Of a DNA stretch of 64,000 nt, positions 1 through 64,000 are shown in pieces (position 1 is the stretch's first letter; every line of letters starts with the position of its first letter). The notes under the pieces are model-generated. The model made no database searches. It was given only the letters and a program-made list of their open reading frames with translations, and had not been told where the DNA came from. Where the stretch lies: assembly GCA_037443365.1 (NCBI GenBank), contig JBBIOM010000003.1, positions 1 through 64,000 of the forward strand, given 5' to 3'. The stretch is from Armatimonadota bacterium (lineage in GTDB: Bacteria; Sysuimicrobiota; Sysuimicrobiia; Sysuimicrobiales; Humicultoraceae). A program made the translations under genes and the position numbers.

Positions 1-764
1 GTCCGATCCATCCGGATGTGCCGGGCGAGGCAGTAGACGGCCAGCTTCATGTCTTCCAGGGGTAGCGTGACTGGCTCGTGCTTCACGTAGCCAAGCAGTC
101 TCTTGGGGTTGAGGACCCAGGTCCGATGGTGGTGCGCGTCCTTGCCCAGCCGGACAAACCAGCCCGGCAGGACGACTACAGGGCGGATGGGATAGCGCTT
201 GCCGGTCATCGCTTCCAGTGTGTTCCGCACCCAGTCGGCGCACGCCTCCACCTGCGCGACCGGGTCGCGCTGGGGAGTCCGTCCGTTCACGAGCAGGGTT
301 TTGCCGTCGTAAGTGGCTTCGGCCTTCGCCGCCTTGGAAAGCGTCTTGGTCTCGACAACGAAGATCCCGTGGCGGGAGAGGACGAGGTGATCGATGTTGA
401 AGTTCGGGGCCTGGATGTCGTGGAAGACGACGGCGCCGGCCGTCCTAAGTTCGTCGAGGGACTCGGCGACTGCCCGCTCGCCGTCCCTGCCGAGGCGCAG
501 GGCATCGAGGCGCCTCTTGAATCGCGCTAGGCGAAGTGCGGAGTAACTGAGGATGAGAACCGCAACCGCGGTCGTGATCCAGGGTGTGGGCGGAGTCTTC
601 AGTAACCACCGCGTCCATTCAGTGATCACAAGGACCGATGCAAGCATGAACCACGCCAGGAATGTAAGACCCTCGTCCAAGGTCAGCCGCCGAATCTCAT
701 CATCCACTGACTGTCCGGCCACGCGCAGGGGCGGCTGCCTTAGAGGGGATCGTAGTTTCGCCAA
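1..764 (-). CDS. NERD (nuclease-related domain) protein with two N-terminal TM helices; 3' end runs off the window
   Basis: Manual translation from TTG at 764 (GGAGG RBS upstream) gives MAKLRSPLRQPP..., two hydrophobic segments, then GERAVAESLDEL..VFHDI..NFNIDHLVLSRHGIFVVETKT..DPVAQV, the NERD/PD-(D/E)xK signature. The frame is open to base 1. Not in the ORF track. Confidence 0.85.
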   Translation of the reverse strand, partial: MAKLRSPLRQPPLRVAGQSVDDEIRRLTLDEGLTFLAWFMLASVLVITEWTRWLLKTPPTPWITTAVAVLILSYSALRLARFKRRLDALRLGRDGERAVAESLDELRTAGAVVFHDIQAPNFNIDHLVLSRHGIFVVETKTLSKAAKAEATYDGKTLLVNGRTPQRDPVAQVEACADWVRNTLEAMTGKRYPIRPVVVLPGWFVRLGKDAHHHRTWVLNPKRLLGYVKHEPVTLPLEDMKLAVYCLARHIRMDR

Positions 765-928
765 GTGATTCCTCCGGAGTAAGACGTCACCTGGCACGCA
801 CGGTGGTGGGTATCCTTAGGTTCAGTACCCATTCTTGGAGCAGGGGCGGACATCCTGTCTGACCTGCCTGGACCCATCTTGGGTCCGGCAGGCAGGAATC
901 CGGGCCTGCCGGGTGAAACTTGGTCATT

Positions 929-944
929 ACTGGTCATGACCAGT
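929..944. promoter_or_regulatory. Perfect 16-bp palindrome ACTGGTCATGACCAGT, putative GntR/FadR-family operator
   Basis: Exact inverted repeat just upstream of the RBS and the ATG at 960. The TGGT-N4-ACCA core resembles FadR/PdhR/LldR-type sites. A partial extra copy (TGGTCAT) lies at 921. Confidence 0.65.
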
Positions 945-959
945 TAGGGAGAGGGACTT

Positions 960-4636
<3,677 letters not shown>

Positions 4637-4640
<4 letters not shown>

Positions 4641-5743
4641 AGACCAGGGTCGCGGTCCTGGGCGCCGGGAACGGCGGGCATGCCTTTGCCGGCGACTTGG
4701 CCCGGCGGGGCTACCCGGTCTGGGTCTACAACAAGTTCGCCTCAGAGATAACGGACCTGCAGGCGGCAGGCGAGGTGCGGGTTGAGGGCGTCGTGGATGG
4801 AAGCGGGCGCCTGGAGGCGATCACGACCGACATCGCCGCGGTCGTGCCCGAGGCCGACGTCATCCTCGTGGTGGTCCCGGCCACGGCGCATGCCGCCATG
4901 GCCGAGGCCGCGGCTCCCTACCTGCGGGACGGGCAGGTCATCGTGCTCAATCCCGGCCGCACAGGCGGCGCCCTGGAGTTCAGCCAGGTGCTCCGGCGCT
5001 GTCGCGTGGAGCGCCGCGTGCTGGTCGCAGAGGCCCAGACCCTCCTGTTCGCGTGCCGCATCTCGGGCCCGGCGCGCGTGCGCGTGAACAGCATCAAGCG
5101 CGAGGTGCCGCTGGCCGCGCTGCCTGCCTGCGACACCCCGCGCGTCCTCGAGGCCATATCTCCCCTGTACCCCCAGTTCGTCGCGGCGCAGGACGTGCTG
5201 GAGACCGGGCTGGACAACATCGGCGCCGTCTTCCATCCCGGCCCGGTGGTGCTGAGCGTAGGGCGCATCGAGTCGGGCTCCCCGTTCGAGTTCTACCGCG
5301 ACATCACGCCCACAGTGGCGCGCTTCCTGGAGGCGATCGACGAGGAGCGCCTGGCCGTGGCGCGCGCCTTTGGAGTGCGCGCGATCTCGGCGGCCGAGTG
5401 GCTCGCTCGCAGTTACGAGGGCGTGCAGGGCGCGACGCTCTACGAGCGCATCCGCAGCAACCCGGCCTACGCGGGCATCGCCGCCCCGAACTCGATCGAG
5501 ACGCGCTATGTGCTGGAGGACGTGCCCACAGGGCTGGTGCCCATCGCCTCGCTCGGGCGCCTGGCCGGGCTGGAGATGCGCGCGATGGCCGGTCTGGCCG
5601 ATGTGTGCTGCGCGCTCACCCGGCGCGACTTCTGGGCCGAGGGCCGCAATCTCCAGCGCCTGGGAATCGCAGGCCTCACCGTGGAGGAGGCCGGGGAGTT
5701 CATACGCAACGGGCCCCAGGCAGGGTGGGCGGACCGGCGATGA
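4637..5743 (+). CDS. NAD/NADP octopine/nopaline (opine) dehydrogenase family protein
   Basis: Rossmann motif AVLGAGNGG, LNPGRTGGALE, NIGAVFHP and RYVLEDVPTGLVP. GTGA overlap with the upstream gene. Confidence 0.9.
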
Positions 5744-6828
5744 GGGTCATCACCCTGGCGGGCGATCACTACGAGATGGGGCTCCAGCACGGCCGGCAGA
5801 CTCTCGACCTGCGCCCGCGCCTGGTACAGGTCATCGAGCAGCGCATCGCCGGGTTGGAGGGCACGCCCGTCGCCGGGCTCCTCCCAGAACTGGAGCGTCG
5901 TTGGGCCGTGATCGCGCGCCCCACGCTCGACATGCTCGCGGGCATGGCCCGGGCGCTCGATCTGGACCCCTCGCGCTTCCTTTGCTACGCGGCGGCTTCC
6001 TACCTGGAGGATAGCGCGCGCTCCAATCTGCCGCTTGGGGAGCGTGATGTGTGGGAGGGCGCGCCCGCAGAGGGGTGCACGGTGTGGGCGGCCTCGGGCG
6101 AGGCCACGGCCGACCGCATGCCCATCCTCGCCAAGAACCGCGACTACAACCTCGCGCACCTGGACCTCCAGGTCCTGGCGCGCGCCACCCCGCGGGACGG
6201 CTACCGGTACATGTACGTGGCCAGCGCCGGCAGCGTGGGGGTTTCCAGCTCAGGGATGAACGAGGCAGGCCTGACCGTCGCCGACACGCGCGTTGCTTCC
6301 TCTGACGTGGGGCCGGGCTTGGCCAGGTACACCCTGATGATGGAGCTGCTCGAGCGGCATGATTCGGTGCGCTCGGCGTTGCGCTATCTCCGGCGCGTGC
6401 CACAGATGGGCGGGGGCAACCTGATCCTGGCCGACGCGCAGGGCAGCATGGCCGCTTTCGAGTCAGGGTACCAGCACTGGGGGGTCATCTACGCGGAAGA
6501 CCGCCTCGTGGCGGCCACGAATCACTTTGTCACGCCGGCCCTGCGGGGGTGTCGCCTCGGGCCCTCCAGCGGCGCCACCGACGGCGAGAGCCCATCGCGC
6601 CTGCGCTCGATTCGGGCGCGCCTGCGCGAGAGCCGGGGCCGCCTCGATGCCGGGAGCGCCGCGCTCATCATGGCCGCTCACGCCGACGGCCGGGCCGCGA
6701 TCTGCCGGCACGCGCCCGAAGGCGGCAGCGGCACAATCTCGGCCGTCGTCTTCTTCCCGGCAGAGCGGCGCCTGCGTTTGTGCGCAGGGCGGCCCTGCGA
6801 GGGCGCCTACACCCAGCACTCGCTCTGA
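5740..6828 (+). CDS. Peptidase C45 family Ntn-hydrolase/acyltransferase (AAT-like, autoproteolytic Cys)
   Basis: Start MRVITLAGDHYEMGLQHG at an ATGA overlap; EG|CTVWAA nucleophile site, AKNRD, GMNEAGL, ATNHF. The ORF-track start at 5053 is over-extended. Confidence 0.88.
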   Translation: MRVITLAGDHYEMGLQHGRQTLDLRPRLVQVIEQRIAGLEGTPVAGLLPELERRWAVIARPTLDMLAGMARALDLDPSRFLCYAAASYLEDSARSNLPLGERDVWEGAPAEGCTVWAASGEATADRMPILAKNRDYNLAHLDLQVLARATPRDGYRYMYVASAGSVGVSSSGMNEAGLTVADTRVASSDVGPGLARYTLMMELLERHDSVRSALRYLRRVPQMGGGNLILADAQGSMAAFESGYQHWGVIYAEDRLVAATNHFVTPALRGCRLGPSSGATDGESPSRLRSIRARLRESRGRLDAGSAALIMAAHADGRAAICRHAPEGGSGTISAVVFFPAERRLRLCAGRPCEGAYTQHSL

Positions 6829-6996
6829 GCACTCGCTCTGANNNNNNNNNNNNNNNNNNNNNNNNNNNNNNNNNNNNNNNNNNNNNNNNNNNNNNNNNNN
6901 NNNNNNNNNNNNNNNNNNNNNNNNNNNNNNNNNNNNNNNNNGGGCGGCCCTGCGAGGGCGCCTACACCCAGCACTCGCTCTGAGCACTCGCTCTGA
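6787..6996. other. Assembly gap (100 N, 6842-6941) flanked by an identical 55-bp sequence
   Basis: 6787-6841 is identical to 6942-6996, and each copy ends in a tandem 13-mer (GCACTCGCTCTGA x2). This is typical of a k-mer scaffolding overlap. Confidence 0.9.
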
Positions 6997-7006
6997 CGCC
7001 GGCCCC

Positions 7007-8146
7007 CTATGAGGCGCTCGGCTCGGGGTGGAGCGCCAGCCCCACGATGCGCACCTGCACCGCGCGCACCAGGTCGGTCTTGCTGATGATCCCGACCATC
7101 TGGCCCCAGGGGTTAACGACGACGAGCCGCTCGAAGTTGTTGCGGCTCATTGTCTGGAAGGCCTCGAGCGCGCTGCGGTTCTGTTGGATTGTCACGATCC
7201 GCCGCGACATGACCTGCTCCACCGTGGCGTTCGGGTCGGCGCCCTGGATTCCGCCAAGTGTCACCATCCCGACCAACCCTCCGGCGTCATCGAGCACCGG
7301 GTATCCCAGGTGGCGTTCGCGCAGCATCTTGTCGACAAGGTCGGAGACGCGCATCTGGGGGTGGACAGTCTGGACGTCGCGTGTCATCAGGTACTCCACG
7401 CCGATCCCTTCGAGCATCTCCGCGACCAGGGTGGTCTGGGCCTCCGATGAGCCGGCCATGTAGACGAAGAAGGCGACAAGCACCAGGAAGATGTTGAGGG
7501 AGAGGAAGCCGACCAGGCCGAGCAGCACTGCCAGGACCTGGCTCACCGAGGCCGCCAGCTGCGTGGCCCTAAGATGCGGCATGCGCAGCGCCAACAGCGA
7601 CCGCAGCACCCTTCCGCCGTCGAGCGGGAGCGCGGGCAGCAGGTTGAACGTGCCCAGGGCCACGTTCGTGAACGCCAGGTAGCCGAAGATGAACCGCGCG
7701 GACGCGGCATCCTGCGGGAAGGACGCCAGGATCACCCAGCACAGGGCTGCCACCGCGAAGCTCGTAAACGGGCCTGCGATGGCCACGACCGCCTCGGCTC
7801 CCCGCTGGCGCGGCATCTCCTCGAGCTGCGCCACGCCCCCAAGGATCCAGAGCGTGATCCGCTTGGCCTCGACACCGTAGCGGCGGGCGACGATCGAGTG
7901 CCCGAGCTCGTGCACCAGGACGCTGCAGAACAGCCCCAGGGCCGCGATCAACCCCAGGACGTAGGGCAGCGCGCCCTGCTGCAGCGCCGCAGGGTCCACG
8001 CCCAGGCGCAGCAGGCGGACGTACAGGTCGAGGCGGCTGCCGATCATCCATGCCAGCAGGGGCAGGATGACAAGAAATGTGGAATCCAGGTACACGGGTA
8101 TCCCGAACAACTGAAACGGCAGGCGATATCCCTTGCGCAGCATCAT
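7007..8146 (-). CDS. Site-2 protease (M50 zinc metalloprotease) with tandem CBS domains
   Basis: HELGH, AGP and FNLLPALPLDGGR motifs; C-terminal CBS pair. Start MMLRKG follows an AGAGGGAG RBS. Confidence 0.93.
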   Translation of the reverse strand: MMLRKGYRLPFQLFGIPVYLDSTFLVILPLLAWMIGSRLDLYVRLLRLGVDPAALQQGALPYVLGLIAALGLFCSVLVHELGHSIVARRYGVEAKRITLWILGGVAQLEEMPRQRGAEAVVAIAGPFTSFAVAALCWVILASFPQDAASARFIFGYLAFTNVALGTFNLLPALPLDGGRVLRSLLALRMPHLRATQLAASVSQVLAVLLGLVGFLSLNIFLVLVAFFVYMAGSSEAQTTLVAEMLEGIGVEYLMTRDVQTVHPQMRVSDLVDKMLRERHLGYPVLDDAGGLVGMVTLGGIQGADPNATVEQVMSRRIVTIQQNRSALEAFQTMSRNNFERLVVVNPWGQMVGIISKTDLVRAVQVRIVGLALHPEPSAS

Positions 8147-8325
8147 GCAACACTCCCTCTGCTTGTTGATGAGCCCTGGTGCTGCGTCTGCCAGGAGCGC
8201 TTCGCCCCCGAGGGGATTCCGCCCTCTGTGGTCGAAAGGTCCGGCAGGAGGCTGCATCGGATGAGATCCGGCCGGGCGGGATCGCGCCCGGGTGAGAAGC
8301 CAGCCACTTCAGGGAGGCACTGACA

Positions 8326-10209
8326 ATGCGAGGGGTTGCCGGCAAGATCCTCAGGGTGGATCTCACGTCACGCACTGTCAACACCGAGCATCCCGACGAG
8401 GGTTTCTACCGCACCTACCTGGGGGGAGCCGGCTTCGTATCCTACTTCATGCTCCGGGACATACCCAGGGGGATAGACGCCTTTGATCCGCAGAACCGGC
8501 TGGTTTTCGCGCTGGGGCCCATGACCGGCCTGGCGATGCCGGGCGCCACGCGCAACTGCGTCGGCGCCAAGTCGCCGCTGACAGCGGGCTTCTCCAAGAG
8601 CGAGGCCGGCGGCTTCTTCCCCATGGCCCTGAAGAAGGCCGGCTACGACGCCGTCATCGTGGAGGGCCGGGCCGACCGGCCCGTCTATCTCCTGGTGACG
8701 GACCAGAAGGTGGAGATCCGCGACGCCGCGGGTCTGTGGGGCAAGACGGTTCTGGAGACCCAGGACGCCATCGCCGCCGATACAGGCCACAAGACGATCC
8801 GCACGGCCGCCATAGGGCCCCCGGGCGAGCGCCTGGTGCGCTTCGCGTGCATCATGAACGATCTGCGCGAGGCCATTGGCCGCGGCGGCCTCGGAGCGGT
8901 CATGGGCTCCAAGAACCTGAAGGCCGTTGCGGCCCTCGGACGCTGGAGTCCCGACGTGGCGGACCCGGCCAGGATCCGCGCGTTGACCCAGATGATGAAC
9001 AAGGGCTTCGCCGACAACCCCCTGGGCTTCGCCGGGAGACTGCATGAGAGGGGCACCGGCGGCGAAGCGATGATGGTGGCGGGCAACGCGATAGGCAACC
9101 TGCCCTCGTACAACTTCGGCGTCAACTTCTTCGAGGGCATCTCCAAGGTGACCGCCGAGGCGGTCCTGGAGGCCTACGGTGTCGGCATGGAGGGCTGCGC
9201 CGCCTGCGCGGTGCGCTGCAAGAAGACCGTGGAGGCAGGAGAGCCCTGGAACTTCAATAGGCGCAACGGCGGCCCGGAGTACGAATCCCTCGCATCACTC
9301 GGCCCGACATGCGGTACCGACGACCTGGCGCGCATCACCAAGGCCTGCGAGCTGGCCAATCTCTACGGCCTGGACACGATATCGCTGGGGGTCTCCATCG
9401 GATTCGGCATGGAGTGCTTCGAGAATGGAATCCTCACCACCCGCGATACCGGCGGCATCGATCTCCGGTTCGGCAACGCTGAGGCCATGCTGCAGATGGT
9501 GGAGATGATCGCCTATCGCCGGGGGATCGGCGATCTGCTGGCCGAGGGCACGATGCGGGCGGCCCAGCGGCTGGGGCGAGGAGCCGAGGCGTTTGCGATG
9601 CACGTCAAGGGCCTGGAGATCCCCATGCACGAGCCGCGCGTAAAGCAGGGCCTGGGCGTAGTCTACGCCGTGGAGGCGCAGGGCGCCGATCACTGCGCCG
9701 GCATGCACGACACGGCCTACACGCAGGAATCGCCGGCCTTCGAGCACCTGCGCGGCATGGGCGCCACGCGCCCCCTTCCGGCCGACGACCTGTCCGACGA
9801 GAAGATGGCATCCCAGAAGGCCGCGCACCTGTGGAACCTGTTCCTGGACTCGGTGGTGTGCTGCCAGTTCGTCCCCTGGAGCATCGACCAGCTCGTAGAC
9901 ATCGTGCGCGCGACAACCGGCTGGTCCTACACCGCGCACGAGGCGCTGAGGCTGGGGGCGCGCGTCGCCACGCTCGGGCGCGTGTTCAACTTGCGCGAGG
10001 GGATAGACTCAGCGCGCGACACCCTGCCCAAGCGCATGTTCGGCCCCACGCGCGCGGGTGCCCTGAAGGACGGCGGCATCGACGCGGAGAAGTTCGGGCG
10101 TGCCGTCCGCGCGTTCTACGGCATGATGGGGTGGAACGAGGAAACGGGCGTGCCCTCGCGCGGCACGCTGCTGGACCTGGGCGTCGGATGGGCGGCCGAC
10201 GAGCTATAG
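8326..10209 (+). CDS. aor: Tungsten-dependent aldehyde:ferredoxin oxidoreductase family protein
   Basis: GKILRVDL, KSPLT, GRGGLGAVMGSKNLKAV, CAACAVRC, GPEYE, GLDTIS, DSVVCCQF. Confidence 0.93.
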   Translation: MRGVAGKILRVDLTSRTVNTEHPDEGFYRTYLGGAGFVSYFMLRDIPRGIDAFDPQNRLVFALGPMTGLAMPGATRNCVGAKSPLTAGFSKSEAGGFFPMALKKAGYDAVIVEGRADRPVYLLVTDQKVEIRDAAGLWGKTVLETQDAIAADTGHKTIRTAAIGPPGERLVRFACIMNDLREAIGRGGLGAVMGSKNLKAVAALGRWSPDVADPARIRALTQMMNKGFADNPLGFAGRLHERGTGGEAMMVAGNAIGNLPSYNFGVNFFEGISKVTAEAVLEAYGVGMEGCAACAVRCKKTVEAGEPWNFNRRNGGPEYESLASLGPTCGTDDLARITKACELANLYGLDTISLGVSIGFGMECFENGILTTRDTGGIDLRFGNAEAMLQMVEMIAYRRGIGDLLAEGTMRAAQRLGRGAEAFAMHVKGLEIPMHEPRVKQGLGVVYAVEAQGADHCAGMHDTAYTQESPAFEHLRGMGATRPLPADDLSDEKMASQKAAHLWNLFLDSVVCCQFVPWSIDQLVDIVRATTGWSYTAHEALRLGARVATLGRVFNLREGIDSARDTLPKRMFGPTRAGALKDGGIDAEKFGRAVRAFYGMMGWNEETGVPSRGTLLDLGVGWAADEL

Positions 10210-10252
10210 GCAGCACTGCTGGATCTGCATTCGGGCAACAGGGTGGTGCGCC

Positions 10253-12277
10253 ATGAGGATACGTGTGCCTCGAATCGTCCTGGCTGCGGTGCTGCTCGTG
10301 TGCCTGGGCGCCGCGCCTGGGCTCTCGCAACTGCCCAGCCTGCCGTCGCTCCCCGGCCTCCCCATACCGGGCATTGACCGCCTGACGCGGGCCGAGCGGG
10401 CCATCACCACCAGCCTGAACGACGCGGTCACCGAGGTGCCCTTCCTCGACGATTTCAATCCGCGCGATGCCGCGCCGTTACGACGACTCCAGCGGGGACC
10501 GCGCAACGGCTTCATCCTGGATCGGCCAGGGCTGTTCGAAGCCGAGGTCCGCAGCTACTGCATGAACGCCGGGACGTATGCACCGGCCCGCGGGGACGGG
10601 TACGCATATGCCCGCATGTCCGGCCCGAGGGCCCCGGTAATCCGCAAGGTGCTCCAGAACTCGGTGGTTCACCCAGACATACCGCAGCGCACCGTGCAGA
10701 CGCTCGTCTGGGCGATACTGGCGTACACGCGGATCAGCGAGACGTCACCAGAAGTCCAGGCCGCGGCTGCCCGGCTCCTGTCATCCGCGGAGGTGACCGA
10801 GCTCAACGGCGGCGCGCTGGGCGCGGTCCCGCCGGAGGTTCTGCGGGAGGTCCTGTCGCGTCTGCCTGGTCCGGTCAGGCAAGCCATGGAGGCCGAGGCC
10901 CAGATCAGGAGCCTGTTGACGCAGGGCCGAGGCACGTTCGAGGAACTCGAGCGCGCGGCGGTTCGCCTGGGCGCGGCTCCCCGCGGAGAGGGGAGCCGCG
11001 AAGTTCCCAGAGGGCGCTGGTCGTATCATCCGGCAGGGTATTTCATAAGGTACTTCCCGCACGACTACTCGCAAACGCGCCTGCAGATCTACGTGCCCGA
11101 TCACACGACCCTAGAGCGGGATCGGAACGGCCGCATCGCGTCCATCACAGACCAATTGCGCAACCGTATCGAGGTGGCTTATGACGACCGCGCGGAGCCG
11201 GGAAGCGTGCCAGGCGCCCAGGAAGTCAGGGCACACGCCCTGGCGGCGTTTGGGCTGACCGCTCCTAGCCCTATCGGCCCCACGTTCGTCGAGATGAGGC
11301 GGGCCGAGTGGAGGGGCGGCTGGACCTTCGTGGGCGTTCCGGCTCCTGCCGGAGGGCCCGCGCCGCTGGCCTCGCGCTTCCCAGGCGCGGATGATCGCTA
11401 TCAGCGCAGCCTCGGCGCCGCGCGGGAGGCCGCCAGCGCCGTCAGGGAAGCGGGCAGGCTGGCGGGCCGCACAGGCGCGCAGACGATCGCCCCGGCGGCG
11501 GCGCGGGACCTGGCCGACCTCGCGCACCTCGCCATGGCCATCAGGGCCGCCGCGGGTGACGCCAGGGAAGCCAGGCCGGAATGGGCGTCCGATCACCTGT
11601 TCCTGGCCCATAAGGCCTGGGCGCACGCCCTGGCGCGGGCCGCGGGAGGACTTGGCCCGGGCGCGTCGCGGGGAATCCTGGCGACCGCCGTGGCGTCGGC
11701 CCGCGTGGTCGCTATCATGCTCTCCGACGATTGGAGCCCGTGCGACGATCCACCCAAGGACCCTGACGGCAAGTCCGAGATGGATCCCACCGACGGAACG
11801 GCGGCCCCGGGCAACACCAGCTCGCAACTTGTGCAGCCCTCCGCATTTGAGGCCCCATCTGGCGCACGACATCCTGACTGCGATCGTGTCGCGGCGGCCA
11901 AGCGCGACAACGAGAATGTGCGCAAGGTGTTCGAAGACAACCGGCCGCAGGCGGGCGAGAACGGCGAGACGTACTACAAGAGGATAGGGGTGATACTCAA
12001 GGCCGCGGGCGGGGAGCCGACGGCCTGGACAGTCGTTGGCAACTGCGTCATCGGCGGGGACAAGAGCTTCTACGCGTCGCAGCCGGATGCTGTGCGGGTC
12101 GCGGACTGCGCACACGAGAGGTCACATCAGGTGAGGTGCCGCTGGGCCCGGGATAATGCTGCAGGAGGGCACGGGGGCTGGCTGATGAATGCCGCGAACA
12201 CGCGCCAGGATGAACTGGACGCCTACGCGGCCGGGATCAAGGCGCTCGATGACTGGATGAGCAAGAACTGCAGGTAG
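10253..12277 (+). CDS. Secreted hypothetical protein: signal peptide, thioester-domain-like motifs, one YD-like repeat, C-terminal Cys-rich HExxH domain
   Basis: Hydrophobic N-terminus; SYCMNAG and VQTLVW; LERDRNGRIASITD; CAHERSH..QDELDAY. Confidence 0.7.
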   Translation: MRIRVPRIVLAAVLLVCLGAAPGLSQLPSLPSLPGLPIPGIDRLTRAERAITTSLNDAVTEVPFLDDFNPRDAAPLRRLQRGPRNGFILDRPGLFEAEVRSYCMNAGTYAPARGDGYAYARMSGPRAPVIRKVLQNSVVHPDIPQRTVQTLVWAILAYTRISETSPEVQAAAARLLSSAEVTELNGGALGAVPPEVLREVLSRLPGPVRQAMEAEAQIRSLLTQGRGTFEELERAAVRLGAAPRGEGSREVPRGRWSYHPAGYFIRYFPHDYSQTRLQIYVPDHTTLERDRNGRIASITDQLRNRIEVAYDDRAEPGSVPGAQEVRAHALAAFGLTAPSPIGPTFVEMRRAEWRGGWTFVGVPAPAGGPAPLASRFPGADDRYQRSLGAAREAASAVREAGRLAGRTGAQTIAPAAARDLADLAHLAMAIRAAAGDAREARPEWASDHLFLAHKAWAHALARAAGGLGPGASRGILATAVASARVVAIMLSDDWSPCDDPPKDPDGKSEMDPTDGTAAPGNTSSQLVQPSAFEAPSGARHPDCDRVAAAKRDNENVRKVFEDNRPQAGENGETYYKRIGVILKAAGGEPTAWTVVGNCVIGGDKSFYASQPDAVRVADCAHERSHQVRCRWARDNAAGGHGGWLMNAANTRQDELDAYAAGIKALDDWMSKNCR

Positions 12278-12319
12278 GCGGTCTGGCAGGACATCCGCGC
12301 GTCACGTGAGGGCAAAGGG

Positions 12320-12970
12320 ATGACAGAGAAGATCGAGTTCACGAGCAACTACTCCGATCTCAGCACCAGTCGCGGCTTCCAGTTCGAGGTTGCCTGCAAC
12401 CGGTGCGGAACCGGGTTTCGCACTTCATTCAAGCCGTCCATCACCGGTACGGTCACCGGCGCGATGGATGCCGCCAGCAGCCTCTTCGGCGGGATCTTCG
12501 GCAAGGCCGCTGACCTCTCCGAACGCGTGCGTTCCGCGGCCTGGGAGAAGGCGCACGACGCTGCCTTCCAGGAGGCAATGGCGGAACTGAAGCCGGAGTT
12601 CATCCAGTGCCCGCGCTGCTCCACCTGGGTGTGCCGCAAGAACTGCTGGAGCGTGGCGAAGGGCCTCTGCAAGGAGTGCGCGCCGGACCTGGGAGTGGAG
12701 ATGGCCGCGGCGCAGTCCAGCCGCACCGTCGAGGAGATCTGGGCGCACTCGAAGATGGCCGAAGAGGACCGCGCCATGCTCAAGGAGCAGAGCTGGCGCG
12801 AAGGCGCCCGCGCGACGTGCCCGAACTGCGGGGTCGCCCTGGCCAAGAAGGTGAAGTTCTGCCCGGAGTGCGGCGCCAAGATCCAGGCCGAGGCCCACTG
12901 CACGGAGTGCGGGGCCAAGCTCGCCCCCGGGGCCAAGTTCTGCCCGGAGTGCGGCAACAAGGTGCAGTAG
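12320..12970 (+). CDS. Multi-zinc-ribbon (double zinc ribbon) protein
   Basis: Eight Cys pairs (CNRC, CPRC, CRKNC, CKEC, CPNC, CPEC, CTEC, CPEC); KFCPECG occurs twice. Confidence 0.88.
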   Translation: MTEKIEFTSNYSDLSTSRGFQFEVACNRCGTGFRTSFKPSITGTVTGAMDAASSLFGGIFGKAADLSERVRSAAWEKAHDAAFQEAMAELKPEFIQCPRCSTWVCRKNCWSVAKGLCKECAPDLGVEMAAAQSSRTVEEIWAHSKMAEEDRAMLKEQSWREGARATCPNCGVALAKKVKFCPECGAKIQAEAHCTECGAKLAPGAKFCPECGNKVQ

Positions 12971-12991
12971 CCGGCCCTGGGAGCCCGGACC

Positions 12992-13558
12992 CTAGAGCAG
13001 CCGGGCGTCCGCGCCCTCTTCGCCGATCTCGATCAAGGCGCCCGCATTCCGGCCGTTGCCCATGGAGCAGTTGACGACGAGCGTATCGCCCACGCGCGCG
13101 ACCCCGGGAGACTCGTGGACGTGTCCGCAGACCAGCAGGCGGGGACGGTAGCGCGTCAGCAGTTCCAGCACCCTGGGCGAGCCCGCGCGCGTGCGCACCA
13201 TGGTCAGATCGAGGGTGCCCTGCGGCGGTTCGTGCGTGACGAGCACGTCGCAGGCGGCCCGCACGTCCGGTCCCCCGAAGGAGACGCCCTGGATGACGAC
13301 CGGCCCCCCGCTGCCCAGCCCGCCGTCGCGCGCGATCGTGTCGCGCTCGTCAGGTCCGTCCATGTTCCCGGGTGCGGCCAGCACCGGGACCGGCAGCGTG
13401 CGCAGCAGGGCCAATGCCTCTGTCCCCTCGCCCGCGTGAGTGACATCCCCCGACAGCAGTACAACATCCGGAGCGTGCTCGGCGACGAGCGCGCGCACGC
13501 GCGCTACGCGTTCGGGCCGTCCATGGATGTCGGCGAAGGCAAGTATCCGGAGGGGCAT
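12992..13558 (-). CDS. Calcineurin-like metallophosphoesterase (Icc-related)
   Basis: ADIHG, SGD, GNMD, THEPP, CGHVHE; start MPLRILAF. Confidence 0.88.
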   Translation of the reverse strand: MPLRILAFADIHGRPERVARVRALVAEHAPDVVLLSGDVTHAGEGTEALALLRTLPVPVLAAPGNMDGPDERDTIARDGGLGSGGPVVIQGVSFGGPDVRAACDVLVTHEPPQGTLDLTMVRTRAGSPRVLELLTRYRPRLLVCGHVHESPGVARVGDTLVVNCSMGNGRNAGALIEIGEEGADARLL

Positions 13559-13638
13559 CGTCCCAACGATGATACCAGAGCAAGGGAGCGGAAGGCGATG
13601 GTGGAACACTGAGCTGGGGACAGCCTGGGGGTGTCCGC

Positions 13639-14796
13639 GTGGGCGGGATCGTCGTGGGTGCTGACGGACGCGTGTCGCTACCCGCGGAGTACGGCGGGGG
13701 AGAGGTCTTCCTGGAGCCGCGGGAGGGAGGGCTTTCCATCTGGCAGGCCAGGCCGGATGTGCGGGGCGTGTACGTCGAGGTGACGACGCGCTGCAACCTG
13801 GACTGCGCGATCTGCGTGCGCAGGGCCTGGCGCGACCAGGCCGGGGACATGACCCCCGAGACATTCGGCCTGATGGTCGAGCAGCTCGCCGCCTTCCCCG
13901 AGCTGGGGCGCATCACCTTCGGCGGCTACGGCGAGCCGCTTCTGCATCCGCGGATCGTGGACATGGTGGCGCGCGCCGCAAGTACGGGCGCCGGGGTGAC
14001 ACTGGTCACCAACGGGCTGCTCCTCGGCCGACGCATCTCCCTGGCACTGCTGGAAGCCCGCCTCGACACCCTCGTGGTCTCCGTGGATGACGCACACATG
14101 CAGGCGCACGCCAGGGCAGGGATAGCGGACGGCCTGGGGGCGGTGCTGGAGAACGTGCGCGGGATGCGGGATCTTGCGGTGGAACGCGGTTACATGGCGC
14201 CGCGCATCGGGCTGGAGTTCGTGGTGACGCGGGGCAATGTCGACAGGCTCTGCGACCTCCCTGAACTGGCGAAGGCCCTGGGCGCCGGCTTCGCCCTGGT
14301 GACCAACCTGCTGCCCCACACCGCGGAGATGAAGGAGGAGATCATCTACGACCGGGCAGAGCCGCTGTCGGCGCTGGCAGGCTGGCCGGTGCACTCCGGC
14401 GGCTGGCTGCTTTGGGGGATCGCCCGACTCCCGCGCACGAGGTGGGGCGCGGCGCGGCGCTGCCGCTTCGTCGAGGAGCGTGCGCTGGTGATCGGGACCG
14501 ACGGCGCGGTGAGCCCGTGCTACGCCCTGATGCACTCCTACCCATGCTACATATACGGACGCCCGAAGCAGGTAAGCCGCTACGTGCTCGGACGCGCGGC
14601 CGAGCATACGCTGGCCGAGATCTGGATGGGCGAGGAGTACGTGAGGTTCCGTGCCAGGGTGCGGGAGTTCCGCTTTCCCTCATGCGTGGACTGCGGCATG
14701 GCCTGCGCCTATGCCGCGAGCAACGAGGACTGCTGGGGCAACGCGCCCTCCTGTGCCGATTGCCTGTGGGCGCAGGACATCCTGCGTTGTCCCTAG
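13639..14796 (+). CDS. Radical SAM/SPASM protein, tungsten-cofactor oxidoreductase maturase type
   Basis: CNLDCAIC, GGYGEP, C-terminal PSCVDC..C..NEDCWGNAPSCADCLWAQDILRCP; 3.4 kb from aor. Confidence 0.85.
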   Translation: MGGIVVGADGRVSLPAEYGGGEVFLEPREGGLSIWQARPDVRGVYVEVTTRCNLDCAICVRRAWRDQAGDMTPETFGLMVEQLAAFPELGRITFGGYGEPLLHPRIVDMVARAASTGAGVTLVTNGLLLGRRISLALLEARLDTLVVSVDDAHMQAHARAGIADGLGAVLENVRGMRDLAVERGYMAPRIGLEFVVTRGNVDRLCDLPELAKALGAGFALVTNLLPHTAEMKEEIIYDRAEPLSALAGWPVHSGGWLLWGIARLPRTRWGAARRCRFVEERALVIGTDGAVSPCYALMHSYPCYIYGRPKQVSRYVLGRAAEHTLAEIWMGEEYVRFRARVREFRFPSCVDCGMACAYAASNEDCWGNAPSCADCLWAQDILRCP

Positions 14797-14810
14797 GGAG
14801 GGGATCCGCC

Positions 14811-15824
14811 ATGGGAGATGGCTTCGCGCGCGTTCGCGCCGCGGTGGTGCAGGCGGCGCCGGTGATAATGGATCGCGAGGCCACGCTGGAGAAGACCTGC
14901 CGCCTGATTGACGCGGCCGCGTCCCGGGGCGCGCGCCTGATCCTGTTTCCAGAGGCGTTCATACCCGCCTACCCGTGGGGTCTGCGGTTTGGCACGCGTG
15001 TCGGCGGGCGCACCTCGCAGGGCCGGGCCGCGTGGGCGCGCTACTGGGCCAACGCCGTGGAGGTCCCGGGGCCAGGCACCGATGCGATTGGGGAGGCCGC
15101 GCGCCGGGCCGGGGCCTACGTGGCCATAGGCGTGATCGAGCGCGACCAGACCTTCAGCCGCGGAACGGTCTACTGCACGCTGCTCTACTTCGGCCCCGAC
15201 GGACGTCTGCTGGGCAAGCACAGGAAGCTGGTCCCCACGGCCGCCGAGCGGTACATCTGGGGGGGCGGCGACGGCAGCACGCTCCCGGTGCTCGACACGC
15301 CCCACGGTCGGGTGGGAGGCCTGATCTGCTGGGAGAACTACATGCCGCTGGCGCGCATGAGCATGTACGCCAAGGGCGTCGAGATCTACCTGGCGCCCAC
15401 CGCGGACTCGCGCGACTCCTGGCAGGCCACGATCCGTCACATCGCCTGCGAAGGCCGGTGCTTTGTGCTGTCGTGCTGCCAGTACGCGACCGCGTCGATG
15501 TACCCGGACGACCTCGAGGTGCGCGATGAGCTGTCCGGGATGCCCGAGGTCCTCTCGCGCGGCGGCAGTGCGATAGTCGGCCCGCTGGGCGATTACCTGG
15601 CAGGCCCGCTGTTTGGTGAAGAGGGCATACTCACCGCCGATCTCGACCTCGAGCAGGCCGTGCAGGGAAAGTTCGACTTGGACGTGGCCGGCCACTATGC
15701 CCGCCCCGACGTCTTCCGCCTGGTGGTGAACGAGCGGCCGATGCCTCCGGTGGAGACCGCCGGCCCGTGCGGCGCGACCCAGGCCGCGGCAGAACTGCCC
15801 GTTGAGGAGGAACGCCGTCTATGA
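14811..15824 (+). CDS. Nitrilase (carbon-nitrogen hydrolase branch 1)
   Basis: FPEAF, HRKLVPT and ICWENYMPLAR give the E-K-C triad; GHYARPDVF. Start MGDGF after a GGAGG RBS. Confidence 0.92.
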   Translation: MGDGFARVRAAVVQAAPVIMDREATLEKTCRLIDAAASRGARLILFPEAFIPAYPWGLRFGTRVGGRTSQGRAAWARYWANAVEVPGPGTDAIGEAARRAGAYVAIGVIERDQTFSRGTVYCTLLYFGPDGRLLGKHRKLVPTAAERYIWGGGDGSTLPVLDTPHGRVGGLICWENYMPLARMSMYAKGVEIYLAPTADSRDSWQATIRHIACEGRCFVLSCCQYATASMYPDDLEVRDELSGMPEVLSRGGSAIVGPLGDYLAGPLFGEEGILTADLDLEQAVQGKFDLDVAGHYARPDVFRLVVNERPMPPVETAGPCGATQAAAELPVEEERRL

Positions 15825-16645
15825 GCGGCCGGACCGTGATCATAACCGGCGCTTCTAGCGGGATCGGCGCGGCCACGGCCAGGGCGTTTGCCCGCGCCGG
15901 GGACCGCGTCGTGCTGGTTGCTCGAAGGGCGGACCGCCTCGCCGCGCTAGCCGCCGAGCTCCCGGAGAGCATCGCGGTCCCATCTGACGTCACCTGCCCT
16001 GAGGCCGCGGCCCGAATCGTGGCAGCAACGCTCGAGCGCTACGGCGCGATCGACGTGCTGGTCAACAACGCCGGGCTGGGACGGTACGACTGGCTCGAGC
16101 GCCTGCCCGAGGAGGACATCCGCGCCCAGATCGAGGTGAACCTGCTCGCGTCGATCCTCTTGACGCGCGCGGTGCTCCCGGTCATGCAGGCGCAGGGGCG
16201 TGGGACCATCATCAACGTGGGCTCGGTGGCCGGGAAGGTCGCGACCCCCACCATGACGATCTACAATGCCAGCAAGTTCGGCCTGGAGGGGTTCAACGAG
16301 GGGCTGCGCCGCGAGGTGCAACCGCAGGGAATCCACGTCTGCATGATCACGCCCGGGCCGGTCGCCGGCACTGAGTTTAGCGCACGACGAAGAACCAACT
16401 CGCTGCGGGTGACCGTGCCCAAGTGGCTCCGCACCAACACTGAGCGAGTTGCCTCCTCGATAGTGGAGCTTGCCGACCGACCGCGCCGGCGCCGCATCCT
16501 GCCCGGGCTCTACCGCGTTGCGATCGCCCTCAATGCGCTCGCGCCGGCGATCGTGGATCGCCTGATCTCTGGCATGGCACGCCGCGCGCGAGGGAACATT
16601 CCGCCCGGACCAGGCGTAGATCAGGTAGGGAGCGGAAAGGGGTGA
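15821..16645 (+). CDS. Short-chain dehydrogenase/reductase
   Basis: TGASSGIG, NNAG, YNASK. Confidence 0.92.
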   Translation: MSGRTVIITGASSGIGAATARAFARAGDRVVLVARRADRLAALAAELPESIAVPSDVTCPEAAARIVAATLERYGAIDVLVNNAGLGRYDWLERLPEEDIRAQIEVNLLASILLTRAVLPVMQAQGRGTIINVGSVAGKVATPTMTIYNASKFGLEGFNEGLRREVQPQGIHVCMITPGPVAGTEFSARRRTNSLRVTVPKWLRTNTERVASSIVELADRPRRRRILPGLYRVAIALNALAPAIVDRLISGMARRARGNIPPGPGVDQVGSGKG

Positions 16646-17172
16646 TTGTGATGGGAGCGCGGTATCGCATTACCGGTGTGTTGCTGGCCGCAATGCTTCT
16701 TGTGCCTGCCTGGGCTGCGCTGGCCGAGCCACAGGTGGGGCCGCCGCCCAAGCCGAAGCCCGGGCCGACGGCGAGGATGCCGGGGCCCGGCACGATTGTG
16801 CGCCAGGGAGACGCCTACTGCTTCGACCGCCCGGCGACGCTCGGCAACATCGCCGTGGCCGGCGGCCGGTGCTACACGTTCTACCTGCTGCGCAACTCCG
16901 CCGGCAGTTTCCTGGGATTTGGCCCTCCGGGCCCTCCCATGATTCCTCCCGGGCAGATCGTTCGACTGAACACCCCGGCTGGCGCCAAGATGAACGGCCG
17001 GCTGTTCTACACCGTGCCTCTGCCCAGGCCGATCACGACCATTCCCATAGGATCCATGCGCTTCGCCGACGTGCGCATCGTATGGGAAGGGGGAAGGTTC
17101 GTATTCCACGTCCTCGGGATCACCGAAGAGGCAAACCAGCGGGATCTCGAGATGCCCTTCATGCAGCGCTAG
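16642..17172 (+). CDS. Secreted hypothetical protein, Pro-rich N-terminus
   Basis: Signal peptide ending ALA; two Cys; GTGA overlap with the SDR stop. Confidence 0.65.
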   Translation: MIVMGARYRITGVLLAAMLLVPAWAALAEPQVGPPPKPKPGPTARMPGPGTIVRQGDAYCFDRPATLGNIAVAGGRCYTFYLLRNSAGSFLGFGPPGPPMIPPGQIVRLNTPAGAKMNGRLFYTVPLPRPITTIPIGSMRFADVRIVWEGGRFVFHVLGITEEANQRDLEMPFMQR

Positions 17173-19142
17173 CGCAGCGTGGGGATCTCCTCGACCGCCT
17201 GCGGGTTCTCTAGAGAGGAGATGTCGCCCGGGTCCAATCCCAGGTAGCGGGCACGGATGACGCGGCGCATGATCTTGGCGTTGCGCGTCTTGGGTAGGTC
17301 GCGCACGAACCGGATATCCTCAGGGGCCAGGGCCTTGCCCAGGTGCGCCGCAGCCGCCTGCTTCAGTTCCTGGCGCAGTTCCTCGCCGGGCTCGTGTCCG
17401 GGCCGCAGCACCGCGAAGCAGACGACCACCTCGCCCTTTATCTCGTGAGGCACCCCGATCGCCGCGGCCTCGGCCACGGCCGGGTGCGCTGTCAGCGCCG
17501 ACTCCACCTCGGCCGGCCCGATGCGCTTGCCCGCGATGTTCAGGGTGTCGTCGCTACGGCCCAGTATGAACCAGAAACCGTCCTCGTCCGCGCGCACCCA
17601 GTCGCCGTGCACCCAGACCCCGGGCCACCTGGACCAGTACGTTTCGACATAGCGGTCCGGATCGCGCCAGAATCCCCGCGTCATGCCGGGCCACGGCTGG
17701 GTGAGCACCAACTCGCCCACAGCGCCGCGCACCGGGCGGCCGCGCTCGTCGTAGACATCGGCGGCCATGCCCGGGATGGGCCCGGTGAACGCCGCCGGCG
17801 CCTGCGGATGCAGCGGATCGCAGCACAGGATCCCGCCTGAGATCTCGGTGCCGCCGGAGTAGTTCATTATCGGGCAACGCCTGCCGCCGATGTGCTCGAA
17901 GTACCACTGCCAGGACTCGGGGTTCCAGGGCTCACCGGTGCTGCCCAGGACGCGCAGGCTGCCCAGGTCGTGACGCCGCACCGGCTCAGGGCCGTGCCGC
18001 ATCAGCGCGCGGATCGCCGTGGGCGAGATGCCCAGCGTGGTCACGCGGTGGCGCTCGACCATCTCCCAGAGGCGATCCGGACCCGGGTGATCGGGCGTAC
18101 CATCGTAGAGGAACATCGCCGCCCCCAGCCACAGCGTGCCCAGTATCAGCCAGGGTCCCATCATCCAGCCGATGTCGGTGTACCAGAAGACGCGGTCGCC
18201 CGGGCCGACGTCGAAGCAGTACGCCATGTCCATTGCGCCCTTGAACGGGAATCCCATGTGGACGTGCACGGTGCCCTTGGGCCGGCCGGTCGTGCCCGAG
18301 GTGTAGATGATCATGTAGGGATCTTCGGGATCCATGGGCTCGGCCGCGGCCGCGTCGGGACGGTCGCGTACCAGGTCGTCCCACCAGAGGTCGCGGCCCT
18401 CGGTCCAGGGTGTCGGGATCCCCAGGCGCCGGACCACGATCACGTTCCGGATGTTCGGCACCAGGTCGGCGGCCTGATCCGCGGTGCGCTTCATCTCGAC
18501 GGTCACTCCGCGCCGCTGGAAACCGTCGGCCGTGATGAGCAGCTTAGCCCCGCAGTCGGCCAGGCGCGTGGCCACCGACGGGGCTGCGAAGCCCGAGAAG
18601 ATCGGCACGTAGATCGCGCCGATGCGCGACAGCGCCAGCGTCGCGATGACCGTCTCCGGAATAAGCGGCATGAAGACCCCGGCCACGTCCCCGCGGCCGA
18701 TTCCCATCGCCCGCAGCGCCGAGGCGAAGCGGCATACCTCGGCCTGCAACTCCGCGTAGGTGAGCGTGCGCGTGCCGCCGTCCTCGCCCTCCCAGATAAC
18801 GGCCGTGCTGCCGCCTGCGCCGGTGTCGAGGTGACGGTCGAGGGCGTTGTCCGTGAGGTTGGTCAGGCCGCCAGCAAACCAGCGGGCCCATTCAATCCCG
18901 CGCGAGGTATCCAGCACGCGATCGTATGAACGCATCCATCGCAGCCCCAGATCGGCGGCCACCTCGCCCCAGAACCACGCGGGGTCCTCGATCGAGCGGC
19001 GGTAGAGATCGTCGTAGTCGCGCAGGCCCTGGCGCTCGATGAAACGCTGCAGGCGGCAGACCCGCGCCCAGGCAGGGTCGGGTGTCCAGACGATAGGGTT
19101 CGGGGTTCCCGGAGGGCTGTTGGCGGCGTCACGGGTGGGCAT
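17169..19142 (-). CDS. Acetyl-CoA synthetase-like AMP-binding enzyme
   Basis: [42 protein letters not shown]. Confidence 0.93.
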
Positions 19143-19298
19143 GGCACCGCCATTGTAGGGTTAGGATTCCGCCCCGCGCAAGATCGCCTGGCTGCGTCCC
19201 GGCGAGTCCGTCAGAGGGATACGGCCCTCCGTCGAAGAAATCGCAATCTCGCGGCATGGCGCGCCAGGCCGCGCACCGCCCAGAGAGGAGAAGCAGGA

Positions 19299-19775
19299 TT
19301 GAAGGTTACGATCACGACCAACGGCGTCACCGCCACACATGACGTGGAACCCAGGCTCCTGCTCGTGCACTACCTGCGCGATGTGTTGGGTCTGACCGGA
19401 ACGCACATCGGGTGTGACACGACCAGCTGCGGGGCATGCACGGTCATGCTGGACGGCCTGGCCGTGAAGTCGTGCACGGTGCTGGCCGTGCAGGCCGACG
19501 GCGGCGAGATCCTGACGGTGGAGGGCCTGGCCAGGGACGGGCGGCTCCACCCGATCCAGGAGGCCTTTTGGGAGGAGCACGCGCTGCAGTGCGGGTTCTG
19601 CACGCCGGGCATGATGATGACAGCGCTGCAGATCATCGAGCGCCATCCCGAACCCACGGACGAGGAGATCCGCCGCGGCCTGGAAGGGAACCTGTGCAGG
19701 TGCACCGGGTACCACAACATCGTGAAGGCCATCCATCGCGCGGCGCGGGAGATGGCCGCGAACCCCTCCGGATAG
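19299..19775 (+). CDS. coxS: CoxS/XdhS-type (2Fe-2S) small subunit, stand-alone
   Basis: [29 protein letters not shown]. Confidence 0.9.
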
Positions 19776-19802
19776 ATCCAGGCGAGCATCGTCAAGCAGG
19801 AG

Positions 19803-19822
19803 ATTCGCCCGGTACGGCGAAT
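19803..19822. promoter_or_regulatory. Inverted repeat ATTCGCC-N6-GGCGAAT, possible TetR operator or hairpin
   Basis: Perfect 7-bp arms about 30 nt upstream of the TetR start. Confidence 0.3.
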
Positions 19823-19849
19823 GGCGCGGAAACACCGAGAAGTTGAAGG

Positions 19850-20527
19850 GTGATTCACCTGCCAAATCGCCGCCGGCCGGTTACCCATCCCAAGGGCGAG
19901 CGGGGAAGGCGCACCAGGCAACTGCTCCTGGACGCCGCCGAGGTGGAGTTCGGCCAGCGCGGCTACTTCGCCACGTCGGTGGCGGACATCACGCGCCGCG
20001 CACGGGTGGCGCAGGGCACCTTCTACGTCTACTTCCCGGGCAAGCGGGAGATCTTCGCCGAGCTGGTGCGCCACCTCAGCCGGACGCTGCGCCACACGAT
20101 TCAAATGGCGGTGGCCGGCACCGGGGACCGCCTTGCCGTCGAACGTAAGGGTTTCGAGACCTTCCTCCGGTTCGTCGCCTCCCACCGCAACCTCTACCGC
20201 ATCGTGCTGCAGGCCGAGTCCGTGAACCCGCCTGTCTACCGATGGTACTATCGGCGCCTGGCCGAGGGGTACGTGCGGGGACTGTCCGCGGCGATGGACG
20301 CCGGCGAGATCCGGCGCACCGACCCCGAGGCCCTGTCGTATTGCCTGATGGGAATAGGGAACTTCATCGGGATGCGCTACTCGCTGTGGAACCGGGCCGG
20401 CCTGCCGCGGCGCGCGCTGGAGAGCATGTTCGAGTTCATCGCCTCGGGCCTGGCGCCCGCGCCGGCTTCGACGAGCGCGGGACGACGGCCGGGAAGCGGC
20501 GCTCAGCGGCAGGGCGGCGGATCATGA
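19850..20527 (+). CDS. TetR/AcrR family transcriptional regulator
   Basis: HTH TSVADITRRARVAQGTFYVYFPGK. Confidence 0.93.
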   Translation: MIHLPNRRRPVTHPKGERGRRTRQLLLDAAEVEFGQRGYFATSVADITRRARVAQGTFYVYFPGKREIFAELVRHLSRTLRHTIQMAVAGTGDRLAVERKGFETFLRFVASHRNLYRIVLQAESVNPPVYRWYYRRLAEGYVRGLSAAMDAGEIRRTDPEALSYCLMGIGNFIGMRYSLWNRAGLPRRALESMFEFIASGLAPAPASTSAGRRPGSGAQRQGGGS

Positions 20528-21534
20528 TCCCGCCGGTGGGCATCGTGGATGTGGCGGTCTACCTTCCGGCTCAGACGATGAGCGCCGAGGAGATCGCCCA
20601 TCGGTCCGGAATCCCGGCCGAGGTCGTGCGGGAGAAGTTCGGCCTGAGCGGCAAGCGCATCGCCGCCCCAGACGAGCACCTCTCGCACCTGTGCATCGAG
20701 GCCGCACGCCCCCTCCTCTCGGCGATACCCGCCGAGGAGATCGACGTCGTCATCTACTTTGGGAGCTATCACCGGGACTACTACGTCTGGCCGGTGGCCC
20801 CGCGCATCCAGCACGCCCTGGGGCTCCGGCAGGCGCACGTATTCGAGCTGATGAACACCAGCGCTGGCGGGCCGATCACCCTGAAGGTGGCGGCGGACAT
20901 GCTGCGGGCCGACGCGACGCTCCGGAATATCCTGCTCGTGGCCGGGTCCCGCGAGTCCTACCTCCTGGACTACAAGAACGCTCGCTCGCGGTTCATGTTC
21001 AACTTCGGCGACGGCGCCGCGGCCGCCCTGCTCCGGCGTGGACATGCCGCGAACCGCATCCTGGGCGGCGCGTTCCTCACCGAGGGCGCGTTCGCAATGG
21101 ACGTCATGGTGCCGGCCGGTGGTTCGGTGCACCCCCCGAGCATCGAGACGGTCGCACGCGGCATGCACTCGTTCGACGTCCCGGATCCCGCAGGGATGAA
21201 GGCGCGCCTCGACCCGCTGACCATTGCCAACTTCCTCCGGGTCATCCGAGGCGCCTGCGAGCGCAGCGGGTGTGACCCGGGGGCGATCGGGTTCCTGGCG
21301 GTGCTGCACACCAAGCGGTCGCTCCATGACCAATTGCTGGGGGCGCTGGGCCTGCGCGAGGACCAGTCGGTCTACCTGGAGGAGACCGGGCACATCTCCG
21401 CAGCCGATCCCCTGGTAGCCCTGCACGAGGGCCGCCGGACCGGCCGGCTGAGGGACGGCATGCTGGCCGTGGCGGTGAGCGCCGGCACCGGCTACTCATG
21501 GGGCGCGGTGGCCATCCAGTGGGGTGATGGCTGA
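20524..21534 (+). CDS. 3-oxoacyl-ACP synthase III (FabH)-like protein with Ser at the catalytic Cys position
   Basis: GIVDVAVYLP, FELMNTSAG, FMFNFGDGAAA, LHTKRS, TGHISAAD, AGTGYSWGA. ATG at 20524. Confidence 0.85.
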   Translation: MIPPVGIVDVAVYLPAQTMSAEEIAHRSGIPAEVVREKFGLSGKRIAAPDEHLSHLCIEAARPLLSAIPAEEIDVVIYFGSYHRDYYVWPVAPRIQHALGLRQAHVFELMNTSAGGPITLKVAADMLRADATLRNILLVAGSRESYLLDYKNARSRFMFNFGDGAAAALLRRGHAANRILGGAFLTEGAFAMDVMVPAGGSVHPPSIETVARGMHSFDVPDPAGMKARLDPLTIANFLRVIRGACERSGCDPGAIGFLAVLHTKRSLHDQLLGALGLREDQSVYLEETGHISAADPLVALHEGRRTGRLRDGMLAVAVSAGTGYSWGAVAIQWGDG

Positions 21535-23096
21535 TGCAGGGGATCTGGCACTGGCTCGACCAACGCGACCTCATCACACCTCGCCGCCTGGCCGTCGTGG
21601 ATGGCGATCGGCGGTTCACCTACCGCGAGCTGGCCGCGCGGGTGCGGGGGTTGAGCGCGGGGCTGCGCCGGCGCGGGATCGGCAGGAGCGACCGCGTTGC
21701 GGTCCTCGCGTTCAACCGGGTCGAGTACCTGGAAGCGTTGTTCGCGCTGGCGCGCCTGGGCGCGATCATGGTGCCCCTCAACTGGCGCCTGACCCCACCG
21801 GAACTGGCCGTACAGCTCGCCGACAGCGCGCCTTCGCTGATGATCGCCGATGCCGAGCACCGCGATCTGGCCTTATCGGCCGCGGCGGAGTCGCGTCTTG
21901 CTCTGCCCCTGATCCTGATCGGGGACGAGTACGAGGACGCCGTGCGCACGCCGCCGGATGATGACGCCCCGGGCGCCTTCGACGATCCGCTCATCATCAT
22001 GTACACCTCGGGCACCACCGGCCGGCCCAAGGGCGCGGTGCTGACCCAGGGCACGCAGCTCTGGAACAGCCTCAACATCGGCACGGCGATCGGGCTCACC
22101 TACCGCGACGTCACCCTGACGGTTCTGCCCATGTTCCACATCGGCGGGCTGGGGCTCTACGCGCTGCCCACCCTTCACGTAGGGGGCCGCTTGGTCATCC
22201 AGCGCACATTCGATCCCGAGGAGACCTGCCGCCTGCTGCGCGACGAAGGCGTCACCGCGATGTTCGGGGTGCCGGCGATCTACCAGGCGCTGCTGCAGAC
22301 GCCCTCCTTCGGCCAACGCGACCAGAGCGGCGTGCGGTTCGGCGTGGGCGGCGCACCGTGCCCGCTCCCGGTGCTCGAGGCGTTTGAGCAGCGCGGCCTG
22401 CTGCTCCAGCAGGGCTTCGGACTGACCGAGACCGCGCCCACGGCCACGCTCCTGCCGCCTGAGGACGCGTACCGCAAGAAGGGCTCTGTGGGCCCGCCGA
22501 CCCTGCACGTAGAGGCGCGCGTGGTGGACGATGCAGACCGCGACCTGCCGCCCGGAGAGATCGGCGAGATCTGCCTGCGCGGCCCCAACCTCTTCGCGGG
22601 CTACTGGGGGCTGCCCGAGGCCACGGCCGAGGTGCACTCGCCGCCTGCGCGGCCTGATGATCCGGCGGCGCAGGGGCGCGGCGCTTCAGGCGGCGACTAC
22701 CGTGGGTGGTGGTTCCACACCGGTGACCTGGGCTACGCCGACCGGGAGGGATTTCTGTACATCGCCGACCGCAAGAAGGACATGATCATCTCGGGCGGCG
22801 AGAACATATACCCCGCTGAGGTGGAGCAGGTCCTCTACCAGCATCCGGCGGTCGCGGATGTGGCCGTGATCGGCATCCCTGACGCCCGATGGGGCGAGGC
22901 CGCAATGGCGATCGTCGTGCTCAAGCCCGGTGCTGCGACCACGCCGGAGGAGATCACCGCCGCCTGCGGGGGCCGGTTGGCCCGATACAAGATCCCCCGG
23001 CGTGTGGCGTTTGTCGAGGCGCTGCCGCGCAACGCCGCGGGCAAGGTGCTCAAGCGCGTGCTCCGCGAGACCTACGGGAAGGTCGGGGAGGGGTAG
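21534..23096 (+). CDS. Acyl-CoA ligase (FadD/MenE-like AMP-binding enzyme)
   Basis: [46 protein letters not shown]. Confidence 0.93.
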   Translation: MQGIWHWLDQRDLITPRRLAVVDGDRRFTYRELAARVRGLSAGLRRRGIGRSDRVAVLAFNRVEYLEALFALARLGAIMVPLNWRLTPPELAVQLADSAPSLMIADAEHRDLALSAAAESRLALPLILIGDEYEDAVRTPPDDDAPGAFDDPLIIMYTSGTTGRPKGAVLTQGTQLWNSLNIGTAIGLTYRDVTLTVLPMFHIGGLGLYALPTLHVGGRLVIQRTFDPEETCRLLRDEGVTAMFGVPAIYQALLQTPSFGQRDQSGVRFGVGGAPCPLPVLEAFEQRGLLLQQGFGLTETAPTATLLPPEDAYRKKGSVGPPTLHVEARVVDDADRDLPPGEIGEICLRGPNLFAGYWGLPEATAEVHSPPARPDDPAAQGRGASGGDYRGWWFHTGDLGYADREGFLYIADRKKDMIISGGENIYPAEVEQVLYQHPAVADVAVIGIPDARWGEAAMAIVVLKPGAATTPEEITAACGGRLARYKIPRRVAFVEALPRNAAGKVLKRVLRETYGKVGEG

Positions 23097-23100
23097 GCCT

Positions 23101-23916
23101 ATGCCGCTCGTACCCGTTGGCGCGGTCACGCTCTTTTACGAGAGGGCAGGCGACGGGCCCACCGTCGTGCTCGTGCCCGGGCTGGGCGGCGACCACCGCC
23201 TGTGGCACTACCAGGTACCGGCGCTAACCGGACGGCTGGACGTCATTCGCGTGGACAACCGCGGCGCCGGGCAGTCGGCGATGCCGGACGAGCCGTACAC
23301 GATTGCGATGCTCGCCGACGATCTGGCCGGGCTGCTGGACGCGCTGGGGATCGCGCGCGCGCACGTGGTCGGCGCCTCGATGGGCGGGTTCATCGCCCAG
23401 GAGTTCGCGCTGCGACACCCGCACCGGCTGGGCCGGATGGTGTTGTGCTGCACCTCGCCGGGCGGACCCCGGAGTGTGCCGATTCCACAGGAAGCCGTCT
23501 CCGTGCTGGTGAATCGGACGGGCGAACCGCGGACCGACCTGTTGAGATCGTTCGAGCTCATGACAACCGAAGGCTTCCGGACGGCGCACCCCGAGATCGT
23601 CGAAGCCCACATCGCCTGGCGCCTGGCGCACCCCCAACCGCTGTTTGCCTACAACCGGCAACTAGCAGCAGCCGGCGCTCACAACGCCGCGGAGCGTCTG
23701 GGCGCGATCCGCGCGCCGACGCTCGTCTGTCACGGCACCGGCGATCGAATCGTGCCGTCAGAGAACGCGGTTCTGCTGGCCGAAGGCATTCCGCAAGCCC
23801 GCCTGCATCTCTTTGAAGGCTCGTCGCATCTCTTTTTCTGGGAGCAGGCGGCGGCGTTCAACCGGCTCGTGCTCGAGTTCCTGATTGAGGGCGACCCAGA
23901 GGGAGGTAGACGATGA
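23101..23916 (+). CDS. Alpha/beta hydrolase (PcaD/esterase-like)
   Basis: DNRGAGQS, GASMGG nucleophile elbow, GTGD, SSH. Confidence 0.9.
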   Translation: MPLVPVGAVTLFYERAGDGPTVVLVPGLGGDHRLWHYQVPALTGRLDVIRVDNRGAGQSAMPDEPYTIAMLADDLAGLLDALGIARAHVVGASMGGFIAQEFALRHPHRLGRMVLCCTSPGGPRSVPIPQEAVSVLVNRTGEPRTDLLRSFELMTTEGFRTAHPEIVEAHIAWRLAHPQPLFAYNRQLAAAGAHNAAERLGAIRAPTLVCHGTGDRIVPSENAVLLAEGIPQARLHLFEGSSHLFFWEQAAAFNRLVLEFLIEGDPEGGRR

Positions 23917-25109
23917 ACAGGATCGCGGTCGTGCTGGTTGTGGTGGCCCTGCTGGCGATGGGAGGAACGGATGCTCTGGCGCAGCGAGAGCAGGTCCGCA
24001 TAGGGATCTCGCTTCCGCTGACAGGCCCGGCCTCAGCCAGCGGCAAGGCGGCCGAGGCCGGCTACCGGCTGGCCCTGGACGAGATCAACAAGGCCGGCGG
24101 AGTGCTGGGTCGCCGGCTGCAGATACTGATCGAGGACGACGGTAACCTGCCAGCCAAGGGGGTGCCGATCTTCACCAAGTTCGTGACGGTGGACCGGGTC
24201 CACGCGATCACGGGCATCTTTGGGAGCGCGATTGGGGTCAGCATCGTGGGGCCGGCGAAGCTGCACGAGCCGCTGATCGCCATGCTGGGCGCGGCCTCGC
24301 CCCTCGTGGAGCGCGGCTTCGAGGGCTACAAGTACCTGTTCCACTATCACCCGTGGGCGTATCACAACATGGAGGCGGTTTTCAACTTCATGGAGTTCGT
24401 GCGGACCGGCACCGGCGCGTCCACCATCGCCATGCTCTACGAGGACGGCCCGTTTGGATCAGCGGGCATCGGAGACACCCGCAGTGAGTTGATCCGGCGG
24501 GGGTTCGACGTGCCGTTCATGGAGTCGTTCAAGACCGGGTCGGGCGACTTTACCGCGCTGCTGACGCGCGCGAAGCGCCATCCGGTGGACGTGCTGTTCT
24601 GGATCGGCTTCGACGCCGATGCGCTGCCGATCGCGGTGCAGTCGCGCGAGATCGGGTTCAAGCCAAGGCTGATTTTTGGGTCGCCGGCGTCGTGGCCGGT
24701 GGGCTATGAGGGTAACCCGGTGGCCCGGGACGTCGCCGGCATGGCCGGCTGGACCTCGGCCAGCCCGCTGCCTGCGTCCAAGGAGTTCGTCAAGAAGTAC
24801 CAGGCCAAGTTCGGCGGTCTGACCGAGGAGTACATGGCGCCGATGGGCTACACGATCCTCACATCCCTGGCGGCGGCGATGAACAAGGCCGGCACCACCG
24901 ACAAGGACAGGGTCGCCGCGGAGCTGGCGAAGACCGACACCGACACCCCGATGGGCAGGCTCAAGTTCAAGCCCAGCCGGCTCAGCCCCAGCGTCTACCA
25001 GGGATTCGACTCCGACCTGTGGATGGTGTTCCAGTTCCGGGAGGGGCGGCGGGTGCCGGTGTGGCCCAAGCACGTGGCCGCCGGTCCGCTGGCGTGGCGC
25101 TGGCGATAG
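23913..25109 (+). CDS. Liv/HAAT-type ABC transporter substrate-binding protein
   Basis: Signal peptide; RIGISLPLTG, EINKAGGVLGR. Confidence 0.9.
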   Translation: MNRIAVVLVVVALLAMGGTDALAQREQVRIGISLPLTGPASASGKAAEAGYRLALDEINKAGGVLGRRLQILIEDDGNLPAKGVPIFTKFVTVDRVHAITGIFGSAIGVSIVGPAKLHEPLIAMLGAASPLVERGFEGYKYLFHYHPWAYHNMEAVFNFMEFVRTGTGASTIAMLYEDGPFGSAGIGDTRSELIRRGFDVPFMESFKTGSGDFTALLTRAKRHPVDVLFWIGFDADALPIAVQSREIGFKPRLIFGSPASWPVGYEGNPVARDVAGMAGWTSASPLPASKEFVKKYQAKFGGLTEEYMAPMGYTILTSLAAAMNKAGTTDKDRVAAELAKTDTDTPMGRLKFKPSRLSPSVYQGFDSDLWMVFQFREGRRVPVWPKHVAAGPLAWRWR

Positions 25110-25123
25110 GAGCAGAGACCTCT

Positions 25124-25153
25124 GGCCGCCCGTCCGGATATGGGCGGGCGGCC
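25124..25153 (+). terminator. GC-rich hairpin after the substrate-binding gene (mRNA stabiliser or partial terminator)
   Basis: GGCCGCCCGTCC...GGGCGGGCGGCC forms a 12-bp stem with one G-U pair; no U-tract. Confidence 0.5.
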
Positions 25154-25161
25154 GGGGTTGC

Positions 25162-26022
25162 GTGATGGACCTCTTCCTGCAGACCCTGGCCAACGCGCTG
25201 ATCCAGAGCGGGACCTACGCGCTGGCATCGTCCGGTCTGGCCCTGGCGGTCGGGGTGCTCCACATCGTGAACTTCGCGCATGGCGAGTTCCTGATGGTTG
25301 GCGCGTTCGTCGCCTACTGGCTGAGCGTGCTGGCTGGGATCGACCCCATCGTTTCGTTGGTGCCTGCCGGCGCCGTCATGTTCGCGGCCAGCGGCGTGAT
25401 CTACCAGGCCAGCATCCGCCGCGTGCTGCTCGCCCCGGAGCTCAACGCGCTGCTGCTGACCTTCGGGATCGGCATCACGCTGCAGAACCTGGCGGTGCTG
25501 GCGTTTGGCGCCACGCCCCGCGTGGTCCACACCGCCTACCAGCTCACCGCGGTGACGGTGGGCCCGGTCTCGGTGGGCGTGGCGCCGCTGATCACGCTGG
25601 TCGTATCGGTCACGCTGCTGGCCGGCATGTACGCCGTTCTGTACCGGACCGGCGTCGGTAAGAGCATCCGGGCGGTGGCCCAGAACCGCACCGGCGCGCA
25701 CCTGGTTGGACTGGACGTGGACCGGATCTACCTGCTGACCTTTGGCATCGCCTCGGCGCTGGCCGCGATCGCCGGCTCGATGGTCCTGGTGCGCATCGGC
25801 GCCAGCCCGCACATGGGGTTTGGGTTCGTCCTCAAGGCGTTCGCGATCATCGTTATGGCGGGACTGGGGAACCTGACCGGGGTGCTGTGGGCGTCGCTGG
25901 TTCTGGCGACGGCGGAGGCGTTCGTGCGCACCTACGTTCCGGGCGGCGGCGGCGCGGCCGAGGCCGTCTTCTTCCTGCTCATATTCTTCACCCTGGTGTG
26001 GCGTTCGTGGAGAACGGCATGA
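25162..26022 (+). CDS. livH: Liv-type ABC permease
   Basis: IVNFAHGEF, GKSIRAVAQN; hydrophobic. Confidence 0.88.
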   Translation: MMDLFLQTLANALIQSGTYALASSGLALAVGVLHIVNFAHGEFLMVGAFVAYWLSVLAGIDPIVSLVPAGAVMFAASGVIYQASIRRVLLAPELNALLLTFGIGITLQNLAVLAFGATPRVVHTAYQLTAVTVGPVSVGVAPLITLVVSVTLLAGMYAVLYRTGVGKSIRAVAQNRTGAHLVGLDVDRIYLLTFGIASALAAIAGSMVLVRIGASPHMGFGFVLKAFAIIVMAGLGNLTGVLWASLVLATAEAFVRTYVPGGGGAAEAVFFLLIFFTLVWRSWRTA

Positions 26023-26945
26023 GGTGGGTGGGGCCGGCGGCGCTGTGCGTTGCGCTCCTCGTGCCGCTCGTGCCTGCCGGCGGCTACCAGCAGTATGTCG
26101 TGCAGGTGGCGACGTTCGTGCTCATCAACGCGGCAGTGGCCCTGGCATGGGACATACAGGCCCGCACCGGCCAGCTCTCGCTGGCGCCGGCGGCGTTCTT
26201 TGGGCTGGGCGCCTACGCGTACACGATGGCCGCGCTCCGCGGCGTGCCCCTTGCGGTCGCGTTCCTGCTGGGGCCGCTCGTGGCCGGAGTGGTCAGCCTG
26301 GGGTTGGGGATCGTCACGCTGCGACTGCAGGGGCTGTACTTCGCCATCGCGACGCTGGCGTTCGCCGAGGTCGTCAAGGTGATCTTCAAGGAGTTGCCCC
26401 TGGACCTCACCGGCGGCGCCGTGGGCCTCACCGCGCCGCCGCTGCTGGGCGGCCACCAGACCGGGCTCTACTACCTGGGCCTTGGCGTGTTTCTGGTCGT
26501 GGTGGTCGCCAGCCTGGCGGTCCGCCACAGCCGGCTCCACTACGCCTTCACCGCAATCCGCCAGGGCGAGCTGACCGCTCGGGTCCTCGGGGTGCGCGTG
26601 GTGCGCACCAAACTTCTGGCCTTCGTCCTGTCGGCGGCTCTGATCGGCATGGTGGGCGCGTACGCGACGAGCCGCTTGTTCTTCGTCATCCCGGAGGACA
26701 CGTTCGGGATCGGGCTGTCGGTGACCGCGCTGGCGACCGCGATCTTCGGCGGGGTGTACACGACGGCCGGACCGGTGCTGGGCGCGGTCATCCTGCGCAG
26801 CCTCGAGGAGGTGCTGCGGCTCGTGCTCCGTGAAGGTTACCTGGCCGTCTACGGGGTGATCCTGATGCTGGTCATCCTCTACCTGCCGGGCGGGCTCGTG
26901 AGTCTCTGGAATCGGCGGTCGCGCGATGTTGCTGGCGGCGACTAG
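26019..26945 (+). CDS. livM: Liv-type ABC permease
   Basis: TGQLSL, LRLQGLYFAIATLAF, LYLPGGL; ATG at an ATGA overlap. Confidence 0.88.
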   Translation: MRWVGPAALCVALLVPLVPAGGYQQYVVQVATFVLINAAVALAWDIQARTGQLSLAPAAFFGLGAYAYTMAALRGVPLAVAFLLGPLVAGVVSLGLGIVTLRLQGLYFAIATLAFAEVVKVIFKELPLDLTGGAVGLTAPPLLGGHQTGLYYLGLGVFLVVVVASLAVRHSRLHYAFTAIRQGELTARVLGVRVVRTKLLAFVLSAALIGMVGAYATSRLFFVIPEDTFGIGLSVTALATAIFGGVYTTAGPVLGAVILRSLEEVLRLVLREGYLAVYGVILMLVILYLPGGLVSLWNRRSRDVAGGD

Positions 26946-27649
26946 CCTCTCCAAGCGGTTCGGCGGGGTTGCCGCGGTGCGGCGCCTCGACTTCCACCTC
27001 GATCCAGGGGAGATCCTCGCCATCATCGGCCCCAACGGCGCCGGCAAGACGACCGTGCTGAACCTCCTATCTGGGGTCTTTCCAGCGGACGAGGGCCGCA
27101 TCGTGCTGGACGGCGTTGACATAACCCACCTTCCGGCCGAGGACCGCTGCCACCTGGGCCTGGGCCGCGCGTTCCAGGTCGTCCAGCCGTTCCCCGAGAT
27201 GACGGTCCGCGACAACCTGATGATCGGCGCGCTGTTCGGGAGCCGTCGGCGCTCGCTCGCCGAGGCGCGCGCCCGAACCGAAGAGGTGCTCGCCCTGACA
27301 GGCCTGGCCGATCGTGCTGCGATGCCGGCACGAGACCTCACGCTGGCCTGGGAGAAGCGTGTGGAGATGGCCCGCGCGATCGCCACGTCACCCCGCGTGC
27401 TGCTGCTCGACGAGGTGATGGCCGGGCTGCTGCCGCAGGAAGCCGACGAGATGCTGGCCGTGGTCAGATCCGTGCGCGAGACCGGGGTCGCGGTGTTGTT
27501 CATCGAGCACGTCATGCGGGTGGTCCGTGACCTGGCCGACCGCGTGATCGTGATGGACTTCGGCGAGAAGATCGCCGAGGGCAGCTACGCGGACGTAACA
27601 GGGCACCCAAGGGTCATCGAGGCGTACCTGGGCATGGAGGAGGCCGGCG

Positions 27650-27657
<8 letters not shown>
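26926..27657 (+). CDS. livG: Liv-type ABC ATPase
   Basis: GPNGAGKT, LLLDE, VIEAYLG. Confidence 0.9.
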
Positions 27658-28357
<700 letters not shown>

Positions 28358-28369
28358 CAGGAGAGTCGT

Positions 28370-29152
28370 ATGGGGAGCCTGGAAGGGCGCGCCGCGGTCA
28401 CGACCGGCGCGGGCAGCGGCATCGGTTGCGCCGTCGCGCGGGCGTTGGCGCGCGAGGGCGCCGCCGTGTGCGTGGCCGACATCGACGAGCGCGGCGCTCG
28501 GGCCACGGCCGACGCCATCGCCCGGGCAGGCGGTCGCGCGCAGTTCCTGCGGGCCGATGTCTCGCGGGCCGACGATGCCCGGCAGATGATCGAGAAGGCC
28601 GCCGCGACCTTCGGGCGGATTGACATCCTTGTGAACAACGCCGGGCTACAGCACGTCGCACCGATAGTGGACTACCCGGAAGAACGCTGGAACCTCCTCA
28701 TCGGGGTTATGCTCACCGGAACCTTCCTGTGCACCAGGTACGCCTTGCCACACATGATGAAGCAGCAGTGGGGCCGCGTGGTCAACATCGCCTCGGTGCA
28801 CGGGCTGGTCGCTTCGCCGTTCAAGTCGGCCTACGTCGCCGCCAAGCACGGCGTCGTGGGCTTCACCAAGGTGGCAGCCTGGGAGGTTGCCGCGCAGGGA
28901 ATCACCGTGAACGCCATCTGCCCCGGCTACGTGCGCACGCCGCTGGTCGAGGGACAGATCCCGGAGCAGGCCCGCGCGTACGGCATCTCCGAATCCGAAG
29001 TGGTGCAGCGCATCATGCTGGAGCCGCAGGCGATCAAGCGAATGATGGAGCCCGAGGAAGTCGCCGCCATGGTACTCCACCTTTGCTCGGACGCCGCAGG
29101 AATGATCACGGGCTCCGCGCTGACCATGGATGGGGGGTGGACCGCGCGGTGA
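28370..29152 (+). CDS. bdhA: D-3-hydroxybutyrate dehydrogenase
   Basis: NNAGLQHVAP, SVHGLVASPFKSAYVAAKHG and CPGYVRTPLV are BDH-specific motifs. Confidence 0.88.
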   Translation: MGSLEGRAAVTTGAGSGIGCAVARALAREGAAVCVADIDERGARATADAIARAGGRAQFLRADVSRADDARQMIEKAAATFGRIDILVNNAGLQHVAPIVDYPEERWNLLIGVMLTGTFLCTRYALPHMMKQQWGRVVNIASVHGLVASPFKSAYVAAKHGVVGFTKVAAWEVAAQGITVNAICPGYVRTPLVEGQIPEQARAYGISESEVVQRIMLEPQAIKRMMEPEEVAAMVLHLCSDAAGMITGSALTMDGGWTAR

Positions 29153-29562
29153 GATTCACACCTGGGCAGAAGGCCGCCATCACCCGGACCATCACCGAGG
29201 CCGACATCGAGGCCTATGCCGCGTTGACCGGGGACCGCAACCCCGTGCACCTGGATTCGGCCTACGCGGCGCGTACCCGGTTTGGCGGGCGTATCGCCCA
29301 CGGCATGCTGACCGCCGGGCTTGTCTCGGCGGTTCTCGGCATGCACCTCCCCGGTCCAGGCGCCGTCTACCTCAGCCAGACCCTCACCTTCCTCAAGCCG
29401 GTTCACATCGGTGATACAATCACGGCGACCGTTGAGGTCACGACCTACGACGCCGAACGGCGCCGCCTCCATCTCCGGACGTATTGCGCCAACCAGCGGG
29501 GAGAGACGGTGCTGGACGGGGAGGCCGTACTCCTGGCCGAGGCGACTCAACGCACCCGTTGA
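29149..29562 (+). CDS. MaoC/PhaJ-like (R)-specific enoyl-CoA hydratase
   Basis: TGDRNPVHLD, RIAHGML, LPGPG; GTG start at 29149. Confidence 0.88.
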   Translation: MRFTPGQKAAITRTITEADIEAYAALTGDRNPVHLDSAYAARTRFGGRIAHGMLTAGLVSAVLGMHLPGPGAVYLSQTLTFLKPVHIGDTITATVEVTTYDAERRRLHLRTYCANQRGETVLDGEAVLLAEATQRTR

Positions 29563-29604
29563 GCCCGGCGTCAAATATCGGAGTCTTCTTCCCGGAGGGT
29601 CTGG

Positions 29605-31074
29605 GTGAAACGCATCGCTGTCATTGCCGTTGTTCTGGCCGTCGTCGCAGGCGGGGCATGGATCTACCGTGGGCGCGCCGCCCTGAATCCGGTTGATGAA
29701 GGACCGCGCACCGCGCGGGTGACGCGCGGCAGCCTGACGCACAGCGTCTCGGCGACGGGGACGCTTCGGCCCTACTCGCAGGTGGAGGTCCGGTCGCGCG
29801 CCACCGGCACCGTGGTCGAGGTGTACGTGCAGGAGGGCGACCCGGTAAGCAAGGGCCAGCTGCTGGTGGTCATTGATGACCGTGATGCCCGGGCCGAGTA
29901 CGAGACGCGGACCGCGCAGCTCGCCTCGGCGCAGGCCCGGCTCGAGCAGGCGCGCAGCCAGCTTGCCCTGACCCGCGCGCAGACGCAGACCCGCGTAACC
30001 GAGGCCGAGGCGTCACTGGGCACCGCGGCCGCGCGCCTGGCGCAGGTGGAGGCAGGGTCGCGGCCCGAGCAGCTCGATCAGGCGCGGGAAGCCCTGCGGC
30101 AGGCCGAGCTCTCGGCGGAGCTGGCGCGAGCGAACCTGGCCCGGACGCGCGACCTGTTCGCCGACGGTTTGGTCTCGCGCGCGCAGCTCGATCAGGTGCA
30201 GACCCAGCACGACGTGGCGCAGGCGCAGCTCCGGTCTGCCCGAGCGCGGCTCTCCGAGCTGACTTCCGGGAGCCGGCCCGAGGAGATCGCGGTGGCAAGG
30301 GCGCAGGTGCGGCAGGCCGAGGCAGCGCTGGCCCAGGCCAAGGCCGCCCGGCTGCAGGAGGGCGTGCAGGTCGCTGAGGTGGCCTCGGCCGAGGCGCAGG
30401 TTCGCAATGTCCGTGCGCAGACGGCGCAGGCGCGCGACCGGCTGGGTGAGACCCGGATTCCCGCGCCGATCGCCGGGATCGTCGCGCGCCAGCTTGCGCA
30501 GGTGGGGCAGAGCGTGATCGGCGGCACCGGCGCGGGCGGAACCCTGGTGATGACGATTGCCGACATGCGCGTCGTGCAGGCCGAGGTCGGCGTGGACGAG
30601 TCCGACATAGCCCAGATCACGCCGGGTCTGACCGTGCGGGTTGTCGCCGACGCCCTGCCCGGGCGCACCTTCAACGGCAAGGTGGCGCGCATCGCGCCGC
30701 AGTCGGTGGTCGTCCAGAACGTGACCCAGTACGAGGTGATCGTGGAGATCGAGAACCCCGATCAGGCGCTGCGCCTGGGCATGAGCCTGGACGCCGAGTT
30801 CATCATCGCACAGCGCCAGGGCGTGCTCCTGGTGCCCGCCGAGGCGGTGCGAGGCAAGGATGCGAAAGTAGTGATCCTGGCGGAGGGAGGGAACCTCACC
30901 CCGGTTGTGGTCGAGACCGGGGCTACTGATGGCCGCCAGGTGGAGATAACGCGCGGCGTCGAGCAGGGGCAGACCGTCTACCTGGGACCTGCCCGCCGCC
31001 CGACCAGCAATACCACGCCGCGCTCACAGCCGGCCAGCCCGTTCATGCCGGCCCGGCCGCCGCTGCGGCGCTAG
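29605..31074 (+). CDS. MacA-like periplasmic adaptor with extended coiled coil
   Basis: N-terminal TM, lipoyl halves VQEGDPVSKGQ and IPAPIAG, two GSRPE repeats. Confidence 0.9.
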   Translation: MKRIAVIAVVLAVVAGGAWIYRGRAALNPVDEGPRTARVTRGSLTHSVSATGTLRPYSQVEVRSRATGTVVEVYVQEGDPVSKGQLLVVIDDRDARAEYETRTAQLASAQARLEQARSQLALTRAQTQTRVTEAEASLGTAAARLAQVEAGSRPEQLDQAREALRQAELSAELARANLARTRDLFADGLVSRAQLDQVQTQHDVAQAQLRSARARLSELTSGSRPEEIAVARAQVRQAEAALAQAKAARLQEGVQVAEVASAEAQVRNVRAQTAQARDRLGETRIPAPIAGIVARQLAQVGQSVIGGTGAGGTLVMTIADMRVVQAEVGVDESDIAQITPGLTVRVVADALPGRTFNGKVARIAPQSVVVQNVTQYEVIVEIENPDQALRLGMSLDAEFIIAQRQGVLLVPAEAVRGKDAKVVILAEGGNLTPVVVETGATDGRQVEITRGVEQGQTVYLGPARRPTSNTTPRSQPASPFMPARPPLRR

Positions 31075-31083
31075 CGCCCGCCG

Positions 31084-31764
31084 ATGTCGCTCATTGCCGT
31101 ACGGAACGTCGAGAAGATCTACCGCATGGACGGGGTGGAGGTGCACGCGCTGCGCGGGATCTCGCTCACGATCGAGCCCGGCGAGTTCGTCGCCATCATG
31201 GGTCCCAGCGGCTCGGGCAAGTCCACCTGCATGAACATCCTGGGCTGCCTGGACCGGCCCACCAGCGGCACGTATCTGCTGGAGGGCACCGACGTGACCA
31301 CACTCGGCGACGAGGCACTGGCGCGCCTGCGCAACCGGCGGCTGGGCTTCGTCTTCCAGTCGTACAACCTGCTGGCGCGCACGCCCGCGATAGAGAACGT
31401 CGAGCTGCCGCTCGTGTACGCTGGCGCTCGCGACCGGCAGGCCCGCGCTCGCGCGGCCCTGGACTCGGTGGGGCTGGGGGAGCGGGCCGGGCACCTGCCC
31501 ACGCAGCTCTCCGGCGGCGAGCAACAGCGCGTCGCCATCGCCAGGGCGCTCGTCAACTCCCCCTCGATCATCCTGGCGGACGAGCCCACAGGAAACCTCG
31601 ACTCATCCACCGCGGGGGAGATCATGGGCGTGCTTGATCGGCTCTCCCACCAGGGCATCACCATAGTCCTGGTCACGCACGAGGCCGACATCGCGGCGCA
31701 CGCGCGCCGGCACGTCACCTTCAGGGACGGGCGCGTCACGAGGGACGTTTTGGTGAGGGCATGA
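31084..31764 (+). CDS. MacB/LolD-type ABC ATPase
   Basis: GPSGSGKST, LSGGEQQRV, ADEPTGNLD. Confidence 0.93.
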   Translation: MSLIAVRNVEKIYRMDGVEVHALRGISLTIEPGEFVAIMGPSGSGKSTCMNILGCLDRPTSGTYLLEGTDVTTLGDEALARLRNRRLGFVFQSYNLLARTPAIENVELPLVYAGARDRQARARAALDSVGLGERAGHLPTQLSGGEQQRVAIARALVNSPSIILADEPTGNLDSSTAGEIMGVLDRLSHQGITIVLVTHEADIAAHARRHVTFRDGRVTRDVLVRA

Positions 31765-32972
31765 CGCTCGGGGCAGGCTTTCGGATCGCGCTGCGCGCCA
31801 TGTCGGCGAACCCCCTGCGCTCGCTGCTGACAGCGCTGGGCGTGATCATAGGGGTCGGCGCGGTGATCGCCATGGTAGCGATCGGTCAGGGCGCGCGCCG
31901 GGCAGTCACCGAGCAGGTGCAGGCGCTGGGCAGCAACCTGCTGACGGTCTTCGCCGGACAGGTGCAGCTCGCCCGGATAGCGCGGGGCGACCCTGTGCGC
32001 ACGCTGACCGTCGAGGACGCCGAGGCGATCCGCAAGACGGTCCCTGGCGTGACCGGCGTCAGCGCCGAGTACTCGCGGCAGGCGCAGGTGGTCTATAGGG
32101 CAGAGAACGTGATCACCCAGGTCTCGGGCGTCACCCCGGAGTTCCAGGAGGTGCGCAACTTCCGGCCTGCCCGGGGCGAGTTCTTCACCGATGCGGACAT
32201 GCGCGGCCGGGCCAAGGTGGCCGTGGTCGGGAAGACCGTCGCCGACCGGCTTTTCCCTGATGCGGAACCGATAGGCCAGCGCATCAGGATACGCGGGGTC
32301 ACCTTCACGGTGATCGGGATCATGGAGGAGAAGGGGGCCACCTCGTTCACGGACCGCGACGACGTGGTCTTCGTGCCGCTCGCGACCGCGCAGCGCCGCC
32401 TCTTTGGCGTCACGCACGTCCGGACCGTCCACGTGCAGGTGGCGTCGGCAGAGGAGATGCCCGCCGCGCAGGAGGCGCTGACCGAGCTGCTGCGCACGCG
32501 GCACCGGCTGGCCCCGAACCAGGACAACGACTTCACGGTGCGCAGTCAGGCGGATATCCTCCAGACATTTACGAGCGTTTCCCAGACGATGACCCTGCTG
32601 CTGGGCGGGATCGCCGCGGTCTCGCTGATCGTGGGCGGAATAGGGATAATGAACATCATGCTCGTCTCGGTAACCGAGCGGACGCGCGAGATCGGTATCC
32701 GCATGGCGGTGGGCGCGCGCCGCCGTGACATCCTGATGCAGTTCCTGGTCGAGTCGGTCGCGCTCAGCGTGGGCGGCGGAATGATCGGCATCGGGGTGGG
32801 GATCCTGGGCTCGCGGCTGATAACCCGCTTCGCCGGGTGGTCCACGCTGCTGTCGCTCCAGGCGGTGCTGCTGGCATTTGGTTTCGCGGTGGCCGTGGGC
32901 GTGTTCTTCGGGCTCTACCCGGCGCAGCGCGCGGCCAGGATGGATCCGATCGTGGCGCTGCGCCATGAGTAG
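31761..32972 (+). CDS. MacB-type ABC permease
   Basis: RSLLTALGVIIGV, GGIGIMNIMLVSVTERTREIG. Confidence 0.93.
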   Translation: MTLGAGFRIALRAMSANPLRSLLTALGVIIGVGAVIAMVAIGQGARRAVTEQVQALGSNLLTVFAGQVQLARIARGDPVRTLTVEDAEAIRKTVPGVTGVSAEYSRQAQVVYRAENVITQVSGVTPEFQEVRNFRPARGEFFTDADMRGRAKVAVVGKTVADRLFPDAEPIGQRIRIRGVTFTVIGIMEEKGATSFTDRDDVVFVPLATAQRRLFGVTHVRTVHVQVASAEEMPAAQEALTELLRTRHRLAPNQDNDFTVRSQADILQTFTSVSQTMTLLLGGIAAVSLIVGGIGIMNIMLVSVTERTREIGIRMAVGARRRDILMQFLVESVALSVGGGMIGIGVGILGSRLITRFAGWSTLLSLQAVLLAFGFAVAVGVFFGLYPAQRAARMDPIVALRHE

Positions 32973-33002
32973 GCACGCGGCAATGCAGGAGGGCATGCGA
33001 AG

Positions 33003-33545
33003 ATGAAGCGATCCTTGACTTGGGTATTGATGGCGGTGGTGGTGGCGTTGGTGGGTGGGGCAGGCGCCTACTACTATGTCCGCGGCCGTCCGACCGCAGC
33101 GCCCCAGCGCCCGCGCGATCCCGGGTTCATGGTGGTGCTCTCGATCCGGACCCTGGAGCGCGAGCCCACAACCCGGCTCTCGCGGGAACAGATCGCCAGG
33201 ATCCTTCCGTTGATGAAGGCGTTGAAGGACGTGCCGCTCTCGGACGTGGAGGCCTCCGCAGCGATCGCGCGCGCCGTCAGGGAGGTCTTCACGCCCGAGC
33301 AGCGCGCGGCCCTGGAAGAGGCCGCCCGGCGCCTCCGGGAGCGGGCGGCGGGAGCGCCGGGTGCGCGGGGAGGCGGCTTTGCGCCCCCTGGGGCGGGCGG
33401 GGTGCCCGGGGGCCTGGGAGGGGCACCGGGTGGTCCGGGAGGCGCGCCGGGTGGAGTGGGGCTCACCGATGAGGAGCGCGAGCAGCGCCGCGCACAGATG
33501 TTCGAAAGGATGATTCGATACCTGGAACGACGAATGAAGTCATAG
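33003..33545 (+). CDS. Membrane-anchored hypothetical protein with Gly-rich segment
   Basis: N-terminal TM, LSREQIARILP helix, GGAPGGPGG run; AGGAGG RBS. Confidence 0.7.
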   Translation: MKRSLTWVLMAVVVALVGGAGAYYYVRGRPTAAPQRPRDPGFMVVLSIRTLEREPTTRLSREQIARILPLMKALKDVPLSDVEASAAIARAVREVFTPEQRAALEEAARRLRERAAGAPGARGGGFAPPGAGGVPGGLGGAPGGPGGAPGGVGLTDEEREQRRAQMFERMIRYLERRMKS

Positions 33546-33573
33546 GTTCCCGGTAGTCCTCCAGGAGGGTTCG

Positions 33574-34851
33574 ATGCGCTACACGGCGCTGGCAATCGCG
33601 ATTGTACTGTTCGGCCTATCAGGCTCCCCCGCGGCCGCCCAGGCACCCCAGGTCCGCCCGGCTTCCCTGGCCGAGTTGATCGCGGCGGCCGATCAGCGGA
33701 ACCCATCAATAGCCGCGGCGCGCCAGGCGGTCGCCGCAGCCGAGGCCAGGGTTGCGCTGGCGCGCTCAGGCCGGGGCCCGACCGTCACCGCATCGGGCAC
33801 CGCTGCGACCGCGGGCGGGGGAACCGCCACTACGACTCCTTCCTTCTCCAGCTCGACCGCGATCTCGGCCTCATACCTGCTATACGACAGCGGCCAGATC
33901 GGGCATGCCGTGCGGCAGGCCGAGGCCAGCCTCAAGGCCGCCCGGTTGGCGCTCGAGGCCATGCGCCAGGACGTGGCCAACGGCGTGGCCCAGGCCTACG
34001 TGAACGTGCTGCGCGCCGAGCGCACGCTGGCCCTGCGCGAGCAGGTGGTGGCGCAGAACCGCGAGTCGTTGCGCCTCGCCGAGGGGCAGTTCCGCGCCGG
34101 GGTAGTGCCCCGGTCGGACGTGGTGCGCGCGCAGGCCGGGCTGGCGGCTGCGGAAGGCGACCTGCTCGCGGCGCGCAACGCGTTTGATCAGACCGTGGCC
34201 GCGCTCAACGTCGCCACCGGTCAGGCGCCGTTCGCGCCGATGGCGGTTGCGCCTGCGCCGGCTGTCCCGCGCCTGACTGTCACCCCGGCGGGTCTGCCCG
34301 CGCTCGTGGAGGAGCGCCCAGAGGCGCGCCGTGTGCTGGCCGAGATCGAGGCCGCCGAGGCCGCCCTGGCCCTTGCCCAGGCCGGGGGCGGCCTGCGGAT
34401 GACCCTCGACGGGCGCGTGGCGCATGCCTTCGCGCCCACGACGCAGACGATCTACTCGCTGGGCACCACGATCAGCTTCCCGCTCTCGGATGCGGGGCGC
34501 GTGGCCGCCCAGGTCGCGGAGGCCACGGCCAATCTGGCGTCGGCGCGCGAGCGCATACAGTCCGTCCGGCTGGCGCTGCAACAGCAGGCCCTTGTCGCGT
34601 ACCTGGCGATACTCGACGCCCGGGCGCGCATCGCCAGCGCCCGTGCAGGACTCGAGTTCGCGCAGGAGTCGCTGCGCCTGGCGAAGGGGCGATACGCCGC
34701 CGGAGCCGGGCCCTTCCTCGAGGTCGTGGACGCGCAGACCGCGCTGGTGGCGGCCGAGGTGACGCTGGCCCGGGCCGAGTTCGACGAGCTGGCCGCGGTG
34801 CTGTCGCTGCGCTACGCGCTCGGTCGATCGGTGGCAGACGGAGCGATCTAG
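33574..34851 (+). CDS. tolC: TolC family outer-membrane efflux protein
   Basis: Signal peptide; two OEP repeats (AQAYVNVL..AEGQFRAG; AKGRYAAG..LEVVDAQ). Confidence 0.88.
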   Translation: MRYTALAIAIVLFGLSGSPAAAQAPQVRPASLAELIAAADQRNPSIAAARQAVAAAEARVALARSGRGPTVTASGTAATAGGGTATTTPSFSSSTAISASYLLYDSGQIGHAVRQAEASLKAARLALEAMRQDVANGVAQAYVNVLRAERTLALREQVVAQNRESLRLAEGQFRAGVVPRSDVVRAQAGLAAAEGDLLAARNAFDQTVAALNVATGQAPFAPMAVAPAPAVPRLTVTPAGLPALVEERPEARRVLAEIEAAEAALALAQAGGGLRMTLDGRVAHAFAPTTQTIYSLGTTISFPLSDAGRVAAQVAEATANLASARERIQSVRLALQQQALVAYLAILDARARIASARAGLEFAQESLRLAKGRYAAGAGPFLEVVDAQTALVAAEVTLARAEFDELAAVLSLRYALGRSVADGAI

Positions 34852-34854
34852 GAC

Positions 34855-36189
34855 ATGCGCCTGCGCGCCCGATTCCTGCCGCTTCTCCTGGCCCTGATCC
34901 TTGCGATCGGGGCACCGGCCTCTCCTGCTCTTGCGCAGCCCCCTGATGTGGGCGTTGCGCTGTTCCTCGAGGGCTACCGCACCATAAGGGACGAGAGCCT
35001 GTACGCGCCTTCCCCGCAGACCCTGCTGCTGGGCGCTGAGGCCGGCCTTCGCGGGCTCCTGCGGGGGGAAGGTCAGAACCCCGACGCGCTTCCTTCCCTG
35101 ATACTTGTCGGGGACGAGCGGAGCGATCTCGAACAGACGCTGCACCGCCTTGCGCAGGTTCAGATGCTCGCGCGCGCCCGGCCGATCGCCGTGGTCTACG
35201 CGGCGATCGCCGGGATGGTGGCCGCGCTGCGCGATCAGAACAGCGCCTTCTTCTCGCCGGACGCCCTGATTCAACTCAACAACCGGATCCGTGGGGACGA
35301 GTTCGTCGGCGTCGGCATCGTTATCGAGGACCGGGCCGGAGCGACGGTCATCACCGAGGTGCTGGAGGGATCGCCCGCTATCGAGGCCGGGCTTCGCGCC
35401 GGCGACGTCATCCTCGCCGTGGACGGCGCGCCCACCGGGGGGCTGTCGCTCGAGCGGGTCAGCCAGATGATCCGGGGAGCAGAGGGATCGGAAGTCGCCC
35501 TGACGATACAGCGCCCTGGGGTTCCGGCCCCGCTCCAGGTGACCATGGTGCGGCGGCGCATCGTGCAGCGCGTGGTCGCAACCCGCATGCTGGCCTCGGG
35601 GGTCGGGTACGTGCGGATCACGCAGTTCACCCAGGCGTCGCCCGAGATGTTCGCATCCGGGCTGCGCGACCTCCTGGATCAGGGGGCAAAGGGCCTGGTG
35701 CTCGATCTGCGCGGCAATCCAGGCGGCTTGCTGGACGCGTCGGTCAGCATCGCCAGCCACTTCCTGGAGCGCGGCGTCGTGGTGACACTGGAATCTGGCC
35801 AAGGCGGAGTGACATCCTATCTGGTGCGCCCGCGCGCCCCGCGATACACCGGACCGCTCGTGGTGCTGATAGACGGCGGGAGCGCCAGCGCCTCGGAGGT
35901 CGTGGCCGGGGCGCTGCAGGACGCCGGAGTGAAGCTCGTGGGTGCCCGTACGTACGGCAAGGCCACGGTGCAGGCGGTCTTCCGACTGCGTGACGGCAGC
36001 GGGCTTCGGCTCACCGTCTCGAGGTATCTCACGCCGCTCGGGCGCGACATCGAGGGTCGAGGACTCGCGCCGGACGTGGAGGTCGCCACCGTGGGATCTT
36101 TGATCGGGAGCCCGAACGACGCGGCGTTGAACCGCGCCGTGGCGATGCTCCAGCAGTCGGCGGCGCGGGTAGGCGTCGCGTCGCACTAG
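34855..36189 (+). CDS. ctpA: S41 carboxyl-terminal processing protease with PDZ domain
   Basis: GVGI PDZ loop, LDLRGNPGGLL, SASASE, TYGKATVQ. Confidence 0.9.
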   Translation: MRLRARFLPLLLALILAIGAPASPALAQPPDVGVALFLEGYRTIRDESLYAPSPQTLLLGAEAGLRGLLRGEGQNPDALPSLILVGDERSDLEQTLHRLAQVQMLARARPIAVVYAAIAGMVAALRDQNSAFFSPDALIQLNNRIRGDEFVGVGIVIEDRAGATVITEVLEGSPAIEAGLRAGDVILAVDGAPTGGLSLERVSQMIRGAEGSEVALTIQRPGVPAPLQVTMVRRRIVQRVVATRMLASGVGYVRITQFTQASPEMFASGLRDLLDQGAKGLVLDLRGNPGGLLDASVSIASHFLERGVVVTLESGQGGVTSYLVRPRAPRYTGPLVVLIDGGSASASEVVAGALQDAGVKLVGARTYGKATVQAVFRLRDGSGLRLTVSRYLTPLGRDIEGRGLAPDVEVATVGSLIGSPNDAALNRAVAMLQQSAARVGVASH

Positions 36190-36221
36190 GCCTGATTCCC
36201 CCAAGTTCCGCAGGAGGCACC

Positions 36222-37994
36222 ATGGCGGTCCACGGCGAGATACACCGCAGCACGTACTTCGATTCCGTCGCCCTGATGCTGGCGCAGCGCGAGGCGCGCG
36301 ATCTGCCCGGAGTGGAGGAAGTGGGCGTCGTCATGGCGACGGACGCCAACAAGGAGATCCTGCGCGCCGGGGGTCTTGAGTTCCCGGCCCTGGCCGGGGC
36401 GCGCCCGGACGACCTCGTGGTTGTCGCCCGGGCTGCTTCCGAGGCCGAGGCGCGGGCGGCCGTCGCCTTTGCCATCCGGGCGCTCACCAGCCGCCGCGCG
36501 CAGGGGGTGGGAGACGCCTACCGCCCCAAGTCGGTCGCCTCGGCCTCGCGCCTTGCTCCCGAGGCCACGATCGCCTTGATATCGGTTCCGGGGCGGTTCG
36601 CACACTCGGTGGCGCGCGAGGCGCTCGATGCCGGATTGCACGTCCTGCTCTTCTCGGACAACGTGCCCATCGAGCACGAGATAGCCCTGAAGGCGCGCGC
36701 TCGTGAGCGCGGGCTGCTCGTGATGGGTCCGGACTGCGGCACCGCGATGATTGGGGGCGGGGCGCTCGGCTTTGCCAACCGCGTGCGCGCGGGGCGCATC
36801 GGCCTGGTCGGCGCGGCCGGCACCGGGCTGCAGGAGGTCGCCTCTCTGATCCACGGGTTTGGTGGCGGGATCACGCACGCGATCGGCACCGGCGGGCGCG
36901 ATCTCGCCTCGGCCGTCGGCGGCGTGACGATGCTGGCCGGCCTGCGGGCGCTGGCCCTCGATCCCGCGACCGAGGTGATCGTCCTGGTGAGCAAGCCGCC
37001 CGCGCCGGAGGTCGCCGGCAAGATCCTGGCCGCGGCCGCTGCGTGCGGCAAGCCGGTGGTTGCCTCTTTCGTCGGTGCTGTGGTGCAGCCAGCAGGGCGG
37101 GTCTGCGGCGCCTCGACCCTCGAGGAGGCTGCGCGCCTCGCGGTGCAGCAGGCCTACGGCGCCGGGGCCGCGCCGCCGCCCATGCCGCACCTGCCGGGGC
37201 AGGAGGTGGAGCGGCTCGCCGCGGGGCAGAGGTACGTGCGCGGTCTTTACAGCGGCGGCACGCTCTGCTATGAGGCGCTGGTGCTGCTGCGGGAGAGCCT
37301 GGGCCCGGTCTACTCCAACTCGCCGGTGGATCCCTCCCTGGCGCTCGAGCCGGTGACGCGCAGCCGCGAGCACTCCGTCATTGACATGGGCGGGGACGAG
37401 TTCACGCAGGGCCGTCTCCACCCGATGCTCGACCCCACCCTGCGTCTTGCGCGCCTGCGGCAGGAGGCCGCCGACCCGCAGGTCGCGGTCATACTGCTGG
37501 ACGTGGTGCTGGGCTACGCTGCCCACCCTGACCCCGCCGGAGCGCTCGCGCCCGTGATAAGGGAGGTCCGCGCGCGTGCATCGAGTGAGGGACGGCACCT
37601 CATCGTCGCAGGATCGGTCTGCGGCACGGATGAAGACCCTCAGGACGCGCCCGCGCAGCGCGCGGCGCTGGTCGAGGCGGGGATGCTGGTGGCAGAGAGC
37701 AACGCCCGCGCGGTTCACCTCGCGCGTATGGCTGTCGGGCGACAGCGGTCAAGCGAGCCCTCTTCTGCTTCTACGAGTGATGTCGTCGCCGCTGCAGCGG
37801 CGACGACGGCGTGGCCCGACGTGGGTCCGATCACCGCGATGCTCAAGGCGCGTCCCTCGGTCATCAACGTCGGGCTCGAGTTGTTCGCCGAGAGCCTGCG
37901 GGCGCAGGGGGTGCCGGTTGTATCCGTGGACTGGCAGCCGCCGGCCGGAGGAAAGCGGCACCTGCTGGACCTGCTGGACAAACTGGAGGGGTAG
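36222..37994 (+). CDS. fdrA: FdrA (AllF-like; oxamate transcarbamylase subunit family)
   Basis: YFDSVALM, ISVPG, FSDNV, VMGPDCGT, GTGGRDL, GLYSGGTLC, HPMLD and the C-terminal INVGL..VDWQPPAGG tail. Confidence 0.9.
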   Translation: MAVHGEIHRSTYFDSVALMLAQREARDLPGVEEVGVVMATDANKEILRAGGLEFPALAGARPDDLVVVARAASEAEARAAVAFAIRALTSRRAQGVGDAYRPKSVASASRLAPEATIALISVPGRFAHSVAREALDAGLHVLLFSDNVPIEHEIALKARARERGLLVMGPDCGTAMIGGGALGFANRVRAGRIGLVGAAGTGLQEVASLIHGFGGGITHAIGTGGRDLASAVGGVTMLAGLRALALDPATEVIVLVSKPPAPEVAGKILAAAAACGKPVVASFVGAVVQPAGRVCGASTLEEAARLAVQQAYGAGAAPPPMPHLPGQEVERLAAGQRYVRGLYSGGTLCYEALVLLRESLGPVYSNSPVDPSLALEPVTRSREHSVIDMGGDEFTQGRLHPMLDPTLRLARLRQEAADPQVAVILLDVVLGYAAHPDPAGALAPVIREVRARASSEGRHLIVAGSVCGTDEDPQDAPAQRAALVEAGMLVAESNARAVHLARMAVGRQRSSEPSSASTSDVVAAAAATTAWPDVGPITAMLKARPSVINVGLELFAESLRAQGVPVVSVDWQPPAGGKRHLLDLLDKLEG

Positions 37995-37998
37995 CATA

Positions 37999-39237
37999 GT
38001 GGACATCAACGCCGCGAATCAGGAAGCCCTGGGACGCGTCCTCGCTGCGCAGCCGGTCCTGGCGGGGGTCGGGCGCGCGCTCGATCTCATCCCCGGCATG
38101 ACCCCGGATCTCATCCTGCACGCGGGTCCGCCCATCTCCTGGGAGCGCATGTCCGGCCCGCTGCGCGGCGCCGTGATAGGCGGGCTCATCTTCGAGGGAC
38201 GGGCGCGCACCGAGGACGAGGCGGTTGCGCTTGCTGCGTCGGGAGGGGTGCGCTTCGAGCCGTGCCATCACCACGCCGCCGTGGGGCCCATGGCCGGCGT
38301 GACCACCGCCTCCATGCGGGTCTACATCATCGAGAACCGCGCGGCGGGCAACCGGGCCTTCTCCAACTTCAACGAGGGATACGGCAAGGTGCTGCGCTAC
38401 GGCGCATTCAGCGAGGACGTCCTGGCGCGGTTGCGGTGGGTAAACGAGGTCCTGGCGCCGTCCGTCGGCGATGCCCTCGAGCGCGCGGGCGGCCTCGACA
38501 TGAAGGCGCTGATCGCGCAGCAACTGACAATGGGCGATGAGGGCCACAACCGCAATCGGGCGGGATCGGCCATGTTTGGCCGCCTGCTCGCCCCGCACCT
38601 CGCACGGGGCGGCCTCCCGGCGGAGGTGCTCGAGCAGGTGCTGCGCTACTTCGCCGACAACGACCTGGCGGTGCTCAACCCGGTGATGGCCGCGTGCAAG
38701 GCCACGATGGACGCCGCGTGCGGGATCGCCGGCAGCACGGTCGTCACCTGCATGGCGCGCAACGGCACCGACTTCGGGATCCGGGTCTCGGGCCTGGGCG
38801 ACCGATGGTTCGTCGCCCCGGCCGCGGTCCCGGTGGGGCTCTACTTCCCCGGGTTTGCGGCCCACGACGCCAACCCCGACATAGGCGACTCGACGATCAC
38901 CGAGACCGCGGGCATCGGTGCATTCGCCATGGCCGCGGCCCCTGCCATCGTGAAGTTCGTGGGCGGCACGCCGGCCGAGGCCACGGCCGCGACGCTGGAG
39001 ATGTACGAGATCACCGTCGGCGAGAACCCGGCCTTCGGGCTGCCGCCGCTGGACTTCCGTGGGACCCCGACCGGGGTAGACATCCGCAAGGTCGTGCGCA
39101 CCGGCATCACCCCGCGCATCAACACCGGCATAGCGCACAGGATGCCGGGCGTCGGCCAGGTGGGCGCCGGGCTCGTGCGCCCGCCCATGGCGTGCTTCGA
39201 ACAGGCCCTGGAGGCAATGGCTGAACTGGCGACCTAA
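37999..39237 (+). CDS. ylbE: DUF1116 protein (YlbE/AllG-like)
   Basis: LHAGPP, PCHHHAAVGPMAG, MGDEGHNRN, ARNG, DIGDSTITET, INTGIAH; GTG start at 37999. Confidence 0.9.
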   Translation: MDINAANQEALGRVLAAQPVLAGVGRALDLIPGMTPDLILHAGPPISWERMSGPLRGAVIGGLIFEGRARTEDEAVALAASGGVRFEPCHHHAAVGPMAGVTTASMRVYIIENRAAGNRAFSNFNEGYGKVLRYGAFSEDVLARLRWVNEVLAPSVGDALERAGGLDMKALIAQQLTMGDEGHNRNRAGSAMFGRLLAPHLARGGLPAEVLEQVLRYFADNDLAVLNPVMAACKATMDAACGIAGSTVVTCMARNGTDFGIRVSGLGDRWFVAPAAVPVGLYFPGFAAHDANPDIGDSTITETAGIGAFAMAAAPAIVKFVGGTPAEATAATLEMYEITVGENPAFGLPPLDFRGTPTGVDIRKVVRTGITPRINTGIAHRMPGVGQVGAGLVRPPMACFEQALEAMAELAT

Positions 39238-39280
39238 AAGAGGGCTTCCAAGGCGGACATCTCAAGGAGGTGTGCCTGGA

Positions 39281-39739
39281 ATGAGGGTGGAGGCAAGGCT
39301 CGCCGAGATGGGACTCGAGCTTCCCAGCGCGCCCAAGCCTGTTGCGAACTACGTCCGCACGGTGCGTGCCGGGAACCTGCTGTTCGTGTCGGGGCACGGC
39401 CCGTACCGCGACGGGAAACTGCAGTTCCTCGGCAAGGTCGGCGTGGACCTGACCGTGGAAGAGGGCTACCAGGCCGCCCGGCTGGTGGCGCTCAACTGCC
39501 TGGCCTCCGTGAAGGAGGCACTGGGCGACCTCGACCGCGTCAAGCGCGTGGTGAAGCTGCTGGGCATGGTCAACTGCCCGCCCGAGTTCGGGGGGCAACC
39601 CGAGGTGATCAACGGCGCCTCGGACCTGCTGGTGGAGCTCTACGGCGACGCCGGGCGCCACGCCCGGTCGGCGGTTGGGATGAGCGCGCTCCCGCGGGGC
39701 ATCGCGGTGGAGATCGAGATGGTCTTGGAAGTCGAGTAG
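39281..39739 (+). CDS. RidA/YjgF family protein
   Basis: PVANYV, FVSGH, GRHARSAVG, VEIE. Confidence 0.9.
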   Translation: MRVEARLAEMGLELPSAPKPVANYVRTVRAGNLLFVSGHGPYRDGKLQFLGKVGVDLTVEEGYQAARLVALNCLASVKEALGDLDRVKRVVKLLGMVNCPPEFGGQPEVINGASDLLVELYGDAGRHARSAVGMSALPRGIAVEIEMVLEVE

Positions 39740-39808
39740 GTCCTGGCCTCCCCGCCGCCGAAGAACCCCACGACGGAGCACGCTCGAACACCAGACGGAG
39801 GTGGACGG

Positions 39809-40639
39809 ATGAAGCCGTTTGACCTGTCAAGGGCACGGGTTCTGGATCTCTCGCAGAACTTCAGCGTGGACTCGCCGCCATTCGCCTACTACGAGGGGCC
39901 CACGATCAAGTGGGTGAAGAAGATGGCCTTCGAGGGCGTGAACGCGCAGCACATCAGCAGCACCAACCACATCGCCACCCACCTCGACGCGCCGCTGCAC
40001 TTCAACGATCCCGGGCCCGACGTGGCAGGGATCCCGATCGGCGACCTCGTCGGCCCGGCGTGCATCGTGGACCTGCAGCAGTTCGGGATCGGCGACTACG
40101 ATATCTACGGACCGCGGCACTTCGAGGAGTGGGAGAAGAAGCACAAGACGAAGATCGAGCGCGGCGACATCCTGGTGATTCACACGGGCTATCACGCCTA
40201 CTACAACGAGGACTGGTCGGAGAACACGAGGAAGCAGCATCCCGACGCCCGGCCCGACCTTCCCAGGGCGTTCCTGCGCCATCCCGGCCCGCAGGCCGAG
40301 TTCTGCGACTGGGTGCTCGACCGCGGCATCCGGTGGATGGCGGTTGACGCCATCTCGACTGACCACCCCTTCAACACCAAGGTGCGCGACGCCCGCCGCG
40401 ACCTGATTCCCGAGGTGGAGGCCAAGATCGGCATGACCATGGACCAGGCGTTTCCCTGGCCGAAGGACTACCAGGCCACGCACACCCGGCTCTTCCCCAA
40501 GGGCGTGTTCCACATCGAGAACGTGGGCGGGGACGTTGACCTGGTCCTGAACAAGCGCGTGTGGATAGGCTGCTTCCCGTTCCGGTTCAAGGGCGGCGAG
40601 GCGGCGTTCTGCCGGTTCGTGGCGTTCGTGGAGGCATGA
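39809..40639 (+). CDS. Cyclase family metal-dependent hydrolase (kynurenine formamidase/isatin hydrolase-like)
   Basis: HIATHLDAPLH, VDAISTD, H..LF, IEN. Confidence 0.88.
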   Translation: MKPFDLSRARVLDLSQNFSVDSPPFAYYEGPTIKWVKKMAFEGVNAQHISSTNHIATHLDAPLHFNDPGPDVAGIPIGDLVGPACIVDLQQFGIGDYDIYGPRHFEEWEKKHKTKIERGDILVIHTGYHAYYNEDWSENTRKQHPDARPDLPRAFLRHPGPQAEFCDWVLDRGIRWMAVDAISTDHPFNTKVRDARRDLIPEVEAKIGMTMDQAFPWPKDYQATHTRLFPKGVFHIENVGGDVDLVLNKRVWIGCFPFRFKGGEAAFCRFVAFVEA

Positions 40640-41844
40640 CGGCCGAACCGGGAGGCGCGGTGGCGCCTCTCGACGGTCTCCTCGTACTAGACCTGACCCG
40701 GGCCCTCGCGGGCCCGTACTGCACCCTCATGCTGGCGGACATGGGGGCCCGGGTCATCAAGGTCGAGACCCCCGACGGCGGAGATGACACGCGCGGCTGG
40801 GGGCCGCCGTTCATCCAGGGCGAGAGCACATACTTCCTGTGCATCAACCGCAACAAGGAGAGCCTGACCCTCAACCTCAAGCACCCCGACGCGCAGCGGG
40901 CTCTCTGGAGGCTCATCGAGCGCGCCGACGTGCTGGTTGAGAACTTCCGGCCGGGCGTGATGGAACGCCTCGGCTTCGGCTACGATGCTGTGCACGAGGC
41001 CAACCCCCGCCTTATCTACGCGTCGGTCTCCGGGTTCGGGCAGGACGGCCCGTACCGCGAGCGCGTGGCCTACGATCTGATCCTGCAGGGCATGGGCGGG
41101 TTGATGGGGACGACCGGCGAGGAGGGCGGCCCGCCCGTCAAGATTGGGGTGGCGGTCACCGACATCGCGGCCGGCATGTTCGCGGCGTACGGCGTTGTCG
41201 TGGCGCTGCAGGCGCGGGCCCGCACCGGCGTGGGGCAGCTGGTGGACGCCTCGATGCTCGACAGCCAGGTCGCCTGGATGACCTATCAGGCCGGCGCGTA
41301 CTTCGCGACAGGGGAGAACCCGAAGCGGCTGGGCACCGCGCATCCCTCGCTGGTGCCTTATCAATCGTTCGCGACAAGCGACGGATACGTGAACCTGGCG
41401 GTGGGCAGCGAGGCCATCTGGGGGCGGTTCGTCGTGGCCGTGGACGCGCCGCACCTGGCCGACGACCCCCGGTTTCGCACCAACGCCGACCGAGTCCGCC
41501 ATCGCGATGAGCTCATCGCCTTGCTGGAGCCGGTCCTTGCGCAAAGGACGATGGCCGAATGGTCGGCCGTCTTCGAATCGGCCGGCGTGCCGGCGGGCCC
41601 GATCTACCAGATGTCCGACCTGTTCGGCGACCCCCAGGTGCGCCACCGACGGCTGGTTGTTGAGATGGAGCATCCCAAGGCCGGCCTGATCAGGCAGACC
41701 GGTGTTCCCGTCAAGCTCTCGGCGACCCCGGGGCGCGTTGCCTCGCCGCCGCCGCTGCTGGGGCAGCACACGGATGCGATTCTGCAGGAGCTCGGCTACG
41801 ACGCCGATGCGATTGGAGGCATGCGCCGCGCTGGCGCGATCTGA
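40636..41844 (+). CDS. Class III CoA-transferase (CaiB/BaiF)
   Basis: DLTRALAGP, NRNKES, ENFRPG, SGFGQDGP, catalytic TD, PPLLGQHT. Confidence 0.92.
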   Translation: MTAEPGGAVAPLDGLLVLDLTRALAGPYCTLMLADMGARVIKVETPDGGDDTRGWGPPFIQGESTYFLCINRNKESLTLNLKHPDAQRALWRLIERADVLVENFRPGVMERLGFGYDAVHEANPRLIYASVSGFGQDGPYRERVAYDLILQGMGGLMGTTGEEGGPPVKIGVAVTDIAAGMFAAYGVVVALQARARTGVGQLVDASMLDSQVAWMTYQAGAYFATGENPKRLGTAHPSLVPYQSFATSDGYVNLAVGSEAIWGRFVVAVDAPHLADDPRFRTNADRVRHRDELIALLEPVLAQRTMAEWSAVFESAGVPAGPIYQMSDLFGDPQVRHRRLVVEMEHPKAGLIRQTGVPVKLSATPGRVASPPPLLGQHTDAILQELGYDADAIGGMRRAGAI

Positions 41845-41868
41845 GACCCGGAGTCGGGAGGCACTGCC

Positions 41869-43629
41869 ATGCCTGAAGCCGAACGCTGCCCGGAGTGCCA
41901 GACCCAGACCCCGCGCGGCACACTGCGGGCCGGACTCTGGATCTGCCCTTCGTGCGGGTGGCATCTTTCCATGCCGGCCCGCGACCGCATCGAATCCCTG
42001 GCCGATCCGCGGACATTCAGGGAGCTCGCCCGGGGCCTGGTGTCGGTGGACCCGCTCAAGTTCACGGACCAGCACGCCTACCGGGCGCGGCTGCTCGACG
42101 CGCGCAGGCAGACCGGGCTGCGCGAGGCCGTGGTGACGGGCACCGCCCGGATAGACGGGCTGCCGGTGGTCCTCGCCGTGTTCGACTTCGCGTTTCTCGG
42201 CGGGACCATGGGCTCGGCGGTGGGCGAGAAGATCGCCGACGCGTTCGAGGTCGCCACGCGGCGCAGGTGGCCGGTTGTCACGGTCACCTCCAGCGGCGGC
42301 GCCCGGATGCAGGAAGGGATGCTCTCGCTGATGCAGATGGCCAAGACCGCGGCGGCGCGAGGGCGCCATCACGCCGCGGGATTGGCGCACATCTCGGTGC
42401 TCGCCCACCCGACCTTCGGGGGCGTGGCCGCGAGCTTCGCCTCCCTGGGCGACGTGCTGGTCGCCGAGCCAGGGGCGCACATCGGGTTCATCGGGCCGCG
42501 CGTCATCGAGGCGACCATCGGCGAGACCCTGCCGCCGGGTTCGCACCGCGCCGAGCGGCTCTTCGCCGGCGGCATGGTGGACATGCTGGTCAGCCGGCGC
42601 GCATTGCGCGAGGCGGTATCGGGCCTTGTGCGCCACCTGAGGCGCCCCGCGCGGGCGCGCAGGGCCGCCAATGCGCCGCCTGCCCGCGCGGCCTCAATCG
42701 CGCCGGAGCGTTCGGCATGGGAGATCGTGCAGATCGCGCGGCGGCCCGACCGGCCGACCGCGCTCCTCTACATCCAGAAGCTGATCTCGCGGTTCGTAGA
42801 GCTGCACGGCGATCGCCAGTTCGGCGACGACCCGGCCACCGTTGGCGGGATCGGCGAGTTCGACGGCCAGACCGTGGTCGTGGTCGGTCAGGAGCGCGGC
42901 GCCACGCAGGAGGAGGCAGGCGCGCGCCACCGGGGCATGGCCCGCCCTGAGGGGTACCGCGAGGCGCTACGCCTGATGAACCTGGCCGCCAAGTTCCGCC
43001 TGCCGCTCGTGACCCTCATTGACACCCCGGGCGCCTACCCGGGATACGAATCCGAGCAGAGGGGGATCGCGCAGGCGCTGGCGCACGACCTGCAGGCGAT
43101 GGCGCTCCTGCCCACACCGGTCGTGGCGGTGGTCATCGGTGAGGGCGGGAGCGGAGGCGCCCTGGCCCTGGCCGTGGGCGATCGCGTGATGATGCTGGAG
43201 AACGCGTACTTCTCGGTCATCTCGCCCGAGGGTGCCGCGGCCATCCTCTACCGTGACGTCGCGCGCGCCGAGGATCTCGCGGCCGCGCTCAAGATGACCG
43301 CATCCGACCTGCTGAGGCTGGGCGTCATTGACGAGATCGTGCCCGAGCCGGCGGGCGGCGCACACGTGGATCCGGATGCCGCGGCCGAGTCGGTGCGCCG
43401 CCACCTGCGCGCGGCGCTGGGGTCGCTCTGTCCTCAATCCCCGGAGAAGCTGCTGCACCGGCGTTACCGCAAGTACCGGCAGATCGGGCGCGTGGGCGCC
43501 TACTGGCGAGAGGTGGTGCTTGGGGAGGTAGCGGACGCGCTGGAGACGCTCGAGCGCCGGATGCCGCGCCGCAGGAGCGCCGCGCGGCCGGACCAGGCGT
43601 CCGCGGAGGCCGGGCGACGGCCCGGCTGA
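41869..43629 (+). CDS. accD/accA: Fused AccD-AccA carboxyltransferase (beta+alpha)
   Basis: CPEC..CPSC zinc finger, GGTMG, SGGARMQEG; then ELHGDR, IDTPGAYPG, GEGGSGGALA. Confidence 0.9.
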   Translation: MPEAERCPECQTQTPRGTLRAGLWICPSCGWHLSMPARDRIESLADPRTFRELARGLVSVDPLKFTDQHAYRARLLDARRQTGLREAVVTGTARIDGLPVVLAVFDFAFLGGTMGSAVGEKIADAFEVATRRRWPVVTVTSSGGARMQEGMLSLMQMAKTAAARGRHHAAGLAHISVLAHPTFGGVAASFASLGDVLVAEPGAHIGFIGPRVIEATIGETLPPGSHRAERLFAGGMVDMLVSRRALREAVSGLVRHLRRPARARRAANAPPARAASIAPERSAWEIVQIARRPDRPTALLYIQKLISRFVELHGDRQFGDDPATVGGIGEFDGQTVVVVGQERGATQEEAGARHRGMARPEGYREALRLMNLAAKFRLPLVTLIDTPGAYPGYESEQRGIAQALAHDLQAMALLPTPVVAVVIGEGGSGGALALAVGDRVMMLENAYFSVISPEGAAAILYRDVARAEDLAAALKMTASDLLRLGVIDEIVPEPAGGAHVDPDAAAESVRRHLRAALGSLCPQSPEKLLHRRYRKYRQIGRVGAYWREVVLGEVADALETLERRMPRRRSAARPDQASAEAGRRPG

Positions 43630-43786
43630 GGACCCGGCAGGGAACTAGCAGACAGCGTCGAACGGTTCGGCGATCCCGGAAGGCGGCAGATAGGCACAAG
43701 CACGCGACCGGGGCGTCACTTGGTGGAGAGGGGGTGGAAGCGAAAGTCAGGATGGGCGGATTCTGACCACGAAGGGAGGCGGATGA

Positions 43787-45208
43787 GTGGCAACAGAGGT
43801 TAAGAGGGGAGAGTTGATCTACTCTGTCGACGACATCCCGCAACCGTTCAGCAGGGCCTTCTTCCTGGGTGTTCAGCACGTCCTGACAATGTTTGGCGCA
43901 ACGGTCTCGGTCCCGCTCCTCCTGGGGCCGGCCATGGGGATGACCCAGGCACAGATCGCGACGCTGGTCGGATCTGTCATGCTCGCTTCCGGGGTTGTCA
44001 CCCTGCTCCAGGTGCACTGGGGGTCCCGGCTGCCCATCGTGCAGGGAGTCTCGTTCTCGTTCCTCGGTCCGTTCTTCGCCATCATCGGCGCTCACAAGGC
44101 GCACGGTGGCCCGGTCGTCATGCAGTACATCGCCGGCGCCATCATGACCGGCAGCTTCGTCGAGATGGCGGTCGGTCACTTCCGCTGGATCGGCAAGCTG
44201 CGCCGCGTGATCAGCCCCGTGGTGATCGGCCCGGTCATCATGCTGATAGGCCTGGCCCTGTTCAAGGTCGGTGCCCCCAAGGCGGGCGCCTACTGGCCGA
44301 TGGCCGCGCTCGTCATCTTCTGCATATTCTGGTTCTCACAGTTCCTCTCGCGCGGCAGCCTCGTCTTCCGGTTGTTCCCCATCCTGCTGGCCGTCGCCGT
44401 CGGGTGGGTGGTGTCGTACTTCTTCAGCGCGATCGGCACCTTCGGCCCCAACCATCCCTCCTACGTGGGCCTGCAGGTGGTGCGGGAGGCAGCGTGGTTC
44501 CGGCCGCCTTGGGGAGAGGGCATCGGCTGGATCTTCCCGTGGGGTCTTCCCAAGTTCAGCCTGGCCTTCTTCCTTGCGATCCTGGCCGGCTATCTCGCCT
44601 CCATGATCGAGTCGTTTGGTGACTACCACTCGGTCTCGTACATGAGCCGGCTCCCGGACCCCAGCGAGGACACGATCAACAAGGGGATCCGCGCCGAGGG
44701 CGTGGGGTGCTTCTTCACCGGCCTGTTCGGTGGATTCGCCAGCACGAGCTACTCCGAGAACATCGGGCTGATCGGGATAACGCGGGTCGCCAGCCGCTAC
44801 GTGGTGACCATCGGCTCCTTCGTCCTGATCTTCCTGGGTGTCTTCGGCAAGTTCGGCGCACTCGCCGCGACGCTACCCGGGCCTGTGGTGGGCGCGATGT
44901 ACTGCGCGCTCTTCGGGCTCATCGCGGCCATCGGCGTGCAGCAGGTGGCGCGCTGCGATCTTCGCAGCGACCGCAACCTGCTGATCATCGGGTTCTCCCT
45001 CTTCATGGGCCTGAGCCTCCCGGCGTACTTCACGGGCGTTCCGGAGCTCGAGTTCGCGGCCCAGAAGGTCGTCATCACCTGGGCGCCCTGGCTCGCCGAC
45101 ATGATCAACATCGTCGGGTCCACGGGCATGGCGGTTGCCGCGATATTCGGGCTTGTCCTGGACAACCTGCTGCCAGGGACTCTGGAGGAGCGGGGAATCA
45201 GGAGCTAG
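43787..45208 (+). CDS. NCS2 nucleobase:cation symporter (uracil/xanthine permease family)
   Basis: QH motif in TM1, GSRLPIVQG, ESFGD, TSYSENIG..TRVASR signature. Confidence 0.92.
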   Translation: MATEVKRGELIYSVDDIPQPFSRAFFLGVQHVLTMFGATVSVPLLLGPAMGMTQAQIATLVGSVMLASGVVTLLQVHWGSRLPIVQGVSFSFLGPFFAIIGAHKAHGGPVVMQYIAGAIMTGSFVEMAVGHFRWIGKLRRVISPVVIGPVIMLIGLALFKVGAPKAGAYWPMAALVIFCIFWFSQFLSRGSLVFRLFPILLAVAVGWVVSYFFSAIGTFGPNHPSYVGLQVVREAAWFRPPWGEGIGWIFPWGLPKFSLAFFLAILAGYLASMIESFGDYHSVSYMSRLPDPSEDTINKGIRAEGVGCFFTGLFGGFASTSYSENIGLIGITRVASRYVVTIGSFVLIFLGVFGKFGALAATLPGPVVGAMYCALFGLIAAIGVQQVARCDLRSDRNLLIIGFSLFMGLSLPAYFTGVPELEFAAQKVVITWAPWLADMINIVGSTGMAVAAIFGLVLDNLLPGTLEERGIRS

Positions 45209-45246
45209 GCGTGATCGAGCCGGGAAAGTGCCCGGCGCAGTGCACG

Positions 45247-45280
45247 TCGCGGGGGCTGCCCTCTTGGGGAGCCCCCGCGA
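45247..45280. terminator. Hairpin between the convergent NCS2 and katG genes
   Basis: TCGCGGGGGCT...AGCCCCCGCGA, perfect 11-bp arms. Confidence 0.5.
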
Positions 45281-45460
45281 ATCCTTCCAGCCAGCCCGGC
45301 GGCGTGCTTTGGATTGCCCTCATTGGCGAGCCGTCCTCGCTTGTTCTCCGCTGGGCCACAGCACTGATTGCTCAGCCCATCACTCACCGCATCCGTGCGG
45401 GCCTGCCATGGACAGCAGGCTCCACCCACTTGGGAGCCCCTGAATGTGCTTACGCCATGG

Positions 45461-48167
<2,707 letters not shown>

Positions 48168-48225
48168 GCGCACCCCCTTGCGCTCTGCAGGCTTCACGCC
48201 GTGGAAGCCCCCTGCCCTCAGGTAT

Positions 48226-48246
48226 CCATATTCATAATGAGTATGG
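48226..48246. promoter_or_regulatory. AT-rich palindrome CCATATTCATAATGAGTATGG, putative Fur/PerR operator
   Basis: 10-1-10 inverted repeat with one mismatch, about 60 nt upstream of the fur-katG start. Confidence 0.7.
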
Positions 48247-48282
48247 TTTTCTGGATCAGCATGCCAGATCGTCGCGGTCCCG

Positions 48283-49155
48283 TCAAGAGTGTGACGCCGG
48301 TCCGCGCTGCAGTGCCACCACCGAGGCCAGGATGAGTAGCGCGCCGGCGATCGCACGCCCCGCAAGCGCTTCTCCCAGCAGCGCCGCCGCGAACACCGCG
48401 GCAACCGCCGGCTCGACAGTCGCGGTCAGGCTGGCGGACCGGCTATCGATGAAGCGCAATCCGTAGAGGAACAGGGCGAACGGCAGCACGGTAGCGAACA
48501 CCACAATGAAGAGGAGCAAGCCCCACTCGCCCGGTGTGAACGGAAGCAGGTATACACGCCAGGGCGGCGTGTGTAGGCTCCAGAGGATCGAACCCACCAG
48601 CAACCCGTAGAACAGCATGTGCCACGGATCCACGGTGCGGGCACGTGAGCGTCCCATCAGGATCCAGCCCGCGAAGCCTAGCGCCGAGGCGATCCCTGAC
48701 GCGACCGCGGCTGGCGAGACAGCGAGCCCGTGCGATCCCGCCACGAGCAAGTAGCCGCCAGCGATCACGCCCGCGAGGCAGGCCGCCTGCATTGCGTGTA
48801 GGCGTTCGCGGTGCACCACGGCCGTGTAGGCAACCACCAGCGCTGGCGCCGTGTACTGCAGAAAGATTGCCGTCGCAACATCGGCCAGGCTGATGGTCAG
48901 GTAGTACATCGACTGGGAAACGACCATTGCGACGCCCAGGGGGATCAACCGGAGCACCACGACCCACGGTAACCTCACCGAGCGCCCCTGTGCCCACAAC
49001 GCAGTCGCGGTCAGCACCAGGCCCGCGGTCACGCGTATCTCGACCACCGCCGCGGGAGTGATCGTCCCGCGGTTGAACAGGGCCTTGGCCACCACACCGG
49101 CGATGCCCCACAATGAGGCCGCGGCAAGCACGGCCGCGTATCCCCGCAGGCGCAT
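48283..49155 (-). CDS. EamA/DMT family transporter
   Basis: About 10 TM segments, LQYTAP, TVEP. Confidence 0.9.
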   Translation of the reverse strand: MRLRGYAAVLAAASLWGIAGVVAKALFNRGTITPAAVVEIRVTAGLVLTATALWAQGRSVRLPWVVVLRLIPLGVAMVVSQSMYYLTISLADVATAIFLQYTAPALVVAYTAVVHRERLHAMQAACLAGVIAGGYLLVAGSHGLAVSPAAVASGIASALGFAGWILMGRSRARTVDPWHMLFYGLLVGSILWSLHTPPWRVYLLPFTPGEWGLLLFIVVFATVLPFALFLYGLRFIDSRSASLTATVEPAVAAVFAAALLGEALAGRAIAGALLILASVVALQRGPASHS

Positions 49156-50052
49156 CTAGGGCTCGACCCTGTCCCAGGCCCAGCAGAAGCCGGTCAGGGC
49201 GTCGGCGCCCGAGGTTTCGCCGATACCCAGTATCCGCCGCGCGGCCGCGCGTGCGGCGCCGGGTCCCTCACCGATCCCGCGCGCAAGCCCATGCCAGGGC
49301 GCCGAGCCCCAGCCCTGGCGAGCGGCTTCCAGGTAGGCCGCGCTGATGCGGGTGGTGCGCGGGATCGCGGCGCCGACCAGTGTGTCTCTGGCCTGAGACA
49401 CCCCACCGGCCGCGCTAGCCAGGGAGGGCCACAGCGTAAGCGCGTGAACGATTCCCACGAGGAGGTCGTCCCCTGCCGGGGTCAACCCAGGCCCTCGCCC
49501 GGCCATGCGGGAGGCCACCGCGCCGGCAACCGCCCGCGCGCTGCTCTTCCCAGAAAGGAACGCGGCGATGGCTTCTAAACCGGATGACAGTTCCGGCAGG
49601 ATGCCCCCCTGGGCGCCCAGGTTCGATCGAGGCGCGTCGGAGCCAAGTTCCGCACGGACCGCGGCACGCGCGCACTTCACCAGCCCCGGCGCGAGGTCCT
49701 GGCGCAGGGGAGGAAGGGCCGGATCCCAGACGCGCGCGCTCCCAAGATCCACCGCGCCCTGTCCGATCCGCAGCCTGCCGTCCCCCAGCGAGACCGGTTC
49801 GCCTGGGGCGATCGGACCCAGCGATGAGAATCCATCCACACCGATCGTGAACGGCGCTGGCTCGAGATCACTCGATGTCAGCGCGAGGATTCGGCCGTCC
49901 AGATCCAGGTAGGCGCTCCGCTCGAACGCGGCCAACACTACTCCGGCCGCGCTGGACGCCCGGAGGCCCTCCAGCGGCGCGGCGATGAGCCCGGCACGAA
50001 TTGCGCGGGTGGCTGCGATGTGCGCAACGACGGGCGATCGTGATGGGGTCAT
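49156..50052 (-). CDS. ylbF: DUF2877 protein (YlbF/AllH-like)
   Basis: GRGPGLTPAGDDLLVG, TTRIS, GETSGAD; ATGA overlap with coxS. Confidence 0.85.
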   Translation of the reverse strand: MTPSRSPVVAHIAATRAIRAGLIAAPLEGLRASSAAGVVLAAFERSAYLDLDGRILALTSSDLEPAPFTIGVDGFSSLGPIAPGEPVSLGDGRLRIGQGAVDLGSARVWDPALPPLRQDLAPGLVKCARAAVRAELGSDAPRSNLGAQGGILPELSSGLEAIAAFLSGKSSARAVAGAVASRMAGRGPGLTPAGDDLLVGIVHALTLWPSLASAAGGVSQARDTLVGAAIPRTTRISAAYLEAARQGWGSAPWHGLARGIGEGPGAARAAARRILGIGETSGADALTGFCWAWDRVEP

Positions 50053-50585
50053 TCCACTCCTGTGGCCTTCACCGCCTCCACGATCGCCGCGTATCCCGTG
50101 CACCGGCACAGATGCCCGCCGAGCACTTCTCGTATGGCCGCATCGGAAGGCCGGGGTGTGCTTTGCAGGAGCGCGTGCATGCTCATAAGTACCCCGGGTG
50201 TGCAGAACCCGCACTGCAGCGCGTGGTGTTGCGCAAACGACTGCTGCAGGGGGGAAAGCGCGTTGGGCTCGCCCAGCGCCTCGACCGTGGTGACCTCAGC
50301 GCCGTCGGCCTGCACCGCGAACAGCAGGCACGACCTGACCGGCGCTCCATCCAGCAGCACTGTGCAGGCCCCGCAGACGCCGTGCTCGCACCCCAGGTGC
50401 GTCCCGGTCAGGCCCAGATCCTCGCGCAGGAAGTCGGCCAGGGTGCGCCGCACCTCCACCGTCCTTGAGACCTCGCTTCCGTTGACGCGTAGCCGGATCG
50501 TTGCCTGGCCGGCCGGTGCCCTGCGCCGCGCGCGGGGCCGCGTCTTGCGAGGGGTGGTGATTCCTTCAGAGGGGTTGCTGCTCAT
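50049..50585 (-). CDS. Molybdenum hydroxylase 2Fe-2S subunit
   Basis: [25 protein letters not shown]. Confidence 0.93.
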   Translation of the reverse strand: MSSNPSEGITTPRKTRPRARRRAPAGQATIRLRVNGSEVSRTVEVRRTLADFLREDLGLTGTHLGCEHGVCGACTVLLDGAPVRSCLLFAVQADGAEVTTVEALGEPNALSPLQQSFAQHHALQCGFCTPGVLMSMHALLQSTPRPSDAAIREVLGGHLCRCTGYAAIVEAVKATGVE

Positions 50586-51460
50586 CGTCGTTGCTCCCGG
50601 ATACGCCCGGCTGCCTGCATGATGGCCCGGCCTGCCAGCACGCCGGCGACATGTCGCCTGTAGGCCGCAGTCGCGTGTATGTCAGAGGGAGGATCGAGCC
50701 GGTGCTGCGCCGCGCGCATCGCCTCGGCCACGCTTGCTTCGGTAACCTCCTTGCCCAGGAGCGCCTGCTCGGCCTCGGGCACGCGGACCGGCCCCGGCCC
50801 CACTCCTGTGAAGACGAGGCGGGCGCTGCTACACCGCCGGTCGCCGTCCTGCTCCAGGACTGCGGCCACGCCCGCAAGGGCGAAGTCACCGTGTCGCCTG
50901 GCGATCTCGAGAAAGGCCCACCCCGCGCCCGGCGTGAGCGCGGGCAGGCGCACCTCGGTCAGCAATTCGTCGGGTTCCAGGGCGGTGGTCAGATAGCCCG
51001 CGAAGAACTGCTCGCAGTCAAGCACACGTTCCCCGCGTACGCTGGCAAGCACGAAGCGCGCGTCCAGGGCCGCCGCCGCGGCGGGCAACTCCGAGGAGGG
51101 GTCGGCGTGCGCCAGGCTTCCGCCGATCGTGCCGCGCGCGCGGATCTGCGGGTGTCCGATGCATCGCGTGGCCTCGGCCAGCAGGGGGATCCGCCGGGCG
51201 ACGCCGCGGTGGGTCTCCACCGTCTGCTGGCGCGTCATCGCGCCGATCGCAAGCCCCCCTTCGAAGGGGCGGATGAAGGCCAGGTCCCTTATCCGGTTCA
51301 GATCCACGATCACCGCCGGGCGCGCCAGGCGCATCGCCAGCAGCGGCACAAGGCTCTGCCCGCCTGCCAGCGCCTTTGCTTCTGTGCCGAACTCGGCCAG
51401 GGCCTCCAGCGCCTCCAGGCGTCGCCGGGGCGCCAGGTACTCGAAGGGTCCGGGCTTCAC
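50582..51460 (-). CDS. Molybdenum hydroxylase FAD subunit
   Basis: AGGQSL, RARGTIGGSLAHADP, RRHGDFA. Confidence 0.93.
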   Translation of the reverse strand: MKPGPFEYLAPRRRLEALEALAEFGTEAKALAGGQSLVPLLAMRLARPAVIVDLNRIRDLAFIRPFEGGLAIGAMTRQQTVETHRGVARRIPLLAEATRCIGHPQIRARGTIGGSLAHADPSSELPAAAAALDARFVLASVRGERVLDCEQFFAGYLTTALEPDELLTEVRLPALTPGAGWAFLEIARRHGDFALAGVAAVLEQDGDRRCSSARLVFTGVGPGPVRVPEAEQALLGKEVTEASVAEAMRAAQHRLDPPSDIHATAAYRRHVAGVLAGRAIMQAAGRIREQRR

Positions 51461-53805
51461 GATGGCACGCTCCGATCTCCTGCCTGGGAGCCTGTTTCCT
51501 GCAGCAACTCCAGCAATCGCGTGTGCGAAAGGGGCATCTGGGCCACTCGCGTCCCCAGCGCATCGTCCAGGGCCGAGGCGAACACCGCTGTCGCCGGGAT
51601 CACGCCGGCCTCGCCGGCGCCCTTCACGCCCAGCGGGTTAAGCGGGGAAGGGGTCTCCACGTGCCCTATCTCGGCCTTCGGGACCTCGGCCGCGGTCGGC
51701 AGCAGGTAGTCCATGAAGGTCTGCGTCAGGAGCTGGCCGTCCTCGTCATACACCAGGGCCTCGTAGAAGGCGCCGCCGATGCCCTGGGCCACGCCGCCCT
51801 GGATCTGCCCGTCCAGGATCATCGGGTTGATCACGGTGCCGCAGTCGTGGACGACAACGTACCGCTCGACGCGCACCGCTCCCGTATCCCTGTCGACCTC
51901 AAGGATCGCGGCGTGACACCCGCCGGCGAAGCTGCCCCGCGGCGGCGCGAAGTAGCGCGCGGCCTCCAGCCCCGGTCCTTCCCATTCCTTCGGGATGGTT
52001 CCGCGGAGCGGGTTGGCGGCCGTCGCGACCTCGCCCAGCGTAACCGATCGCGCAGGGGCTCCGCGCACGAAGATCTTCCCATCGGCAATCTCGAGGTCGT
52101 CGGGCCCCGCTTCCAGCAACCCCGAGGCAACCATGAGCGTCTTCTCGCGCACGGCCCTGGCCGCCAGCGCCACCGCGCTGCCCGCCACGACCGCAGAGCG
52201 GCTCGCGAATGTTCCGGTGCCCCACCCGAAGGCCGCGGTGTCGCCTGTAGTGACGGTGACGTCGCGCACATCCACGCCCAGGGCGTCCGCGATTATCTGC
52301 GCGAACACGGTGAAGTGCCCCTGGCCCTGTGTGCCTACGCTCGTGGCCGCGAACACCTTGCCCGTTGACTCGACCGTGACGCGGCACCCCTCGTACGGGC
52401 CGATGCCGGTGCCCTCCACGTAGAGCGCCAGCCCCAGCCCAAGGGTGCGGCCTGCCCTGCGCGCCGCGGCCTGGCGCTCTGGCCAACCCGCGTAGTCAAT
52501 CATCTCGAGGGTCTTGTCGAGCACGGCCGGGTAGTTGCCGCTGTCGTAGATGAGCGGCGCGTTGTCCTGGTAGATCAGCCCGGTATCGTAGGGGAACTCA
52601 TGCGGCTGGATCAGGTTGCGGCGGCGCACCTCCGCGCGGTCTATGCCCAGTTCGCGCGCCACCCGGTCCATCAGGCGCTCCATGATGAAGACGCCGTGAG
52701 GCCGCCCGGCCCCGCGGTAGGGGCTCACCTGGGTCTTGTTAGTGAATACCGCCCGGAACTCGCAGTGGTAGTTGGGGATCTTGTACGGGCCAACCAGGGT
52801 GGTGCTGGCGACGATGGGTACGATCAGGCCGTAGGCGATGTAGGCGCCGGCGTCGTGCAGGAAGACCGTTCGTACGCCCAGGATCCGGCCCTCGCCGTCC
52901 ACGGCGATCTGTACGTCGTGGATCTGCTCGCGCTCCTGGTTCGTGGCCACGAAGTTCTCACGCCTGTCCTCGATCCACTTGACGGGCCGGCCCAGGCGCA
53001 TCGCGGCAAGCGGCACCAGGATCTCCTCGGGGTAGAACATCATTATCTTGGGCCCGAACCCACCGCCCACGTCGGGCGCAACCACGCGCACGTTGTTCTG
53101 GGGCAGGCCGAACAGCCGCGCCAGCCCGTTGCGTATCGGGATGGGCGACTGCGTCGAGTCGTAGATGACCAGATTGCGCAGGCGCCCGTCCCATATCGCC
53201 AGGATCCCGCGCGTCTCCATGGAGGCGGCCGTGCCGCGGTCCATGCGGATCCTCTCGGAGAAGACGTGCGGGGCACACGCGAAGGCACCCTCGGGGTCGC
53301 CCACCCGCTGGGTGTAGTGCGCGGCCACGTTGGTCCCGGCGTCCTCGTGGACCAGCGGGCTCTCGGGCCTGATGGCGGCCTCGAGGTCCACAACGGCCGG
53401 AAGCGGCTCGTACTCCACCTCGATGGCCTCCAGGGCGTCCTCGGCCAGGTAGCGGCTCTCGGCCACCACGAACGCCACGGGCTCGCCGACATGGCGGACG
53501 ACCTCCCCGGCCAGGGCGACCTGGGTCTTGTGGTGGATCAGTGTCGGGTGGGGAATGAGCCTAGGCAGCGGATCCCCGAGCGGCGGCGGGAGGTCGGCGC
53601 GCGTGTAGACCGCGACGACCCCGGGGATAGCCCGGGCACCGGAGGCGTCAATGCGCACGATCCTGGCGCGGGCGTGCGGACTTCGGAGCACCGCCCCGTG
53701 CAGCAGGTTGGGCGGCTGGATGTCGTCCACGAAGGTGCCCCTGCCCGTCAGCAGCCGGGGGTCCTCGACCCTCCGGACGCGCTCGCCGAACCACCGCGTC
53801 CCCAT
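51457..53805 (-). CDS. Xanthine-dehydrogenase-family molybdopterin subunit (CoxL form II-like)
   Basis: RRVEDPRLL, GGGFGPK, PYRGAGRP, QGQGH, GQIQGG, KGAGE; start MGTRWFG. Confidence 0.92.
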   Translation of the reverse strand: MGTRWFGERVRRVEDPRLLTGRGTFVDDIQPPNLLHGAVLRSPHARARIVRIDASGARAIPGVVAVYTRADLPPPLGDPLPRLIPHPTLIHHKTQVALAGEVVRHVGEPVAFVVAESRYLAEDALEAIEVEYEPLPAVVDLEAAIRPESPLVHEDAGTNVAAHYTQRVGDPEGAFACAPHVFSERIRMDRGTAASMETRGILAIWDGRLRNLVIYDSTQSPIPIRNGLARLFGLPQNNVRVVAPDVGGGFGPKIMMFYPEEILVPLAAMRLGRPVKWIEDRRENFVATNQEREQIHDVQIAVDGEGRILGVRTVFLHDAGAYIAYGLIVPIVASTTLVGPYKIPNYHCEFRAVFTNKTQVSPYRGAGRPHGVFIMERLMDRVARELGIDRAEVRRRNLIQPHEFPYDTGLIYQDNAPLIYDSGNYPAVLDKTLEMIDYAGWPERQAAARRAGRTLGLGLALYVEGTGIGPYEGCRVTVESTGKVFAATSVGTQGQGHFTVFAQIIADALGVDVRDVTVTTGDTAAFGWGTGTFASRSAVVAGSAVALAARAVREKTLMVASGLLEAGPDDLEIADGKIFVRGAPARSVTLGEVATAANPLRGTIPKEWEGPGLEAARYFAPPRGSFAGGCHAAILEVDRDTGAVRVERYVVVHDCGTVINPMILDGQIQGGVAQGIGGAFYEALVYDEDGQLLTQTFMDYLLPTAAEVPKAEIGHVETPSPLNPLGVKGAGEAGVIPATAVFASALDDALGTRVAQMPLSHTRLLELLQETGSQAGDRSVPS

Positions 53806-53992
53806 CGAGTGCGCCTCCAACACCACGGCCCATCCGATGTCTGGGACCGCCGTGGGAAGTCGAGCCGTGGGATCATTAGTCTCTTCGCGCCGGGCGCCGG
53901 GCGCTCCTGCCCACCGCGGCCGCCCGCCGCCGCAAAGGACACGCCGGGCGCCCGACGAACCTAGGGAGGAAGGCCTCTTGGAGGTGACGGCG

Positions 53993-54661
53993 GTGGCAAG
54001 AGCGATGAAGTTCATCTTCGGGCACAGCAAGGAGGGGGAGGTCCGGGATCTCCTTCTGCGACACCTCGACAAGGTCGGCGAGTGCGTGGCGCGGGCCCGA
54101 GCCGTCATGGACGACTACCTGGCCGGCCGGGTCGAAGAGGCCAAGTCCGGGGCTGTTGACGTGGATCACCTGGAGACCGACGCCGACTACATGCGGCGCT
54201 CGGTGGTGGACCTGCTCTATCGGGGGGCTTTCCTGCCGATCTTCCGGTCCGACATACACGAGTTCGTCGAGCGGATGGACATGATAAGCGACGCCGCCGA
54301 GGACATGTGCGACTTCCTGCTGGGCCAGCGCCCCGAGATCCCCGGGGAATACGCGGAGCACATCCGGCACATCCTGGAGCACACCCAGGTGGCCTACGGG
54401 GCCCTGCACGATGCGGTGACCAACTTCTTCACCACTCCTGATCAGCGCGTGATTCGCGAGAACCTGACCAGACTCGGTGTGACCGAGTCACTGATTGACG
54501 ACATCGAGTGGAAGATGACCCGTCAGATCTTCACCTCGGGCCTCCCCCTGGCCGCCAGGACCCACCTGAAGCAGTTCCTTGAGACGCTGACAGAGATGTC
54601 CGACAGGATGGAAGACGCGGGTGACCGTCTCGAGGCGCTGATCATCGGCCTGAAGATCTAG
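53993..54661 (+). CDS. DUF47 / PhoU-like transport regulator
   Basis: LETDAD..R, AFLP..R.D, DRMEDAGD. GTG start after GGAGG; ATG 54005 is an alternative. Confidence 0.85.
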   Translation: MARAMKFIFGHSKEGEVRDLLLRHLDKVGECVARARAVMDDYLAGRVEEAKSGAVDVDHLETDADYMRRSVVDLLYRGAFLPIFRSDIHEFVERMDMISDAAEDMCDFLLGQRPEIPGEYAEHIRHILEHTQVAYGALHDAVTNFFTTPDQRVIRENLTRLGVTESLIDDIEWKMTRQIFTSGLPLAARTHLKQFLETLTEMSDRMEDAGDRLEALIIGLKI

Positions 54662-54663
54662 AC

Positions 54664-55599
54664 ATGATCGCACTGCTGCCCGCCCTCTATCTCGGTTGGG
54701 GGATAGGGGCCAACGACGCCGCCAACACCTTTGGCCCCCAGATAGGTGCCAACATCATCTCCTACCGACGCGCGGTGGTCATGGCCGCGATCTTCGCCTT
54801 CCTGGGCGCGGTCGTGGAGGGCGAGAAGGTCTTCCCGACACTGGGTCGCCTCACGAGCCTGACGCTCGAGATGAGCATCATCGCCGCCCTGGCGGCCGGC
54901 ATCGCGACGAACGTCATGACGAAGTTCGGGCTGCCCATCTCGACCTCGCACTCCATCTTCGGCGCGCTGATCGCCGCGGGGCTGTACACCGGGAGGTCGC
55001 TCGATCAGGCAATCGTTGCGCGCATGGTCGCCTCGATGATGGCCGCGCCCGTGGGGGCAGGCCTGGGCGCTTATCTTCTCCATCGGCTGCTCGCCGCCTC
55101 AGCGGCGGGAAAGATCGGCAGGGGGCTGATCTTCGGGCGAGCCGTGCGCTACCTTGCGGTGCTGGTGGGATGCTACGCCGCGTACGCGCTGGGCTCCAAC
55201 AACGTCGGCAACGCGATGGCCCCGTTTGTGGCCGTCGGTCTGGTCAGCCCAGCAGCCGGCGCCGCCTTGGGCGGCCTGGCGATAGCCGTCGGGGTGCTAA
55301 CCTACAGCCGGAACGTCATCATGCTCGTCGGCAAACAGATTACGGCGCTGGATCCGATCACGGCCCTGGTGGCGGCGACGGCCACCGCCGTCACGGTCCA
55401 CCTGTTCACCCAGCTTCGGATCCCGGTTTCAACGTCGCAGGCGATCGTTGGCGCGGTGGTCGGCGTGGGGCTCACCAAGGGGATGCTGGCGGTCAACCGC
55501 CGGATGTTCTGGTTGGTTCCGGCCGGATGGGTCATAAGCATCGCTGGCGCGGGGGTCATGGGCTACCTGTTGATGGCGGTGCTGACGCTGTGGCGGTGA
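54664..55599 (+). CDS. PiT family inorganic anion transporter, copy 1
   Basis: GANDAAN, PISTSH, GSNNVGN, PVSTSQ. Confidence 0.9.
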   Translation: MIALLPALYLGWGIGANDAANTFGPQIGANIISYRRAVVMAAIFAFLGAVVEGEKVFPTLGRLTSLTLEMSIIAALAAGIATNVMTKFGLPISTSHSIFGALIAAGLYTGRSLDQAIVARMVASMMAAPVGAGLGAYLLHRLLAASAAGKIGRGLIFGRAVRYLAVLVGCYAAYALGSNNVGNAMAPFVAVGLVSPAAGAALGGLAIAVGVLTYSRNVIMLVGKQITALDPITALVAATATAVTVHLFTQLRIPVSTSQAIVGAVVGVGLTKGMLAVNRRMFWLVPAGWVISIAGAGVMGYLLMAVLTLWR

Positions 55600-55603
55600 G
55601 CGC

Positions 55604-56539
55604 GTGCTGATCCTTCTCCCAGCCTTCTACCTCGGATGGGGAATAGGGGCCAACGACACAGCCAACGCCTTCGGGCCACAGGTGGGAGCCGGCGCCGTCA
55701 CCCTGCGCCGGGCCGCCGTCCTCACGGCGCTCTTCGGCTTCCTGGGCGCCCTGCTCGAGGGGCGGAAGATCTTTCCCACCCTTGGCGGGCTAACGAATCT
55801 ATCCCTAGAGATGAGCGTGATGGCCACCCTGGCGGCTGCCATCAACGTGAACGCGATGACCCGGCTCGGGATGCCGATCTCGACGTCGCACTCCATCGTT
55901 GGCGCACTGATCGGCGTGGGCCTCGCCCAGCAGGCAGGATTCAACACGGGGATAGTGTTGAAGGTCGCCACCGCGATGCTGGCGACGCCGATAGGGTCCG
56001 CCGTCATCGCCTACCTGATCTACAGGGCGATCGCGGCCCTGGCCGCGGGACGGTTGGGGAACATGCTGGCCTTCCAGCGCTCGGTGCGCTACTCCGCGGT
56101 CGTGGTTGGCTGCTACGCGGCCTACGCCATGGGCGCCAACAACGTCGGCAATGCCATGGCGCCGTACGTGGCCGTGGGCCTGATCGGCGCCTCGCCCGGC
56201 GCGGCCCTGGGTGGCGTGGCCATCGCGCTCGGCGTGCTGACCTATAGCCGCCGCGTCATCATGACGGTCGGGAAGCAGATTACGGCGCTGGACCCGACAT
56301 CCGCGCTGGTGGCCACGATGGCCACGGCGATCACTATTCACCTGTTCACCGAGCTCGGCATACCCGTGTCCACCTCGCAGGCGATCGTCGGAGCGGTGGT
56401 CGGTGTGGGGCTCACCAAGGGGGTCACGGCGCTCAACCGCCGAACCCTGATGGTGATACCGGGCGGATGGGTTGTCAGCGTCCTCGGCTCGGGAGTTGCG
56501 GCCTGGCTCATGATTTCGGGCTACCGCTTGCTTCGGTGA
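55604..56539 (+). CDS. PiT family inorganic anion transporter, copy 2
   Basis: GANDTAN, PISTSH, GANNVGN, PVSTSQ. Confidence 0.9.
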   Translation: MLILLPAFYLGWGIGANDTANAFGPQVGAGAVTLRRAAVLTALFGFLGALLEGRKIFPTLGGLTNLSLEMSVMATLAAAINVNAMTRLGMPISTSHSIVGALIGVGLAQQAGFNTGIVLKVATAMLATPIGSAVIAYLIYRAIAALAAGRLGNMLAFQRSVRYSAVVVGCYAAYAMGANNVGNAMAPYVAVGLIGASPGAALGGVAIALGVLTYSRRVIMTVGKQITALDPTSALVATMATAITIHLFTELGIPVSTSQAIVGAVVGVGLTKGVTALNRRTLMVIPGGWVVSVLGSGVAAWLMISGYRLLR

Positions 56540-56555
56540 TGCGGGAGGGGCTTCG

Positions 56556-57527
56556 ATGCGCAGCGTGGTGGTGATGACGACAGGCGGCACGATCTCGACC
56601 CGGGACAGGGACGGCCGCGGGGCAACGCCCACCCTGCGCGGGGCCGATTTCCTGCGTGAGATTCCGGGGCTCGACGTAGTTGCCTCGGTGGAGGTGGAGG
56701 AGTTCGCCCTCATCCCGGGCGCGTACATGACGCTCGCCCGGATCCTGGAGATGAGCCGCCGCGCATCGGAGATAGTCGCGCGCCAGGACGTTTCGGGGCT
56801 GGTCATAACGCACGGGACCGACACGCTGGAAGAGTCGGCCTACTACCTGCACCTGACGGTGGCCGGCGATACCCCGGTGGTCTTCACCGGGGCGATGCGC
56901 AACGCATCGCAGATCGGATTCGACGGCTACCGCAACCTCTACGACGCGATCCGCACTGCGGCCTCACCCGAGGCGCGTGGGCGCGGCGTGCTGGTGGTGC
57001 TCAACGAGGAGGTCCACTCGGCGCGGTGGGTTACCAAGACCAGCGGGCAGAAGGAGGACACCTACAAGTCGCCGTTGACCGGCCCGGTGGGCATCGCGTA
57101 CGGAGACCGGATAGCGTTCGTCGCCGCGCCGCACCCGCGGCGCGTCTTGCCCAACGCCATGGAACCCAGGGTGGACCTGATCCGCCTGGCGGTGGACGCC
57201 GATGATCGGTTCCTGCGCTGCAGCCTGGGGAGCGGCTCGCGGGGGATCGTGATCGAGGCCTTTGGCGGCGGCCGCGTGCCGCCCAGGCTGCTGCCGGCCA
57301 TCGGCGACGCGCTGGGTGCCGGTGTCCCGGTGGTCGTCACGACGCGCTGCCACAGCGGCGAGATGTGGGACGCCTACGGATACGAGGGCGCGTTTCGTGA
57401 TCTCGCCGCGCGGGGGGTGTTCTTCGTGCACGACCTGCCCGGGCACAAGGCCCGCCTGAAACTCGCGGTGGGGCTGGGCAACGGCCTTGGCGGGGAGGCG
57501 CTGCGCGGCTACCTGGCGGAGGCCTGA
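56556..57527 (+). CDS. Asparaginase/glutaminase family amidohydrolase
   Basis: TTGGTI, HGTDTLEE, TGAMR, KARL. Confidence 0.92.
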   Translation: MRSVVVMTTGGTISTRDRDGRGATPTLRGADFLREIPGLDVVASVEVEEFALIPGAYMTLARILEMSRRASEIVARQDVSGLVITHGTDTLEESAYYLHLTVAGDTPVVFTGAMRNASQIGFDGYRNLYDAIRTAASPEARGRGVLVVLNEEVHSARWVTKTSGQKEDTYKSPLTGPVGIAYGDRIAFVAAPHPRRVLPNAMEPRVDLIRLAVDADDRFLRCSLGSGSRGIVIEAFGGGRVPPRLLPAIGDALGAGVPVVVTTRCHSGEMWDAYGYEGAFRDLAARGVFFVHDLPGHKARLKLAVGLGNGLGGEALRGYLAEA

Positions 57528-57537
57528 GGGGCCGAAA

Positions 57538-57567
57538 TTGACACTCCGAATCCGACCTTCTTATAAT
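57538..57567 (+). promoter_or_regulatory. Consensus sigma70 promoter TTGACA-N18-TATAAT
   Basis: Exact -35 (57538-57543) and -10 (57562-57567) hexamers upstream of coxG. Confidence 0.85.
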
Positions 57568-57641
57568 GAAAGATGGCACGGCGGGCGCTGCGGGCTAAGT
57601 GGCCCCCAGCCTCCGCCGGTCTCTCTTCCTGGAGGGCGAAC

Positions 57642-58103
57642 ATGAAGATAGAAGGCGAGCATCTCCTGCCGGCCGGGCGCGACCGGGTGTGGGCCGCGCT
57701 CAACGACCCCGAAGTGCTGGCCAGGACCGTCCCAGGGCTCAAGCAGCTCGCGCCTACTGGCAACGACACCTACGACGCCACGATCGAGCTTTCCATTGGA
57801 CCGGTGCACAGCACCTACCAGGGGCGCGCCCGAATCACCGACAAGAACTACCCGGAGAAGATGACCCTGACCGTGGAGGGGGGAGGACGGCCCGGAACGA
57901 TCAAGGCCGCGGGCACCCTGATGCTGGAGGCCCGCGATGCGGCGACGTTCGTGAGCTATACAGGGGACGTGCAGATGACCGGGATTCTGATGAGCGTCGG
58001 CCACCGCCTGTTCGGCGGCGTGGCGAAGCAACTGGCCGGCGTGTTCTTCAAGGCGCTGGAGCGCGAGGTGCGCCAGGGCGCGGACGAGGAGCCCGCCGGA
58101 TGA
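57642..58103 (+). CDS. coxG: CoxG/SRPBCC protein
   Basis: VWAALNDPEVLARTVPG, VGHRLFGGVAK; ATG after GGAGGG. Confidence 0.85.
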   Translation: MKIEGEHLLPAGRDRVWAALNDPEVLARTVPGLKQLAPTGNDTYDATIELSIGPVHSTYQGRARITDKNYPEKMTLTVEGGGRPGTIKAAGTLMLEARDAATFVSYTGDVQMTGILMSVGHRLFGGVAKQLAGVFFKALEREVRQGADEEPAG

Positions 58104-59002
58104 TACCGGCCGCCTTCGCCTATCACCGGCCTCGCACGGTGCGGGCGGCCCTGCGGCTCTTGCAACGCCACGGCCCGGACGCCAAGGTGTTGGCCGGCGG
58201 GCAAAGTCTGCTTCCCATGATGAAACTGCGGGTAGCAACCCCGGCACACCTGATAGACATCGGGCGCGCGGCCCCACTCCGGCGCATCCGGTACAGCCGG
58301 GGCGTGCTGCGCATCGGCTCGATGGCCACGCACAGGGAGATCGAGTCCTCGGCCGCGGTGCGCCGGTGCGCGCCGGTCCTCGCGGAGACCGCGGCGGTCA
58401 TAGGCGATCTTCAGGTGCGCAACCTCGGCACGATCGGCGGAACCCTGATGCACGCCGACCCTGTGGCGGACTACCCGGCCGCGGTGCTGGCTCTGGACGC
58501 GGAGACCGTGCTGATGGGTCCGGACGGCGCCCGGACCGTCCCGGCCGCGGAGTTCTTCACGGGGCCGATGACCACCGCGGCCAGCTGGGACGAGATCATG
58601 ACGGAGATCGTGGTTCGCGCCGCACCCGCCAGGCGCGGCGCAGCGTACCTGAAGATGCCCAATCCGGCCTCTGGCCTTGCCCTGGCCGGGGTAGCGGCCG
58701 TGGTCGGGCTGGATGGGGCCGGATGCTGCGCGCACGTGCGCGTGGGCATCACGGGCGTGGCATCCGCCCCCTACCTGGCCGCAGCGGTGGAGGCGGTCCT
58801 GGCAGGCCAGGAGCCCACTGACGCGCTGCTGGATCAGGCCGCGGCATCGGCCGCGGCCGGCGTGGATGCGATCTCGGATGTACACGCCAGCGCCCAGTAC
58901 AGGGCCCATCTGGCCCGCGTTCTGACGCACCGCGCCCTCGTGCTTGCCCGCGATCGGGCCCGCTCGACGCGAAGGCGCGCGCGTAGAGGGCCGCGCGCCT
59001 AG
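58100..59002 (+). CDS. coxM: CoxM-like FAD subunit
   Basis: MIPAAFAYHRP, AGGQSLLPMMKLR, QVRNLGTIGG, HADP. Confidence 0.9.
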   Translation: MIPAAFAYHRPRTVRAALRLLQRHGPDAKVLAGGQSLLPMMKLRVATPAHLIDIGRAAPLRRIRYSRGVLRIGSMATHREIESSAAVRRCAPVLAETAAVIGDLQVRNLGTIGGTLMHADPVADYPAAVLALDAETVLMGPDGARTVPAAEFFTGPMTTAASWDEIMTEIVVRAAPARRGAAYLKMPNPASGLALAGVAAVVGLDGAGCCAHVRVGITGVASAPYLAAAVEAVLAGQEPTDALLDQAAASAAAGVDAISDVHASAQYRAHLARVLTHRALVLARDRARSTRRRARRGPRA

Positions 59003-59968
59003 TTGCCGGAGCAGGAGATGCACTCCGAGATCAGCCACATCCAAGACCTGCTGGCCGCGCAGGGCTACGTGGCCGACAGGACCATCGCGACCAGCGTCTA
59101 CCTGTCCATCACCTTGCGCAAGCCCCTGCTCATAGAGGGCGCCGCGGGCGTTGGGAAGACCGAGGTGGCCAAGGTCATGGCCCGCGCCCTTGACGCCGAC
59201 CTCATCCGGCTTCAGTGCTACGAGGGCCTCGACGCCACCACCGCGCTGTACGAGTGGAACTACCAGAAGCAGCTCCTCCACATCCGGCTCTCCGAGGGCG
59301 GCGACCGCACCGTGGCCGAGCGCGAGGCCGAGATATTCAGCGAGCCGTTCCTGCTCAAGCGCCCGCTGCTGGACGCAATCACGAGGCCTCACCCCCCGGT
59401 GTTGCTCGTGGACGAGATAGACCGGGCCGACGAGGAGTTCGAGGCATTCCTGCTGGAGGTGCTCTCCGACTTCCAGGTCTCCATCCCTGAGATAGGCACG
59501 ATAGCGGCCAGTGCGATTCCCAATGTCGTGCTCACCAGCAACCGCACCCGGGAGCTCGGCGACGCCCTACGGCGGAGGTGCCTGTATCTCTGGATCGACT
59601 ACCCCACGTTTGAGAAGGAGCTGGAGATAGTCAGGCGCAAGGTGCCTTCGGTCAACGGACGGCTGGCAGAGCAGATAGGCGCCTTCATGCAGCTGATCCG
59701 CCGCGTCCGCCTGGACAAGGCGCCCGGTGTGGCCGAGACCCTCGACTGGAGCGCGGCGCTCATGGCGCTTCACCGCGACCACCTCGATCGCGCCGCGGTT
59801 GAGGAGACGCTGGGCGTGCTCTTCAAGCATCATGACGACGCCGCGGCGGTGAGGGCGCAATGGCTGGATCAGATTCTGGCGGGCCTCGCGGCACTGGAGC
59901 AGGAGGGACGCCCGTGGTCCCAGGAGGCAGTGGCGCGGGCCGCGGAGCGGCTCGCGATCCGCAGATAG
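59003..59968 (+). CDS. coxD: MoxR-type AAA+ ATPase (CoxD)
   Basis: GAAGVGKT, LQCYEGLD, LLVDEID, ALRRRC. Confidence 0.9.
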   Translation: MPEQEMHSEISHIQDLLAAQGYVADRTIATSVYLSITLRKPLLIEGAAGVGKTEVAKVMARALDADLIRLQCYEGLDATTALYEWNYQKQLLHIRLSEGGDRTVAEREAEIFSEPFLLKRPLLDAITRPHPPVLLVDEIDRADEEFEAFLLEVLSDFQVSIPEIGTIAASAIPNVVLTSNRTRELGDALRRRCLYLWIDYPTFEKELEIVRRKVPSVNGRLAEQIGAFMQLIRRVRLDKAPGVAETLDWSAALMALHRDHLDRAAVEETLGVLFKHHDDAAAVRAQWLDQILAGLAALEQEGRPWSQEAVARAAERLAIRR

Positions 59969-61107
59969 GGCGCAGGCGGCACGGCGACCTCGCGGCCAAC
60001 GTGGTGGCGTTCGCCCGCCTGCTGAGGGATCGCGGTCTGCGCGTCGGGCCGCTCGAGGCAGCCGAGGCGCTGCGCGCCCTGACGGTGGTGGATCTGGCCG
60101 ACCGCCTCGAGACCTATCTCGCGCTGAGGGCCGTACTGGCTTCGGGACCGGAGGCGCAGCGCGTATTCGACGGCGCGTTCTGGCAGTTCTGGGGCGATGC
60201 GCCGGAGATCGCGGGCGATCTCCCGCAAGAAGACGCTGGCACGCAGCCGCTGGACGGCCAGGGGGCGCTCGACCGTGTGATGATCGAGTGGCAGGACGCA
60301 GGCCCGGGCGACGCCGGCTCCGAGGGCGATCGCGTGCCGGCCTACAGCCCGGCCGAGGCGCTCACCCAGAAGGACTTCAGCACGCTCTCCGCCGACGAGT
60401 TGGATGAGATCACGGCGATCATAACCGCCATCGCCGAGAGAGTGGCGACACGCCTTTCGCGCCGCTCGAAGCACGCCCGCAGGGGGCATCTGGTGGACCT
60501 GCGGCGGACGATCCGGCACAGCCTGCGCCGCGGGGGCGAGATGCTGGACATCCTCAGGCGCGAGCGGAGGCTTCAGAAGACGCGCGTGGTGCTGCTGTGC
60601 GACGTCAGCGGCTCGATGGACCTGTACAGCCGCTTCCTGATCCAGTTCATCTACGCCCTGCAGCACACACTGGCCAGGGTCGAGACCTTCGTGTTCAGCA
60701 CCGGTCTTAGCCGGATAACGCGGGCGCTCGCTCACGCCGATCTCCATGCCGCCATGGACGAGATCGCCCGCGAGGTGCCCGACTGGTCCGGGGGTACGAA
60801 GATAGGGCGCAGCCTGCGCCGATTCCTGACCGACCACGGAGGGCACTCGCTCGATGCCCGGACAGTGGTCATCATCGCAAGCGACGGCTGGGACACGGGC
60901 GATTCCGAGGTCCTGGATGCCGCCATGTCCGAGTTGCGCCGTCGCGCCGCGCGCGTAATCTGGCTGAACCCGCTCCTGGCAAGCCCGGGATACGAACCGA
61001 TCTGCCAGGGCATGCGCGTCGCCCTGCCATACGTTGATGTCTTTGCGCCGGCGCACAACCTGGACAGCCTGCGCCGGCTGGAGCGCCATCTGGCGCGCAG
61101 CCCATGA
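59914..61107 (+). CDS. coxE: VWA domain protein (CoxE)
   Basis: DVSGSM MIDAS, WSGGTKIG, SDGWD, WLNPL. GTG start after AGGAGG; start uncertain. Confidence 0.88.
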   Translation: MVPGGSGAGRGAARDPQIGRRRHGDLAANVVAFARLLRDRGLRVGPLEAAEALRALTVVDLADRLETYLALRAVLASGPEAQRVFDGAFWQFWGDAPEIAGDLPQEDAGTQPLDGQGALDRVMIEWQDAGPGDAGSEGDRVPAYSPAEALTQKDFSTLSADELDEITAIITAIAERVATRLSRRSKHARRGHLVDLRRTIRHSLRRGGEMLDILRRERRLQKTRVVLLCDVSGSMDLYSRFLIQFIYALQHTLARVETFVFSTGLSRITRALAHADLHAAMDEIAREVPDWSGGTKIGRSLRRFLTDHGGHSLDARTVVIIASDGWDTGDSEVLDAAMSELRRRAARVIWLNPLLASPGYEPICQGMRVALPYVDVFAPAHNLDSLRRLERHLARSP

Positions 61108-62807
61108 AAGAGCTCGCCGATCTCCTTGCGTCAGCGCGCGCCGCGGCTGCTGCCGGGGAGGCGATGGCCCTGGCCACGATCATCGGCGTCAAGGGCTCCA
61201 CCTACCGGCGCGAGGGCGCCCGCATGCTCGTTGCCGGCTCGGGTCTTGCGACCGGCAACATCAGCGGGGGCTGCCTCGAACGCGACGTGGCGGCCGTGGC
61301 AATGGAGGTGATGGAGCGCCGGATCCCGCGCGTGGTGCTCTACGACCTGACCGCCGATGACGACGCGGTGTGGGGATTGGGCCTGGGATGCAACGGCGTG
61401 ATCGAGGTGTTCGTCGAGCCGGTGACCGGCGACGATCCGTTGTGGGAGGCCGCTGGAGCGGCGTTGGGCGGGGCCGCCGTGGGACTGGTCACCGTCGTGG
61501 AGGGAGGCGACACGCTGCCTGCAGGCAGACGCATGGTCGCCTGGCCCGATGGTCGCTGCCAGGGTAGCCTGGGAGAGGAGGCCGCAGACGCCGAGGCCGC
61601 GCGGCTCGCGCGGCGCGCCCAGACCGCCCTCGGAGCCCGGACGCACGAGATCCGCGCCAAGGGAGAAGGCCGCCTCCGGCTCTTCGTCGAGGGTCTGCGC
61701 CCCCCGCTGCGCCTGATCGTGTGCGGGGCAGGGCACGACGCGATTCCTGTGGTGCGCTTCGGATCGCAGCTTGGCTGGAGCGTGCTGGTCGTGGACAGGC
61801 GCAAGGAGTTCCTCACGCCCGAGCGGTTCCGGGGCGCAGCCGGGCTGATCTGCACGGAATTCCCCGATGCCGCGAGGGCGGCCACGACCGACCCCCTCAC
61901 GTTCGTGCTTGTCATGACGCACAACTACCTCCACGATCGCGATCTACTGCGGGCGTTCCTGCCGACGCCAGCGCGGTATCTGGGAATGCTGGGTCCCAGG
62001 GCGCGCACCGAGAAGATGCTGCGGGAGCTGGAATCCGAAGGCGTGGCGATCGACGACACCCGCCGCGCCCAGATCTACGGCCCGGTCGGCCTGGACATCG
62101 GCGGTGAGGGCCCGGATGAGATCGCGGTGGCGGCGCTGGCGGAGATTCTGGCGGTGGCACACGGGCGCGCGGGAGGATTCCTCCGCGCCCGTGCGGGTCC
62201 CATCCACCGGCCCGCGCAGGATGCCGGGGCACCGTACTCCGCCGTGATCCTGGCGGCCGGAGCCAGCACCCGCATGGGCCGTCCGAAGCTGGCGATTCCG
62301 GTACGGGGGGTGCCCATCATCCGGCGCGTCGCGGAGGCCGCGCTCGCCTCGCGCTGCGGTGAGGCAATCGTGGTGCTGGGCGCGCACGCGGAACTCTACC
62401 GCTCGCTGCTCGATGGGCTGGCGGTGCGGATCGTATTGAATCCGGACCCGAGCGAGGGCATGGGTTCCTCGATCCGCACCGGAGTCGCGGCCGTTTCACC
62501 GGAGGCAGCCGGGGCGGTCATCCTGCTGGCGGACCAGCCGCTCGTCACCGCGGAGGTGATTGACCGCCTGATCGAGGCCGCGCTGGCCGAAGGCCGGCGC
62601 ATCGCCGCCTCTGAATACCGGGGAGCGATAGTACCGCCGGTCTGCTTCCACCGGGACCTCTTCCCGGAACTGCTGGCCCTCCAGGGCGATCGGGGTGCAC
62701 GCAGCGTTGTCCTGGCCCATCCCCAGGAGGTCACGATGGTGCCGCTATCCGAGCCCTGCGCCCTCGACGTGGACACCGACGCCGATCTAACCGGCGCTGG
62801 CACGTAG
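61104..62807 (+). CDS. xdhC: XdhC/CoxF Moco chaperone fused to a MocA/MobA-like nucleotidyltransferase
   Basis: GSTYRREGA, ISGGCLE, MTHN, YLGMLG, PVGLDIG; then ILAAGASTRMGRPK, LADQP, GDRGAR, DVDT. Confidence 0.88.
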   Translation: MKELADLLASARAAAAAGEAMALATIIGVKGSTYRREGARMLVAGSGLATGNISGGCLERDVAAVAMEVMERRIPRVVLYDLTADDDAVWGLGLGCNGVIEVFVEPVTGDDPLWEAAGAALGGAAVGLVTVVEGGDTLPAGRRMVAWPDGRCQGSLGEEAADAEAARLARRAQTALGARTHEIRAKGEGRLRLFVEGLRPPLRLIVCGAGHDAIPVVRFGSQLGWSVLVVDRRKEFLTPERFRGAAGLICTEFPDAARAATTDPLTFVLVMTHNYLHDRDLLRAFLPTPARYLGMLGPRARTEKMLRELESEGVAIDDTRRAQIYGPVGLDIGGEGPDEIAVAALAEILAVAHGRAGGFLRARAGPIHRPAQDAGAPYSAVILAAGASTRMGRPKLAIPVRGVPIIRRVAEAALASRCGEAIVVLGAHAELYRSLLDGLAVRIVLNPDPSEGMGSSIRTGVAAVSPEAAGAVILLADQPLVTAEVIDRLIEAALAEGRRIAASEYRGAIVPPVCFHRDLFPELLALQGDRGARSVVLAHPQEVTMVPLSEPCALDVDTDADLTGAGT

Positions 62808-62814
62808 CATACCG

Positions 62815-64000
62815 CTAGCCCTGGGGGCGCCTGAGAACCCGCCCGGCCCTGGCGCCCGTATCCTCTCCGTGCTCGACGACGATCTGCCCGTTCACGATCA
62901 CGTGCTCGACGCCCGCGCAGAACCGGTGCGGATCGTGATAGGTCGCCAGATCGCAGACGCGATCCGGATCGAAGACCACGAGATCGGCGGCGCAGCCAGG
63001 GCGGATCAGCCCCAGGTCGTAGCGGCGCAGCCGCTGCGACGGGAGGGAGGTCATCTTGCGCACGGCCTCCTCGAGCCGCAGCACCCCGTCTTCGCGCACG
63101 TACCTGCCCAGCACGCGCACGAACGTGCCGTAGCTGCGCGGATGCGGCTTGCCCCCGGCCGCGGGCGAGAGCGTCCAGCCGTCGCTGGCGACGGCGACCG
63201 CGGGGTGACGCATCACGCGCCTCACGTCGTCCTCGGACATGGAGAAGGCTATCATCTGCACACCGCCGCGCCCGTCCTCCAGGATGTTCAGCGCTGCATC
63301 CACCGGGTCCTCGCCACGTGCGGCCGCGATCTCGGTGAGCATCCTGCCCTCGTATTCCTTCATGGGGCCTTCGGGGACGCGGCTGATCATGACGGCCTCG
63401 GCGTCGAACTCGCGTTCCCCCTTCCGCGGCGCCTCGGGGGCGGGAGACACGATCTCGGCGCGGATGCGCGCGCGCTGTTCGGGGTGTGCGAGGCGTGACA
63501 GCAGCGCGTCCATCCCACCTTCCATCGCCCACTTGGGCAATATCGCCGTCAGGGTGGTGCTGCTCGCGGCGTACGGGTACTGGTCGGCCAGCACGTCCTG
63601 GCCCGCGGCGCGCGCGCGGTCGATCATCTCCAGCGACGCGCCAACACGCCCCCAGTTCCGTTGGCCCGCCGCCTTGTGGTGGCTGAGTTGCACGGGCACC
63701 TTCCCCCGGCGTCCGATCTCCAGCGCCTCTTCGACCGCGTCGAGCAGCGAGTCGCCCTCACCCCGGATGTGCGTGGAGTAGAACGCGCCGTACCGTCCCG
63801 CGACTTCCGCCAGCGCTACGAGTTCGTCGGTTTCGGCGTAGCTCCCCGGAACGTAGATCAGGCCCGAGGAAAGGCCAAACACGCCCTGCTCGAACGCTCG
63901 TGCCACGTGAGAGCGCATCGCGTCCAGTTCCTGCGGCGAGGGCGCCCGGTCCTCGAAGCCCATCACCGCGACCCGCACCGTCCCTCCCCCAACCTGGAGG
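62815..64000 (-). CDS. N-acyl-D-amino-acid deacylase (D-aminoacylase-like amidohydrolase), 5'-partial
   Basis: GLSSGLIYVPG, HIRGE, SHHK, DQYPY, ASDG, HPRSYGTF, ADLVVFD; the frame is open past the window end. Confidence 0.9.
   Translation of the reverse strand, partial: LQVGGGTVRVAVMGFEDRAPSPQELDAMRSHVARAFEQGVFGLSSGLIYVPGSYAETDELVALAEVAGRYGAFYSTHIRGEGDSLLDAVEEALEIGRRGKVPVQLSHHKAAGQRNWGRVGASLEMIDRARAAGQDVLADQYPYAASSTTLTAILPKWAMEGGMDALLSRLAHPEQRARIRAEIVSPAPEAPRKGEREFDAEAVMISRVPEGPMKEYEGRMLTEIAAARGEDPVDAALNILEDGRGGVQMIAFSMSEDDVRRVMRHPAVAVASDGWTLSPAAGGKPHPRSYGTFVRVLGRYVREDGVLRLEEAVRKMTSLPSQRLRRYDLGLIRPGCAADLVVFDPDRVCDLATYHDPHRFCAGVEHVIVNGQIVVEHGEDTGARAGRVLRRPQG

What the first reader, a model, noticed from the sequence alone, without database searches (positions are those of the whole stretch)
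36222..53805. Possible new oxidative nucleobase (pyrimidine) pathway: Mo-hydroxylase + AllFGH-type transcarbamylase + CoA-transferase + AccDA
Seen: fdrA-ylbE-ridA-cyclase-CoA transferase-accDA-NCS2 on + and coxL-M-S-ylbF-eamA on -. No allantoinase, AllC, AllD, carbamate kinase, accB or accC is in the window. Known: E. coli FdrA/YlbE/YlbF act as oxamate transcarbamylase on oxalurate; oxidative pyrimidine catabolism runs uracil to barbiturate (Mo-hydroxylase) to ureidomalonate to malonate. Inference: NCS2 imports the base, the Mo enzyme oxidises it, the cyclase opens the ring, and AllFGH phosphorolyses the C3 homologue ureidomalonate to malonamate plus carbamoyl phosphate. CoA-transferase and AccDA then decarboxylate malonyl-CoA. 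This would explain why a carboxyltransferase sits here.
Basis: partly seen in the sequence, partly recalled or inferred. Interest (0 to 1): 0.75.

Follow-up and report, generated by a model that had tools for sequence, protein, structure and literature searches.

The report
Conserved molybdenum-hydroxylase and AllFGH nucleobase breakdown cluster
An uncultured soil or groundwater bacterium carries a conserved pair of operons that probably breaks down an imported nucleobase, most likely uracil, by an undescribed route, although the fatty-acid enzyme gene inside the cluster looks like the ordinary household copy.

Summary
All the genes named are present at 36222-53805 and the genes said to be missing are missing.

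The cluster is two operons:
- allF-allG-ridA-cyclase-CoA transferase-accDA(-NCS2) on the + strand
- coxL-coxM-coxS-allH-eamA on the - strand, joined by start/stop overlaps

The third AllFGH subunit is therefore made from the Mo-hydroxylase operon, which ties the two operons together. The arrangement recurs in relatives (CSP1-3/Armatimonadota MAGs). Haloarchaeal megaplasmids place the cyclase orthologue beside a Mo-hydroxylase, nucleobase transporters and, once, cytosine deaminase plus codB.

CoxL carries PYRGAGR rather than AYxCSFR, so it is not a CO dehydrogenase. The NCS2 permease has the E-type motif of UraA and RutG.

Nucleobase catabolism ending in acylurea phosphorolysis is well supported. 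Uracil as the substrate is plausible but unproven.

The accDA part of the idea is weak. The fused AccDA passes AccA equivalog cut-offs, its tree follows the phyla, and CoAT-AccDA also occurs without the cluster, so it is probably housekeeping. Whether a second copy exists could not be checked. No amidase for malonamate is in the conserved core.

Verdict: partly supported, a new variant of known kinds, interest about 0.6.

The parts
36222..37994 (+). allF (FdrA-like, succinyl-CoA-synthetase-alpha-like subunit of the acylurea/oxamate carbamoyltransferase)
   Evidence: NF004760 539 bits against a cut-off of 433, with the PF00549 and PF02629 domains. It is 39% identical to E. coli FdrA and 60% to the L004 orthologue.
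37999..39237 (+). allG (DUF1116 subunit)
   Evidence: PF06545 E 2e-91. The start is GTG 37999 behind a GGAGG, 4 nt after the allF stop. It is 50% identical to E. coli YlbE and 76% to L004.
39272..39739 (+). RidA/YjgF-family protein; accessory, not conserved in relatives
   Evidence: PF14588 E 5e-30. tblastn found no match in L003, L004 or L006 at 1e-4. It is not a RutC orthologue.
39809..40639 (+). cyclase-family (PF04199) metal-dependent amidohydrolase; candidate ring-opening or amide-hydrolysing step
   Evidence: PF04199 E 5e-33. The arylformamidase model scores only 39 bits against a cut-off of 223. The H-x-x-T-H-x-D-x-P-x-H stretch is visible. It is 82-86% identical in L003, L004 and L006 and 38-40% identical in the haloarchaeal clusters examined.
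40636..41844 (+). family III CoA-transferase, SUGCT-like (dicarboxylate type)
   Evidence: PF02515 E 4e-140, below every NCBIfam equivalog cut-off. The best solved relative is human SUGCT 9br6 at 5e-113, followed by YfdE and Frc. Its start overlaps the cyclase stop by 4 nt. It lies directly upstream of AccDA in 6 of 7 related loci.
41869..43629 (+). fused AccD-AccA carboxyltransferase; probably the lineage's ordinary acetyl-CoA carboxylase CT
   Evidence: NF004344 accA 370.6 bits (cut-off 357), TIGR00513 338 (319) and TIGR00515 accD 309 (317). The N-terminal sequence carries CPEC...CPSC. The tree follows the phyla.
43787..45208 (+). NCS2/SLC23-like nucleobase permease with an E-type NAT motif
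   Evidence: PF00860 E 5e-85. Its motif is SENIGLIGITR, like UraA and RutG and unlike XanQ and UacT. It is 45% identical to the SLC23-like permease in the Natronococcus cluster.
48283..49155 (-). EamA/DMT transporter, last gene of the cox-allH operon
   Evidence: PF00892 E 1e-30. Its ATG abuts the allH stop. Orthologues of 48-49% follow allH in L004 and L006.
49156..50052 (-). allH (DUF2877 subunit), encoded in the Mo-hydroxylase operon
   Evidence: PF11392 E 2e-20. Its ATG 50052 overlaps the coxS stop. It is 34% identical to E. coli YlbF over 101 aa. Orthologues lie within about 11 nt of coxS in L003 and L006. The AF2 model has pLDDT 93 and no PDB neighbour.
50049..50585 (-). coxS-type [2Fe-2S] subunit
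   Evidence: PF01799 and PF00111. It is 80% identical in L003.
50582..51460 (-). coxM-type FAD subunit
   Evidence: PF00941 and PF03450. It overlaps each neighbouring gene by 4 nt.
51457..53805 (-). coxL-type molybdopterin subunit with a form-II-like loop; a hydroxylase, not a CO dehydrogenase
   Evidence: PF02738, PF20256 and PF01315. PYRGAGR at residues 362-368 aligns with AYRCSF of CutL 1ffu and with SYRGAGRP of 4zoh. PDB neighbours: 8uem at 4e-162, quinoline oxidoreductase 1t3q at 2e-159 and 7dqx at 9e-148.
54005..56539 (+). DUF47/PhoU_div plus two PHO4/Pit phosphate transporters, divergent from coxL; possible phosphate supply, association only
   Evidence: PF01865 and PF01384 twice. DUF47 and one Pit gene are kept next to coxL in L003.
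57573..62807 (+). coxG, a second coxM, coxD (AAA), coxE (VWA) and an xdhC::mocA fusion: maturation and cofactor genes for a Mo-hydroxylase
   Evidence: PF06240, PF00941, AAA domains, PF05762, and PF02625 with PF13478 and PF12804. CoxG, M2, D and E are kept in L003, and CoxG in L006.

Best explanation
This is a conserved two-operon catabolic island of a CSP1-3/Armatimonadota-type bacterium. It degrades an imported nucleobase-type ureide, most likely uracil or thymine.

Proposed steps, marked as shown or inferred:
1. Import by the E-type NCS2 permease. Relatives use a Bmp-type ABC system instead. (Inferred from family and motif.)
2. Ring hydroxylation by CoxLMS. This is a Mo/FAD/FeS hydroxylase of the form-II type. 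It is shown not to be a Mo-Cu CO dehydrogenase. Its substrate is inferred.
3. Hydrolytic ring opening or amide hydrolysis by the cyclase-family metallohydrolase, giving an N-acylurea (ureidomalonate if the substrate is uracil). (Inferred.)
4. Phosphorolysis of the acylurea by a split AllF-AllG plus AllH enzyme to carbamoyl phosphate plus an amide. The family's reaction was demonstrated in E. coli on oxalurate. The substrate here is inferred. Carbamoyl phosphate would feed biosynthesis, because no carbamate kinase is linked.
5. The SUGCT-like CoA-transferase activates the remaining C3 acid. (Inferred.)

The fused AccD-AccA is most likely the lineage's normal acetyl-CoA carboxylase carboxyltransferase. 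It stays next to the CoA-transferase across the phylum, perhaps because both handle malonyl-CoA. A role as pathway decarboxylase is unproven.
For: Operon structure:
- coxL/coxM, coxM/coxS and coxS/allH each overlap by 4 nt, and eamA abuts allH.
- Cyclase and CoAT overlap by 4 nt, with 24 nt from CoAT to accDA and 4 nt from allF to allG.
- E. coli needs all three of AllF, AllG and AllH for activity (PMC11326118, abstract and Discussion). The two operons must therefore work together.

Conservation, judged on the 7 loci that form a clade with the window:
- CoAT-AccDA is present in 6 of 7.
- Cyclase is upstream of CoAT in 3 of the 3 loci where that side is visible and the cluster is present (L003, L004, L006). 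It is absent in L002.
- AllH-CoxS-M-L is present in L003 and L006. EamA-AllH lies at the edge of L004.
- AllF-AllG is present in L004.
- Seven further contigs probably carry both AccDA and AllH.

Link to nucleobases:
- NCS2 in the window and a Bmp/PnrA-type ABC transporter in L004.
- Four haloarchaeal megaplasmid loci holding cyclase orthologues (38-40% identity) were examined. The cyclase gene lies next to coxS/L/G/M, xdhC and a mocA-like gene in 2 of 4.
- NCS2/SLC23 permeases occur in 4 of 4.
- A BMP ABC transporter occurs in 1.
- A CoA-transferase 46% identical to the window's occurs in 1.
- Cytosine deaminase (459 bits, cut-off 438) plus cytosine permease (393, cut-off 326) occur in 1.

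Hints towards pyrimidine:
- The NAT motif is SENIGLIGITR. UraA has GENIGVMAITR and RutG AENIGVMAVTK, whereas XanQ has AQNNGVIQMTG and UacT SQNVGLVSVTR.
- No allB, allC, allD, allE or allK is in the window or in L001-L007 and L013.

Other points:
- CoxL is not a CODH: PYRGAGR stands in place of AYRCSF. The motif definition is from PMC13203968 (passages).
- The AllFGH family occurs in other ureide settings: with biuH/trtA and bmpA-nupABC in nitrifiers (PMC12625717, passages), with xanthine permeases and a cysteine hydrolase in P. acidaminophilum, and as the uncharacterised yahEFG-yahI-yahJ set in E. coli.
Against: - No enzyme was assayed and no substrate is shown.
- Overall the permease is slightly closer to XanQ and UacT (30%) than to UraA and RutG (27%). 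Its best HMM is the xanthine permease model, though below cut-off.
- CoxL is only 33% identical to the haloarchaeal enzymes. It shares its YRGAGRP loop with an archaeal oxidoreductase (4zoh) and scores 687 bits on the glyceraldehyde dehydrogenase model (cut-off 790), so an aldehyde substrate is possible.
- NCBIfam NF040766 labels it an aerobic CODH (1036 bits, cut-off 950).
- Phosphorolysis of ureidomalonate gives malonamate, and no amidase is in the conserved core. RidA, the asparaginase and the terminal amidohydrolase are not conserved in relatives.
- No barbiturase- or ureidomalonase-type gene is in the window.
- The cytosine genes appear in only 1 of the 4 haloarchaeal loci examined.
- AccDA behaves as a vertically inherited housekeeping gene.
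- CoAT-AccDA stands alone in L002 beside pccB, accC, accB and mcm.
- allF starts only 32 nt after an S41 peptidase gene, so its promoter is unclear.
Confidence: 0.4

Rival explanations
1. Purine or oxalurate route. The imported base is a purine or another compound that yields oxalurate. AllFGH does its E. coli job (oxalurate to oxamate plus carbamoyl phosphate). The CoA-transferase then acts on oxalate or oxamate, and AccDA is unrelated housekeeping.
For: - AllG is 50% and AllF 39% identical to E. coli YlbE and FdrA, and AllF passes the FdrA model cut-off.
- The permease's best HMM is xanthine permease pbuX (256 bits), and its overall identity is slightly higher to XanQ and UacT.
- The CoA-transferase is related to YfdE (6e-87) and Frc.
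- The haloarchaeal loci also hold Q-type, pbuX-class permeases.
Against: - No allantoinase, AllC, AllD, AllE or carbamate kinase is in the window or in L001-L007 and L013.
- No uricase-type or oxalyl-CoA decarboxylase family turned up in the Pfam scans.
- One hydroxylation plus one hydrolysis does not turn a purine into oxalurate.
- The cluster's own permease has the E-type motif.
- The CoA-transferase is closest to SUGCT, not to YfdE or Frc.
Confidence: 0.2
2. The cluster degrades another N-heterocycle or ureide that is neither uracil nor a purine (for example a hydroxypyrimidine, a hydantoin- or imide-type compound, or a natural product). The enzyme logic is the same but the carbon skeleton differs, and the CoA-transferase takes a C4-C6 dicarboxylate as SUGCT does.
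For: - CoxL is about equally close to quinoline oxidoreductase and 6-hydroxypseudooxynicotine dehydrogenase.
- L004 and L006 add an SBP_bac_5 ABC transporter and a haloacid-dehalogenase-like HAD hydrolase.
- The CoA-transferase's best relatives use succinate, glutarate and hydroxymethylglutarate.
- An EamA exporter is conserved.
Against: - AllFGH needs an N-acylurea, which restricts the substrate to ureide rings.
- Nucleobase-type transporters recur.
- Cytosine deaminase plus codB accompany the cyclase orthologue in Halostagnicola.
Confidence: 0.2
3. Inherited synteny without a shared pathway. CoAT-AccDA is a central acyl-CoA module, CoxLMS is a CO or aldehyde dehydrogenase, and AllFG/AllH is a separate ureide enzyme. 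They are neighbours only by descent within one lineage.
For: - The AccDA tree follows the phyla.
- L002 keeps CoAT-AccDA beside pccB-accC-accB-mcm and lacks the rest.
- L013 (Chloroflexota) has AccDA-CoAT next to a different CoxL (39% identity) with an ordinary argF nearby.
- CSP1-3 CoxLMS is read as a CODH in PMC11962464 (passages), and NF040766 passes its cut-off.
Against: - allH is translationally coupled to coxS while its partner genes allF and allG are in the other operon.
- Cyclase and CoAT overlap by 4 nt in the window and in L004.
- The set survives several insertions and rearrangements between loci whose AccDA is only 65-68% identical.
- The haloarchaeal loci give cross-domain co-occurrence of cyclase, Mo-hydroxylase, permease and CoA-transferase.
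- The CODH active-site loop is absent.
Confidence: 0.12
4. CoxLMS is an aldehyde oxidoreductase, for example oxidising malonate semialdehyde or another aldehyde acid to a dicarboxylate. That product is then activated by the CoA-transferase and enters malonyl-CoA/acetyl-CoA metabolism through AccDA.
For: - The loop SPYRGAGRPHG matches SYRGAGRPEG of the archaeal oxidoreductase 4zoh.
- All three subunits score well on the glyceraldehyde dehydrogenase models: alpha 687, beta 265 and gamma 200 bits, all below cut-off.
Against: - It explains neither AllFGH, nor the cyclase, nor the nucleobase permeases.
- The scores are below the equivalog cut-offs.
- N-heterocycle hydroxylases are equally close in sequence.
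Confidence: 0.08

Closest known systems
E. coli oxamic transcarbamylase AllFGH with carbamate kinase AllK (allFGHK, beside allECD)
   Same: The same three protein families are present. AllF passes the FdrA model cut-off, AllG is 50% identical to YlbE, and the AllH C-terminal domain is 34% identical to YlbF. The presumed chemistry is also the same: acylurea plus phosphate gives carbamoyl phosphate plus an amide (PMC11326118, abstract and Discussion).
   Different: The genes are split over two operons, with allH behind coxS. There is no carbamate kinase and no allB, allC, allD or allE. The neighbours are a Mo-hydroxylase, a cyclase-family hydrolase, a CoA-transferase and a nucleobase permease. 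The substrate is unknown.
Oxidative pyrimidine pathway of Rhodococcus erythropolis (uracil/thymine dehydrogenase, barbiturase, ureidomalonase). Recalled from memory; only search listings and abstract starts of PMC4051656 and PMC3758960 were seen.
   Same: A three-subunit Mo/FAD/FeS hydroxylase together with ring-opening and ureide-cleaving enzymes would run the same carbon route to a malonyl unit.
   Different: No AtzD/TrzD-type barbiturase and no amidase-signature ureidomalonase is in the window. A cyclase-family hydrolase and a phosphorolytic AllFGH would replace them. The products would be carbamoyl phosphate plus malonamate, not urea plus malonate.
Haloarchaeal megaplasmid clusters (Halostagnicola L081, Natronococcus L086, Haloarcula L085, Halorussus L084)
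   Same: They hold the cyclase orthologue (38-40%), an E-type SLC23-like permease (41-45%), coxS/L/G/M, xdhC and a mocA-like gene, and in L086 a CoA-transferase 46% identical to the window's.
   Different: They have no AllFGH and no AccDA. Instead they carry a dihydropyrimidinase-like amidohydrolase, a CocE/NonD hydrolase and an IclR regulator. CoxL is only 33% identical. Their function is unstudied.
Form II CoxL / 'putative CODH' (AYRGAGR loop, coxSLM order)
   Same: The loop is PYRGAGR and lacks the Cu-binding Cys. [quoted passage not shown]
   Different: The gene order is L-M-S, followed by allH and eamA. The first loop residue is P rather than A. NCBIfam files the protein under 'CODH group 5'.
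Housekeeping acetyl-CoA carboxylase carboxyltransferase (AccA/AccD), fused form of Bacillota, Chloroflexota and Actinomycetota
   Same: It has both domains and an N-terminal Cys4 stretch, passes the accA equivalog cut-offs, and is 43-45% identical to the Lachnospiraceae genes that sit behind accC.
   Different: Here it is the sixth gene of a catabolic-looking operon, 24 nt behind a CoA-transferase, with no accB or accC in 64 kb.
Malonate modules (MatABC; Mdc/Mad malonate decarboxylases).
   Same: The idea is the same: activate malonate as a thioester, then let an AccA/AccD-type carboxyltransferase remove the carboxyl group. MdcD/E-type models give weak hits of 57-65 bits.
   Different: These scores are far below the Mdc cut-offs (228-278). 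There is no acyl carrier protein, no MdcA and no membrane decarboxylase subunit. The activation enzyme is a family III CoA-transferase.

Membership tests
AllFGH oxamate carbamoyltransferase (OXTCase) | Three subunits: FdrA/AllF, DUF1116/AllG and DUF2877/AllH | tested here: met
   NF004760 539 bits (cut-off 433), PF06545 E 2e-91 and PF11392 E 2e-20.
AllFGH oxamate carbamoyltransferase (OXTCase) | One operon with carbamate kinase allK, next to the allantoin genes allE, allC and allD | tested here: not met
   tblastn with E. coli AllK, AllB, AllC, AllD and AllE found no hit at E <= 1e-3 in the window or in L001-L007 and L013. allH is in a different operon.
AllFGH oxamate carbamoyltransferase (OXTCase) | Interconverts oxalurate plus phosphate with oxamate plus carbamoyl phosphate | not testable with these tools
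   This needs an enzyme assay. E. coli also has an uncharacterised paralogous set, yahEFG, so family membership does not fix the substrate.
Oxidative pyrimidine pathway (recalled definition) | Mo/FAD/FeS uracil-thymine dehydrogenase | tested here: inconclusive
   A three-subunit Mo-hydroxylase is present. No reference sequence for uracil dehydrogenase was found in the papers searched.
Oxidative pyrimidine pathway (recalled definition) | Barbiturase of the AtzD/TrzD family and an amidase-signature ureidomalonase | tested here: not met
   Neither family appeared among the Pfam hits of the window's large ORFs.
Form I Mo-Cu CO dehydrogenase | Active-site loop AYxCSFR with the Cu-binding Cys | tested here: not met
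   PYRGAGR at residues 362-368 aligns with AYRCSF of 1ffu. The motif definition is from PMC13203968.
Form I Mo-Cu CO dehydrogenase | coxM-S-L gene order | tested here: not met
   The order is coxL-coxM-coxS-allH-eamA.
Form I Mo-Cu CO dehydrogenase | Curated HMM for the aerobic CODH large subunit | tested here: inconclusive
   NF040766 ('CODH_aero_grp5', exception model) scores 1036 bits against a cut-off of 950, but TIGR02416 scores 592 against 991. This conflicts with the loop.
Form II CoxL | AYRGAGR loop and coxS-L-M order | tested here: inconclusive
   The loop is PYRGAGR (near match). The order L-M-S does not match.
Acetyl-CoA carboxylase carboxyltransferase AccA/AccD | AccD and AccA domains at equivalog level | tested here: met
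   NF004344 370.6 bits (cut-off 357) and TIGR00513 338.4 (319.3). TIGR00515 accD scores 309, just under 317.45.
Acetyl-CoA carboxylase carboxyltransferase AccA/AccD | Works with biotin carboxylase and BCCP; is the single essential copy | not testable with these tools
   No accB or accC is in the window.
Kynurenine formamidase / isatin hydrolase (cyclase family PF04199) | Family domain with its His/Asp metal motif | tested here: met
   PF04199 E 5e-33. The stretch NHIATHLDAPLHF aligns with the metal motif of 8f9x and KynB.
Kynurenine formamidase / isatin hydrolase (cyclase family PF04199) | Orthology to arylformamidase KynB | tested here: not met
   TIGR03035 scores 38.9 bits against a cut-off of 223. 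KynB structures match only at E 3e-7.
Family III CoA-transferase with a named specificity (SUGCT/CaiB-type, YfdE, Frc, mesaconate) | Reaches an equivalog cut-off | tested here: not met
   The best is 379 bits against 750 (succinate-glutarate), then 325 against 522 (oxalate) and 314 against 700 (mesaconate). It belongs to the family, but its specificity is open.

The most novel reading that the evidence does not exclude
The island encodes a phosphorolytic version of the oxidative pyrimidine pathway.
- A form-II-type CoxLMS is the uracil/thymine dehydrogenase. The papers I could search name no gene for this enzyme.
- The cyclase-family enzyme is a barbiturase unrelated to AtzD.
- The split AllFG/AllH is a ureidomalonate phosphorylase that saves the ureido group as carbamoyl phosphate.
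- The SUGCT-like CoA-transferase together with the cell's AccD-AccA turns the malonyl unit into acetyl-CoA, or feeds it straight into fatty-acid synthesis.

This would give a first physiological role to a clade of 'form II CO dehydrogenases' that are currently counted as CO oxidisers in CSP1-3 genomes.
Probability: 0.15. Interest if true: 0.8.

Novelty: new variant of a known kind. Interest (0 to 1): 0.6.

Why it matters
If the reading is right, it matters in four ways.
- It attaches genes to an old orphan activity, uracil dehydrogenase.
- It shows that the recently discovered AllFGH transcarbamylase family acts on more than oxalurate.
- It gives a function to a form-II-type CoxL clade whose role is stated to be unclear (PMC13203968). 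That clade is being scored as aerobic CO oxidation in surveys of the abundant deep-soil phylum CSP1-3 (PMC11962464).
- It would add a nitrogen- and energy-sparing way of using nucleobases in oligotrophic soils.

Even the conservative result is useful. This coxL should not be counted as a CO dehydrogenase, and allH can be encoded apart from allFG.

Tried and rejected
- Binding of AllG and AllH: complex prediction with 60- and 55-row alignments returned no verdict. It counts neither for nor against binding.
- Riboswitch or other RNA clue to the ligand: none. There were 0 Rfam hits at gathering score over the whole window, and only a chance-level hit at E 0.29 in 35800-54800.
- Promoter and terminator scan of 35800-54800: 0 promoter-like sites and 7 terminator-like sites against 6.5 expected, so it was uninformative.
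- AllH fold: the AF2 model has pLDDT 93 but no PDB match at E <= 0.001, with best TM about 0.15. No functional hint.
- AllG in plasmids: 194 records matched. The two contexts examined were an enterobacterial plasmid with fdrA-DUF1116-arcC and P. acidaminophilum, and neither had a Mo-hydroxylase context.
- The Rhodococcus ruber plasmid cyclase homologue (36%) sits among Rieske oxygenases and nitrilase-type genes. This is a different context and was not used.
- L013 (Chloroflexota): I asked whether its OTCase-like and luciferase-like genes point to pyrimidines. The first is an ordinary ornithine carbamoyltransferase (423 bits, cut-off 306). The second is not RutA-like.
- RidA as RutC: no meaningful similarity, E 0.9.
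- Matching contig lengths for the cyclase list against the AccDA and AllH lists gave nothing. The cyclase is so conserved that the 90% clusters merge many genomes.
- A second accA/accD in the same genomes: not testable.
- The careful tree search did not finish in 300 s. The quick IQ-TREE tree was used.

Full report
**What is there**

On the + strand:
- allF/fdrA, 36222-37994 (NF004760 539 bits, cut-off 433)
- allG/DUF1116
- a RidA/YjgF-family gene
- a cyclase-family gene (PF04199)
- a family III CoA-transferase
- a fused accD-accA
- an NCS2 permease

On the - strand: coxL, coxM, coxS, allH/DUF2877 and eamA.

A look at start codons moves three starts. allG starts at GTG 37999, the CoA-transferase at ATG 40636 and allH at ATG 50052. 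With these starts, coxL/coxM, coxM/coxS and coxS/allH each overlap by 4 nt, and eamA abuts allH. Cyclase and CoA-transferase overlap by 4 nt. accDA follows the CoA-transferase after 24 nt, and allG follows allF after 4 nt.

The region is therefore two tightly packed operons. The three subunits that E. coli needs together for oxamic transcarbamylase (PMC11326118, abstract and Discussion) are divided between them.

**What is absent**

- No biotin carboxylase, BCCP, allantoinase, AtzD-type hydrolase or amidase-signature enzyme appeared in the Pfam scans of the window's large ORFs.
- tblastn with E. coli AllB, AllC, AllD, AllE and AllK gave nothing at E <= 1e-3, either in the window or in L001-L007 and L013.
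- A relative's AccC and AccB gave nothing in the window.
- No Rfam family reaches its threshold.

**Surroundings**

Downstream of coxL, on the other strand, lie these genes:
- DUF47/PhoU_div and two Pit phosphate transporters
- an asparaginase
- coxG, a second coxM, coxD and coxE
- an xdhC::mocA fusion
- an amidohydrolase

Upstream of allF lie a MacAB-TolC-type efflux set and an S41 peptidase, whose gene ends 32 nt before allF.

**Who carries it, and is it conserved**

The closest AccDA relatives (57-89% identity) are MAG proteins, and those that carry a source name are labelled Armatimonadota. In the tree the window groups with an Armatimonadetes groundwater MAG (L001) and with Candidatus Fervidifonticultor, a member of Sysuimicrobiota/CSP1-3 (L003).

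tblastn with the window's proteins followed. Seven loci form a clade with the window.

- The CoA-transferase lies directly upstream of AccDA in 6 of 7 (L001-L006, not L007).
- The cyclase precedes the CoA-transferase in L003 (its last 74 residues, at the contig edge), L004 and L006. L001 and L005 are too short to tell. L002 lacks it.
- allH-coxS-coxM-coxL lie downstream on the opposite strand in L003 and L006. eamA-allH reach the edge of L004.
- allF-allG are present in L004. The contigs of L003 and L006 end before that point.
- coxS and allH are within about 11 nt of each other in L003 and L006.

L003 also keeps DUF47, Pit, coxG, coxM2, coxD and coxE. Insertions differ between the loci:
- NCS2, katG and fur in the window
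- a Bmp/PnrA-type ABC transporter, PEGA and sigma-factor genes in L004
- PEGA/AhpC in L006
- none in L003

AccDA is only 65-68% identical among these loci. The cyclase, by contrast, is 82-86% identical.

There is a further indication of linkage. Seven contig lengths occur both in the AccDA hit list and in the AllH hit list: 82993, 212602, 76491, 63618, 28844, 20669 and 20265. That suggests seven more contigs carry both genes.

**Independent context from cultured archaea**

In the plasmid collection, the best matches of the cyclase (38-40% identity, more than 95% coverage) lie on haloarchaeal megaplasmids. Four of these loci were examined.

- The cyclase gene is next to coxM, coxG, coxL, coxS, a dihydropyrimidinase-like amidohydrolase, a mocA-like nucleotidyltransferase, xdhC and an IclR regulator in 2 of 4 (Halostagnicola L081, Natronococcus L086).
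- NCS2/SLC23 permeases occur in 4 of 4.
- A BMP ABC transporter occurs in Halorussus (L084).
- A CoA-transferase 46% identical to the window's occurs in Natronococcus.
- In Halostagnicola there is a cytosine deaminase (459 bits, cut-off 438) and a cytosine permease (393, cut-off 326).
- A CocE/NonD hydrolase recurs in 4 of 4.

These clusters lack AllFGH and AccDA, and their CoxL is only 33% identical to the window's. They support a link between this cyclase subfamily, Mo-hydroxylases and nucleobase uptake. In one case they point to pyrimidines.

**The individual enzymes**

*CoxL.* It is not a Mo-Cu CO dehydrogenase. At the active-site loop it has PYRGAGR, where CutL (1ffu) has AYRCSF, and it lacks the Cu-binding Cys. 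The definition of form I (AYxCSFR, coxMSL) versus form II (AYRGAGR, coxSLM), and the statement that the role of form II is unclear, come from PMC13203968 (passages).

By sequence it is about equally close to several solved enzymes:
- M. smegmatis CoxL (8uem, 4e-162)
- quinoline 2-oxidoreductase (2e-159)
- 6-hydroxypseudooxynicotine dehydrogenase (9e-148)

It shares its loop with an archaeal oxidoreductase (4zoh).

NCBIfam nevertheless places it above the cut-off of an 'aerobic CODH group 5' exception model (1036 against 950). A recent paper counts CoxLMS as CO oxidation in all CSP1-3 MAGs (PMC11962464, passages).

*CoA-transferase.* It is closest to human SUGCT (9br6, 5e-113), then to YfdE and Frc. 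It stays below every NCBIfam equivalog cut-off.

*Cyclase.* It keeps the family's metal motif but is far from KynB and isatin hydrolase.

*NCS2 permease.* Its signature is SENIGLIGITR. An alignment with E. coli transporters shows GENIGVMAITR in UraA and AENIGVMAVTK in RutG, against AQNNGVIQMTG in XanQ and SQNVGLVSVTR in UacT. The haloarchaeal orthologues are also E-type. Overall identity, however, is 27% to UraA and RutG and 30% to XanQ and UacT.

*AllH.* It folds confidently (pLDDT 93) into a beta domain plus a helical domain with no PDB neighbour.

*AllG.* The family is large (3405 representatives at E <= 0.001), and many representatives are far longer (about 800-1100 aa) with the AllG match in their C-terminal part. 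I take these to be AllF-AllG fusions, though their N-terminal parts were not checked.

**The carboxyltransferase**

- The protein passes the AccA equivalog cut-offs and nearly passes the AccD one.
- Fused AccD-AccA genes occur in Bacillota, Actinomycetota, Chloroflexota and the Armatimonadota/CSP1-3 group.
- In 21 Bacillota-type loci (one MAG is labelled Muribaculum) biotin carboxylase lies directly upstream, and in the two actinomycete loci it lies just downstream. Those copies are ordinary ACC.
- A quick maximum-likelihood tree recovers these phyla as clades. L013, the Chloroflexota locus that also has CoAT and a Mo-hydroxylase, falls inside Chloroflexota and not with the window.

The tree used 45 rows. 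Eight further loci were dropped because the matched stretch held a stop codon. Loci with only a split accA were left out. The careful tree search did not finish.

L002 has CoAT-AccDA without cyclase, cox or AllFGH. There the pair sits in a row with a Zn-dehydrogenase, pccB, accC, accB, methylmalonyl-CoA mutase and MeaB.

The simplest reading is that AccDA is the lineage's normal ACC carboxyltransferase, and that CoAT-AccDA is an older pair to which the catabolic genes were added. The pair may still make sense if the CoA-transferase makes malonyl-CoA, but that is inference. Whether another accA/accD exists in these genomes could not be tested.

**Most likely mechanism**

No allantoin genes are present, so the acylurea for AllFGH must come from the imported compound through the Mo-hydroxylase and a hydrolase. 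Uracil to barbiturate to ureidomalonate does that in exactly two steps and leaves a C3 acid for a dicarboxylate CoA-transferase.

This fits four observations: the E-type permease, the Halostagnicola cytosine genes, the nucleoside/nucleobase-type transporters, and the neighbouring malonyl-CoA enzyme.

Four gaps remain:
- Phosphorolysis gives malonamate, and no conserved amidase is present.
- RidA, the asparaginase and the terminal amidohydrolase are not kept in relatives.
- No carbamate kinase is linked.
- Nothing has been assayed.

My estimates:
- about 0.7 that this is a nucleobase or ureide catabolic unit joining a Mo-hydroxylase to an AllFGH-type enzyme
- about 0.4 that the full statement, with uracil or thymine as substrate, is right
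- about 0.15 for the complete chain including AccDA as a pathway enzyme

The rival explanations are a purine/oxalurate route, another heterocycle, mere synteny, and an aldehyde oxidoreductase. They are set out with their evidence in their own section.

**Comparison with the known**

The AllFGH family is known from one substrate in E. coli. It also occurs in other settings:
- beside biuret and triuret genes and bmpA-nupABC in nitrifiers (PMC12625717, passages)
- beside xanthine permeases, a cysteine hydrolase and arcC in Peptoclostridium
- as the uncharacterised yahE-yahF-yahG-yahI-yahJ set of E. coli

The oxidative pyrimidine pathway is known biochemically (recalled from memory). Searches of the paper library found no uracil dehydrogenase gene and no description of this cluster.

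The island is therefore a new combination of known families, and I rate it a new variant of a known kind.

**Limits**

- No supplements were read.
- The complex prediction gave no verdict.

Noticed in passing
window 45461-48283 (- strand): A fur/perR-like regulator (47703-48167) and katG (45461-47656) are inserted between the two operons. They are absent from L003, L004 and L006. A 21-nt palindrome, CCATATTCATAATGAGTATGG, at 48226-48246 in the eamA-fur gap looks like a Fur/PerR box.
   Followed up: partly
window 54005-56539 (+ strand): A DUF47/PhoU_div gene and two tandem PHO4/Pit phosphate transporter genes diverge from coxL. DUF47 and one Pit gene are kept next to coxL in L003. This is a possible phosphate supply for a phosphorolytic enzyme, but it is association only.
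   Followed up: partly
window 57573-62807 (+ strand): The accessory set coxG-coxM2-coxD-coxE-xdhC::mocA contains a second FAD subunit (about 43% identical to the corresponding CoxM) but no L or S subunit. Which enzyme it serves is unclear.
   Followed up: no
window 51457-54108 (- strand): The coxL reading frame is open up to 54108 (883 aa), but homology starts at the ATG at 53805. Automatic annotation may over-extend the gene. NCBIfam would name it aerobic CO dehydrogenase although the CODH loop is missing.
   Followed up: yes
AllH protein, window 49156-50052: DUF2877 has invariant G-x-G-P-G-L-T-P-x-G-D-D and G-E-T-S-G-x-D motifs in 55 sequences. Its confident AF2 model has no neighbour among solved structures.
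   Followed up: partly
protein representatives of AllG: Many representatives are 800-1100 aa long with the AllG part at the C-terminus. I read these as AllF-AllG fusions, but their N-terminal parts were not checked.
   Followed up: no
L093 (E. coli K-12 335925-342507): E. coli carries a second, uncharacterised set: yahE (DUF2877), yahF (FdrA-like), yahG (DUF1116), yahI (carbamate kinase-like) and yahJ (amidohydrolase). So the family has at least one more unknown substrate.
   Followed up: no
L081, L084, L085, L086 (haloarchaeal megaplasmids): A recurrent, unstudied gene set occurs here. It comprises IclR, xdhC, a mocA-like gene, a dihydropyrimidinase-like amidohydrolase, coxS/L/G/M, the cyclase, a CocE/NonD hydrolase and both E-type and Q-type NCS2 permeases.
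   Followed up: partly
window 960-6828 and 8326-10209: A 1226-aa protein with a C-terminal MutL (PF13941) domain is followed by an octopine-dehydrogenase-like gene and an AAT-family acyltransferase-like gene. A tungsten-type aldehyde:ferredoxin oxidoreductase lies at 8326-10209.
   Followed up: no
window 19850-29152: A TetR regulator, a FabH-like ketosynthase, an AMP-dependent ligase, an alpha/beta hydrolase, a five-gene Liv-type ABC transporter and an SDR form one + strand row. They are unrelated to the finding.
   Followed up: no
window 29605-36189: A MacA-MacB pair, an outer-membrane-factor (TolC-like) efflux gene and an S41 peptidase end 32 nt before allF. This implies a diderm cell envelope, and allF has no obvious promoter space of its own.
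   Followed up: no
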